This document shows, one piece after another, positions 1 through 64,000 of a stretch of DNA of 64,000 bases (the first letter of the stretch is position 1; each line of letters starts with the position of its first letter). Made by a program: the position numbers and the translations under genes. The stretch comes from Moniliella sp. 'wahieum' (Eukaryota). The stretch lies in assembly GCA_003971905.1 (NCBI GenBank), contig RSEE01000013.1, positions 620,001 through 684,000 of the forward strand, given 5' to 3'. Below the pieces are notes generated by a model that searched no databases, was not told where the DNA came from, and was given only the letters and a program-made list of their open reading frames with translations.

Positions 1-93
1 AGGGCAACCTGAAGCACTCTGCAGAGCGCGCGAGGTGCAGAGGAGAGGGAACAAGGGGGGCGGAGACCAAAAAACACAAAGGCAAGAAGGAGC

Positions 94-254
94 CGTCAAG
101 CGTCAAGCCTTCAAGCCTTCCAAGCGTCAAGCTCGCGTCAAGCTCGAGTCAAGCTCGCGTCAAGCTCGAGTCAAGCTCGCGTCAAGCTCGAGTCAAGCTC
201 GCGTCAAGCTCGAGTCAAGCTCGCGTCAAGCTCGAGTCAAGCTCGCGTCAAGCT
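94..254. repeat. Tandem array: CGTCAAG duplication followed by 11 alternating 11-bp units TCAAGCTCGCG/TCAAGCTCGAG (22-bp higher-order repeat)
   Basis: Read directly; units start at 127,138,...,237, with a partial unit at 248. Confidence 0.95.
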
Positions 255-628
255 AGCTTCCAGAAAAGATAGAACAGGGTGGCAACTAAGGTACCGTCGT
301 ACCAGGCCGTACCACAGTATCAGACGCCTAAGCTCGTGGGAGTTTGCCAAGCAACAGCAACACGAAGGCAGTATCGGCGAAAGGATAGAAAAGGATGTGG
401 GGGGGGGCGGTGACGCAGTCAGATGAGCATGGAGCATGGAAGAAAAGGGGGAGGCTAAGGGACGGAAACAAGAAACAAGATCCCGGATGTGGCATGGACC
501 ATGGATTATGGTTCATGGTTCATGGATCGTTGGGGCTTGTCATCCGATCCTCTCATATCACAACATGGCGCCCAACCACATTCGAATCGGCGTGCATCGC
601 CTCGCCTGCGTCCGCATGCCCCCTGCAG

Positions 629-2266
629 CTACTCTGTTCGGTTTCCCTCCAGGAGAGGTTCCCATTTGAGCAGCAACGTGGTCGCGCGTGGGGAAACTGG
701 TACTGCGCCTCCAAGTCGGCCGGAAGCGTGGTTTTAATAATCAACTTGAGTACCTTGTGGATCTTACTGTGCCGAATACCCTGGACCGTGACATTGGGCA
801 ACGACTCGAGAGTGGTAAGGTGCTGGTGCACACGGCGCATTGACTGGAATAGCATACCCACGTTACCACGCAGTGTGAGTCAGTCAGTAAACAAGTACAG
901 TAGCGCCCACGGACCAGAAGAGCTCAAGCATGCGCAACACAACAACATAATAACGTACGTCTGCCAGATTCTCCTCGCGGCCCAAAAACAGTTTCTGCAA
1001 CTCAAAACGCAACCGCCTCAGGAAACGATCAGAGCCGACCGCCGAACTCGATGTCGATGTCGATGTCGTTGGCGTTGGCGTTGGCGCTGTCGCTGGCACT
1101 GTCGTTGGCGCTGTCGTTGTCGTTGTTGTGTCGACTGTCCTACTAGTCATGTCGGCCATCATGTCAGTCGTGTCCGGCTCGGGTCCGGCACTCGGGTCAG
1201 GCACAGGCACCGGATCCAACCGTGGCGACTTGGTACTGGGCAAGGAACCGTCAGTCGCGCCCTCTGTCGCAGCGGCTTGTTGGACCACAGGAGGCTGCTT
1301 GGAAAGACGTCCACGCTTCCGCGGCGCAGGCTGGGACGAAGGCTCCAAACCCTGGTGAGTCACGGGCTGAGAGGGAGCAGCAACCGAACCACTTTCAGGA
1401 GGGCGGTCGCGCTTGCGCGGCACAGATGGAGATAAGGGGGGTGGGATGGTGGCCGTCTCTGGCTTTGGCTCTGCTGGCTCCGGCTGTGGCTTTTCTACGG
1501 GAGCGGCTTCAGTAGCGACAGTAGTAGTAGCGAGCGGTTCCGGCCTGGGTGGCACAGACGCGACGAAGGCTTGGGCCCTGGGGGGTCAAAGCTGTCTTGG
1601 CGGTCTTGGCGGTCTTGGGGGGTCCGGGAGGGCGGGTACGTGCCTTGGTGTGGCTGCTTAGCGCCTGCTTGGCTTGCCTCACGCGTTGGTCGTGCTCCCG
1701 TGCCCACGCGATCGGGTCGGCCAGGACAATCTCATACGCTTGGAGCAAGCCGGTGGGGGGCAGGCGGGGAGCGTGTTTGCTTTTGGTGAGGAATTCAGCC
1801 GCGTCGGCAGTAGTCAGGGGGGTGAGTTCAGATGTGTGGAAGAACGCGCTGCGGGGGGAGAGGAGAGGATGGTGAGTGACGCGTGGTGTGGAGAAATGGA
1901 GAAATGGAGAAATGGAGAAGGGAAGGCAGGGGGACGTACTAGTCGGCATCGGGGATGAAACGGACAATGTTGGCCTTGGTGGCGTTGTGGCGACGTTGGC
2001 GAACGGCCATTACGTCGGATGGGACCTGGTCGGGTCGACGACCTGCAGGGCGCCAGCCAAGAGGATCGGTTAGCTCGGCCAGGGTGGGCCACGCGAGGGA
2101 GGACATGTGCATACCATGGCGGGCCAGGGGCGGTATCCGCGCAGCTGCGCAAGCACGAGCGTGTCGCGTTCGCTGCGGAGCGTCGGCCAGGAGACGCGCA
2201 GAGGGTCAGCCAGTGTGCCGACGGACAAGAGGCGAGGCAAACGTACAAGCGAGGCGATGCGTCCAT
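629..2266 (-). CDS. PWWP-domain chromatin protein with C-terminal TFIIS-N/Med26-like helical domain (multi-exon, frameshifted)
   Basis: Spliced reading gives LVLAQLRGYRPWPAM (PWWP-type motif), ..IVRFIPDADY..LLQAYE, a T/P/A-rich linker, then RRLRFELQKLFL and IRHSKIHKVLKLII; GTACGT/GTATGC..CAG introns. Confidence 0.75.
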
Positions 2267-2851
2267 GGTGGGTCAACGCGCAGTAGCAAGCCGAGGCGCC
2301 CGCGGCCAGCACACCCGATCCCACCCCGCCCCTACCACTCCAGCCCTCTTTAATCCACGCTGTTCGCGGCGCGTCGGCTGCTTACGTACGCCGTTGCTGG
2401 CGTCCCATCGGAGGCTCCGCACTAAGAAATACTTCGAATCCCGTCCTTGACGTTGGACATGCTGAGCAATCAATCCCGCCCAGCACCACCAAGTCCCCGC
2501 ATCCACCCCATCGACCATCCTTCCCTCCAGTCATCTATCTCTACCGCGCATAGCATGCTCGGCGTCTTGTCCCTTCTTGCCATGCAAGCTGGTCATGATG
2601 CCAACCTCAGCATACAATTTTAGGGCAGGCTCCTCCCCGGTCGTAGGCCTGCCAGTCTCCAACAGAGCGTAGGCACGACAGGCAGATGATCGGAGAGACC
2701 GCTGCCGCAACATACATCATCGGAGCAGCTGTTTCGCCCCACCAAGGCCCAGTCGGGCACAGCACAGTAGCAGCGCTGGGAACGAGACCGAGGACCGAAA
2801 CACCGCATGATCGATGACGATGGAAGGACCTGCTGGTCCCAATCAGGCCAC

Positions 2852-3258
2852 TTAGATGTTCAGCTTGGTCCGGCGCCAGTTGCGGCGGAACTTGTTGTAC
2901 TGGATCTTGTTGTCCGTCTTCATGCGGAACCACTGGGGGATCGGGCTGGCAAAAAGTGAAAACGAAAAAAACGGTCACAGGTTAGTTAGGATTCCAAGGC
3001 CAACGAGGGAAAAGGACAATTGGAGTGCCGGCCGGCGCAGAGTCTGGCCTCGCACCTCGTACCTCCATCCCATGGTGCGACACGGAGTGCGGGACGGCAG
3101 GGTGCAAGGAATGCAAGCACCAGGATGTCTGCGTCCAGGAGAAAGAGGAACGCGGGAATGAGAGGGAGGGAGAGGGGAGGGGATCGATCTACGTACCGGT
3201 TCTTCCGGCCGGCCTTAGCCAGGGTGGACTTGGTCCGGAACGTCTTGTGGGAAGGCAT
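2852..3258 (-). CDS. RPL39: 60S ribosomal protein L39 (eL39); exons 3258-3197 and 2945-2852; probable 5'UTR intron 3385-3264
   Basis: [51 protein letters not shown], 51 aa after splicing a GTACGT..CTAAC..CAG intron. Confidence 0.97.
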
Positions 3259-3469
3259 GGTCGCTGCACAGAAGAGGAATACGAGTCAGTAAACACAACG
3301 TTCCAAGGAAGACCCGTAGCCATGCACAAGGCCATGCACAAGGCCATGCACAGCAACGCCACCGATCCGGGCAGCATCCACTCACCTGGTCTCGCAAAGT
3401 TCAGGGCTGGCAGAACCAAGGACGAGTTGCTTCGCCGCCAGCGGCGATGGGCTGGCGCAAGGCAGGGAA

Positions 3470-3496
3470 GTAGGGTTGGACTGGCCTTAACCCTAC
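3470..3496. promoter_or_regulatory. Inverted telo-box/Tbf1/HomolE-like pair GTAGGGTT-N11-AACCCTAC upstream of RPL39
   Basis: 8-bp inverted repeat; the same TAGGGTT core occurs twice upstream of RPS14. Confidence 0.45.
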
Positions 3497-3919
3497 TAGC
3501 GCGATTGCGGTAGCTGCCGCAGCTTTTTTCAGCCCCCAGCTGGGAGCTGGAGTGCTGGAGGATGCATGAAGTGTCTGAACTTGAAATGTTGAAGGCGGAA
3601 TGGTAAGTACCAGATGGAAAAACCCCGCACGTGCCTGCTTGCAACGCGTTCGCTCGCCCCAGTCGGTTGCACCTAAGATCCAAGGACGGGCCGTGGGCCA
3701 TGCAACTCCGAGAGCCGTGCCACCGCCTCTAACCCACCCGACCGCTATGACGCCGTCGTCGATATGCGCCCGACGGACCATCCCTTGCTCTCGCATCGTC
3801 CTCATCAGCCTCACATGCAGCCTGGGTCGGCGCCTACCTCATTACCATCATCCTCGTACGTGCATGCGATCGTTCTGCCTTTCCAGTTGGCACAAGTGCG
3901 ATCCTTGCTTACAAAGACC

Positions 3920-5083
3920 TTACTCGGTCGTGAACACAATCTTCCTCACCTTGCGTTGGGAGAAGAGGTCGTAGTACGTCGCTGCCTCGTCCAGCGGGGC
4001 CACCTTCTCCACAAACGTGGCGAATCGGTCGACATTTTTGGCGAGAAGCGAAAGAGCGGGCTTGGAAAAAGGGTAAGGATGGGTATGGTTAGCAAGCGTC
4101 CTGTGGGTCTTAGATCTTAGGTCGTAAGTCTCCTACTTACCTTGAACACGGAGCGGACGGGACAGCGGCCAAACTGAAGACGAATGTTCTTGTTGTACAG
4201 CGCTGGTCCGTTCAGGAGCACGTCTTGAGTAAAGATGCCGCAAGAGGCCACTGCGCCAAACGGACGAACCAGGTTGATGGCCGTGCGAAGGGCAGAAGGA
4301 GCACCGACTACTTCCAACGCAGCATCCGCCCCGTCCCTCTGTCAATTCCAACACTCGCGTCTGGACCGACGTAGCATCCATATCCGCAGGCAACTGCACC
4401 GTCTCGTCTGCGCCCATTGTACGTGCTTCCTTGAGTCGGTCAGGAACCGAATCAATCGCAATCACATGCCCAAAAACGATTTGGCAGCCAACACTGCGCA
4501 CAAGCCACCGGTCCACACCCAACCACCACGGCCGTAGTGGGCTTGGAGCGCTCCACCTCGTTGAGCAAATTGTACGCATTGGATGCGACAAAGTAGCCAG
4601 TCGGAACCACGTCGGCCATAAGTACCTGCAACGGCAAGGGCACCACCGACTTGTCCAGGGCATGGTACAGCGTCGTAGCAGCCAATTCGACGCGCACATA
4701 CTCGGCCTGTGCACCAGCTAAGAGCGGCGTACCAAAACATTTCCCACCCTGCAGGCACCGCCCCGACTCGCCCCGCTCACAGTAAAAGCAAGTTCCACAT
4801 GACGTGGTGAAGGGCGACAAGACTTGGTCACCAGGCTTGAACTGCGTCACCGCCGATCCCACTTCCACCACTGTGCCGGTAAATTCATGGCCCATGATGA
4901 TCCCGACCTCAGGCACTTTCTGACCACCGTGGTAGTAGTGCATGTCGGACGCACACACGCCGTACGGGAAACTTTGACGATGGCATCGGTGGGGGCTTGG
5001 ATGGTGGGCGTAGGTACCTGCTCGACCGACACTTTGTAGGGTGCGTGCAGCACGACGGCTTTCATCTGGGTCGGGCGTGCCAT
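3920..5083 (-). CDS. Zinc-dependent medium-chain alcohol dehydrogenase (MDR family)
   Basis: MKAVVLHAP..GVCASDMHYYHG..MGHEFTG; structural-Zn cluster CGTCFYCERGESGRC; VVVGCGPV Rossmann motif; QFGRCPVRS; last exon ends KIVFTTE*. Frameshifts present. Confidence 0.92.
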
Positions 5084-5473
5084 GGCGCAAACAGAGAGGC
5101 GAGGGAGAGAGGGAGGGAGAAAGGGAGGGCGGGAACCAGAAAGGCGGGGGATGGTGGCTCCCTTTTATTGGTGGGGGTTGGGGTGAGATCTGACTAGAGA
5201 TGGGACGGCTGTGTAGGGGCGATGTGGGGCGACAGGCGACATGCATCATGCATCACTTAGTCACTCTGGGGCAGTCGGGCGCAGGGACACAGACGGAGAG
5301 GGTCGAAGAGGGTCCGTGCGCACCCGGCTCCTGCCAGGACCGAGGGGAGCCCTTGGGCTGGATGGCTTGGGAAGCACAGTGCGTATCCAAGCAACACCGG
5401 CTGTGATGGGGCGCGTGGGCCGGTGGTCACACATGACACCCACCGCCCATCGATCCAATCCCCCCACACGCCT

Positions 5474-5797
5474 TGTCGACGGGAGCGGATCCCGATTAGG
5501 TAATGAAGGTGACCAGCCGGCTTACAGGTCTTAGCGCCTATATAGACAGTAGGGTGACGAGCTCAGGAAAGGTGAGGTGTATGGTAGCTTGCATCCAGAG
5601 CATAGCAAAGTAGCTCCTTTTATACCCCAAAGAAAGAGGGTAAGGGAGCGTAAGACAAGACAAGGCAGAATCGGGGTTCTGGAGGAGAAAACCGAGAGAT
5701 AGGACGGAGGAGGAAGAACACAGCCGTACTATACACAAGAGCCTGAGAAATACTACAAAGTTTTCTCGCACGTGCGTGGTAAAGTATTGTGATGACA
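5474..5797. mobile_element. LTR-like segment (no TSD found)
   Basis: TGTC...GACA termini and an internal minus-strand GGGTATAAAAGGAG TATA box resembling the one in the 32526-32877 solo LTR; flanks CGCCT/GTGGA do not match. Confidence 0.35.
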
Positions 5798-7135
5798 GTG
5801 GAACAGACAAAGGAGGGTAACCCAAACGAGTGATGGATCCTTGTATGTACCTCTTCTTGAAGTTATTGATGGCTCCAGAAGTCCATCTTACCTCCAGCTA
5901 CATGAGAGCGCAAAAATGGTGGACCTCCACGCTGTGCTCAAGTTTGGAAGCACCCAAGGACGGGACGTTTGATCCATTGGGAAAACAACTATACACGGAA
6001 GAATTCTGCAAGAAATGGGCCACGACGCCAAAAAAAGGTCCAAGCTGAGCTTCGTAACAACTAACTACACACGGAAAAAGGAACTATGAAGGTTATCATC
6101 TCATCACTAAGCAATCTCCAAGTGGACTCAAATGACAAACGTACACGAAACGTACGGTCCAGCCGATGACGTTTGACACCACAAGTCTCAAAAAATGGAA
6201 AGGCCATCTGTGTCGCCTTTGACCGTTCCTTCCATGTGAGGAGGAGTGAGAGAGAAGAAACCGAATTTCCTGTGGCCGTTTTCGCCCTACAAGTATATGG
6301 ACATGACTCTCATTGACGCGAAGTCGTCCCATAGTCCTCGCATGCTGCGCCTGTACCTTCATATAGTATCCTCTGTCGGTACAAGTGAATACCGCGTATG
6401 TGTTTCTTCTTAGGTCCAGCCCTTCACCGGCCTGACCTGCATTTCTTTTTCCCCATTTCTCACCCTGGTTTGTGATTCTTTGCATCGGTGGGAGGTGACT
6501 CGTCCACCTCGTTGCCTTCGGCTTCCTCTCTGCCTACAACTTGGCCATCGTAGATGGAGACTGACTAAAAGGTGTCCACAGGATCGGTGGGAGTGTCAGA
6601 TTCATATATGCCGTGCCAGGGGACGCTTGGCCTAACCCCTTGGCCCGCATGGGAATATACTATAGGGTGATTCATGCACTGTAACCGGTGTAACCACATC
6701 ATTGACAAAGTGAGAACAGCGGAGACGAACTCGAACCGGCGAAAACATCGCCCGTTAAACGGCCACCGATCGCAACTCAATGCGTCTCAACTCAACGTGC
6801 CTTAACGTACCCTTTTAACGTTTAACCCCATCGACCTCTCTCATCGACTCAGCACTGGTACTCACAACGTTCAACGTGTTCAACGTCGTCCGCAGTAGGC
6901 CTCGTCAGGGCCTCCTCACTAGTCACACTGTCACCTCCTGCACGAGAACTCACGCAACGTGGGTAGCTTGAAGCTTAAATCGATGAAGGGGGGGATCAGT
7001 TTGACTGTACGCGGAAAAATGAGAAGGGGAAGGACTGGTTATAGTACATCATATTACGAAGGTATCCAGGTGGTAGAAAACCTTGAAGAAGAACAGCTAA
7101 TTGTAAAAAGGGTGGGGGGTCTGAGACCCGGGTCA

Positions 7136-7455
7136 CTTGAACCTTGAACAGCTGAACGTTGAGCGTTTTGAGCGCTGAGCGGATCAATGTGTTACATGTC
7201 TTTGTGATGTGACATGTGATGCATGATGATCGAGATGATCAACACGTCGTTTCGAAAGCTTGAGACGCGTACACTAGCAGCGCGTATTAGCGCGTCAACG
7301 CGTCAACGTTCAACGTTCACCGTTGCTGGCTGTATATGAGTACTCAGGAGTATGAATATGGCACCTGCGACATTGTGACGTGTTACATGTTACATGTGAC
7401 GGTGGCAAAAGTGATGAATCGATGAACCGACGAACTTGTTGAACACGTTGAACGC
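7136..7455. repeat. Dense cluster of TNA-centred 7-bp duplication/palindrome arrays
   Basis: e.g. TGA ACCT TGA ACAGC TGA ACGT TGA; TGA CATG TGA TGCA TGA; TCA ACGT TCA ACGT TCA; TTA CATG TTA CATG TGA; TGA ACACGT TGA. Confidence 0.85.
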
Positions 7456-7653
7456 ACAAAAAAACTGAACGTGTGCGGTGCCACCATTCCCAGCGTCTTC
7501 GCTATGCGGGATAAAATCGACGTGAATTTGTTTAGTGAAGACGCTGACATGTTCGCGAGCTTCACACTAGGGAACCGAACCCCGGGTTTACGGCCCAGGG
7601 TTCTACTATGATATGTCTCCGGAATCGATGCCCAGACCCCCGTCGAAACCCCC

Positions 7654-8047
7654 TGTGACGTTGGGATTGCGGCATATCCCATCAGGCGAGACCTTCCCTT
7701 CCCATCAGAGACAATAAGACTCAGTGAGGACTGAACGCGTTTCACCGATCACAACGTCCAGGGAACACTGGCATGAACTTAGGAGGATCGCGAGTAGTCC
7801 TTTCCTAGTGGTCGGGCAGAGCCATGCAGCATCCGAGAAGGAGGCTGCGCGTTATAGGTTCCGGACGTGAAAGCGTGGAGCTTCAACGGGCGAAGGAGGG
7901 CGAGCGAGCTGATTGAAAGGGGAAGATTATTTAGGGCCTAGAAGGAGTGAGGGGAAAGGGAGCCAAGAAGCATAATAGCAACGATTAATGATACCGGAGC
8001 GTAGGTGTGGCTGTGCAAGGCGACTTCGTCGTTGCCCTGCCGTTACA
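7654..8047. mobile_element. Solo LTR (394 bp)
   Basis: TGTGACG...CGTTACA termini (6/7 inverted), flanked by CCCCC / CCTCC (5-bp TSD with one mismatch). Confidence 0.6.
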
Positions 8048-9297
8048 CCTCCTAACAAGCTGGATCGGCATCAATTTTATTGTGCCGGGTGCATATATAT
8101 GCCCTTGCTATTAAAGCTGCACTGCCCCCCTATTAATCGCGCGCGCCCTATGTCGAACACACAGGACGTCAGAGATTTAGGTGAGGAAGTGGCAACGTAC
8201 TTTTTGGACATAGTGATGTTCTGTGGGCTTCTTCGGCTGCTGTGATGCAACGATATCATCCGAGGGTCTTGCGTTGTTTCTTGGAGCATTTTTCTCTCGT
8301 CCGTAGTCCCAGTAGCAAACTATCTGTGGCCTCCTATACCGCAGACTACAGCAGACTACTATAAACTACTGTCTACTAAAGCCCCCCTGCTCGTCACATC
8401 CCGTCATCTCAGTCACTGGCTCTGTCACATCCAGGGGCAACTTGTTCGAGGACGTGTCGCATCATGCATATTCCAGGTCACATGTCATACGGCATACATT
8501 TTTTGTTCTTGCGGGCTCGGGCCGATGTATTACAGATGCAGTAGGTGATTCACGTGGGAGCTTGTGAACAGATGGACCCGAACAGCTAGCTACAAAACAG
8601 GATGCAACTTCCTCGTTCCCACGGTGTTCCCACGGTCAGTAACTGAATAATACCAAGTGCAGTGCACTGCGCAGAACGTTGTTTACAACGCCCACAGTAC
8701 CTCTTAGTTCTTAGTGTGAAAGAAAACGGGTGTGAATACGGCCAACAAAACTCTTCATGTGTAAAACAAGAAGAGATCGATGAGGAAACCAAGTGAGCCT
8801 ACTGTTATCGTCTGGTGTCCCATGTGCCTCTTCCCCCTTGGAAAGAAAACTATACTCGGCTATACTGTGTGTACTCTATCGCATCGATCAGCATATCAAC
8901 ATGCGACTACAGCTATAGGATTTTCCCGCCATTATACTAGACCAGCCCCACATACCTTGTTCATACTGTGGACTCCGGCCATCGGCTGTCCCATGCCCCA
9001 CGATGTGTCGGCACGCCCGCACATCTCACCTCTCTTGGACTTCATAATACTCGTTTTCGGTTAGGTCAGGCGGGATTGGACGCTGGACGCTGGACGTACG
9101 TGTTGGAAAGAACATGCGTGTTGGGCCGGCAAACATGCATCCTCACAAACAAGCCACGTCACTCGCTGTACGTGATATGTGATACCAATTGTGCATGACA
9201 GTCTCGGACCTATGATGCTCACTCATGCCATGGTAGCCATGGTGGATGGCATGCCACCTGCCGATCCCCCCTCTGGCATCTTCTGGGATCCATCCAG

Positions 9298-9432
9298 TGT
9301 CACATGTCACTAGTCACTAGTCACTAATCACTACATGTCATTTGCCACACTTCACTCGCCACTAGTCACTCGATGGGCGACGTGTCAAATGAACTTAACT
9401 AGAATGAGGAACTAGTAACTAGTAACTGCTAA
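9298..9432. repeat. TNA-centred 7-bp arrays
   Basis: TCA CATG TCA CTAG TCA CTAG TCA CTAA TCA (9300-9330); CTAG TAA CTAG TAA CTGC TAA (9412-9432). Confidence 0.85.
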
Positions 9433-10810
9433 AGAATCAAACCGGCAGAGGTTAAACCCCATCGTCTTCGAGCGCGTCCAACTGCGAGACACATGTTATG
9501 CACTCTCTGCGGCCCCGACCAACGTCCAACACTCAGTACTCACATGCATCACAACGACAGCAAGCACAAAAGAACCACATCACAACTAATGTCACATGCA
9601 TCACCTACTCCGACATTGACTATACTTTTCAGAATCCGTACTCACGCGTTCACAACTCCATATATACTCTGACCTCGCGCGCACTCTCCCACTGCACGCA
9701 CCATCTTTGGTAACGCTTGGAACGTTGAAAACGCACGTGTTTCAAGGACGCCGACCGGCTATCCCCGCGTAAAGTGGGGTGACCGGTGAAAAGACACCCT
9801 CGTCGCTATATACGTTGGCCGCTTCCATGCGTTACGGGCTATTCACAGAAGGTAGTACCCAGTTTCGAGAGAAAGAGGTTTTGCAGAAAAGTCGGTGCAC
9901 ATTAAGGGTGTCTACACCAAACCACACGCTATTATATGCTGAAAACATGAGAGGCATATAGATCTGGTGTATATGAAACTTCCTCGAGACGCATTTTTGG
10001 TGTGTGTTTTTTTATGTTGCGTCCATATCATTGACAAAGCTTAAGACTGGGACAGGGAAACGCTACGTCTAAACCGAACCTTTCATCTTGCGGGGGTTAC
10101 CCGTGTGTAGTGCTTCTCGTCTTCTCGTGACATGTGACAACTCTTCTGCTTAATTGTTCAATGTCAAGGTGTGTCAACCAACCGCTCGTGGCCAACGCTT
10201 GTCCTGCCCCCTCCTATTCTGTTCGAGAGGGTTTGATGTATACAATAAAGTGCGTGTGAGGACCCGTTGGTCATTGGTTATTACGGACAAGTACAATACG
10301 TTTTCACGCCCAAAATCTCAAAAGTAACAAAACGAGCTTCACACACTCTCGTTCTTATTGTACTTCTTCTTACTAAGATGCACACTGATGTGCTCATTGA
10401 AGGGCTTCTCGCCCTTCTGTAGTCCCGTGTATTTTTGGTGCGTGTGTGTATGTCAGTACTCATTACTTAGTAAATAGACGCGCCGGGCCCTTGAGAGAAG
10501 TACATATGTGTTGATCATGTTGATCGGCGAGTGCTATAGGCTAATTAATTACTAGTGAAAAAAGCTGTTGAAGATCGAGAGATGCAAGCATTATATACTT
10601 TAGGCCTTGGTCTCTCGATCGTTGATCTTGCCGATCGTGAGCACCAACCTATAGACACGGCCCCCATCTTGTTTATTTTTCCCGCACAGATCTGCTTGAA
10701 TCTGTTACTTCTGTCAGGTAGAATGGATGTGTTTTACATCTGCCCTATATCCTGCATTCCATATTCGTATCCTTGGCGCCTTGGCACTGGCAATTACGGT
10801 ATGCAGACAC

Positions 10811-10962
10811 ATCTCACATGTCACATGTCACATCTCAAGATCTCAAGCTTGAAGCTTGAAGCTTGACAGTCTCAGAGATCCCTAGCGTCGTTTAATGTTT
10901 AGTTGTTACCAGTGTTGGGACTAGTACTTACTTCCACAGCGTTACGCGTTACGCGTTACGCC
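10811..10962. repeat. TNA-centred 7-bp arrays
   Basis: TCA CATG TCA CATG TCA CATC TCA AGATC TCA AGCT TGA AGCT TGA AGCT TGA; TTA CGCG TTA CGCG TTA CGCC. Confidence 0.9.
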
Positions 10963-12959
10963 TCTCGCGACAACATGAATTATGTGTTACGATCGTATCG
11001 GATGGGCGAGCTTCTGCGGTGTGCCGGACGTATATGCCTCGTGTGCCGAGCTCGAAACTGTTTCGCGTTCGGTCCAGTCCCTGGCGCTTAGATCTATAAG
11101 CTTTTGCAACTGAGATGGATTCGACAGGTACCGCCGGTCCTGGCCATCTGGCATGCAACACATGCATCATTAATCATTGTGGTCACATCACTGATCATCC
11201 ATCCTGTTACAGTGCTCGTGACTAGTGCTAGTGATTGCCAGTGACTGTCACATGTCACTGCGGAAAGTCGGGACAATGCTAGTGCCAGTGCAAGTGCTAG
11301 TGCTAGTGATTAGTGATGGATCAACAAAATCAAAACCTTTTCTTGTGTTTCTATTCCCGCAAAGCAACCCCAGGTTCCGATCAGCTGCTGAGCTCCGCCA
11401 GTCAAGCTACGTTTGGACGTTAGGTTGTGCGTAGTGGCGGTTCCTAGGTGCGAGGTATACTTACAGGAGGCTACATTCCAGTTGAGACGGACGCAACGGT
11501 GATCATCTCACGGATCGATGATATGGTATTACTAAGTACTAAACCCCACAACATGAGTGCCTGTCTCGAGTCGTTCAATGTTATATGCGACGAGTTTTAC
11601 ACTACTTTCCTTCGTGCTACTCCATCTCAATGTGCTGGCTCTCGCTGCTTCGAGGCGCGAAGAAATGGTTCCGATTGCACGGCTCAGGCCTCGGACCTCA
11701 AATTCAAATCACATCACTTTTCACGCTATACTTTACCTCTCGTGCTCGGAGCTCATTCATTGCCACTACCCCGTTGGAGGAGAGAGCAACATTCCGACCT
11801 CTTGAGTGCTTGAGCTCATGAGTGTCATGGTGTGCCTACTTCAAGGTTATACACGTTTAACGCTCAACGACCAACGCTCAACGTTCAACGTTCAACATTA
11901 ACTTTGACCGGCGAAAGTCGGCTACACAGACCAGTTTTGTGGCCACACACCTATACTCAATAGATGACCTTCCCAACACAACAGCATGCCGCTGTCCAAC
12001 CAAACACTTAGTTACTCAAAGAGGGGTATCCTAGGGTACCCCCCCGCCCTCTCTTCTCTTTCGCGGCTGGGGTACCGTCGGTGATTGATGATTCTACAGA
12101 ATCTTTGATCACCTCTCCTCTCAGATCTCACATCGCATCGACTCATATCGTGCTCTCTCTCCGTTCCTAGCCACGTGCGGAGGCACATGAGTACTCATCG
12201 ATCATCGAGATCATCAGCATACATGGGAGGGTACATGGCCTACCGTCACGCTCCCTTAACGATTATCGAGTATCGCACAGAGAGCTAACATTTAGTAACT
12301 TAACAAACTGTGGGCCTGTGAGAGGCCTGAGATCTGAGACCTAGGACCGGCACCGACAACCTTGGAGCTTGGCCGGACCAAAGAAACCGCACTAGAGTAC
12401 ACAGTAGAGCAACAATAGAGCGCACTACTAAAGCACAGCACTACAGCATCAGGGACCTGCAGATCACTTTGGAGCACTGTAGAGCACAGTGGAGCAACGT
12501 CGATCGAACAGATCAGCTGCATATTATGCTTTCTGATATGGTACGAGCATCACATGCACTGTATAGCGTGCGGTCGGGGTTCGTAACCCATCAGTCGTAC
12601 CACCTTTTCGCTTCGTTTTGGCCTTGGTGTACCCTATACGTCGCCGCGCGCCGGGGTGTGTGAAGGACATGGGACGATGGTTGATTCACGAAGAACGCGT
12701 AACGAGGCAGTCGCGCTGCAATTAAGGGCCCAGGAAGACCCACCTACCAACAGAACGACAACATGTAATGTATTTGGAACAGAGGCAATCCCGCTCTCTG
12801 CCAGTGCTCTTCCTCCTCATATTGACTGATGCTTGTGTCCCTCCCCCACCCCTTCCTCTCATATAAAGCAGAGAGAGAGAGAAGCTTTCTATGCGATCCC
12901 CATCCGACTTGCCCCCTTCCACTTCTTTACGCTCCAAGTGTCCCTCCCCAGGCTCCAAC

Positions 12960-14529
12960 ATGCACCTCCGCTCTCTTATTCCGTTCGTCGCATTCGCTTT
13001 CTCGTTGGCCCGTGCCGATCCCATCCGCGGTGTCAGTCTAGGGTACGTTTTCCAGTTTCTGTTTACTTATTTCCCCTCCTTTATACTGCAAAATGGGGTG
13101 TATCTGAGGGTGTGCTCCTTCATCTGCCTCCCCGCCCACTACCCTACCCCGCGTATCTATTTCCGAGCGCTCCAATCGAGAGACTGACACTGTTGATGGA
13201 TTCCCGTACTCTTTCGTACACAGCGGCTGGTTGCTGGCTGAAAAGTGGATGGTACCATCGCTCTTCCAACAGACGGGCAACGATAGCGTAGTGGACGAGT
13301 GGACGTTTGGATCGGTCCCCAACGCCCAGGAGTTGCTCACCAACCATTGGGAGCATTTCATCACCGAATCGGATTTCCAACAGATGAGCAATGCTGGACT
13401 CAACTTTGTTCGGTACGTTTCTCCCCCCTCGTTTCCTTTGCCAAAGAGAGAGGATCGAGGCCATGCCGACGGAGGATGCCCATGATGTCCAGGAGAGGTG
13501 ATTTCAAAGCCACGGAACACTCACTGACTTGCTGAAACATCAACCCGGCTACCCAACTACATAGGATCCCGATCGGCTATTGGGCATACGACAAAGATGA
13601 CGACGAACCCTATGTCAAGGCCAACCAGACCGCCTACCTGGCGCGTGCGGTTGGATGGGCCAACCAGCACGGAATCCAAGTGATGGTCGATCTGCACGGC
13701 GTGCCAGGATCGCAGAATGGGCAAGCCACCTCGGGCCATAAGGGACCGATCGCATGGCAGAAGAGTGCCTCGAATGCCCAGCGCGCCCAAGCAGTTATTT
13801 CCCAAATCAGCAACGACCTCAAAGGCAAAGTAAGTCATATTGAACTGATCAACGAGCCTTTTCTCGACCGCCCCATTGCCAACTTGACCACCTACCACAA
13901 AAAACTATTACAAGGCGGCGTACCCGACCACCCAGCCGAGCTTCACCGGCGTTCTACACGACGGATTCCTTCCCCTGTCCAGCTGGGACGGCTTTTTGCC
14001 AGGAAGCATGCTGGATACCCATATCTACATTGGCCTGCAACCGTACCGTGGCATGGATCGTACGTATCCTCCCCCCCTCCCCCCTTTGTGCCGAAGCGAA
14101 AAGAGCGGCTGTTTTGCGCATGGCCAAGGGACTGTAGCTGACCTCGGCTCACGTGCCCAGCCAACGCGACGGTCCCAGCGTACGACAACATTACCGACGC
14201 GAACCTGCGGCAGATCTGCCAGCTCAAGGGCACGTTGGCCGCGAGCCAAGCGCACCACGCGACGCTGGTGGGGTTTACGCTGACGCAGACCGCGTCTTCG
14301 GCGCAGCGGCGGGGGATGGTGGGGGTGCATAAGAGGGGTGACGCGGGACCAGGTGGCGTACCGCAAGGCGCTGTTTGACACGCAGCGGGCGGTGTACGAG
14401 GAAATGGGGCGGGGTGGTCGATGTGGACGTGGAAGATGGACTATGCGAGTGCGTGGAGCTATGAGTCGGCTGCGCAACGGCTGGATCACACGCGACCTCG
14501 CGTCACGTGGCGCGGCGGCGGCGTGCTGA
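12960..14529 (+). CDS. Secreted GH5 exo-1,3-beta-glucanase (Exg1-like), multi-exon
   Basis: Signal peptide MHLRSLIPFVAFAFSLARA; IRGVSLG|GWLLAEKWMVPSLF; DEWTF; HWEHFITESDF..GLNFVR|IPIGYW; MVDLHGVPGSQNG; IELINEP (acid/base Glu); DTHIY; WTWK near the C-terminus. Frameshifts present. Confidence 0.88.
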
Positions 14530-14720
14530 TGCATGATGGTGGGAGGGAATGGGCGATGGGATGGGCATAGCAATGGGACACTGGCGATTTAACCTTGCAG
14601 CGGATTACGTACAGACGCAGATAGCGAGATACCCACCAGCAAGAGAAATGTTCAACTGCATTCCGCCGTCGCTTGCTCCGCTGCGGCTGACCCGCGGTGG
14701 CCGCGACGCAATGGGAAGAA

Positions 14721-16829
14721 ATGGATTGGGTTTGGCATCCGAGGCTCGCTCCCGCTCCTCTGCCTGACCTCCCCGCCCCGCGCCGCCCCACACCGGGCGC
14801 CCATGGCCGCCCTCGCCACGCTCCGGCCCAGCCCGCGCGCGCTTGCGCTGGCCGTTTCGCGGCCCAGCCCATGCCCCTACCACACCCTCGTCCCCGCCCT
14901 CGCCCCCGCCGCCGCCGCCCGCTTCCCGCCGCCCTCCGACCCGCTCCTGGCCAGCCTCCTGCGCAACACCCCGTCGGCCGCCCATGCCCCCGCCCCTGCC
15001 CCCGCGCCCTTCCTTGCTCCCTGCACCTTTCCCCGCCCTCCCCGCCCCCGGCCCCCGCACGCCCCCGCCACGCCCCCCCCCCCGGCGCCATCTGCTCTCG
15101 CTCCAGCTGCCTGCGTCCACACGTGACCGCCTCCTCCACCGCTGCTGTCGCGCCCTCTTGCAGCGCCCTCTCCCCCCAGGACGCCCTTGCCCAGCTCTAC
15201 CACGATCTCCTCCACGCCCTCCGCCCTGCGCCCGCCCAGCGAGAGCGCATCGCCAACGAGGCCGCTGTTCTTCTTCTCGCCCGCCTCGTCAGCATCAGCA
15301 TGCCCGACCAGGCCTGCCTGCCGAAAAAACGCCCCAGCCATCCGCACCCTCAATCGGCCCACGTCGCCCGTTCCCTCCTTCCTGCCAAATCCGCCCCGTT
15401 TCAAGCACCGCGCAACCGGCCCACTTCCACTCCCCGCTCCAGTACTGGTACTTTATCATGGCCCAGTTTGCTCCCCCACCGCTGCTGTCGGAACGAAACG
15501 AAGTGACGGTGCTGCCGCTCCCGCAGGCTTCGGTGGAGCGTGTGCAGGTCGCTTGCGAGTTTTACCAAGCCATCTGCCCCACGGTGGACAAGCGCGAGGC
15601 ACTGGACATTGCCAAGGTCCAGAACAAGACACTCTATTACCTCTTTGACCTGCTCTTTGCCCAACTCTCTCTGGCCCTCTCCGATCTCCGGGCCGGCGAG
15701 GTGCCCGACCCACACAAGCTCCTTGCTCCCCAAGGTGAATTGCACTTTGTCCTCCACACCCTCTCCCTCCTCTTGGCCGATCCCATTCTTCGTCCAACCA
15801 TGGCCCGCTTGGCCACACGACGCTTGATTGCCCTCTTGTCGGAACATACCCGTCTCCTCCTCCGGGTCACCAACGACGCTCACCATGCCGCATCCACCTC
15901 GTCCCCCAAGCGCCGGAGAAACCTTGCTCACATCCTCGACCAGGCACAACAGGGCACCCACCTTTTCCGACAAACCCTCTTGGATCATATTCCTTGCTTT
16001 GACGGCGCTCGCTACCGCGGCTTGAGCTTTGAACACGATACGGGGGCTCAGACGTGGTATACGCTCTTGTCCACCTTATCTTTGGACGTGGCCACCCATC
16101 CCCTCCTGCTCGCTATGGTCCAAAAGCTGAGACGACAATGGCAAGCTGCATACACCACCCCAGGGTGTGGGACAGCTTTCGCCCCGACGTGGACCGACGG
16201 CGAGTGGTGGTGTTGATGCAGTCGCTGTTGCTCCTTCGAAACGATGGTCAACTCTGGGACGAGCGACCGCATTTTCCCCTCAGACCTCAGATGCTCGTTG
16301 CGCCCAACGGAGAGCAAGTGGAACTGTGCCCTGAGAGCCATCGTACCGCTCTCCATCTATTCCACCTTCTCCCCCGCGCTGCTCGTAGTCGGCAGCTCGC
16401 CCATCTCCTCCTCTCGGTCTGGGGGAACATCCACTCAACCATCTCCGCCCGCTCCCTCCGGTACCGGGAACCGAAGATGCCTTGTCTCCGGCCCCACCTA
16501 GCCTCACGGGCATAGACTCAAATCTCAACATGGACATGGACATGGATATGGATACGGATACGGACGTGGACATGGACTCGGGCGTTACCCGTGCTCACAC
16601 TCGTCCTCATCCTCATGCTCGGCCATTCGACCCGGCTGCAGGACAGGAGGCGCTGCATGCAGCCATGTGGCACACGTACCTTGCTTCCTACCCTGTCGGA
16701 GCAGATACGTTCCGCGCCCGCTTTGCCTCGCACCTGCTCCATGGCGCTGCTCACCGCATCGACGAGGACCTGGCTTACCTCCGCGCCCAAGGCCAGCACG
16801 CACTCTTGCGTGCGCTCCTGGACAGATGA
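14721..16829 (+). CDS. Hypothetical protein, Pro-rich N-terminus (frameshifted; family not recognised)
   Basis: Overlapping long ORFs 14697-15506, 14843-16216, 16054-16515 and 16482-16829 with globular-looking stretches (ACEFYQAICPTVDKREALDIAKVQNKTLYYLFDLLF). Confidence 0.5.
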
Positions 16830-16899
16830 GATGGATCAACATGCATCATGCCTGGCGTGTGGTGGGACGGGTGCTGTGCTCGTATTCGTACTGGTATTC

Positions 16900-16950
16900 G
16901 TAGGGATGGAGGTAGGGATGGAGGTAGGGATGGAGGTAGGGATGGAGGTA
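16900..16950. repeat. 12-bp tandem repeat (GTAGGGATGGAG)x~4
   Basis: Read directly. Confidence 0.9.
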
Positions 16951-17273
16951 AGGTGTGCGGAGTGCGAGTGAGAGTGCGAGTGCAAGTGCGAGTGCCGGCT
17001 GCTGCGATCCATGAGAGCATGCCGGTCGGGGCGACAATCGAGGCGGCATGAGGTGTTGACACGGTGGATGGGGTGTGAGATCACATGTGACGGGCAGCTG
17101 CACGTGAGTGGGTTGTGAGCCCTACCATTCCGATTCCTCGATCCTCAATCACGATCATTAATTTCTTTAGTCAGTCGTCGCTCAAATGCAATCCTCACGC
17201 CCTGAGTTGAGCCATTATGCATGAGTTCCCAAGTGTACAAGTGTATCACGCCGACAGAGCTCTCAGAGGACGT

Positions 17274-17305
17274 TTAGCACTTAGTACTTAGTACTTAGCA
17301 TGTCA
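17274..17305. repeat. TNA-centred 7-bp array
   Basis: TTA GCAC TTA GTAC TTA GTAC TTA GCATG TCA. Confidence 0.9.
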
Positions 17306-17340
17306 CACCAGTCGCCTGAGCGGTGCTGGACGCGGCCTGG

Positions 17341-18851
17341 ATGCTGCTACTGACTCACCTCATGCCCTGCCTCTTCCCCCCACCTCCACCTTCCCCGCCA
17401 CCGCCACCGCCACCGCCACCGCCGCCGCCACACCCACACCCGATGCAGACCGGCCGCCGGCGTGTCCGCCCGCACGCCCGCGCCAGGCGGTCGATGCCGC
17501 TGCTCACTTCCTACGACGCTGAGCCCCGCCCCTCCGCTGCTGCCCGACGCGCATTCGACCTGCAACCCGCCGAGCTCGTTCGTCGTCGTGCCTCCTCCTC
17601 CTTTCTCGCCCGCCCTCCTTCCCTGCCCCTTCCGATGCCGACCAGGCCGACGACGAGGGCACCTGCACCTCCTTCGATCGCCCTCGCACGTACTTTGGTT
17701 CTGCATCTGCATCCACATCCACATCCGCAGCCGCATCTGTATTCGCATCCACATCCGCATCCGCTCACCTCGCTCGACGACCACATTGGTCCCGATCCCC
17801 TCGTCTGTCGTCGCTACCTCTCCACCTGTCCCTCCCTCGCCCTGTGCCAGTGCCAGTGCCGGCGCCCTTCCCCTCTCCCCCTCTACCCACTCCACCCCAC
17901 CGCTCACCCCGCACACACACAAACATTCCTACTCGGCCCTTACCATCTCGTCGTCTCGTACCCTCCTCTCCCCTGTCTTGCCCAACGACTGGCCCACTGC
18001 CTCGCCCACCAAGGACTCGTCTACCAACCGCCCGCCTACCACGCACTCGCTTACCAAAGACTCGCTACCAAGGACTCGCCTAGTAAGAACTGGGACATCT
18101 CCGACCTTCTCCAGCAGATTGACGAACTACGGTGCCCTGTGTCCCCATTAACCTGGCCTGCGCCTCCTGCGCCTGACATGGGGTCCGGGGCAGATGAGAC
18201 GAGGATGTCCGTTCTCTTCCTGTTGTTCCTACGGAGGAAGAAGATGACATTGCCCTGCTCGGTTCGGGTTCTGGTTCGGACGAGGAGAAGGAGAAGACAA
18301 AGGAGAAGGAGAAGGAGAAGGAGAAGGCGAAAGAGAGGGAAAAGGAATATGAGGGGGAGCTACTTCCCTTTGCCTCGTCGGCCGGGATCGGAAAGGACGT
18401 GTGGACGGCTCCCGTGTCAGCAGAGGGCTATGCTGCGCTTTGGGACCTAGCTACCGTCCCTCCCGAATGGGCGGACGAGCCGTTCGGGTTGGCTCTTGCA
18501 GAGCCGGAGGGGAGCACCAGCGTAGGTCTCGTTCCTTCTCCTTCGTTCCTGTCTACGCAGCGCGCGTCACCTTTCTTTCGACTTTTTCCCCGTGTCGACC
18601 GGGAGGGGACGGAACACGTTGGAGCAGTGGTGGTAGACCTCAAGGAACGTGTTGCTTCCCTTTCGCGTCACGTTGCGGTCCTGATATCGACTTGGCTTAC
18701 GTTTATTTCGCTGGTGCTCTGTGCAGGCGTGTTCCTCTTGTCGTACGTCCTCTTTTTTCCTTCCTACCCCCCCCCCCCCCCCGCCCTTGCTCTCCTAAGC
18801 GACGCGGGTGCATGCTGGGCCAAGAGCTACGCTGACCCTTGTTGCTTTTAG
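17341..18851 (+). CDS. Hypothetical low-complexity protein with a C-terminal hydrophobic (membrane?) segment
   Basis: Long P/H-rich ORF (..WDISDLLQQIDEL..) plus downstream ORF with VAVLISTWLTFISLVLCAGVFLLS; needs frameshift(s) or an intron to join. Confidence 0.4.
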
Positions 18852-19040
18852 ACGGGGACCTCGCCGAACTCTTGCCTTGTCCAACGGCCGGTAGTTGTTG
18901 ATGTGCCAGACTTTGTTTTGTCTTGTGTGGTTTGTGTGTGTATTATGCTGTTTCATGGGGCGCATCAATTGGTATGCATGTATGGGTAACTGGACAAGGC
19001 CTAATGGGCCGCCTTTTGCATGCTTCGCAGTCAAGGATAG

Positions 19041-19081
19041 AGGGAGGTAGGGGGAGGTAGGGGGAGGTAGGGGGAGGTAGG
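19041..19081. repeat. 10-bp tandem repeat (GGGGAGGTAG)x4
   Basis: Read directly. Confidence 0.9.
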
Positions 19082-19119
19082 TGGAAGTGGGGAGGGTTAG
19101 GTGGACAGACGACGCCAAA

Positions 19120-22050
19120 CTAGCCCATCAACTTGTACTTATCCCAGTGCATCTCTTGATGCAGAACGCCATCCAGGATGAGCTCTGCCGTCCAGACTCG
19201 GACGGGACTGCCATCAACACACCGGTCCCCGCTCAGTTGCGCCCACACACGCCGATCCGCCTCAGACGAAATGAGGTGCACAGTGTCCGGATAGGGCAGG
19301 ATGCTATCCACGTTGAGCGACTTTTTGCTCTTGCCCCCCGCCGCCTGCACCACCCTCCGTAACACTTCCTCCGAGGGCGTCACCTTGGCCGTAAAGAGGA
19401 ATGTGTGGCCAGCAAGAAGCTCCCCTCGACTTCGCCTTCGTGCCAACGAACTTGCCAACGTCATGCCCCGCAGCTCTTCATTCTTCTTGTCCTGCAACGC
19501 ATACGCACTGGCTTCCCCCCCTCGTGGTCCCGCAGCAGCACCGACATCCACGCTGGCGTCACCACCTCCACCCCGCGCGCCACCGCACAGAGCAACTTGG
19601 GCGTTCGCTGCAAGGACGCCGCCACCAGCACCTCGGTTTTCTCCGTCACTTCCGCTTGCATCCACCACCCAAGCTTGCGCAGCTGCTTCTCATCGGCTGC
19701 TGAAACCTCCATGGCGGTAGTGGCAAAGTACCGTTTCTTGGCCGCTCCAGGTGTAGTTGGCGTTAGCCCCCTCGTCGCGTCTCCCTCTCGACCCCGGCCC
19801 CTCTCTCGTGGCGTGGCCACAGGCGAGGAGCTCACCTGCTCCCCCTCTGCGCAGGATAGGTCCTTTCTCTTTCTTGGCCGTCTCCGTCCGCTCCGCCTTG
19901 GAGGCGGGAGCGGCCTTCGCTTTTTTGTGGGACTCGGGCGTGGCCCCGTTGGCCTCCACACCTCCTGCCCGTATTATTTCCGCCGTCTCGTTCTCCAGCT
20001 TCGCTGCTGGAGGAGCAGGCACCACCTTCTTCTTCCTGTTCCGCACGGGCTCTTGCTTCGGTTCGTCTTCTTGGGACAGGCGTCGCCTCTTGCCTGTGGT
20101 CGCTTGGCGCGGACTAGCTACTGCTTCCTTAAGCAGTGCCTCCTTCTCAAGCGGCAGCTGTTCCCTAGTTACGTGCCCATCTGTTGCGTGTCTGGCGCGT
20201 GCAGTGCGGGGCGCGCATCCCCCTCAAGGCGTGTGTGCCAGGTGTCCCACCCGCGCGCTCCTCTGGCTCTGACTCTGGCTCTACCTCGTTCTCTTGCGCC
20301 GCAGCCACCTTGCGCCTCATTGGGCTTCCTCGTTCATCCCGGCGGCGCATTGAGATGGCCTTTCTGAGCCAAGGACTGGTCGGTTGACCTTCAACCCACT
20401 TGGTCGCTTGCGCAATCCACGGATCCAGCAAATCTCGGGTCAGTTTCGCCCGTCCCACCTGATCTTGCATCTTGACGTCAGAGGGGAATTGGGTGAAGGA
20501 GGGACGAGCTTGGACAGGGCAGTTGCTCCACGTTGCCAGACAATGTTCCAACCAGGTATGGTTGATTACCTTGATCCCCCATGAAGTGGCTCGTTTCGCC
20601 TTGTCGCCGCGTAAGGAGGCAGTGATGAGATGGGTATTGCGGCTGCTCATCTCGGGGTCCAATGAGCGCCTGCGCGGCGCACCAATTCTTTCAGGTACGA
20701 GCGCGCTTCCGCCCGTATAGTTGCTCAGGCTAAAGACATAGTCTGGGAAGTGGTCAATGGGCCGCGAGGGGCAGGGCGAATGCAGAAGTTGGTCCATCGG
20801 GTCGACCAGATGGCCGTACGCAATCACATACCACAGCCAACTGCTCGTCGCTAGCCGTTTGCCCAGGTACAACGCCCACTTGGCCGCATCGGAATCTCGG
20901 AACGAAGTCACCACCACATCGCTCTCCATCACGGCCGAGGCTAGTTCGGCCGGCTCGCGTCGCTCCACCCAGGTGCCACCGTGGTCGATGACACTCTTTT
21001 GTACCATGGCCAGCGAAGCTTCGCTCACTTTTCGTTGGGAAGGAACAGCAGCTTGAGTCCCTGCAGCGCGTCTTTCCGCTGGAACAAAGCCACGCGGCCT
21101 TCTTTAGGGGCAGTAAACAGGTGGGCGGGATCCAAATTGGATGGCCCGAGGGGGCCAGAGGGACGTTCGACGTGTTGCCTAGGCGCCTCAGGACCTCGCA
21201 ACGCTTGTTCGGGATTGAGATGCGAAAATGGAGGAGGTTCGCCGCGTAAAAAGGGAGGAAGACCTGGGTGATCCAAGGGCCAAGCAAATGCATCGACAGA
21301 GAGGAGGGTAGTAAACTTGATACACTCATTGACCCAGGCGGGGTGGACAGCAAGCATAGATAAGTCCCGGTTCTCCTCCTTGCGCACAACAGCCAAGCTG
21401 CTCGAGTCTTCTAGAGGGGTAATGATGTGCGTCACCTCCTTTGTCAAGTTGAGGCGGTAGTGTCCGCCCAGACTCTGGATCGCGCCCAAGATCAGCTCGG
21501 ATTCAGTCGGGCTTATTCGCGATAGGTGCACCACCACTCCACTGAAGATGCGAGCTGGGTCAGGAGAGAAGTACCGCTCCGCCTGCCGCGTAGCCAGGCA
21601 GAAGAACGCACCACCCACTCGGGACTGACCACCGTCGCACGCGTCATGTCCCGCTCCTCCTGCAACCCATCCGCTTGCGGATCCCCACACTGATCGTACT
21701 CGGGAAACGCAATGGTGTGCGTCACAACGTGCGTCACCACGTCTGGATCGAATCGGTACTCCCCGCCGGCAGCGGGTCAACTTGCTCGCCCCGGCCCTCG
21801 CCCGGAGACGATCTACACACTTCGAACGCCATCTGGGGTCTTGCGCATCCCATTCGGTTGCACCAGCTCATGAGAAGGGCGCGGATCTTAAGTACGTCAG
21901 TAGGGGGGCGGTAGGCAGGCGAAAGGGCGCAAGGGAGGGGGGGACTAGTTACAGTATGAGTTTCGTCAGCGTCCAGGTCGGTGTTGAGGAAGAAGATGAC
22001 GTCGCGCATATCGGGCAGCGCGACAGCTGGGCTGGGGCAGGTGGGGCCAT
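19120..22050 (-). CDS. RTT107: Multi-BRCT DNA-damage scaffold, Rtt107/Brc1-like
   Basis: YFSPDPARIFSGVVV..LGGHY..VTHII..VHPAWVNEC; FSLSNYTG..NTHLITA..GDKAKRA..WGIKVINHTWLEHC; C-terminal LQRTPKLLCAVA..VVTPAW and VWTAELILDGVLHQEM. Start codon uncertain. Confidence 0.85.
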
Positions 22051-22630
22051 GGTGGCCGAGGAGAACAGGACGCGGGCAAGGGCGAAGGTAGCGGCACCGG
22101 CAGCGAAGGTGGTGGTAGTGGTGGTGGCGAAATCCATCGCGTCGCGTAGGTGGGGGGGCAGCGGTTACGCGACGCGTTCTGGCCACAAAGACTCAGCGCT
22201 CAGCCCCTGACTGGCGCAGCGCCAGTGTGCGTCGGCACAACGGATCCTCTCGCTTATCCCACATCGATGATCCGTTTTAGGCGAAGCAATCAATACTCCG
22301 CCGCAACTCTCCTTCATACGGTCCTTTCGCTGGCCGCGATGAGTTCGGCAGTGGTCCCGCGGTTACAACAGCGAGTTGTGCGATGCGGTAGTGGATGGAC
22401 CGAATCGTCTTCGCCAGCGGACAAACCGCACCTGGCTGCCGCCGGTGGAGCAAACGGGTGCAACGGGAGAAGTCCAGCCCGCGCCCGGCCGAGGGGGCAG
22501 GAGGACGCATACGTAAGCACGCCTGTGTGGCACTTGCCTCATCGATCATCCCCCCAACACCCATGGGGTCACGCGACGCGGGGCAGAATCGATAAGCCCA
22601 CCGTCAGCCAACTCACATCGCTCCGCCCCT

Positions 22631-23227
22631 ATGTCGTCGCCCAAGCGTCGGATCAAGACAGACGTAATGAAGATGTTGAAGAGCAACTACGAGATTGGGA
22701 TTCCTTTCTCTCTCAGGTGTGTTTTGGTCGAGAGTACTCCCCATCCGCACTTCCCAACCAGCCCCATTTGCCGATTGGATGTGGAAGATTCATGTCGAGC
22801 TACCAGCGGAGATGACCCTTACCACTGATCAATAGCCGTCGATTGACTTTCGCAACCAGATATTCCATCCCAACATTGACGAAGTCACAGGCTCCGCGTG
22901 TCTCGATGTGATCACAACCAGGCAGGGACACCCGGCCTCTACGGCCGGATCAATGCGTTTGACTCCGTCGTCCGGCAGCTGCTGCGTTGGCGGGATGCTG
23001 GCCGCCCCCTCAAGGGTGAAGCCCCGCTGCGCTACTTTCATCGGTTGCTCGAAGCTGTAAGACCAAAGGGTGAGGGATTGAATATGTGACTAAGTGCTAC
23101 GCCTCGTCCGCTGCCGTGGCCAAGGGTGAGAGGATGAGGAAGAGGATGAAGAGAGCGAGGAGGAAGACATAGCCGATGTCTCATTTAGTGGCGAGGACGA
23201 GGCTGCCCGCCGAATGGACCTCTCTAA
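22631..23227 (+). CDS. UBC8: Ubiquitin-conjugating enzyme E2 Ubc8/UBE2H; heavily disrupted (pseudogene or poor consensus)
   Basis: [41 protein letters not shown] (catalytic Cys); acidic tail. Frameshifts, stops and many substitutions. Confidence 0.75.
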
Positions 23228-23690
23228 CGGTGCGCTGCTCCACTTCCGTAGTATTTTTTTCGACCACTGTTGAATATATTGATCCCGTCCTCTGAATATC
23301 ATCTTCCCACAGATCCAAATAGCCGATGTGTCTTCTCACATGCATGCCAATGGCAGCAGCGTAGTGGTGGTGTGGCCTTGTCCAGCAACCTCGGCGCCGG
23401 AGAATTGGCGCAGCCCATAGCGTATTTCGTATCGCGTGCGGTTACCGCGTATAGCTGTTGGTTATAGCTGTTGGTCGCGGTTACGCTGCGCGTTTGATTA
23501 GGCCGCCGGTCCGATGTGCGGTGTGGTGCCGGCGTCCGCAGCGGGCGCTAGCGCTGTGCCTGACGCCACGTGTGATGGTAGGGTTGCCGCCCCCTCCTTT
23601 CGCCACGCCTCAGGTGAGGCCTCAGGGCACCTGCCCCGCCCCATCGCGACACGACCCACCACCTTTTCTGCGCTTGCTGCTTGCTTAGCC

Positions 23691-24570
23691 ATGGCCGAGT
23701 CCAACTACGACTTTCTCTACAAGGTCGTCCTCGTCGGCGATGCCGCCACCGGTGCGTTCCCTTCCGTCCTTGCTCCTCCGCGCTCTGCTGTGGCTGACAG
23801 CGCGCCCGCTCTGCTGCAGGCAAGTCCAACCTCCTGACGCGCTTTACGCGCAACGAGTTCAACCCCGACTCGAAGAGTACGATCGGCGTCGAGTTTGCCA
23901 CCCGTAGCGTCGCTGTCCAGGACAAGGTGATCAAGGCCCAGATTTGGGATACAGCTGGCCAGGAGCGGTACCGCGCTATTACTCTCGGCCTACTATCGCG
24001 GCGCGGTAGGTGCGTTGCTTGTCTACGACATCTCCAAGCACCAGTCCTACGTCAATGTCGCCCGCTGGCTCAAGGAGTTGCGTGACCAGGCTGACAGCAA
24101 CATTGTCATCATGCTCGTCGGGAACAAGAGTGATTTGAAGCACCTCCGTGCTGTGCCCACTGAGGAGGCTCAGGCATTCGCTAGTACGTCCCCTCCCGAT
24201 CTGCTATCCGGTTTCCAGTTTGTCGTCCGGTCTTACCTGACTCACCCTCTGCTCTTAGCGGAAAATGGACTTTCGTTCATTGAGACGTCGGCCAAGGAAG
24301 CCTCCAATGTCGAGTCTGCGTTTCAGAACATCATTACCGGTACGCCCCCCCCCCCCCCCCCCCACCTTTCCTCCTCTGCGCGCGACCCTCTCCTGTCTTA
24401 CGTCCTAATCGCTAATCGCTTTCTATCTGCACACAGAGATTTACAACATCGCCTCCAAGCAGACCTTACAGGATTCGGGCAGCGGGATTAAGCCCACTGG
24501 TGGAGAGACGATCACAGTGCAGCCCAGTGCCAACGATGGTGGTTCGGACGCCAAGTCGGGGTGCTGCTAA
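23691..24570 (+). CDS. RAB11: Rab11/Ypt31-family small GTPase (3 introns)
   Basis: [69 protein letters not shown]-terminal GCC* prenylation motif. Confidence 0.95.
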
Positions 24571-25392
24571 CGGTTTTGATGCTGGCTTTGTTTTTTTGGC
24601 TTGACTTTCTCTCCTTTCTACTAAGGAATCTACCGCTCCCCCTATTGCTCGCAATGGCCGTTGTTGTATGACAGGCAAATGACCTGGACCAGAATGCTGG
24701 ACACGTTGAAATGACGAGGGAAGGCGAGAAGGGCGAGAGGGTGGAGTGATGTAGTGGCACGGACACGCCACGATTACGCTATGCTATGACAGTGCCGCAG
24801 GGGTACTTCTCTGGTCCTAACACTCAACACCACCACCTTCATCACTCAACCATCACTCAACACTCGACATAAGTGGATGAGGAGGGTGGGCGGATGGGAT
24901 TCTGAGGTGCCCGGAACGGGATCTGAGTCGCTGAGCCTGCGCCGACAGCAGTCGTGGTTGTCACCTGGCTTCCCCCCGCGTCGGCTTCTCCCCACCGCGG
25001 CGTTCCTCGCCGGCGGTGCGCGGTGTGGCGTACTGGCAGTAGACCCAGTAGTAAGCCCTAAGCCCGGCGGGCGTAGCCGGCGTAGGCGCCTTGGATGGAT
25101 GGGGGCGCCGCCGCTCGCTTCCACTGCGTGGGGCCCAGGAGCCCAACAGCACCCGCACCGCGCCAGTATAGGTGGTGCGCCCGCGCGAGCACTTCTCACT
25201 GCCCCCGTGCCTTGCCCTGCCGTCGCCTGCGCCCCCCCGCCCCGGCCTGCTTCCACTTAAACCCCCCGCGGGCTTCCCTCCATCCACGACCCACCACCAC
25301 CACCACCGCTATTATCACCCCCACCGCCATCCGCATCACTTCGCACCCCCATACCCATACCCACCTACCCCACCCTCCTGCTACCCTAAACC

Positions 25393-26807
25393 ATGCGCGA
25401 GATCGTTCACCTCCAGACTGGCCAGTGCGGAAACCAAGTCGGCACCAAGTTCTGGGAAGTCTCTCGGACGAGCACGGCATTGACTCGACTGGCAACTACA
25501 TCGGCAACAAACGACCTTCAGTTGGGCGGATCGATGTGTATTTGTACGTATCCCTACTCGCCTCTCCCTACGATCCTTGTGGTTAACGTACCCCCCCCCC
25601 CCCCACTGACCTTCCGCCCACGCCACACAACGAGGCGAGCAACTCCCGCTTTGTCCCCGTGCCGTCCTGGTCGACCTCGAGCCGGGCACGATGGATTCCA
25701 TTCGCTCTGGACCTATGGGCGGCCTTTTCCGTCGGACAACTTTGTCTTTGGTCAGTCAGGCGCTGGCAACAACTGGGCCAAGGGCCACTACACTGAGGGC
25801 GCTGAGCTGGTGGACTCGGTGCTTGATGTGGTGCGCAAGGAAGCAGAAGGGTGCGAATGCTCCAGGGCTTCCAGATCACCCACTCGCTCGGCGGTGGAAC
25901 GGGGTGGGTATGGCACCCTGCTCATCTCCAAGATCCGCGAGGAATTCCCCGCAGCATGATGGCCACTCTCCGTTCTTCCTCCCCCAAAGTGTCCGAACCG
26001 TGGTGGATAGCCCTACAACGCAACTCTCGGTGCACAGCTGGTGGAGACCGGACGAATCGTTCTGCATTGAACGAGGCGCTGTACGATATTTGTTCCGCAC
26101 GCTCAACTCAAGGCCCCCGGGTACGACGACCTGAACCACCTTGTGTCGCTTGTCATGTCCGGTATCACCACCTGCCTCCGCTTCCTGGGCAACTTAACTC
26201 GGACCTGCGCAAACTCGCGGTCAACATGGTCCCTTCCCCCGCCTTCACTTCTTTATGGTCGGATTTGCCCCACTCACTGCTCGGGCAGCCAGCAGTACCG
26301 TGCTGTGACCGGCCGGAGCTGACGCAGCAGATGTTTGAGAGCAGAACATGATGGCCGCTGCCGACCCGCGCCACGGCCGTTACCTTACAGTGGCTGCTTA
26401 CTTCCGTGGCAAGGTGTCAATGAAGGAAGTGGAGGATCAAATGCAAGCCACCCAAGCCAAGAATGCGGCGTACTTTGTCGAATGGATCCCGAACAATGTC
26501 CAGACCGCCCACTGCGACATCCCCCCCACGGGCACGAAGATGGGGTGACGTTTATTGGCAACTCGACGGCGATCCAGGACCTGTTTAAGCGCATTTCGGA
26601 ACAGTTCTCTGCCATGTTCCGCCGCAAGGCTTTCCTCCACTGGTACACCTCCGAAGGAATGGACGAACTCGAGTTCACCGAGGCCGAGTCCAACCTCCAG
26701 GACCTGGTGTCCGAGTACCAGCAGTACGCCGAGGCTGGCATCGACGTCGACGAGACGAAGAGTACTTGGAAGAGGAGGGCGAGTACGAGGCGGAGCCGGA
26801 GGCTTGA
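25393..26807 (+). CDS. TUB2: Beta-tubulin (many single-base frameshifts)
   Basis: [80 protein letters not shown]; acidic tail. Confidence 0.97.
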
Positions 26808-27065
26808 TTCCTTGTTTTGTGTTTTTCTCCTTTGCCCCCACCACACACCCAGTCCTTTGGCCTCACGGAAACAAAGATTGCTGCTGCTCCATTATCATTC
26901 TTCTCGGTAATGTTAGCGCAGAGTATAGGGCAATGTTAGGAGAAAGTCCGTCTGGATTTAGGCATGAACCATGAACGTCCCGTCCGCAAGGAGTTGCGGG
27001 CAGAAGTGATGCTCACAGCAGTAAACAGTAAACAGTAAATAGACTGTTGAATACGTTGAAAGTTG

Positions 27066-27262
27066 AGCCACTAGCCCGGTGGCTCGTGTGTTAGTGGCCA
27101 AAACAGTTTTCTCCCTGTTTTCCTTGTTCCGCAGCTCAGCCCCTGGTGGCGACTAGTACCTGTTTGATGTTCCTCTGTAGGTGTTTCTGGCTTGCAAAGG
27201 CTACCACCTCCACCAGTGCGATTGCATTGCCCTCGAGGACCATCAGGACTCCAGGTCTCATC
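27066..27262 (+). mobile_element. Repeat copy A (probable LTR portion), inverted relative to copy B at 33884-34127
   Basis: Shared blocks GGTGGCTCGTGT, GTTTTCCTTGT.CCGCA.CT.AGCCCCTGG.GGC.ACTA, TTGATGTTCCTCTGTAGGTG, CCCTCGAGGACCATCAGG, TCAGGACTCCAGGTCTCATC. Confidence 0.8.
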
Positions 27263-27699
27263 AGAGTTACAACTCTTCTCGCTCATTCAGTGAGCAACGG
27301 TCATCACCTCGCCGCGCTCCCCATCCCCATCCCCCCCCTCTCTCGTATTTCGTCAACGTGAGCGCCACTGCGAACGCTACCCCTCGGCCTTCAAACCTGG
27401 AGTGGGTCGACGAACAGCTTCCGTTTGCTTTTCCTACTGAAGGAATTACCTTCGAACGTGCTTCTCAACTGGCCAGGAACAGCTCGGCCAGTACCAAACC
27501 CTTTGCCATGTTCTTGAGGGGCAATAGCTTTGGTGGCCACCAAAGGCGACAGCGATGAACCTGGTTTTCAGAACCATCTACGACCTCTCTCAGCCCAGCT
27601 CTCATCCCTCGAACGGAAATCGTGAAAATGGCCGGTGATCATCCAAAGCGGGTCCCCAGCGTCTGGGCTTCCAGACGGCTGTCGCACGTCACTGAACGA

Positions 27700-28990
27700 A
27701 TTGCGTGGCACCTTCCGCGGTATTTTGCTGGATTTTCGCGATCCATCTTGGTTCTCCTCTTCTTCCCACAAACAATCCTCCGAACGGCTGAATCAGTGGA
27801 TCCTGTCCTAACTCCACGACAGGTCGTCTCACCTTTACCTGCCGTGGAAACGCTCCCTGCCGTCGCTGTTTCATCTTCTCCAATCGACGATGAGATCATA
27901 TCTTTGTTGACAAGGTTCAGCTCCATTATGTCTGCGGAGTGTCTCGTGGACGTGGCCCAGAATACGTGGGTGAAGTGGGCGTATCCCTGCCATGGCTGTT
28001 CTTGACAAGGCCGTTTCCGCAAAGCAATTTTGACTGAAGTTACTTCGTCTGGGTCTACACTGCCGTACCCAGCGCCACAGATCTGGAAAGGCCATCGATG
28101 ATCTCCAAGATTGATCGACTGTGGTCTCCGTTGGAGCCAGGTATTGCAATGATCATGCCGTTCGGGCATTTGGTGCGGTCCTTGGCGTCCAGGCTTATAC
28201 GGCCTTGTATCAACGCAATCGTGACAACGGGACAGACCCAAAGACTTTAACTGCTTTGTCCAATCTTACGACCGCCTTCACGACGTGGACAAGTTTAACC
28301 AGGACAATCTTTTTGGCCATGGATTGCCAGCATCTTAACCGCTATGGAACTAGCTGTCAAGGGATCTCGGGAGATCATTGAATTGGGACCTGCCGGCGCA
28401 CACTATAAAGCTGGTCTAGACGGCAAATTGTTCGATATCCTTTATGCTCAGCTCCACCGTTCTGTCCATGAATCGCTTAGTGAGGCTAACATGCCTGCTC
28501 TTGCATCCTCACTCTTTGCCCTTCTGCGACAAAGATACGGCCACTCCTCACCCCAAGAGAAGCTTTCCACCATATTGGCACTTTTTCAATTGACAATGGG
28601 GTCACGGACTGGAGCTCAGTTTGTCGAACGACATCTTCAATTGGTCCACCGGTCAACTTGTTACTCACTCTCGCCCTGTGGATCCTGAGCTCCTCCGTCT
28701 GGCGGTAATCGTGGCAGTGGAAAAAGTGGATGCTGATCTCGCACGACGGGAAACATACGAGGACCTTTTGATGCTGGTTGCGGATCATGGCCCTGTGAGC
28801 CACAAATCGTCTCCGTCGAGCGCTTCAACGCGAGGGAGTGCTCCACACGGTGGGGCGTCTCGAAGGGGAGATTCTCTCGCGTGGCTACCACCTCTTCTGG
28901 CGGTGGCAGTATCTCTCGCGGTACCAACAGCAGCTAAGCCGGAAGTACCGCCGGGGTTGACCTGGAAGTACCGTCACCTCTTCTACTGAC
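27700..28990 (+). pseudogene. Degenerate gag-like ORF of an LTR retrotransposon (Ty1/copia-type pattern)
   Basis: LASSLFALLRQRYGHSSPQEKLSTILALFQLTMG..AQFVERHLQLV resembles the copia gag (Retrotran_gag_2/UBN2) pattern; lies just downstream of repeat copy A; no pol motifs seen. Confidence 0.45.
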
Positions 28991-29343
28991 CCTCGCGGGA
29001 CTGCCCTTTGGGCTGCCAGTAACTTGGTTCTCACCCAAGTCATCGCCGGCTGCAGCATCTTTTCTGGTGAGTGAACCGGTGTTTTGCTTTTCGTTCCCAC
29101 GCGTACCCCCCATCGGATGTTTCTGTCAAATCCCCATTCTCGGTTGCGGGCGCTACGACGTCTACACTTCCGTCTTCCCCGTCTCGTGACTAGGACTGCG
29201 CGGGAAGTACTTCGGCAGCCATCCTCCCTGAGCAACATGATTCGGGCGCGTGTCCGCCTGTCTTCAAAGATAAGAACATATTTACTTTACTCCATCCTAT
29301 AGTCATGCTTTTCTATAGTCCTTACAGATAGAAGGGTCGTACA

Positions 29344-29807
29344 TGTAACGGTGTGGCCTCCCGGGCGATGACAACCTCGCCCGACGGGGGCACAAAGGGG
29401 AGCCTGCCCTCTGGCTCGTCAGGCAAGGGGACCAGTCATAGGCCCGAAGCACGAGCTTCGTACCCAAGAGGCGTCCTCCCCTCTGCCTTCCTAGCGATAG
29501 CGTTCCTAAGCTGAGTCCTGGAGAAGGCGGCGCTGAGGGTGGACGTAGGACAAGACAATTGGTCGCTTGCCTCCATGCATTCTTAGTACAGAGCGGGTCT
29601 TTATATAGGCAGGCAAAGGCCCGCAAGTCGTACAATAGGCAAGCGGCCTGACTGTGGTCTGTTGGAGACCACGCGGCTGATGGCTCCCGCCGATCTGCAC
29701 GCGCGGAACATCGGCGATCGAACTGATTAGAAGCCAAGAGCGAACGATAAGCAGCGGCGGCGCCAACGGAAAATTTCCGGTGGCTGTGCTGCGCATCGCC
29801 CCTGACA
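29344..29807 (-). mobile_element. Solo LTR (464 bp) with perfect 5-bp TSD
   Basis: GTACA|TGTAACGG...CCCTGACA|GTACA; internal TATATAAA on the minus strand (orientation inferred from this only). Confidence 0.85.
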
Positions 29808-32525
29808 GTACAAGCCAATAGCGCTGTCTCTCTCTATATCCATACCGGCACCGGTCCTCCCATATCTCTAACCCCTTCATTTGTGGTTCTTTTCCTTATA
29901 ATCTGGGGTAAGTGGGTACCAACTCTGTGGATGGCCGCGGAATCGAGAGTGTGGTGGGACAAGTCATACTATATCTGTGCCGCAAAGATGACATGCCCCG
30001 CCTTGTTACGGACGCAATCTACAAATGTTTCTTGAACCCCTTCCCCTCTCTGTATCACCTCCCGAAAGTGCCCATTCATTGGACCCTCTACCGTTTTGGA
30101 CAAGGTCCACCGAATCCATGAGCAGGGAACCATATTTCGCTTGACGGCAGCTTCCGCCGGCACTTAACAGAGCTTCCCTGTCTTTAACCCATCTCGTGTT
30201 TTTCTTCAAGACGACCGTTCGACCCCACTAGCATAACTGCATTACTGCTCTGTCTTTTCGAAGACAAGATGTTCTATTCTGTTGAGGATGATTTCACGGC
30301 TACCACCAAGCTCCTCACCATCGGGACCACGCAGGCGCCCATTTGTTCTTCAATGTCGTGATATACAAACAGCTCGCCATGTCAGCAGTCTCGCCCACTA
30401 GTGCTTTGTTCTCGTTCGTCAAATTGGTCGCATATTGCATCGGTCATGATGGCCAGTCGCATTCATGGGGTGTTTCATTTACAAGAATGCTCTCTTCAAC
30501 AACACCTCTCAAGAGTAGTATTCACCCCCCTGTTCGCATGGCCCCGTTGCACTCGGGTACACCAAGGAAATATAGTTATGTATATTGCCCAAGTTCATTT
30601 ATCCAGAAACTATCATCATATGGTGATGTTTCAGCTACCATTAATAGACACTGAACCAAGCGAATCCAACTAACTGCAATATTCAGTTATATGAGTAAGA
30701 AAAGGCTTGCAATGTCCTTTCAAATGTCGCCCGCGCAGTGGTAGCTTGGGTGAAGACAAAACCAATAATTTCGCGGGTTGAAGCATGCATAAAACAGACA
30801 CAAGGTTGTGGTGACACAAGAACTGACAGATGGGTAGCACCTACAATAAGATATGAATTCGTAACCTACCAACCCAAGCCTTCGTCAGAGAGAGATCGCT
30901 CTGTGTTTGAATTGGCGGCATCCGCATTCTTTTAGATATAACTGGGAGTACGGGACAATTCGGCGGGTACCCAGCCTATCTTCCCCGCTCTGTTTCTTTA
31001 ATGAACTTTCAGTATTACCAATGGGTCGGGAACACAGGTCAATCGCATCAGCGTAAAAATAGCTTACTTCAAAAGTGATAACGGCAAAGGAACCACAAAC
31101 ATATGCCTGAGCGGATTGAGGAGAGGGGCCACCAGAATAGGGGCGCATAAATTCTTACGTGGGGGTGATACTTGTTAAAGCGCGAGAGACGTTGTAAGAG
31201 GAACAAAAACATTGACTTTCAGACTCATATCCGTCGCCGGATCATTGTTAATTCTACGTTACGACCGTATACATGATAAAACAATGATACATTCGATGCA
31301 ACGCAATACATTAGCTGCAAAGCGAATCTGGCTCAGGACGTTATATTAGTAGACCTAGCCTGATTTCTAATTTATAATTGAATACCACTTGTAACTTAAC
31401 TGCACTTCATTACCCAACTGCCGCGCGTACAACCAAGAGATGATGATCTATGGCCAAGTGTGGCCAGCTTATAAGAGGGGATGGTGAATAGTGGAATGCG
31501 AAAAGGGCTCAAGCGACGATCACATTACGAACTTGATTGAATAATCGGAAGCACCCACCCCAGATCCTTGAAGCCTCCCCAAACAATCCATAATATTTTG
31601 ATTTACAGCTGGAAGGGAAAGCAGCTAAATCGCGTCTTGGAAAGCAGCCCTGATCCTGGCGATACCATTAAGATTTCTATATACTACCAGGTCCTCAGGT
31701 GTGTTATGTAGCACCTTGTGTTCGTTTGTACATCGGCCAATGGCTGGGAATAACTGCTACGAGAATTTCCTCCATTCCTTTCAGGCTTCGTATTCTTCAG
31801 CCAAAGTCCACGTCCTCATGAAAAAACTCACCAAATGGAGTGGAGTAAAATGAAACCAAAGTAGTATGTGACCTGGCCGAAATGCACCAGCAAGCGTCTG
31901 CCGATTTGATGGCCCCCAACATCGATGAGAAAAATTTATCCGCATGTGCAGTGGCTTGTGGGATCCGCAAAAAAGTCACTGTGACGCCACAAACACTACA
32001 CAGCCTTAAGGGCTATCTCCCTTCCAATGATCGCGGAGCAATTGCAAGTGTCATTGAGAAAAAAATCCGAATTGGGACTTCGCCCATGGCTACTACAAGA
32101 CCATGATTTAAGGCGATCTCCCTTGGAGCTGGGCATTCCGGCTGTGGTTGATCGAGCTTGAACACTGTTGGCCTGAGGTAGAGTCGAGGTGAGTTCACTT
32201 AATCGGGAAGGTCGTGTATGGATCGGCAACTAAGACTAGCCTGTGGGTTAATCGATAATCCCTGTTGGATGACTGAGAAGATGACGCAGAGGTGTCGACA
32301 GGGTGGACAGAACACAACTCAACAATCTCTTAATCGCAGCGGGATCGGTATGGATGAGACGTGACTGAAATTTCGACCGGGCAAGATATGTCCGCGGTCG
32401 AGTGGAAACAACTTGAGGGCTACAACAGGTCTGTGGGGCCGATGGCAACATGCGGGGAGGAGCATGCGCGTCACCAGTTAACTCAAGAAGAGAGAGATTG
32501 GGAAAAGGATGTTGACACAAACATC

Positions 32526-32877
32526 TGAAGAACCAAATGATCCGCTATAGTGGGATAACACGGAAGTATTCATAAGTACACACTGTGTGGGATCTACGAA
32601 ACGAACATATAGCCGCAACGCAACTCAAGAAAGGGTATAAAGGAGTGAAGTCAGGAGCCCTGAGATATTATGAGTTCGGCTCAAGCGCTGGGAAAGTTCT
32701 CAACACTTAGATCCAACTAGGGAACCTTTCACTAGTTGATCTGTGCTCCTTTATAGAGCTTTTTGCCTTTGTTCTTCCTCATTCTACTACACGTGTATAT
32801 TGTTTCCTTAACGTTCCTGTCTGTATAGCCTTTGTTATACTATGTTCTTCAAGTCCCCAGCGGGTCATTGTGTAACA
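32526..32877 (+). mobile_element. Solo LTR (352 bp) with perfect 5-bp TSD
   Basis: ACATC|TGAAG...TGTAACA|ACATC; internal GGGTATAAAGGAG TATA box at ~32633. An alternative boundary TGTTG(32510)..CAACA(32880) with an upstream purine tract is also possible. Confidence 0.7.
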
Positions 32878-33883
32878 ACATCTCATTACGAATCCATCCT
32901 TAACCGGGCCACCAGGCAACACCAGTGTTACTCCCTAATTCACCAAGAGTCCCGCCGACCTGCTCTAGCAGCCACCTCTTCGTCTTCTCGAATTCCTTCG
33001 ACAATAAGGTATCTGCTTCACCGTCAATCTCCCTCCAGCTTTCAGTGTCCGCTATACGTATCCCACTGGGTCCTACAAGAGTTGAGTTGTTCTGTGACAG
33101 GACCTGTCCGACTGAGTGTCTTTGTCTACATCAACCTTCCGGCCGACCTTTCATGGTCCTTCTAGTACGTCAAGATGAACGCCGCCAGTCCTGCTTGTTC
33201 CGGAGCATAGTATGTGACCTTTTGCCGCGCGAGCAGACGCCCAATTGAGATGCCTCACTTATCTTGCTCCGTTCGAATCCGTCACTAGCGTTCAAGCTCG
33301 ATACCGCCAGTACTAAATGGTCTCTCCTCCTCCAACTGAGAAAGCAAAATCGTGGGTTGGGTTCCAGTTCGGAGCCCGCGCCCATGCAGGGTAGAGTCTC
33401 CGAGACCTCTCGCAGTGAAGAACAAAAAAGGGAATATATGAGAGGAAAGTACCTTTTTTGGTGAAAATAAAACGCACTTAGTTGATTTGTCACGGGCTGC
33501 GGCGGACTCGAGATGGCCCGACCCGAGCTAAGGCCTACCTGCTCCACACATGCCCACTGTAGAGCGTGCTCCGCAGGCCAACCAAGTGTGACGGTTGACT
33601 AAATGAAGTACCGTGGCTCGAAGGGCCATGCTCCGCGCGGCAATAGTCGCCCCCCGGCTAGTCTAGAAACAATAGTCCCCAGATCCGGACGTTCAGCATT
33701 GACGTTCACCACATTCACCCCAAAGCTGATGCACTCCCTTGCTTATAATTGCGTCCATGCTACGCGACTAAAGTAAAAATAAAGTAGGGACCAAAGACAC
33801 AACGCACATGTGCCGGTCAGTGACCCTGGCGATTCACCACTTAAAAGGGGAGCTCTGAAATTGTATAACTTATAAATGAAATC

Positions 33884-34127
33884 GATGAGACCTGGAGTCC
33901 TGAAGCCTGATGGTCCTCGAGGGTGAGGTAACTTCACACTGGTGGTGGCGGTGGTCTAAGCCGACCAGCACCACCTACAGAGGAACATCAAGCAGCTATA
34001 GTTGCCGCCAGGGGCTAAGTTGCGGCACAAGGAAAACGAGAGAAAACGACAGAACTCTTATAGGCACGGCTGTTGAGGAGGAACTGAAGGGGCGTTGGCC
34101 AATAAAACACGAGCCACCCGGTGGCTA
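33884..34127 (-). mobile_element. Repeat copy B (probable LTR portion), inverted relative to copy A
   Basis: Reverse complement aligns to 27066-27262, with an extra ~40 bp containing CCTATAAGAG. Confidence 0.8.
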
Positions 34128-34429
34128 AACAGGCTCGATCCAGATTGCACACATCGAAAAGGGAACAAGCTCCGTCCAGACGAGAGCCATCCTGTTCTTG
34201 ACATATATGGTAGACACAACGGCCTAGACCAAAAGGAGGGGGGGATGGAGTGTGGGGGTTCGGCCGGGCCCGCCCACCCTTGTTCTTGTCGCGACGTTCC
34301 ATTGACAGCCGCAGCCAAGGGGACATATGATGGGATCATATGGGTGCGAAAGTAGGCGAATAAGAGCATTGCTGTTGGACTTGGAGTTGGGATGAAAAAG
34401 GAGCAGAGCCATTGTGATCACCGTGTAAC

Positions 34430-34517
34430 GGTTCCATATTGTAGTTGGTTAGCAAGTAGGATTCTGATTCACTTAGATTACCTTCCTGAAACCTGGGTTC
34501 GAATCCCAGTGGGACCT
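34430..34517 (+). tRNA. tRNA-Gln(CTG) with a 15-nt intron (34468-34482)
   Basis: Acceptor GGTTCCA/TGGGACC, anticodon stem TAGGA/TCCTG with loop TT-CTG-A, T-arm CTGGG TTCGAAT CCCAG, followed by an oligo-T Pol III terminator. Confidence 0.95.
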
Positions 34518-35076
34518 TTTTTTGCTGTCCATGCCTTGTTCCCCATGTTCCCCCTGTTATCGACACGTTGAGCTCAGTGTGTAACATGCAACGCGCAAAA
34601 GGAGCGACGGCGAATGTGGATTTAAGAGAGCCCTCCTGCACCGCTATAGAATGACTGATGACTCGATGACTATAGTGATCGTGAAGCTTGATCAAGCTAA
34701 GAGAGTGTTTTTCTTTTACTTTTGATTGGCTTCTTTTGCTGCGCCACAGCTACGCCCACCACGCACCCCCACAAAAACCTGTGTGGGTGGACTCGCCCCG
34801 CTCGCTAGTGCAGCCATCAGCGCATCAGCTACATTTAACGTTCAACTTCGTAGCTTCAAAAGGCGCGGGCACACTCTTAAAGCATCTCTTCGCCCGCCTC
34901 TACCCCTTTCCCCTCCTTCCTTCTCTTCGTTCATACCTTTTCGCATCCCCGGCCACCCGCGCAAGGCGGGAAAAAGAGCCGACGTGCAAATGCGTATTCT
35001 CCGAACGCAGTCCACCGTGCTGCCACGGCGCTCGCCGCCGCCACAGCACCTCCCTCGGTAAGCCTCCTGGACACGG

Positions 35077-36970
35077 ATGACGATACGTCGACAGAGGGAT
35101 CTCTCTTACTTTGGTCAATCGCCTTGATGCTGCACACGAACCTTCCTTTCAAGACACGTTCCTACAGGAGAATGCCTCCTACCGTGCAGATCAGGAAGAA
35201 ACACATCTTGCACACCCTCAAGACCAACCGCAGGTGGACCCACTCGCCACTCCGTCCTCACTGCGTCTTGCCTCCCCTCCTCGGCCCCGATCTCTTCGTC
35301 GCTGCACTCTTTTCCCCGTTCATGCTGGTGTACATTTGGCCGGCGACACCCATCTGGTTGATCGAAACGTTTCCCGCCCCCAGCCCACTTCTACTTCCAT
35401 TACACCATTCATCTCTTCACACCCCCGCCAGCGCCATTACCATCTGCACCAAATCCAGCCCCCGTTTTGGATTCTGTTGGCGCACTATGTAACGTGCGGG
35501 ATGTTCCCTGTGCACTACGACCGCATCGCCCTGTCGGACACTGATTCGAACGGGGAGGACGGAGAGGCGACTCATCGCGGGTAAGAAGCGACGATGGGGA
35601 CGAGAGTGGGACATCAGTGTCGTCGTGGCACCAGGTACCAGCACCTATCCCGCTGATGGACGTGGTGCGGGCGCCTTCTTCCCCGCCTACGGCGCTCCCT
35701 GTTACGGGTGAGGGGAGCGAACTGGAACTGGACCCACCTCTTCTCGGGCGGAGCCAAGCAGAGGGATGGCAGACCTGGTTGCAGATGGTATGGACGATGC
35801 ACGGGTGGTTAACGAACAAGACCTAGCTCAGCTAGATCCTCATCTTGAAACTACGTGTGCCATTTCTTTTGGGGAGCAGCAACCAGTCCACACCTGCAAA
35901 CCACCAGTCACTGTCCACCGCAAAGAGAGGGGGCCTTCACCAAGCGATGACAGCTGGAACACTTGCCGTACGTATAATCGCTATCCCCTTTCCCACCATA
36001 AACAACGATCTACCAACAATTATTCTGACTATGTAATGTTGTGCTCACCCGGAAATATCTACTCCGGGTGTAAAATAGGACTCGGCCGGCAAGCTTCCCT
36101 CTCCCTTACGGCAAACAGACGTCTCTGGGAAAGCCAACCCCCAACATGCACAAGACCGAGCCCGAAGAGCAACATGACCTTACGGACGCGGCGGGGTGGG
36201 CCAGAGAGTAATAGTAAGGACACCGCGACGATTCGACCTTCCACATCATTGACGGAAAGCGGGACAGAAGTTACACCTCCCAACGAAGCGTCACCGCAGA
36301 AGAGGAGCGACGACCTGAAGGCCAAGGCAACGGGGTCAACAGAACCCCAAAGCGCATTCCAGCATCATGACCCCAACTCGAACTCTCTGTCGTCCCCAAC
36401 CTTTCCCCCCGTTGACCAACCTTCCATCAACGCACGTCCGCAAGGAAAAGGCAATGTTCCAGCCCGCAGGTGGCAGTAGGAGGTGCTGCACCGCCCCTGC
36501 ATGCTATCCCACCTCATAACACACCGGTCTCGAGCCTAAACATCATACGGTGTATGTCCGTTCCGAGGTATTAGTTCCACGGATCAGACAAGACGGGCAG
36601 GCGCTCAACCACTGGGGCAAAAATGAGGGTGACGCGCTCCCCAACCCAACTCACCCCGACAGCTCAACAGACGCTTCTGTCGCTTTAAGGGGAATTGGGA
36701 GAGCGAGGGTGGGGAAGGACGAAAGGACTGGACCGAGCATTTTTCCCATTCCCATTCCCATTCCCTTTCCCTTCCCCGTACCCTCACCATCATATTTCTA
36801 ACCTCTCCCACCTGGTGGGGAGTTCCCACGCCCGTCGTTCCTCCTCCTCCTCCACTTCCTCGACCCGAGTGCATCGTACTGCCGGGTTCCATCATCAGCC
36901 GCCAGTGAGTAAGTTGACAAGGCACGAAGCGGAGGAAAAGTTGGGGTTCGGATTCACGCCTTCTGGATGA
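35077..36970 (+). other. Possible fragmented hypothetical gene (S/P/T-rich)
   Basis: Successive plus-strand ORFs (35111-35584, 35766-36479) with disordered-protein composition; no recognisable motif. Confidence 0.2.
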
Positions 36971-37821
36971 AGGTTCCTCTGTTACCGAACCAACGTCAAG
37001 GCAGAAAAAACGGAGGAACACTGTACTGTGGTCAGGGGTTTCCCGACGTTGCTGCTGCATCTCTTCGGTGAAAGAGAGACACCCCCGATTTTGAGATCTA
37101 TCGCGCCTATAACGGACCCGGGACCTTATCAGTCGTACCGATCCAGGCCTCCTCTCATCCCCTGCCTTGGCCCCTTAGCTTCCGCTGCGCCAATATGCGA
37201 TGTGCCTCACAATTTCATCCTATATAGCCTCTGTGCGGGTAACCCGTTTGCCCTGTTTTTCATTAGGAGGGTGGGCGGTAGGGGTGTGTGGATTGTACGT
37301 TCTGCGGGTAGGGGTAGGGATGGCTGCTAAACGATTTTGATGTACCCCCCTTCGCTATGCCTCAGACGCCAAGGCGGTACGGTAGAGTTTCTGGTAGGAA
37401 AGTGTGGATTGGCAGGGTGCTTGCGTGAGCTGGGAGACCAGCACAAGTAACGAAACGCTCTGGCGATGAGGACAAGGGGGCGGGGGAAGTCCGAAGAGGG
37501 GAAGAAACGTGGGTAAGCAAAGGGAATGTGGAGGGTTGGCGACGGGGAAACAAGACGACAGAATGAGAACGATGGTAGGAGAAGAGGAAAGGGGGAAAGA
37601 GGGGCCGAAGTGAAAGACACAATGCGCCGGCGCGAGGGATATGGGCAAAGAACGGCAGAAATGGTAAGAAGAGGAGTTCCTCAGGGCGTGCGTGAGCGGG
37701 GCGGTTGAGAGGAGGAGGAGAGAGAGAGACAGAGAGCCAAGGAAGGTAAAAGGGACCAAGGGAAACGAGCCCGGGCATGCGAGAGAGTCAAGCCAAGACG
37801 CATGTCTTCGAGCTACAAGGG

Positions 37822-39330
37822 TCAGGCGGCACATCCACACGTCAAGAGTTTGAGGAAAGCGTTGCCTTGCTTTGCAGGCTTGGCTTTGGGGTTGGGAGCT
37901 GGATCAGGAAGATCCGAGACGGCGGGGGCATCCTGCCCGCGTAGCGCAGTTCGGTTTGCTCGGCATTCCAAGCGGGTGTCCGCAGCTGAAGTGGCTGCGG
38001 TCCTTCCCTTTTCCGCTTGGGCGCTTACCGCAGGGGCGGTCGTAGTCGTTGGCAGGGGCGGCGACAGGAGCCGAAGCTTGTGTTGCAGCTTCGCGAATGG
38101 CATGTTGGAGGCCGACTGGGGGACGGCCATTGAGTTGAGGACAAGTGTTGCCGGTGGGGTACGGGAAGCTGGTGGCGGTCGTTCGAGATGGGGGTGCCTG
38201 TCAGAGCGGGCCGACGCTGCGAAGCACCACGGCCCAAGCCTGAGGCCCTGGGCGGCAGCCACCTGGCCTGCTTTGGGTTGGTCGTGCTTTTCCTTTCGCG
38301 TTGCTGCTGTTCGCGTTGTTGTTGCTGTTGCTGATGGCGGTGCCTACGTTCACGTTCACGCTCTTCGGCGCGGCGTTCGCGTTCGCGGGTCGCGGTGCTG
38401 CATCTGCACCGACGCCTCCCACCCTTTGCCGCCGTTGAGCAGGTTCCAATCATACACTCCATCCTCCACCTCGCCCATTGACTTGAGCACCTTGGTGAAC
38501 AGTTCGCGCAAAAAGTCATAGTCGGGTTCTTCTTGGAACCCGAGCTTGCGGACATAGTTGAGGTAGATGCCAAACTCTTCGGGGAACCCTTCGCACAGCT
38601 GGGCGATGGGGGTGGACTGTTTGGTCTCTCCAATCTTTTCGTACTTTTGTTTATTGGTGGCCGCTTTGAGACCCTGCCAGGGCAGCGAGCCGCGGAGGAA
38701 GTACATAAACACGTGGCCCAGCGACTCGAGGTCATCGCGGCGCGACTGTTCGCGACCGAGGTGGGTGTTGATGGACATGTATCGTGCGGTGCCGGAGAGG
38801 GACTTGCGCTCGCGGTAGGGAATGTGCTGCTTGCTCTTGGGGTCGCGGTAGAGCTTGGCCATGCCAAAGTCGACAATGTGGACAACGTTGGCGCCCTTGG
38901 TGTGGGGCCGACCGATGAGGAAGTTGTCGGGCTTAATGTCGCGGTAGATGAGATTCTTTTCGTGGACGGTCTGGACGCGAGTGATCATCTGCTTGGCGGT
39001 CATGACGACGGTTTTGATGGTGAACTTGCGGCCGCACATGTCAAACAGGTCTTCGAGCGAGGGGCCGAGGAGGTCAATGACCAGCGTGTTGTGCAGGCCT
39101 TCCTGGCCGAAGTAGTAGACCTGGGGGATGCCGAAGCACCCGCTGAGGATCTTGTAGGAGCGGTACTCATCGCGGAGCTGGGGGGCGTCGCTCTTGCGCG
39201 GCTCGAACTTGATGGCGACGGTCTGGTTGTTGAGGAGATTGGTGCCCTCGAAGATGACGCCGAAGGAGCCTTCGCCGATCTTGCGGCCGACCTTGTAGTG
39301 GACGCCGATGACGCTCGACGAGCTGGACAT
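37822..39330 (-). CDS. Casein kinase 1, Yck/Cki (membrane-anchored) type
   Basis: [70 protein letters not shown]-rich tail ending KLLTCGCAA* (Cys for palmitoylation), reached via a frameshift. Confidence 0.96.
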
Positions 39331-39479
39331 GGCGGGTGGGGGGGGGAGGGAGGGGACAGATGGGCAGGGCGCAGGGGGGGATGGGGATGGCGGGGGCGGG
39401 GAGCGGCGGGGAGCGGATAGATGGGGAGGGAGGGGAGGAGGTGGGAGGGGAGGCGATGGGAAACACCGAAGGCTTAGGC

Positions 39480-39515
39480 GTTCAACGTTCAACTGAACGT
39501 TCAGTTCAGCGTTGA
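39480..39515. repeat. TNA-centred array upstream of CK1
   Basis: GT TCA ACGT TCA AC TGA ACGT TCA GT TCA GCGT TGA. Confidence 0.85.
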
Positions 39516-40690
39516 GGCTACCGGTGGTCTGCTGTTCCTGCCCGCGGCTGCGCTGAGGCGCGGCTGAAAGGCCCAGGGGCTGCGGGCACCAACAGGCGAG
39601 TGAATGTTTGATTTGAATTCACATCACACGTGGCCATCACCCTCTGAATGCTGCCTGAATGCACGCTGAGGTAATCACGCCACACTCGGGCGGAGGCGCC
39701 GACGCCCACTGGCAGCACGGGGGCACTGACGCCGACGGACGCTGACTGGGGCCCAGCCGCGCACCCGGACACTGCCCCCGCGCCTGGCCTCTCCACCGCG
39801 CTCCCGCTGGGCGCCGATCCGCGCTCGCCCTGAAAGTGAAATCCGCCCCCATTCCGCTGCCATGCACCATGGGATGCCTCCTCCTTCTCGAGTACCGCGC
39901 CGATCCACCTCCCCACCAACCACCCTGTGGCCACGCGCAGGCACAGATCGGTTCGGTGTTGGTTCATCCATGTTCGCTGGGGAGCTGTGGATCTGTGTAT
40001 CCGGATGGTGCTGAGCCTCGGTGGTCATCCGTACTAGCCTGACCAAGGACAAAGCAACACCCAACAGGGGTTCGATCGTCATCGACATCATCATCGCCAT
40101 GCACATCAACATGACACGATGGATGAGACTTGGGAAGACCAGGCGGGGTCTAGTGTTCGCTTGTTCAACCCAAGGCTAGCAACTCTTAGATCTTATACCC
40201 GCAAGGCTGAAGGAGACACAGAGAAGACTGTTCAACACGTTCAACCTGAACTGAAGGGTCACCGACCGGTCAGAGGGCCAGCCACATCCGAGATCACATT
40301 GACCCTCTTCCATAATATCCCGCCACCATGGCAGTCTCCCCATCCTCTGCCCTAGTGCCACTCCCCTGTCTTCTTTTTTTTCTCTTCCTCAGTCCTGGGT
40401 TGTGTTGTTGGGTTCTAACCAGCTCCTGTGTTCTTCCTACCACTGCATCAGCAACATAACGACACGTTTTAGTACGTTACTGGGGAACCAACAGGATGAG
40501 TACAGACAAGGCCCAGTTGATGTTCTGAAGGCGACAATTGGGAGATGTGGGAAACCAAGTAAAACAAGAGCCAACAGGAGGACCGAGAATGGATCGAAGA
40601 TTCTAGAACCGGTACGAATCGAGTGGCGATAACGCGTGACGACCCTGATATCACCACCCCGTCCAACGGACTTGCAACTCACGTCCTTCT

Positions 40691-40758
40691 CGTGACGCGT
40701 GACTAGTGACTAGTGACTAGTGACGCTAACTTGAAGCTTCAAGCTTCAAGCTTCAAGC
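40691..40758. repeat. TNA-centred 7-bp arrays
   Basis: TGA CGCG TGA CTAG TGA CTAG TGA CTAG TGA CGC TAA CT TGA AGCT TCA AGCT TCA AGCT TCA AG. Confidence 0.92.
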
Positions 40759-40851
40759 CCCTTCCGTGGCGTTTTCCAACCATCGACCGTCCAACGCCCA
40801 CCTCGTAGACCAGCAGAGCTGGCTGGCTGATGCATCGTACCCTTTCACCAC

Positions 40852-42074
40852 ATGGGAGCCCAGTCCAAACGTTTCATGTTCATCGGCCTGCGGCCGGGGC
40901 CTCGTGAGGGCTACCTGCGCGACGCCTTTCTTCCCAGTGCGCCCGAGCCGCCCTCTGCCGCCGGGTCGCCGTTGCGCCTGGTCGTGATGGACCTCAACAA
41001 CCCTTCTCTCCCGCAAGTCTCGTTCTTCCAAGGGCTCCAACACGGCCGATCTGCGGCCCTTTACCAAGGCCTTGCTCAGCTACTGCCTCGGCACCCCCTC
41101 TGCGCCGCCGCCTGCCACCAAGCTCTGGCCGGGCCAACGCTCCCACGGCCCGTACGAGGTTGGGATCTGGTCCAGTGCCCAGGAGGACAATGTGATGCGG
41201 ATGTTGGATTCGAAAGTGCTTCCGCTGGACGATCCTCTGCGACAGCGCTTGGTTGGGATCTGGGCCCGGTCGACCCTCGTGCCTTCTCACTTGCGTTTTG
41301 ACAATGTGCAAGTGACCAAGGACCTGGAGGTGATCTGGGCCGCGCTGAATTTGGGCGACACCAAGCGGTTGGATGCGACGACGCGCGCGCAGCAAGATAT
41401 GGCAATTCATATATCGTCTAAGCATGTGCGTCCGTCCGATGCGCAGCATGCCGATTCCACCAGGCCGGGCCTTGGAACGCGAGCAATACGTTCGTACTGG
41501 ACGACTCGCCGCTCAAGGTCAAGCTCCAGCCGTTCAATGCGCTCTTGCCGCCTGAGTTTGGGCCGGCCGAGGTGAGCGTGATGAACGAGGTGAAGCAGGG
41601 ACAACTGCGCATCGCGGGTCTGCAGAGCGTCTCGCTCTATCCGCCCCCAGAGGGACAAGAGAAAGAGGCGAGCGAGGAATCTACCGAGCCAGCAGCTCCA
41701 GCGTCTGCACAACCCGATCCAAGCTCGTTGCGCGAGTTGGCATGGGATATGGTGTTGCGCATGGACACCACGTTGCTGCAGGTGATTGGGGTGTTGGATG
41801 AAGCAACGAGGGTGGAGCATGTGGGGCGTTGGATTCACGCCAATGGTGCAGCCGGCTTTCCTCCCACCAACAATCACCTTCTTCCTCTCTGGGACCAGGG
41901 GCGGGCGACGAAGGAGCCAGATGCGTTAGCCAAGGAGGTATGTGCCGGTTGTTGGGTTCGGTGGCCTCCGAGACGGAGACCAAAGACCCGCTGTACTGGC
42001 TTGTACGTGGGGTGCAGGCATGTGCGCGGCGTGGGATCCCGTTGGACGTGATGCACGATGTGTACCACAAATAA
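40852..42074 (+). CDS. FCP1-homology/NIF-type HAD-superfamily phosphatase-like protein
   Basis: LRLVVMDLN; RPFTKALLSYCL; VGIWSSAQEDNV; GIWARSTL; QVTKDLEVIW; LDDSPLKVKLQPFNAL; DTTLLQVIGVLD. Frameshifted; start uncertain. Confidence 0.78.
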
Positions 42075-42224
42075 GCCAGTGTCGTCTTCCGAGCCGGAAG
42101 GGGCAAGAGGCGGGTACGTGGGATTGTCTACGTTATCAAAGTACTATGTATTGTATGTGTGCTGTTATGCATCGGATGTGGCAGCGCCAGGGCAGAGAAG
42201 GTGATGGATAGATGGGTCAATGGC

Positions 42225-42323
42225 TGCCATCGTTGCCATCGTTGCCATCGTTGCCATCGTTACCATCGTTACCATCGTTACCATCGTTACCATCGTTACC
42301 ATCGTTACCATCGTTACCATCGT
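42225..42323. repeat. 9-bp tandem repeat: (TGCCATCGT)x4 then (TACCATCGT)x7
   Basis: Read directly. Confidence 0.95.
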
Positions 42324-42582
42324 CATTGGGTCCGCTCAGAACCATCCCCAGCTCAAGGCCACACGAGCCTGAAACGGCAAGGCTGTTACAGGCGGACGAG
42401 TTGGTGATGGCAAGAAGGTCCAACGCGGCAAGATCATGCGCACGTACGCTCATGCCCCATGGAGCAAGGCCAGTGGCGGGAACCCCGGTCGCCATGCGCA
42501 CCAATAGATGGGCATTTTCCCGGCCTCAGGCGCACGCGCCGCGCCGTTTGAGTCTCCCCCGGTCCGAATGGCTTTCATAGAT

Positions 42583-42620
42583 GGTGAACGGTGAACGTTG
42601 AACACGTTGAACATGTTGAG
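42583..42620. repeat. TNA-centred array
   Basis: GG TGA AC GG TGA AC GT TGA AC AC GT TGA AC AT GT TGA. Confidence 0.9.
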
Positions 42621-43910
42621 CCCCGATGAAACTGGGAGTAGGGGCCCTTACAGCGCGTGTTGAAAGCTTAGTAGTTGCACTGAAACGGAAGGAAACGAGG
42701 AGTTCTTCTGCTTGCTATGAAACAAAAAGGGTCAGAAGATGCATGCGATACATGCAGGTCAGGACGACAAAAGACAAGTCATACTCCTTCCCCCCATCTC
42801 CCCCACTCCCCTCAAGGAAGGTGTTCGACGCCCAGGAGAGCAGGTTGAAGCGGAAGAAGCAACAGATTTTCACGCTTGGCCCTCCACGCGGCCCCATGCA
42901 CGAAAAGCGCCATTGGGGCCTGACGAGGCCGAAGAGGATGTCGTGGCCGAGGGAGGACGTGGAAACGATAGCATGAACGCGCATCCTATCCCATCAACCG
43001 CGCGTTAGTAGCAAACTTGTACGACGCTGGACCGAAAGGGGCGATGAGAAGCGCAAGGCAAGGAACGATTGGTGGAACTGCACGTCAGACAGGAGCGAAG
43101 CAGCTCGATCCGCTAGCCTTGGTTTCTATCTGAGCTCGGCTGGCAGAAGTATACGACCCATTAAGGCGTAGGGGAACATACCACCACAGCGTCCGGTCGG
43201 TCTGGGTTCGCCTTGCACGCCCATCCTGGCACGAGCGTTTACCGACGTAAGTAAGTCCGCTTTACCGGCCCGCAAAGCGGGAGAGGCCCCCAACATTCGG
43301 TCCATCTCGGCCATCTTGGAGACAATGACCCTACGCTGTTGGCCTGCCTGAGGCTTGACTGGTCGTCCTACCAACTCTAACCCTCTTACCATCTCATCAT
43401 CTATCATCATGTCTAACTATCAGGATATCCTTCTCCGTCTCATTCTTTTTCCCTTGCTTCCTTCCTTACCAACCTTGTAAGATAAGTGGCGACTTCAGGA
43501 CGTCGGCACCCTCTTTCTCTCACCTTCTCAACTGTTTCGTTTGTGTCCCCTGAAGATATCATATCCTCTGGCAGTTGGGATAGCAGATCACTTGGAGTCC
43601 TGGGCTGCTACGTGGGTTTGCTCTGTGGTTCCGACTGCCCAAATTCTGACATATGCGTGCAGGCATGATGGCTCGGATTAAGAAAGGACAGCGTTGGAAC
43701 ATACAAGCAGGTAAGCAAGATGAAAATAGGCACCGATTAAGGAAAAGACAGGGTTGGATGTGTATGCACAAGAGAGGAAGGAGGAGGGGGAGGGAGAAAA
43801 TGGGAGCGAAAGGTGAGAGGACAGGACGGACAAGGCAAGGATGGAATGCAAGGCTCGTCGCTCGTCCCGGTCGCGATCGGCAAGGTGCAATATATGTGCA
43901 CTGCAGAAGA

Positions 43911-45542
43911 TCAACTGGCCACTTGCTCAAAGTGGGAGAAGCGGCTGTGCTGGCGGATGCGAGATCCAAAGTAGTAAAACACAAATGGCAAGGGCAAGGC
44001 GAGCATGTTGAGCGCAAAGAGGAAGAGGGAAGCGCCAATGTCGCCCATGCGATGGTACATTTGCACGCCAAACAAGACAAAACCACAGGCGACTGCACAA
44101 CGCACCAAAGGCATTGCCCGACATGGCGCTGGCCGTGTAGGTCCGGTACGTCTCGGAGCAAAACGTAAACACAGACGTGTAGATTAACACAAACCCAAAC
44201 CCGTACGGTGCCACCAAGATGAGCGGCACGATCCAGTGCACGTTATGGAAGAGGGTGAGGGCGTAGAGGAAGAGACCAAGCGGACAGGCAATCGCACCCA
44301 TCATGGCAGGTAACAACCGTTCTTCCGGAGGTGGCTTTCCATCGTACTTGGCCTTGGCCCTGCGGCGATAGAGGTGGGCCCAATACGGGATGGTGAACAT
44401 GGCAATGATCATGCCCACCAAGATACCGACAAAGGTCAGACCTGTGCTCCAGGGCTTAAAGCCGCGCTTGGAAAAGACGACGCTCGAGGAGACAAACCAC
44501 AGGTACAAGACGGATAGGACCAGTGCCGACCAAAAGCAGAGAGCAAGGTGCATTGGTTCGTACCACAACAGAAGCGGTACGCGCGAGAGGAAGGTCATGA
44601 GTGTACGCGATTTGGACTTGTTGCGTGTTTCCAGGTCGTACTGTGACTTCCAACGCGCGTCGCCCGTCTCTTTGCGCAAGCGTGCGGCGCGGTGCGCAAG
44701 AATTCTAGGGTGGTACGTCTCTGGGGAGAAAAAGTAGAGGATCCACCAGAGGAGGAAGGACCAGATAATGTTGGCATAGTAGCTCCAATTCAACTTGCCT
44801 GTAGCCGACAACGAATCCGCTGTAGATGGGGCCCAGGGCCGGACCACAAAAGGGGGCGGACCCAATGGAGAGGCCAATGGGGGCCATCAGATGCATGTTG
44901 TCGTACATGTCGGTCACAGTGCCCGCAGCGATGGACAAAAAGGAGGAGCCGGCCGCGGAAGAGAGGAAGCGAAAGATGAAGAAGACAGCAGGGTTGTTGG
45001 CAAATGCGACGGGAAATTGGAGAAGAAAGAAGACGGCAAAGGAGATGAGGTAGATGGGCCTTCTGCCATAAAATTCGGAAAAGGGTCCGAGCAAACAAGG
45101 TCCAACCGCGAGGCCGAGAACGTAAAGTGCTACAGACAGCCGCGAGACCTCGAGACCCACATGAAACTTCTTGGCAATGACTGGGTAGCCACTGGAACAA
45201 ATTGAGCTCGTTGCCGTGACACAGAGACAACAGAGGTAGTTGATGGCGACAATGAGATGTCTTCGATGGCCAAATGTCATGGGGTTTTCCGGGTCATCCA
45301 AAGGATCTTGGCTCACCTGCTTGGCGTCATCTTGCGGCCCATGGACGTTCCACGTGACAAGCTTGTAGTCGTCTGGCTTTTCGGGGGAAGCATCAGGGTT
45401 GGTCGCGAAGGAGGTGGGATCGGGCGAAGAAAGAGAGGCGGCTTTCGGCGCGGGGAGCGGTAGCAGGCGCCTTCTCCACGTCAAGAGGGGTCGCAAGACT
45501 TTCAGGTGGTGAGGAACTGTTGGGTGTGGTGTTGGCCGTCAT
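43911..45542 (-). CDS. MFS transporter, DHA1 (drug:H+ antiporter) family
   Basis: DDPENP; GPCLLGPFSEFYGRRPIY; FRFLS..GTVTDM; GPALGP; PETYHPRIL; EPM..W; PPPEERLLPAM; VHWIVP; YTASAM; YFGSRIR..SRF. Confidence 0.92.
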
Positions 45543-47375
45543 AAGAATGGAGTCGGCTGGAGGAGGTAGGGGGAAGGGGGGTGCAGTTAGGGGCAAGTTT
45601 TGGCGAAAGGGATGAAGGAAAGATGGGAGGATGTGGTGGAATAGCGAGGAATGCGGAGGCGCGGGCAGCTATGGAAGAAAAGGTTGCGTCTGTCGGTGGG
45701 CCCATAGGGTTTTATATATACAGCGCACTACTCTCCATGGGGTACTTACTATCTATGCTGTGTGGAGGGATGATCGATGACCGGCCATGACCGAGGCTCT
45801 CGGGTGAAAACGGACAGGCGGATGCCTGTGTCGGTGGATCGGGGGTTGGATGGGCGAACAAGGAGATGGGTGACAATCGAGCTGGGTCAGAGCTGGACAG
45901 AGCCCACTTGCCGGCAAGCGGTTGCCGAGGTGTTTTGATTTTGCGAGGAACCCCAGGGAACACCTGAGGATCGAGTACCAGTGCGTACTGAGTGCACGGA
46001 TGGCTGTGTCGGCGTCTGATCGATGATGCGTGCATGGTGGAAGCGAATACCTTGCGACGAGGGAGATGTGCAAGGGCAGAAGGATTGTGCGCTGACATTC
46101 AATGGGTATTTCACAGGTCATCGCCGCGGGGGAAGGGGCGGGGGGAGACTGGGACCGGGCGGCGTGGGCGAACTGCTGTGTGAGCGAACGGACGAGGCGA
46201 GGCAGGAACGGAAGGCAAAGTGAACTGAAGCCGACGGCCAAGCTGAGACGGGGGGGCAGCAAGTGCGCCAACTATTGGACGGCCGCTGTCCTATGTACTC
46301 CAACGCGCACTTGTCCGATCATGCCCTGGCCCATGCGCTCATGGATCATCGATCAGGCCCATAGGTCGGGAGTAGCAGGCGGAGGTACTGCCGCTCCAGG
46401 CCGCTCCCAATACAGACAGGATAGTGGACTGCACTAAGTACTAAGTACAAGCACCGAGTCCTGCCGGCTAAACCCAGCCCAGAACAATCGCCGTGGCTTG
46501 GTTCCTGCCACATCGCCGACAAACCCGAAGCGGGAGGATCCTTTTGTGTTGCCGGCGGCCGCGGGGCCCCGCTATGACATCGGCTACCTACCGCCTGCTA
46601 CCTACCGCCTGTTACATGTTACCTGCCGCCTGCGACCTGCCGCCTGCCCATTAGCCACGCCACCGTCACCACGTCACGTCGAACGACCTGCGAACTCACC
46701 GACTGCCCATCGCCTGCGACATGTTGGCCCCACGCGGCCAGTGTGGGCAGCGCACGTGAGATGGAGATGGGAGAGCTGGCGGACATACCGGGGGTAGATG
46801 CTATGGGCTGCTGGGGCTGTTCTCTGTTGCTCTCCTGCTCCCTGCTATTATGCCCCCAAAGTTTCAACGTCACGTGTCAGGGTGTCAGGCTCCCGTCGCT
46901 GGGAAGAGATGCATCATCGATGAGTATCATCTTTCCTCTCACATCTCTCCTTCATCTCCCTCATGGAGGACAACTCAGATACTTCTGCCCCGTCCAAAAA
47001 CTCTCATATCTCAAGGGTCAAGCCGCACGGCCAAGGATAAAGTAATTCTTCCTTTCGACCAACATTCATGCCGTGCGGACCGCTGGCGCCTGGTTGGGTT
47101 GGCGAGACCGTGCGGACCCAACAGCCAAATAGATTCCAACGCTACGAATCGCCATGACGTGGATCGAGCAGGACCCAAGTCCATATGCATTTTGGGGAGG
47201 AGGCATCGAGAAGGACTGCCCTCCTCGTGAAACCAAAAGGGGCACACCAGCGTACCAAGTGGGCAACCAAACAGATTGCACGAGAGCGAATCGTCTGTGA
47301 CCGGTCGGTCTCCAAATGGGCCCAAATAAGCCCACCCAATGAGTCGCGACCGGTACAATAGTCCTGTGCGCTTGC

Positions 47376-47824
47376 TCACAGACGACGACCGCGGCGACCG
47401 CCCTTCCTGCGGGTCGAGTCGGTGGGGACGGGGGTCACGTCCTCAATGCGGCCAATGCGCATGCCCGAGCGGGCGAGCGCACGAAGGGCCGACTGGGCAC
47501 CAGGGCCAGGGGACTTGGTGCCCGTGCCACCGGTAGCACGGAGCTTAATGTGCAGAGCGGTGATCCCGCCCACCTCCTTGCACCGCGCCGCGACGTCCTG
47601 AGCAGCCAACATGGCCGCATACGGCGACGACTCGTCGCGGTCCGCCTTGACCTTCATGCCTCCCGTCACGCGGCTGATGGTTTCCTTGCCCGACAAGTCA
47701 GTGACGTGGATGAACGAGTCGTTGTACGAGGCAAAGATGTGGGCCGTGCCAAACCCAATTCCCCATCGCCCACTTGCGGGCCAAGGGCCACAGCGGGGGC
47801 AGCAGTGCGAGTCTTGGGGGGCAT
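47376..47824 (-). CDS. RPS14: 40S ribosomal protein S14 (uS11); probable 5'UTR intron 48097-47832
   Basis: [82 protein letters not shown]; one frameshift near the 5' end. Confidence 0.97.
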
Positions 47825-48218
47825 TTTGTAACTGCAACCAACCATCCTGGGTTAGTCACCATAATCAAAACGGAAAAATGGCCCCAAGGCAACCGGGCAG
47901 CCGGGGGAAGGAGGCAAGGGGAAGAACCGAGTCCTGTCCCATCGACCGCCATTGGACAGGCATGTTGGACCAGGCGACCCATCCCCATTCGTCCAAGATG
48001 GGGGGGGCGGGGCACCGAACAAACATGCACAACCCTCCTCGTCCGCTCCGAGCTGCTTAACCCGAGGCCGGGGGGGGGGGATCGAGCCGGGACCTACCTT
48101 GAATCGGACGGTACCGTGTGGATGGGTGAAGAACGTGAAGGCGCGGCAATCGCGTGCACCTGCTTCCTGCCATCCGTGCCATCTGTTGGGCTGCGGCGGC
48201 AGTGCGGATGGGTTTTAT

Positions 48219-48255
48219 TAGGGTTGTCCGCCGCAGTGCTATGAAAGTAGGGTTG
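48219..48255. promoter_or_regulatory. Two TAGGGTTG telo-box/Tbf1-like motifs upstream of RPS14
   Basis: Copies at 48219 and 48248; the same core occurs upstream of RPL39. Confidence 0.45.
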
Positions 48256-48417
48256 CCGAATGGCAGGCCACAGGAGGATGGATGGTGGGTGATCGAGATG
48301 ATCGATGATGCAAGTTTCAACGTCCAACTTGAACGTTCAGCGTAGGTGGAACCATCCGCTGCTGTGCCAGATGAGCTGGGTGGGACACAACCAAACTGGC
48401 GATCAACCCAAAAAAAT

Positions 48418-48506
48418 TGGACGGCGAGGGGTTTGAACCCCCGGCCTTCTACAATGGAATCCATAGGAGATGCAAAGCAGACGCTCTACCACTGAGCTAG
48501 CCGCCC
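48418..48506 (-). tRNA. tRNA-Ala(TGC) with a 17-nt intron (48470-48454)
   Basis: GGGCGGC/GCCGTCC acceptor with G3:U70, D-arm GCTC..GAGC, anticodon stem TCTGC/GTAGA with loop TT-TGC-A, T-loop TTCAAAC, oligo-T terminator. Confidence 0.95.
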
Positions 48507-48686
48507 ACGGTGATATGGCTGCAACATAACCCCCTAATAGTCAGCGCCCCCATAGGCGCTGCCCCCACGCGCGTTGGGTTGCTCCCCAGTCGAGTGCCAC
48601 AGCAAGCGACGCGTTGCGGCGACCACCCACCTGCCTACGCTTCTCCGCCCGGCGCACATCCGTTCGCGTGGGATTGCACCGCCAGG

Positions 48687-51600
48687 ATGCGTGGCTGGAA
48701 CGCGTCTGGCCGTGCCTCTTTCCTCCGCCCCAGTGCGCAGCCCAGCAGCAGCCCGCTGGGTGCGCCCGACGCCTCCTCCGCCCCCACGCTGCCTCGCGCT
48801 CCCAGTCGACGGCTGTGCTGCCCAGCGTCGCCATCGATCGCGCTGCCTTTGCGCGCATCACGCCCGACCAGATCCACTTCTTTGACCAGTGCATCGCACG
48901 TCTCCCCGCCCACGCCGTCGAGCTGCCCGCGATGAAGCAGGCGTATGCGCTCCAGTGCGCCCTCTCCCCCATTGGCAGAGACGAGGGACGCGGCGCTGGG
49001 ACATTATGCTCCGCCTCTTTGGCGTCCGCGGTGCCTCCTGGCTGCCAAGTGGGCCGCTGTCCGTTTCTCCCTCGGCCTCGACGGATCGGACGATGATCTG
49101 TCCTCTTCCGATGGCGGCTACGACCAGGACCACGACCAGGACCAGGACCTGGACCAGGACCCGACCGCGTCCACCTCCGCCCCTAGCGGCAGCAGCTCCA
49201 CCTCAGTCCGGACCTCTCCCGTCCTGCCCCGCCAGTCCAGCCTCGCCCGCGTACGCCACGCAGCAGCACGCTGCGTTCCTTCTTTCCCCTCAGCAGGGGC
49301 ACGAGCGCTGCGGCAGCTGGGCCGGTACCCCCGCCTCCGCTCCCGCCCACACTCACGCGAAGCCAACCGCGAACGTCATTACCAGCCGACGAGGCGCAAC
49401 TGTCTGCGTCGGAAGAGTCCGAGGGATCAGCCTCCTCCTCGGACCGCACCACCCTTGACCTCCCCTCGGCTTGGGAGGCTCCTTCGGACGGGGAAGTTTC
49501 CCGCCAAGCTACGCCGGTTGCTGCTACCACGTGCATTTTGCCCATACTCGACGCCGATCGTTGCTGCTCGAAATCCCCTGTGGTGCCTTCTCATTCCCGC
49601 GTTTCCCCTCCCTCACTCTCCTTCTTCCGCCACGGCCATCTCAGCGGTTTACTACCCTTCCCCTCCCGCCGCGCGAGGTACTGACCGACTTGCCGCCCCA
49701 TGTTTCCCAAACCTCTTTTGCGCAGACTTCTTCCTTCGCTTCCTTTGCACCTCTTTCCACCGAAAAGGGCGGATGGAGAGAACGCGTACGCCAGCGACGT
49801 GCCGACAAGGAGGTGCGTCTACCTTCCCCTTCTCCTCTGGGACGGGGGTGCGGACGGGGGCGGGAACAGGGACAGGGACAGGGACAGGAACAGGGTCATC
49901 AACGTCCTTACCAGTGGGACCGTACCCGTATGTCCCTCAAGCGCGACCGTCCATGCCGACTGTCCTACGGGGTTCTCCCCTCGATCCGACCGAAGCGGGC
50001 AGCCCACGTGGCCTCGTACGACCCCCCGCGCTGGGCCACCAGGGTAGGCGCGCACTACTCGAGTGTACTTGCTGCTTCGCGGCAAGAGCGACGGGCGCAA
50101 CAGGCTGCCTCCTCGGCTCGTCTTGAGCTCGAGCAAGAGGAGCAGGAGCAAGTGCTGTATGCACAAGCGGAGACAGTGGATCGTCAACGGCTGTTGGCGT
50201 TGGCATGGGCTCTGTGGACGGCGCGGCTGCATACGCACCGTCAACGTCTTCTGCGTGTGGCCCACGTAGAGGACCTGCTCTGATACGCACCTACTTGCAG
50301 CGCTGGCGCGGGAAGCACCGTGCCGTCGCGCAGCTTTCTTCCTCGGCCCTGCGTTGGGACCACATGCGTCCGCTGCGGGGTGCATGGCGCACTTGGCTCA
50401 CTAGGCTTCGTACGCGACGTCAGTGGGCGCGCGATGCACGTTCTCGGCTACTTCGTGCCGCCTCGTCAACCGTGTCGGAGCAACATGCAGCGAGACTGGT
50501 ACAGAACACGTACCGCCACTGGCGGCACACGTTCCTTTCCTCGCGTGCGCAGCGGTTCCGCGATGCACATCTGCTTGGAGGCGCCGTGGCTCTATGGCGC
50601 CTCAATACGGTCCAGCGCAGCACTTCCCAAACCTTGATCGCTGAGGCGGATAAAATGTGGCGCAACGGCGTACTGCTACGAGCGTTTGACGCGTGGTACA
50701 CGGCCGCGGCGTTGCGTCCGCTTGAGATCCATGTTCGGGACCAACACCAGCACTCTCTTCTCCGCGCAACATGGGAGCGATGGCGAACCAACGCGTATGT
50801 GCTCTCCCCCTCCCCACCTCACTCCTTCTTGCCCTCTGTACCTGTGAGCTAAGCAAACTGACCCCGCGGCCTTGTTGTGAAGGAGATGGCTACGCTGGAA
50901 CACATGTGGGTGCCACTGCGATTGCAATCCTGGGCTCTGCAGCGGTGGAAAGATGCGCTGGGGAGGGTACGTGAGCGGCGCAAGCTTCTGCTCAAAGCAG
51001 ATCGGCGACGCGCACGTCAAGTCGTCTCGAACGTTATGGTACGGTGGCGAAAACGTTTGGCCGAGGTGCGTGGTCTGGCGCAGCGCCTGCCCGAAGCACA
51101 GGCCAAGCGCGACAGACGCCTGTTGCAGCATGCCCTGCACACGTGGCGCTCGCAGTACCGGACGGGGTTGTACGAGCAAACGTTGGAGGGACGAATGCAA
51201 GCCAAGGTGCTACAAGCGTGGCGAGACCGTTTGCACGCCAAGCAAGCGCACGATCGCAACGCGTCCAGTTTCTCGTTCGCCAACGGTCCCAGGCCGTCCT
51301 GGCCCACTTCCTAGCCCGTTGGCGCGGCCGACTACGTCGTATCCAGGCGGAAGCCCAGGCTGTCCGACTGGAAGAAGAACACGGGTTGATGCGGCAGGTG
51401 CTACAACAGTGGCGTTTGCGTTTACGTTTGCATAAGCAATGGACCAAGAGTGCCGAACGGATTGACCGTATCCTACTCGTGCGCACGATGCTACGACGGT
51501 GGCAGACTCGTCTTCGCGAGGTGCGTATGGAGGGGTTTATGACCCAATGCGGCGCACGGAGGTTACGGCGCACGTTTGCAGCGTGGAAGGGTAAGACGAC

Positions 51601-52412
51601 GATGCGACTGTACCACCGTGCGGTTGTTCAGTACCTCGAGTTGAAGCGGGACGAAATACGATGCGGCAAGCGCTTCTGGGCTGGGTGGAGCGCAGTGTGG
51701 CGGTGCGTGGGCTGGCGTTGGATGCGAAGGAAGGGTACGAGGAGCAGTTGATGAAGCGTGCGTGGGGTGCGTGGCGCACGCAGCTCGCGTTGCACCAACG
51801 ACGTCAGGCGCTGCTGCGCGTGCTGGAACAGACGCGCAACAAGCGCCTGCTGCGTCGTGCCTTGGCTACGTGGGTGGAACGAGCGATCGAGCAACAAACG
51901 TGCAAGCAACTTCGTGCGCAGCAAGACCAGCGCCTGCTCGCCCAGACAATGGAGCACTGGTACGGCCAAGCGCGGAGGCGGCGTTGCGGGAGGTGGAGTA
52001 CGAAGTGTTGTTACGCCACGGCCGTGGGGTACTAGGATCGACGTGGGCGGTATGGCAAGCACAGGTGCCTGCCCTGGAAGCGATCCGGATGTGGCATGAG
52101 CGGGTGGTAGCCACGGCGTTCGAGCGGTGGCAGGAGCAGCTGCCGCTTGCGCGCGCGCGTAACCAAGCGCTCGACTGGGACCGGACCAGGTTGGTGGGCG
52201 ACAGTTTCGATATTTGGCGGCACCGCGCCAAACAGCGCGCTACGTTCCGTGCTGCCGCACGCTTTGGCGGCAGCTCGGCGCTGCGCTTGCGTACCCTCTC
52301 GGCGCGCATGCGTCCCCCTTCCTCGCGATTCGTCAAGGTGCGCCGTGAAGAGGCGCCTGAGGCGCCGCTGCTCCATGGCCCCTCGTTGTTGGGTAGGCGG
52401 CGCGGACGCTAG
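48687..52412 (+). CDS. SFI1: Sfi1 spindle-pole-body centrin-binding repeat protein
   Basis: Long series of A-x7-LL-x3-(F/W)-x2-W-like repeats (e.g. ADKMWRNGVLLRAFDAW, AKRDRRLLQHALHTW, ALDWDRTRLVGDSFDIW) after an S/P-rich N-terminus; frameshifts and probable introns. Confidence 0.82.
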
Positions 52413-52921
52413 GTGAGTGCTTGGCACCCCGGCGGGGCAGACAGAGGCAGTCCCGTCCGTCTAAGCCCACCGACGCAAGTGAGGAAGAAGAGAAAAAGCG
52501 GACGTTGCCTTCCATTGCATTGCTTGTTTGCTCGTGCTGAGATCGAGTTGGGCTGGCATAGCTCTACCTATGTGGAAAAAAGGATAGATGCGGTAGTCAT
52601 CATTCGTTGTACTACAAGTGCATTGCTCAAAGCTTCCATGTCTGCCACGCCCGTCCCACCTCATTCGGACCCACTCTCGGTACATCCGGCTAGAATCCCC
52701 ATGGAAGGAACCCGACGTTCCCGGCCAGTCAGCGACGCGGTCAGCATCCCTACTTGGGTGCGCGTCAGCTACCACCCCCACCCCCAGCTTTCTACCGCCG
52801 GGCGCAACGAAGCTGGAGGCGGGGGGTGATGATGGTGTGTTCGTTTGTCCTGTCTGTCCTCGAGTGGACCACCGATTCAGTGTATTTTTTAGTAACTAAC
52901 CCAAAGGAGCCTAGTCGTAGT

Positions 52922-54185
52922 TCAATTGCGCCGACGCGGGGGTTCGTACCCCGGCGAGCGGGAGCGTTTGCGGTAGCCGCGATGGTCCGAACGATAATCC
53001 GAGCGGTAATCCCGCTCTCGCGTCTCGCGCCGATCGCGGGAATATTCCCGATCGTAGCTCTCGCCCGCGCCATAATGCAAAGGTTGTTCGTACTCGGGCG
53101 GAGGGCGGGACGAGGGGTAGCGAGGAGGATAGCCTCCTCCTCGGTCCCATCCTCGGTCGCGTTCACGTTCGCGTTCGCGTTCGCGCTCGCGGTCGCCGCG
53201 ATCGCGGGGAGGGTAGCCGCTTGTAGAATCGGGGCGACTGGGTCGGTCGTAAGGTCTCGAGCTTCGTTCGGGTGCGCCGGCAGGAGGAGGTGCGACGGGC
53301 CGTGGGGTCGGTTCGATGGGAGGCAAAGGATCGTTTTTAAACTCTTTGATGAGTTCGCGTTTGTGGTACCCCATGTGCATCTTTCCCGAAAAGTGGTCGG
53401 CCAAACGCCGGTCCGAATCCAACACGGAGAGGTAGGCACCACACATCGCATACTTGAAGTTTTTGCAGACCGCTCGACCCGGCGCTGGCAGACATCTTGT
53501 GGAGTTCGGCCTGACGTTCAGCCAACTCCTCCTTGATGCGTCGGCCTTGGTCAGCTCACTCAAACTCTCTTCGACCATGCCTGATTCACCCAGACGCTCC
53601 ACCTCTTGCATCGAGGCGGCATGGCCTGTTCCAGCTCCTTGACTTCCAGCGTCAGCGCCGCGAGCTTCTGGCTCTCCTCGGGCGTCACGTCGAGCCGACG
53701 TCGGTTGGCAGCAATCTTACGATCGACGTCGGCCATAAAATGGGAAATGTTCGGCGGTACTCGGCCTCAATGGCGGGGTAGCGCTGGCCACTGGCCACGG
53801 CCGCCTTGTACTCCTTGCAGTCGCGGCGAATGGGACTTGGGACAGGGCCCAAGATCGGCTTTCTGCATGCAGCGCGGACAGTTCCAGCGGGTCAGTATCA
53901 TCGGTACGATCAACACAGGGAGTGGGCCCTGCCCCCGTCGGGAGGCAGGGCGGGAGGGGGGGACGCACGGTGTTGGAGAAGAAGTCGTGCGGGCATGCGC
54001 CACACAGAAGTTGCGGCAGACCTGGTCGTCGGTAAACTTGAGTTCTACGGTGGCGGTGCCGAGGGCTGGGGGGGGAGAGCAGAGGTCAGCAGCATCAATC
54101 GCACGGCGGCGCACAGGGAACACGTACCCTCGGGGCCCATCAGACGCTCGAGCGCCATGCGCTGGATCTCCGCCTTGCGACCCAT
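52922..54185 (-). CDS. LUC7: U1 snRNP splicing factor Luc7
   Basis: LERLMGPE; KFTDDQVCRNF; KADLGPCPKSHS; QKLQVCDV..CGAYLSVLDSDRRLADHFSGKMHMGY; RE/RD/RS-rich tail. Confidence 0.92.
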
Positions 54186-54434
54186 GGTGGTGGTGGTGGG
54201 GTTGCTAGCCATTTCTGGGCTGCATGCCCGGCGGACGGACGGGCGGCGCTTACCTAACCCAGGATCAAACTTTCAGCCCAGCCGCCGGGGGAGACACGCG
54301 ATTCCGCCCGGGCCAGCCGTGCCTGCATTCCCCAGTCTTCTCCGCTCAGCCGCCGTCTTCTCGCCCGAAGCAGCGTCGTGGCAGCCGCTGGACGCCCCCT
54401 CGCGCCCTCGGCCACCGCCACCGCCACGCCTCCG

Positions 54435-55435
54435 ATGCTCGTCGTCCGCACCGGTGCGTGCGCCGTCGCCACCGCCGCCGCCGCGCCGCCGCGCCCCGTG
54501 CGCTGCGGGGCATGGCGACAAGCGCGTGTCTGCGTACCCCAAGCACGACCCCTCCTCCACCCTCGCCCGACTACAAGATCCACCATCCGCATCGGCAGCT
54601 GCCGCCGCTGCCCACGCTCGAGCCCCCGCGCATGCAGGCCAGCGAGGCCGTCGGTAACATCCTCTACAACACGCCCGCTCCCAGCAGCGAGCCTCTGAAG
54701 CGGCATACGCTTACTGCGCTTGTGCAGGACGAGCCTGGAGTGCTGTCTCGCGTGGCTGGCACCCTTGCCGCACGTGGGTTCAACATTGACTCGCTCGTTT
54801 CTGTTCCACCGAGGTGCCGGACCTGTCACGGATGTGTATCGTTCTCAAGGGCCAAGATGCGGTAGTGGAGCAAGCGCGCCGGCAACTGGAGGACTTGGTG
54901 CCCGTCTGGGCCGTGCTCGATTACACGCGTACCCGTACCATTGAGCGCGAACTGTTCCTTGCCAAGGTCAGTCTCTTGGGGCCGGAGTACTTTCAGCAGC
55001 AGTGCGGCAAGCTGCCGCGCAAGGTTACCGACCGCCGTCGGTCGCAGACGCCACTGAGGAACCCAGTTGCCGCCGGACGTGCAAGCTGAGCGTATCCTGT
55101 GCCCGCCCGCCCGCCGGGCCCGCCGCCTGGGATCCGTCTGAGCCCCACGGACGCCCTGCGGATCAAAGGAGAACATTTGCGTCACATTATTGCTTTGGCA
55201 GAACAGTTCCAAGGCCGTTGGTGGACGTGAGCACCGAGTCGGTCATTGTCGAGGTGAGCGGCAAGTCGAGTCGGTGTGAGGCGCTACTCAAGCTGCTCCG
55301 TCCGTTTGGAATCATTGAGTGTGCCCGTTCAGGTACCATGGTGCTGCGCTGCGCCCGCGCCAAGATGGAGGAGAGCAGGACGAAAAGGTAGTCGAGCAGG
55401 TGCACGTTGATGCCAGCCTGCTGCCACCCGGGTAA
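54435..55435 (+). CDS. ILV6: Acetolactate synthase small (regulatory) subunit, mitochondrial
   Basis: EAVGNILYNTP; LVQDEPGVLSRVAGTLAARGFNIDSLV; DLSRMCIVL..VVEQARRQLEDLVPVWAVLDY..IERELFLAKVS; PFGIIECARSG; DASLLPPG*. Confidence 0.94.
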
Positions 55436-55777
55436 AGGGTGCTTTGTGTTGTTGTCGTGTTGCCAACCAGCGTATTGCATGGTTTGGCCTCGGGCCGGTG
55501 TCTGTGTCGTGAATTGCATCCCGTCCAAAGCGCATCGTCACTGCCCAGCACGCAGCGGAGGGAGTATAGATAGGATGGCCGATGGATTCGCCCCGTAGTG
55601 GAAACCCAATGCCGAAGAAAACCGCAGCCCGCCTGAAACGTTCAACAATGGCGCGTCGGAGGGTGGTGGTTGGGGTTGATTGGATGGCTCCAACCGAAGC
55701 GGCGAGCCGAGTGGGGGCTGCGCTCGGCTGGCCAGCCGCCATCGCCGACGGCTCGTCGGTCTTGCTCGCAAGCGAGG

Positions 55778-57779
55778 ATGGCGTGGCCCGCCGCGGTGGC
55801 ACGTGCCCTGGCTGACCCGGATAGTGTTCCTACCGACGCCGACTGGGCGTCGCTGGCATCGTGCATGGGGGTGGGCGGGGGTGCTGATGGGTCGCTGGCC
55901 ACGGCATTGGCCAGGGTGGCCGACGAGCAGGACACGTTTACCTCGGTGCGATCGTGGCAGGACTTGGTGCGCCGCTACGCGGCGCGCGAGGAAGGGTTTG
56001 GCGTTGGTGTTGGTGCTGGTGGTAGTGTTGGTCTGGGCGGATCGTCATTGTCCCACCCAGTCGCGTACCCGCTGATGGGGTGATGCCTACCCGTGGCGCT
56101 GCCCATCCCACCCTCTCGCCGCACTTGCACCAGCAGATCCTCCGCCGCACCAGCACTGGCGACACGGAGGTCAGCATCTGCCCCCGGCAGCAAATTGCCG
56201 TTGTGCGTAACCGTGCGGGCACGATCTGGACGTTGGACCTGCGCTCGGAGCAGTGGGGCAGGATGTTGTGGGGAGTGCCGTCGCGAGCTTATCGCGTACG
56301 ATGACCGTGTCGGTGCAAGAGGACTCGATCCTGATTCAACGCGTTGGTGTGTACTTTGGTTGGGCCTTGCCCAGCGCACGTGTGCGCTGGTTTGTTGTAC
56401 TGTGGGCGTCGCGTGCTGACGATTGTCGTCTGTGCCCAGAAGCCTTTTCTCCCTTTCGCATGCAGCTGGAGGTGTACTCGCACGCCGACTGCCCGCGGGG
56501 GGAGTACCGCCACGTGCACAGTATCGCCAGTCTAGATCTGCTCAACACGAGCGACCTGGTCGAGGACCCTATCCCCCTTTCCCTCTCAGGTGAGCAATTT
56601 GTAGTTCTACGTCCTGATCATGCTCGCGCTCTTTCGTTTGGACCAATGTGAACCCATCCAGGTCGTCCAGGTAGCGGACGAGGTACAGAGATGCTCACTG
56701 ATGATGAGGACGACATGGCGACCGGAATCCGTGCGCAGCTCCAACACCCATCTGCTTTGATGGCGCCACACCGTCTTCCTTTCCGTACCCGGAAACGTTG
56801 TGGCGTGAACCTGGAGGATGGGAAAGTGACGTGGCGCCTGACGGACCTGGTGCCGCACTTGGCCGTTGTACAAGCTACCCCGGTGCTCTGACGCCGTCAA
56901 AGCCCAAGCAAGAAGGTGGGCCATGGTTGCACCCGTGGAATTGGTGCCTTCGCACCTGGCTGTCGGCGAGGCCCTTGGTACCGTACGTTCTCATTTGCTC
57001 CTTCTCCTAACCACCACCACCACCTTCCCCTCCTCCGTCCATCTTACCTTTCTCCCCTTGCAACGGGAGAGCAACGCGAGAAACGAAGGCGATGAGAAAG
57101 CAAAGCTAACGATGTGCCAACTTGGCGAATAGGATCCGATGAAAATCCAACACGAAGGCGCCTCGCTCGTTCTGGCTACGCCGAGCAGGCTAGTGATTGT
57201 GCCCCAGCTTTCTTTGCGCAAGGGCACGTTGGTGCAGCTTGCCGACGCTGTCCCGTCCACCAGGGACGCAAGCTGCCTTCCACGGCCCATCGCCTTCGCT
57301 CTCCTGTGGTGTGAGTGTGGCTGGGTCGCGCGTGCTCTGGCTCACGCCGCTCGCGCCGCTTCTTCTGGCGTTCGGAGAGGCGGGGGTGAGCGGGGTGGAT
57401 CTGTGGATGGGCGCGGGTATGGGACTGGAAGGGAAGGACGAGGCGGGTACGAGGGCAATACGCTCACTCTCCTCCGTGCCCTGGGTCAGCACCAAGACTG
57501 GCACCGGTGGCCGTATTGACCGAGCGGGCGTACTTGTTGGGCACGTTGCGGGGTCGGGCAGCGGGACCGGACGACCCAGTACCGCAAGCGAGTCAAGTGG
57601 TCGTGTGGGAATTTGGGTCGAGCGCGGTACACGCCTTGCAGCTGGGTACGCACCGGCACTTGCGAACCTGTATCGTGGACGAGGTGAATGCGCCTCCACC
57701 TACCCGTCTCCGACGCCGGGCCCGCTCCCGCCCCCGCTCCCGCTCCCGGTCTCGGTCGCGTAAGGGTTCGGATTCGTGA
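55778..57779 (+). CDS. Hypothetical protein (fragmented; family not recognised)
   Basis: Contiguous plus-strand ORF pieces 55670-56083, 56080-56304, 56253-56651, 56691-56891, 57139-57519 and 57507-57779. Confidence 0.4.
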
Positions 57780-57801
57780 GGGAGCGCGAGGGAGACTCGC
57801 T

Positions 57802-57881
57802 GCAACGCAACGCAACGCAACGCAACGCAACGCAAACGCAACGCAACGCAACGCAACGCAACGCAACGCAACCAACGCAAC
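57802..57881. repeat. (GCAAC)n pentanucleotide microsatellite
   Basis: About 16 units with two interruptions. Confidence 0.95.
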
Positions 57882-58397
57882 GGAAGTAAGGAGAGAGGGC
57901 AGGGTGGGGCCTTCCTTCGCTAGACCGAATCTGTACCCTCCCTCGCCCACCAGGGAGTGGACTTCTCCACCCTGGATGAACCGATCCCCGTTGATGTCGG
58001 ATGTGGATACCGGCGGACAGAGGAACATTAGAGAGGTACTATAACCGGTAACCGTAACCGACAAATCCTGCCTGGACGAGGTTACCATACATCAGTATTT
58101 TTAGAATGTCACTGGTACTTCGCAACGAGCCCATGCGAGCCCAAGCAGAAAGAAAAGAGGCTTAAAGCTTAAAACTTGACCTTGACCTTGACTAGTAACT
58201 GCTACCTGTGGAGTGGACTATTCACTAGGGACAAGTCACTAGGGACTGGGTGCGGTTCGTGCCGGATTCAGATTCGTCAAGCAAGGTGATACATATGAAC
58301 GGAAATGGGAAACGGGGAACGGGAACGAAGAGCGGGGAACGGGGAACGAAGAACGGGGGAACGGGACCCAAGAAAAGCGAACACACATCTTGCCTAG

Positions 58398-58641
58398 GGA
58401 GGAGGAAGGGGGGAAGGGGGAAAGGGGAAGGGGAAAGGGGGAAAGGGGGAAAGGGGAAAGGGGAAAGGGGAAAGGGGGAAAGGGGAAAGGGGGAAAGGGG
58501 AAAGGGGGAAAGGGGGAAAGGGAAAGGGGGAAGGGGGAAAGGGGGAAAGGGGGAAAGGGGAAAGGGGGAAGGGGAAAGGGGGAAAGGGGAAAGGGGAAAG
58601 GGGGAAGGGGGGAAGGGGGAAGGGAAGAAAGAAAGAAAGAA
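58398..58641 (+). repeat. ~240-bp polypurine tract of G4-6A2-3 units
   Basis: Essentially only G and A; read directly. Confidence 0.95.
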
Positions 58642-58858
58642 ATACAAAAGTAATGACAAAATGACAAAATGGAAAATGGGAAAATGGGAATGGGGACGAG
58701 TAACGGGGGTGGGTTCCGGGGCCGGGGGTAGAGATTGGTGTGGGTGTGGGCGTGGGCGTAACGGTACCAACCAGAACGAGAACGAGAACGAAACCAAGAC
58801 CAAGACCGAGACCGACCCCATACCGCGGAGGACCCGGATCGCAACACAACAGATACAA

Positions 58859-61800
58859 TCACGACGAGAGCGCATGGACCGTACGATCAAAGTCGGTAGC
58901 CCAGGCGGATGCTGCGGCCGGGTCAGGGGCCGAGAGGTAGTAGATAGATTTGTGGTCGCGCAGACGGTGTGTTGTCCTGTACGACCATCTGGGCGGGGGA
59001 GATGAGGTCGATGAGTGCGCGGAGGGTAGGCGTACTGGCCGAGGGGGAGAAAGGGTCGTCCGGGGCAGAAGGAATGGGCGCCAAGATGGTTGATGGGGAG
59101 GTAGATGGGGAAGTAGAGGAGGAGATGGACTTGGTCTTGGAATTGAATTTGGAGTTGGAGTTGGAGTTGGAGTTGGAGTTGGAGTTGGAATTGGGGTGGG
59201 CAGCGGGAGGGTGTGCGTGGCCCGTGCCAAGTGGGAGGAGGAGAACGAGAACGTCAGAGCAGAGTACAAGGTGACGTGGGCCGTGACTTCCTCTTGCTCC
59301 AACACATCCACCTTGATAGGTTCCTGGGATGGGCTTATCTGCCCCTGCCCCTGCCCCTGCCCCTGCCCTGCCCTGCCCCATCGCCTGAGGCAGAGCCGGA
59401 GGCCGCACGTACGTCTGGCCCGACCGAACAATCCGGCGGAGGAGGAGGCGCCCATCACGGACCAAGCGGCGGTGAGGCTGGACGAGGACACTCAATCGAC
59501 CATGGAGGTAAAGACCACCTAACCTTCTTGCCATGCGCACAAGCGGCGTTCGAGTTCAGCTTGACGTTTCGCCTCGTTCATGCCATTTGCCATACGGAGG
59601 ATGGAGGCCAAAGCGGCGAGGACAGCGTGGGCCGGCTGACCCTCGTCCGTCATCTCAGGCGGGATGGACCGTAGCAGTCCCTCAAGCATGAGGCGGTTAG
59701 CGCGGGATACGCTGTACAGGCAAGAGGAGGTAACTGTCCAGACCGAGCGAGGCGTGCGCGGGTCCAGCTGCGCTCGTTTGAGTAACTTGTGAATCGCCTT
59801 GCGCTGGGTGAGCGGGACCTCGGTCTCAGCCCAGGCCAAGGGGGCTGAAGAGCCAGTACTAGAACCAGGACCTGGGATGGGCGTGCCGCCGCCCGGGCTG
59901 GGACCGAGACTGCGCTTACGCAGCGTGCCCTTCGCTGCGAGGTAGATTTGGACTTGAGCGTGTCCATGCCGCTAGGGACGGGCTGGTACCAGAGAGCTAC
60001 GATCCGCTGCGCTTCGTCGCAGTGGTTGATAAAACGTAGCGTACATGCGGAGGAAGGCGGCATGGTCAACAAACACCTTGGCCGCTGCAATGGCCGCTTC
60101 CAACGACCCGTCCTCCTCTGATTCGGACGACGCGAGCAGAGGCGCAACGGCATGCTGCAAGGCGGGCAGGAACCCTTCCTGGTGAAAGTGAAGCAACGAC
60201 TCGACATTGCCAAATACGGTGCGCATCTGCGCTTGCGGTACGGGCGACTTGTCCCCCTGGAGCGGGTGAGGTAAACGTCGACCAAGGCCTGGAGGCCCTT
60301 GACGTAGGACACTTCAGAGCTCAACAGTTCAATCAAGATCTTCGTCGTCGTTGACCATCGGCCTTGGCCAAGGAGTACATGGGCCACATGCGCCGCCACC
60401 TCCGGTCCGTTGGCCATCATTGCAGGCCCCAAGCCCGTTACTGGGATCGCGCCCTGGGCAGCCACGTCGTGCGCACCGGGCAAAGAGGGTCGCGGGACAA
60501 GCACGGTGCCAACCTCGTCTCGAGCGAGGGGGAAAAATGTCTGGGCCAAGTGGGGTCGTGAGGCCTGCGGGAACCCGGGGCACTACTGGGCGAAGTTAAT
60601 GGGCAACCTAAATCCTCCAGGTCCCGGAGGTAACGCATCAAACCCTGCAATTTGAGTTGGTGGTCCTCCCTTCTTCGCAGGGCAACCTCCTGCGCTTCGT
60701 CCGAGGTGTGAGCTGCTGCAGGGCAGTTGCGAGCAGACTCAAATCGGGCAGGCTCGTGCGGCGGTCCGAGGCAGGACAGGGCACACTGTCGTACATTGGA
60801 CCCGAAACCACCCGATGACGCGAAGGCGTAGGCGAGAGCTGCGGGGGCGACATGCCCAGTTCCGAGCCGGACGTTACCCCGCCCGACAGAGTCTCCACCA
60901 TCGAGCCATCGGTATCGGCATGAGGGCGGGGCGAAGAGGCTGCTGGGCCGCCTGAGTTTGGCGGTAAATCGTCGTCCAATTGTATCTTTCGTGTGGTGCG
61001 GTTTCTCGGCCGCAGGATGGATAGACCATTTGCGACTAGGCGGACCGAGCAACGGCGGCGTCGGCGTGGGACTCTTGGGGCGGGAGGGGATTGCGGCAGG
61101 CAAGGTGCGGCAAGGGTGCAGGTACCGGTGCCACCATAAGGACCCAGCGAGGGAGACGTTCCCATAGACCCGGCTGTTGTTCCTGGGCTGGATGCGAGCA
61201 GGGAGCCTTGGCACGAGGAGAGGGAAGGGTGGGAGGAGGAAGTGCGGGCCGAGGAGAGGATGACCGATGATCGACGGGAGAGGGGCGGTGCGGATTCCAT
61301 CACGGGGATCAGCATGTCCATCCACGGCTCGAGGAAAGGGTTGCCCTGCATGCGCAGAAGGGAGAGACGGGGGAGCTTGTACAGCCAGAGCGGGGGCTGG
61401 GTCAGGCTATTGTTGGCCAAACGGAGCGAAGAAAGATGGGGCAAGGAAGCCAGAGACCAGGGATCTGCGTCGCGCCCGTATCGTCCCAGATCAAGGTTCG
61501 CAAACTGGTCAGCTGACCGATCCAGGAGGGCGGGGTGCCGAGTGGGTTGCCCGAGACGCGGAGCTCGCGGAGCGAAGTGCACAGAGCAAGGCTGCTGGGC
61601 AACCGGGACATAAGACAGTCACTGACATCGAGGGTCAGCAGGTGACTGGCCATGGTAGGCAGCACCACGTCCAGCAACTCCTCTAGTCGCGCATCGTGGG
61701 TTCCAGGGATATGCATGTGCTGTACCGGGCCATCGCGTGCGGTGCTGGCCAGGGCGACCGCCACATCGCGCACCGACTTGCCCTCGAGATGCAACGTGCC

Positions 61801-62560
61801 CGCGCCTGGGGGCAGGCGGAGGGCTGTGCGGATGGGGGCGACGACGGGGGAAGGTGGTCGGGGCTGGGAAGGGCATTGGGGTTCCTCGGGTCGTGCTGGG
61901 CTTGATCGGGCTGGGCGTGATCGGGAGGCTCGAGCGTCATGCTCTCGTTGCTCTGCTCCGACTCGTTTCGGGAAGGCACCCGCCGCTCGGAATCCGTCTC
62001 GTCTGCCTCGTCGTCAGCGACCATGTCGAGGGCAGATTTGCTCTCGGCCTCGTCGTCAGCGACCATGTCGAGGCCACAAGGGGGGGGCTCGCACCGAGCC
62101 AGCTCGGGCAGGGGCGGGCGCTCGAGGTCGAGCGAGGGCTGTGTGGCAGAGGTGGCGGTACTGCGTACAGTCCAGATGGAGGCGGGAGGCGCGTGTGGAG
62201 GAGCTGTAGCGGTTGGAGCCGCTGGGGCGAGGCGAGGCGTCGGTGGTGCGTGGCTCGGGGGGCAGCGGGGCGGGGCGTACATGAACGCACGCGGGTCGGT
62301 GGGCGCCGGCAGCGAGGTGCGCACGGCCGAGGAGGGAGACCGAGGCTCGCGGGGGACGGGGATGGGGGACAGGCGGCGGGCGAGCGGGGCGAGCAGGGCG
62401 AGCGGGGCGAGGGGGCGCGCGGGGGCGGGGCGGGCGCAGAGGCACAAGGGTGGTCCTGGGCAGGCAGGCGGGGAGACGAGGGGGCAGTGGCGGCCGAGTG
62501 GAAGGACTGGTTGCTGGCGGTGGACGTGGGCCCCAGGGGAAAGAGGACAGAGGAGGCCAT
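58859..62560 (-). CDS. LRR-DH-PH Rho guanine-nucleotide exchange factor
   Basis: LRRs (LLTLDVSDC..LRELRVSGNPL..LSSLRLANNSL..LRMQGNPF); DH domain (ILIELLSSEVSYVKGLQAL, VFGNVESLLHFH, FLRMYATF, LLLPVQRIPR, MNEAKRQAE); PH-like domain (LVRDG.., YYLSAPDPAAASAW). Start uncertain. Confidence 0.85.
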
Positions 62561-62983
62561 GGCGAGGGCGGGGTGGCGGGGGGTGGTGGGCAGAGGAGGG
62601 GCGATGGAGGGGGCGGGCAGGGCAGGGGAAGGTGAAGGTGCGGCTGGGCGGGAAGCGTGCCGACGCAAGGGAGGCGTGCTAGCAGCTGCAGGTACCGGCT
62701 GGGCTGCCTGCCCACGTACCCGCGCCTTGTCTCTGCTGGGTTTTTTTCCGGGTGGCCCTGTGCGGCTGGGCTGCGGTGTGCGATACGCGTGATGCGTGAC
62801 CCGCTGCGGCTGCCGCACACCGGCGGGGTGCGTGCGCTGGGCAGCGCCCTGGGGCACCTGTCTTGGGCGGCGTGAAACGGGGGTGAGCGTCACGCGTGGG
62901 GCGGCGACGGAGACAGCAACACGGGCGCCGTGCGGGGCTGATAAAGCGCCGCCGCGTTTGCGCTTGGCTGGGCTGCGGGCGTG

Positions 62984-63454
62984 CATGTCACATGTCATGC
63001 ATCATGTCCGGGGCTGCTTGCAGGCGGGGGGCAGGGGGCGGGCGAGTCATGTGGTGGCTGCTATCGGCCGCCGCACAGGGGCAGTGCGCGTGCTGCGCCC
63101 TGGATGCCCCCGTGCAACGCTCAGGCACAGGCACTGGGGTGCGGTGCAGCTGTCCCGTGCGGTGCCACCCGCACCCCCAGCAGGGGCGTGCTCAGAGCCA
63201 CATGCTGTCGGCAGACGCTGCCCCCCTGCGGCCCCACTTGCGGCGCCACTACCGCTGCGGCTGCCCTGACGCCTGGCTGGCCCAAACCCCCACTCGCCAC
63301 TACCGCATGGGCATGTGCCCGCACACGTGGCCCCTCTCGTTCCCAGCCCCACGCCTCATCGCCTCATCGCCTCATCCACCCCCACCAGCGCCCTCTCCCC
63401 CGCTCGCTCGCCCCTCCGTGCTCTGACGTGTGACATGTGACATGTGATCCATTG
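62984..63454. repeat. Two TNA-centred arrays upstream of the RhoGEF
   Basis: CATG TCA CATG TCA TGCA TCA TG (62984-63006); TGA CGTG TGA CATG TGA CATG TGA (63424-63447). Confidence 0.85.
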
Positions 63455-64000
63455 ATTCGCAACGGCGACACAATGCCATTTTCCACATTCAGATCTGGTA
63501 TCTAATCTGCATCTTCTGCATGGCCGTGGCCATGCTTTCCAGCAAAAGCTTGATCCTTGAATTTGAAATTTGATCCGCTCGCCCTCTGCATCATCCATCC
63601 ATCACCGGTCACCCGCCTCTCCATCGCAGGCAGGAGGCCAGCGCCCCAGTAATGACTGTGAGTTACCGAGTATGCCAAGAGCACGACGCTCTTCGAAGAA
63701 CTCGCTGAGTAGCCAGCGTAGTCAACTGACGTGCCTCTGCTACCATGCTACCCCATCCTGCCCGCGCCCTGTGTACTTGTCCCGCACCCACATGGCCTTG
63801 CCCACCGAGAGGGGGAAGAGAGAGGGAGAGAGGAGGAAAGACCCCGCAGTGAAAGTTTTCGGGGGCAACGTGGCGTGCTCTGCGTGAGTGTTGCGCCACA
63901 AAAAACACCTACGTGACAATGGCATCTGAATTCTGAATCGCAAGTGGCAATATTGCAATGTTTGCGCTTAGCAGCCATGTGGCCGATGGCAGAGGCATAC

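Follow-up and report, generated by a model that had tools for sequence, protein, structure and literature searches.

The non-coding DNA of the window analyzed here, 64,000 nt in total, carries arrays of short duplications centered on TNA that look like the record of a very active, hairpin-forming element. The arrays are probably the accumulated excision scars of a cut-and-paste DNA transposon; what is observed is their sequence logic, and from it we infer the element, the flank hairpin and the repair steps.

The window comprises positions 620,001-684,000 of contig RSEE01000013.1 (forward strand; assembly GCA_003971905.1) of Moniliella sp. 'wahieum', a smut-like fungus. All counts refer to this single assembled window unless another sample is named, and the strand of the array features is left unassigned.

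TNA core and palindromic spacer

The TNA/palindrome pattern is genuine and far above chance. TNA followed by a palindromic 4-mer and a second TNA was observed 83 times, vs ~7.5 expected (7.2-7.48) from 50 dinucleotide shuffles of the sequence, of which the highest gave 13. The other 15 cores of the form aNb all stayed at ≤1.7x, the second after TNA being CNC (44 vs 25.8), and the ANT, CNG and GNC centers, which are equally palindromic, were without enrichment. Both the excess over shuffled DNA and the singularity of the core had been anticipated by the first-pass annotation, and period-7 (or 8, 9, 11) TNA arrays are present at all 27 of the coordinates or ranges that it had listed. Non-palindromic 4-nt spacers between two TNA are not enriched (108 vs 112.3 expected), and among spacings of 0 to 12 only the 4-nt palindromic spacer is. 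In a count of direct trinucleotide repeats on either side of a palindromic 4-mer, covering all 64 trinucleotides, TCA (27), TGA (24), TTA (9) and TAA (6) came out on top, with the rest at ≤6. The spacers are CATG (14), ACGT (11), TCGA, CTAG and AGCT (9 each), GTAC (8), GATC and TGCA (5 each), CGCG (4), CCGG (3), and GCGC and TTAA (2 each). The two TNA share their middle base N in 66/83 cases; it is complementary in 10/83 and otherwise different in 7/83, which implies a direct rather than an inverted logic.

In 47 of 63 chains (P(≥47/63, chance 0.12) = 4e-30), the spacer is made up of a dinucleotide from the flank and the reverse complement of that dinucleotide. The left flank alone fits in 20 chains, the right alone in 19 and both in 8, so that 39 of the 47 fitting chains fit one flank only; 16 of the 63 have no flank fit, with ~7.5 chains expected by chance, as do 8/66 same-N palindromic adjacencies. 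The proposal that the spacer matches the outer dinucleotide, being built from it as P nucleotides would be, therefore holds, usually for one flank. Two added nucleotides are coupled with two lost ones, (0,0,2,2) occurring 38 times and (2,2,0,0) 35 times, and two added with none lost only 7 times. The (L,R)=(2,2) class has 0 occurrences, which rules out simple duplication of a pre-existing palindromic target as the cause.

Among two-copy arrays, the left flank fits at 4108..4119 and 40184..40195 (both TTA, GATC), 5244..5255 (TCA, TGCA), 6967..6978 (TGA then TAA, AGCT), 9531..9542 (TCA, GTAC), 9778..9789 (TGA, CCGG), 11246..11257 (TCA, CATG), 11531..11542 (TAA, GTAC), 12119..12130 (TCA, GATC), 17213..17224 (TTA then TGA, TGCA), 45769..45780 (TGA, TCGA), 46344..46355 (TCA, TCGA), 46610..46621 (TTA, CATG), 48297..48308 (TGA, TCGA; a tRNA gene lies ~110 bp away) and 63562..63573 (TGA, AATT). 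The right flank fits at 6815..6826 (TTA, ACGT), 7169..7180 (TGA, GCGC), 10128..10139 (TGA, CATG), 11167..11178 (TCA, TTAA), 12328..12339 (TGA, GATC), 22193..22204 (TCA, GCGC), 22539..22550 (TCA, TCGA), 23615..23626 (TGA then TCA, GGCC), 34835..34846 (TTA then TCA, ACGT), 40630..40641 (TAA then TGA, CGCG), 42592..42603 (TGA, ACGT), 58042..58053 (TAA, CCGG), 58189..58200 (TGA then TAA, CTAG) and 63602..63613 (TCA, CCGG), and also at 14527..14538 (TGA, TGCA), which may be a chance case because it lies inside a long stop-free stretch. Both flanks fit at 9414..9427 (TAA, CTAG), 39480..39493 (TCA, ACGT) and 46433..46446 (TAA, GTAC).

Longer chains follow the same rule, with a left fit at 7381..7399 (TTA, TTA, TGA; CATG twice), 17279..17297 (three TTA; GTAC twice), 63429..63447 (three TGA; CATG twice) and 40691..40723 (five TGA; CGCG, then CTAG three times, the latter unmatched by the present right flank). 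A right fit is seen at 10814..10832 (three TCA; CATG twice), 11878..11896 (three TCA; ACGT twice) and 12188..12206 (TGA, TCA, TCA; GTAC, TCGA), and a fit to both flanks at 10940..10960 (three TTA; CGCG twice) and 40730..40757 (TGA, then three TCA; AGCT three times). No flank fits at 7303..7319 (three TCA; ACGT twice), 10542..10558 (TAA, TTA, TGA; TTAA, CTAG) or 10843..10866 (TCA, then three TGA; AGCT three times, the middle base flipped once). In three chains two spacer types coexist, and each follows the outer flank on its own side: 7208..7228 (three TGA) and 62986..63006 (three TCA), both with CATG then TGCA, and 9298..9325 (four TCA), with CATG set by the left flank and CTAG, CTAG by the right. 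These chains support repeated independent events at one site, two of them at 7208 and at 62986.

Duplication forms and their distribution

Plain, period-8, period-9 and period-11 forms are all above chance and fit one scheme. Plain non-palindromic 7-bp duplications centered on TNA, already noticed in the first pass, number 10 vs 0.2 expected. Their center is TCA at 94..107 (unit CGTCAAG), 511..524 and 16278..16291, TGA at 7136..7149, 26963..26976, 42583..42596 and 63925..63938, TTA at 8702..8715 and 58160..58173 (alternatively read as TAA-AGCT-TAA), and TAA at 27019..27039, where the unit is present in three copies. Period-8 forms, whose expectation is near 0, lie at 7293..7307, 10833..10847 and 34815..34829 (TCA) and at 7413..7427 and 34657..34671 (TGA). 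The period-9 forms (19 vs 3.9 expected, 7 of them exact 7+2+7) include 6680..6695 (TAA), 6869..6884 (TCA, unit GTTCAAC), 12200..12215 and 40230..40245 (TCA), and 7225..7240, 7438..7453 and 42597..42612 (TGA). Periods 8 and 9 consist of a full 7-bp copy, 1-2 palindromic nucleotides and a second full copy. Together with the plain forms they bear out a 7-bp duplication centered on TNA; the earlier idea of 8-9-bp duplications arising from a base lost at hairpinning fails, as both copies are intact and 1-2 P nucleotides are found instead. The form that retains both overhangs (period 11) is confined to a single locus, 124..254, which adjoins the plain duplication at 94 and shares its 7-mer; there, two palindromic 4-mers stand between successive TCA (in alternation AGCT+CGCG and AGCT+CGAG), and after retention of both P dinucleotides there was clear amplification of a 22-bp unit.

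The direct-inverted-direct arrangement is a feature of period 7 alone (d5p2, 112 vs 9.8; d7p2, 14 vs 0.2). TNATNA, the product with both overhangs lost (33 vs 34 expected), and period 5 (34 vs 34) are not enriched, and collapsed sites have no base preference beyond T and A. Low-complexity arrays aside, 15 of 43 period-7 arrays are without TNA logic, and tandem repeats of other periods also exceed chance. In the decay series, perfect cases number 58, single violations occur in 49 cases (vs 7.5 expected) and double violations in 142 (vs 91). Among the one-violation cases, 19/49 violations fall at the two P positions, so imprecise junctions or another contributing process may be involved.

Specificity and a patchy distribution complete what is shown of the arrays. 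The hot region 5300-12700 contains 28+20 cases among 458 TNA, about one TNA in ten, which far exceeds any transposon-scar density known to us, and the non-coding inverted-repeat block 27060-34135 (~7 kb) has 1+2 cases among 396 TNA. The sole perfect case within that block is 32249..32260 (two TAA, TCGA, right flank fit). The paralogous arms of the block differ at a TGA site, where the right arm (33899..33910) has an additional 7 bases, with a spacer one base short of a palindrome, that the left arm (~27243-27250) lacks. In 80 other eukaryotic contigs (530,180 bp), 44 cases were counted vs 43.8 expected; this lack of excess and the nearly blank block imply that the pattern is not intrinsic to DNA. 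The first-pass annotation had seen no arrays inside coding sequences. This stands for Pfam-matched stretches, in which a hand comparison of coordinates found none, and less so for stop-free stretches of ≥150 aa, which as a rough proxy for gene models hold 12/66 same-N matches and 46% of all TNA.

Proposed excision scars and rival explanations

In the mechanism we propose, an element would insert at pq-TNA-XY, making a 7-bp staggered cut centered on T-N-A without preference for any further base, and the 7 bp would be duplicated. At excision, the transposase would close both flanks as hairpins whose tips coincide exactly with the element border. Host enzymes would then open the hairpins by a nick 2 (or 3) nt away from the tip, so that the two terminal flank bases give rise to a 4-nt overhang that is self-complementary (left, XYY'X'; right, q'p'pq). 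Of these two incompatible overhangs, end joining would usually retain only one and ligate it to the recessed strand at the opposite end; the joint would read TNA-XYY'X'-TNA or TNA-q'p'pq-TNA and have a period of 7 bp. More rarely, both 7-bp copies would stay untouched, as a plain duplication or, with 1-2 P nucleotides, as periods 8 and 9, or both overhangs would be kept (period 11). Each scar would regenerate TNA sites, and further insertions, probably with slippage, could then build arrays. Such re-targeting, part of the original proposal, agrees with chains 7208, 9298 and 62986; single-spacer arrays fit slippage equally well.

A host or domesticated nuclease could leave the same scars without any mobile element or insertion, if it cut open chromatin at TNA with a 7-bp stagger and the ends were then filled or hairpinned and rejoined. 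Within the 64 kb we found no occupied site, no dispersed repeats and no TIR pair with a TNA-centered 7-bp TSD (7/7 TSD-7 candidates were off the TNA center, with weak TIRs), and no transposase Pfam domain in 242 ORFs of ≥110 aa and the smaller ORFs scanned. This absence speaks for a nuclease, as do the very high hot-region density (48/458 TNA) and the repeated striking of the same TNA. However, low-copy elements that always excise would likewise be missing from a 64-kb sample, fill-in of a staggered break would yield plain duplications and not inverted dinucleotides, so that a hairpin is still required, and we know of no host enzyme combining a 7-bp stagger with hairpin chemistry; we regard this explanation as unlikely. 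Microsatellite-like growth, in which quasi-palindromic heptamers that are prone to form hairpins would expand by replication slippage or template switching and no sequence-specific enzyme would be involved, could account for homogeneous 3-5-copy arrays, and the above-chance repeats of other periods and the amplified unit at 124-254 point the same way. It is nevertheless somewhat less credible still, because slippage explains neither the restriction to TNA among equally palindromic centers and to palindromic spacers, nor the fit to one flank only in 39/63 chains with an empty (2,2) class, the retained middle base and the chains with two flank-set spacers; the near-empty block with its 396 TNA and the 530 kb of other contigs without excess also count against it.

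Selection of cis-regulatory elements retained in promoters, for example tandem bZIP-type half-sites with TGA or TTA cores, would suit the intergenic and promoter location (only 12/66 in long stop-free stretches), and TGA and TTA half-sites do resemble bZIP sites. We consider it very improbable, since there are at least 12 different spacers, set by the neighboring dinucleotide and not by a consensus, the collapsed sites show no base preference beyond T and A, and the decay series appears neutral. A sequencing or assembly artefact is the most far-fetched of the alternatives: the pattern is bound to a single trinucleotide core and to palindromes derived from the flank, it keeps to non-coding DNA, and it leaves out a non-coding block of 7 kb; we know of no error mode with such core-, flank- and region-specific properties. 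Excision scarring is the reading we prefer, despite the points that weigh against it: the lack of an element in the window, TNATNA and period 5 at chance level, the single locus with both overhangs kept, the chains that fit no flank, the period-7 arrays without TNA logic, the violations at the P positions, the exceptional density and the mismatch with Ac/Ds-type footprints.

Comparison with known systems

PIF/Harbinger and IS5-type elements target T-N-A (TNA/TWA), as in the window arrays. In hAT elements the TSD is usually 8 bp and the target nTnnnnAn, whereas the window arrays show 7 bp and nnTNAnn; footprints of the hAT elements Ascot-1 and Tam3 retain both target copies, with small deletions and P-nucleotide additions. 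The PIF/Harbinger TSD is given as 3 bp (PMC12730594), so only 3 bp are duplicated there, unlike the 7 bp here, where TNATNA stands at 33 vs 34. P-nucleotide footprints and a role of Pso2 are described in yeasts, and Ac/Ds resembles our scheme in retaining both target copies, in short deletions and palindromic P nucleotides, and in flank hairpins followed by end joining (PMC5873905). As that source describes them, however, hAT palindromes center on the complement of the single element-adjacent base (PMC5873905), while those here are even (XYY'X'), as from an exact-border hairpin. Odd-palindrome, complemented-base forms of the Ac/Ds type are at chance level in the window. Of the first-pass hairpin-excision interpretation, the 7-bp TNA duplication, the flank-derived P nucleotides and the repeated events at one site remain, and the base loss and the likeness to Ac/Ds-type footprints do not. 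The basidiomycete DNA transposons with a 7-bp TSD in PMC12730594 include hAT7 (Pucciniales) and Kyakuja (Agaricomycotina), both from other subphyla and compared here by TSD length alone. hAT7 is placed with Ac/Tam3, and the footprints of those elements differ in geometry from the window arrays; the even palindromes suggest that the hAT7 group may not be the agent.

Artemis opens hairpins 2 nt from the tip, and the Transib TSD is 5 bp; we know of no RAG/Transib-type elements from this fungal group. A 5-bp TSD model of the Transib type was rejected because it cannot yield the plain 7-bp, period-8 and period-9 forms, and TNAXY-N'A-TNAXY, which it predicts, has one unambiguous case. Flank hairpins are formed by hAT, Transib and RAG, and likewise by the MULE Muta1 (PMC5499845). 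The likeness to V(D)J coding joints and Transib lies in the exact-border hairpin (PMC5499845), its off-center opening and the resulting P nucleotides, which form even palindromes and usually number 1-3.

Specificity of the putative TNA scars and the flank rule

The first-pass annotation had claimed arrays with a 7-bp period, in which a TNA core (T, any base, A) alternates with a palindromic 4-mer, and such arrays are present at every site that it listed. Two TNA cores separated by a palindromic 4-mer (named a 'scar') occur 83 times in the window, whereas 7.5 cases are expected from dinucleotide shuffles. When the same palindromic-spacer count was made in the window for the other 15 aNb cores, none exceeded 1.7x, and non-palindromic spacers between TNA cores were at chance (108 vs 112), as were all other spacings. 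When trinucleotides found on both sides of a palindromic 4-mer were tallied without bias, TCA, TGA, TTA, and TAA ranked highest, and the spacers include at least 12 different palindromes. The annotation's further claim that the spacer is set by the flank was also borne out, because among 63 chains (runs of TNA cores joined by palindromic 4-mer spacers), 47 carry a spacer that combines a flanking dinucleotide with its reverse complement (P ~4e-30), and in 39 of these 47 one flank alone fits. One chain in four matches neither flank, and ~7.5 chance chains are expected.

Exact period-7 arrays number 53, comprising 10 purine/pyrimidine runs, 19 arrays of a TNA-plus-palindrome unit, 9 non-palindromic arrays with a central TNA, and 15 that follow neither rule; once the low-complexity arrays are set aside, 28 of 43 follow the TNA logic. 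The 15 exact 7-bp tandem duplications that have no central TNA in any allowed phase (425-440, 9077-9096, 24405-24420, and 12 others) may mean that the target rule is not absolute, or that a second process also produces 7-bp duplications. The source of the 10 low-complexity arrays is a long purine-rich tract at 58330-58690 with GGGGAAA/GGGGGAAA units, which is unrelated to the TNA pattern. A 9-bp tandem array of ~11 copies at 42225-42323, with two unit variants one base apart, is likewise not explained by the scar model.

The duplicated unit and the proposed joints

The middle base of the core is the same on both sides of the spacer in 66 of the 83 scars and complemented in only 10, indicating direct repeats that enclose a short inverted segment rather than a long palindrome. 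Structures of the type 'direct - inverted end - direct' are specific to period 7. Plain 7-bp duplications centred on TNA were found 10 times (0.2 expected), while seven exact forms with two palindromic nucleotides between two 7-bp copies (period 9) and the period-8 forms with one added base are far above chance. At 124-254, two adjacent palindromic 4-mers, one per flank, lie next to the site at 94 where the same heptamer is duplicated in plain form. Taken together, the plain, period-8, period-9, and both-overhang forms define a duplicated unit of 7 bp, pq-TNA-XY, with TNA at its centre and pq and XY as the flank dinucleotides. Collapsing the scars gave 42 ancestral sites, which have T and A at positions 3 and 5 of 7, a middle base matching the background, and no base preference beyond the T and A. 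The flank that donates the palindromic (P) nucleotides shows no strand bias, with a count by hand of 10 vs 12. The same AGCT-spaced array is found at 10843-10866 and, in the opposite orientation, at 40730-40757, each with one TCA/TGA middle-base flip at one end; this pair could be a longer hairpin-derived palindrome or the result of convergent events.

Two other origins of the arrays were weighed against these features. If a pre-existing palindromic heptamer had merely been duplicated, both flanks would match the spacer fully, but this symmetric case, with flank-match lengths (L,R) of (2,2), has 0 occurrences, and together with the single-flank fits this excludes the explanation. Slippage would generate microsatellites of any unit with no core or flank rule, and is contradicted by the core, spacer, and flank rules. 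The chains at 7208, 9298, and 62986 each contain two different spacers, every one of them dictated by its own outer flank, and therefore slippage cannot account for these three; the single-spacer arrays could have grown either by repeated hits or by slippage.

In the proposed excision mechanism, the 7-bp target duplication would record an insertion and its subsequent removal, and bases copied off the opposite strand beside an intact flank would be the mark left by off-centre opening of a flank hairpin. Flank hairpins are made by hAT, Transib, RAG, and one MULE, as described in PMC5499845. In the scars, where one copy gains two bases, a loss of two from the other is closely tied to it (73 adjacencies vs 7 with +2/-0), the outcome expected from a nick 2 nt off each hairpin tip. 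Such nicks would leave a 4-nt self-complementary overhang at each end, and as the two overhangs would be incompatible, ligation would retain one; the product in which both are lost is not above background (TNATNA 33 vs 34.2). Artemis opens hairpins at the same distance, 2 nt, from the tip. For the hairpins of Ac/Ds, Pso2 is named as the yeast counterpart (PMC5873905).

Distribution of the putative scars and the search for an element

The window is eukaryotic with split genes, including those for ADH, GH5, a BRCT protein, Ras, tubulin, a CK1 kinase, MFS, a ribosomal S11-family protein, Sfi1, LUC7, the AHAS small subunit, and others, and the CK1 ORF has 89-91% identity to Tilletiaria, Thecaphora, and Pseudozyma proteins, which marks the source as a basidiomycete near the Ustilaginomycotina. 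Scanning metagenomes with the CK1 kinase recovered 80 loci (best 89% protein identity), and because none was close enough for orthologous comparison, their contigs served only as a negative control; these 530 kb of other CK1-encoding eukaryotic contigs contained no excess of TNA scars (44 vs 43.8). Long stop-free stretches are avoided, holding 12 of the 66 scars with an unchanged middle base vs 46% of TNA. The scars cluster at 5.3-12.7 kb (28 perfect and 20 one-off among 458 TNA), while a non-coding, inverted-repeat-bounded block of 7 kb at 27060-34135 has 1 and 2 such cases among 396 TNA, implying that the process is not intrinsic to TNA-containing non-coding DNA. The 7.4-kb stretch at 5300-12700, with nearly half of all scars, lies between ADH-like and GH5-like genes, has no ORF of at least 150 aa and a GC of 0.47-0.50, and is longer than is usual for intergenic DNA in a compact fungal genome. 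Scars also lie ~100-200 bp from both of two tRNA genes, at 34430-34517 (+) and 48418-48506 (-); the former was called as tRNA-Arg(TCT) and, from its length of 88 nt, is probably intron-bearing. The decay series (58 perfect, 49 one-off vs 7.5 expected, 142 two-off vs 91 expected) suggests long accumulation, and since the two P positions carry 19 of the 49 single violations, imprecise joints may contribute to the one-off cases too.

Across the 64 kb, neither an element nor an occupied site was found, and dispersed repeats and transposase domains are likewise absent: a scan for target site duplications (TSDs, 3-9 bp) with terminal inverted repeats (TIRs) gave no TNA-centred 7-bp case, the window has no dispersed direct repeats, and Pfam searches on 12, 16, 136, and 110 ORFs returned housekeeping domains only and no transposase. 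The low-GC block at 27060-34135 (GC 0.46-0.55) was considered as a candidate element and rejected, as it has no clean TSD and no Pfam match, and its longest ORF is without a homologue. Its arms of ~190-250 bp (27075-27262 vs 33884-34121) are 78-100% complementary in pieces, with a small terminal palindrome at each end. They offer the sole presence/absence comparison, a 7-base insertion at TGA in one arm that is absent from the paralogous arm and is one of the few scar cases counted in the block. Compared with the right terminus (34113-34126), the left one (27066-27079) also has 4 bp inserted that form a palindrome, CTAG, and the arms differ by a 42-bp indel.

At somewhat less than an even chance, the scars may record a fungal transposon that has not been described before, or a former transposase now acting as a host nuclease, which would combine RAG/Transib-like exact-border hairpins with a 7-bp TNA-centred target and would have been active enough to mark ~1/10 of TNA in open intergenic DNA. 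If so, heptamer repeats and promoter sequence variation in this Ustilaginomycotina lineage would derive mainly from its footprints, and excision scars alone would be enough to remodel promoters and to seed microsatellites densely. The window would then preserve the outcomes of well over 100 events of hairpin opening and end joining in a basidiomycete, a natural archive comparable to a collection of V(D)J coding joints, from which repair preferences (opening 2-3 nt off the tip, one overhang retained) could be read, and the scars could serve as fine-scale markers of strain history. A transposon type that joins a 7-bp TSD to a TNA target and to even P palindromes would be new to description.

Comparison with known transposon families

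The density of the scars is unusually high for transposon scars. No published description of dense TNA-centred palindromic heptamer scars was found in the literature searched, which covers subscription journals thinly. The first-pass annotation had read the arrays as candidate stacked P-nucleotide footprints of a hairpin-forming excision system; the sequence logic of this model largely held, and its geometry was corrected. In Ac/Ds-type palindromes the centre is a single complemented base (PMC5873905). In the window, odd palindromes of the form TNA-XnX'-TNA are at chance (9 vs 9.0), hAT-type forms with both terminal bases complemented number 0 vs 0.13 expected, and the single complemented terminal bases (left 4, right 2) coincide with palindromic-spacer cases, and thus an Ac-type offset hairpin was rejected. 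The hAT target consensus, nTnnnnAn, is not matched by T and A at positions 3 and 5 of 7, and a hAT transposase (dimerisation domain) with short TIRs was not found within the window. Of the hAT TSD lengths (8 bp, and 7 bp in hAT7), the 7-bp duplication agrees with hAT7 only (PMC12730594).

The TSDs of MULE/Mutator elements (8-10 bp, with long TIRs) are too long, and plain period-8 to period-10 duplications have no TNA logic apart from the P-nucleotide forms. PIF/Harbinger elements agree in their TNA/TWA target and disagree in their 3-bp TSD, as TNATNA is not enriched (33 vs 34.2; the k=0 class as a whole has 105 vs 116); a 3-bp TSD with two residual bases per element end was also rejected, because the spacer tracks the flank and not a fixed terminus. 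Kyakuja (KDZ) elements are recognized by CA..TG termini and a KDZ transposase. Their 7-bp TSD agrees with the duplication found here, and among basidiomycete elements, 7-bp TSDs occur in hAT7 of rusts and in Kyakuja of mushrooms (PMC12730594). The 5-bp TSD of Transib/RAG-like systems disagrees, since the plain, period-8, and period-9 forms keep full 7-bp copies; a 5-bp TSD with two P nucleotides cannot yield these forms, and its predicted mirror class was not seen. Their exact-border hairpin, which gives even P palindromes, agrees with the hairpin inferred here from sequence, and the logic of the scars is that of classical hAT footprints and of V(D)J coding joints.
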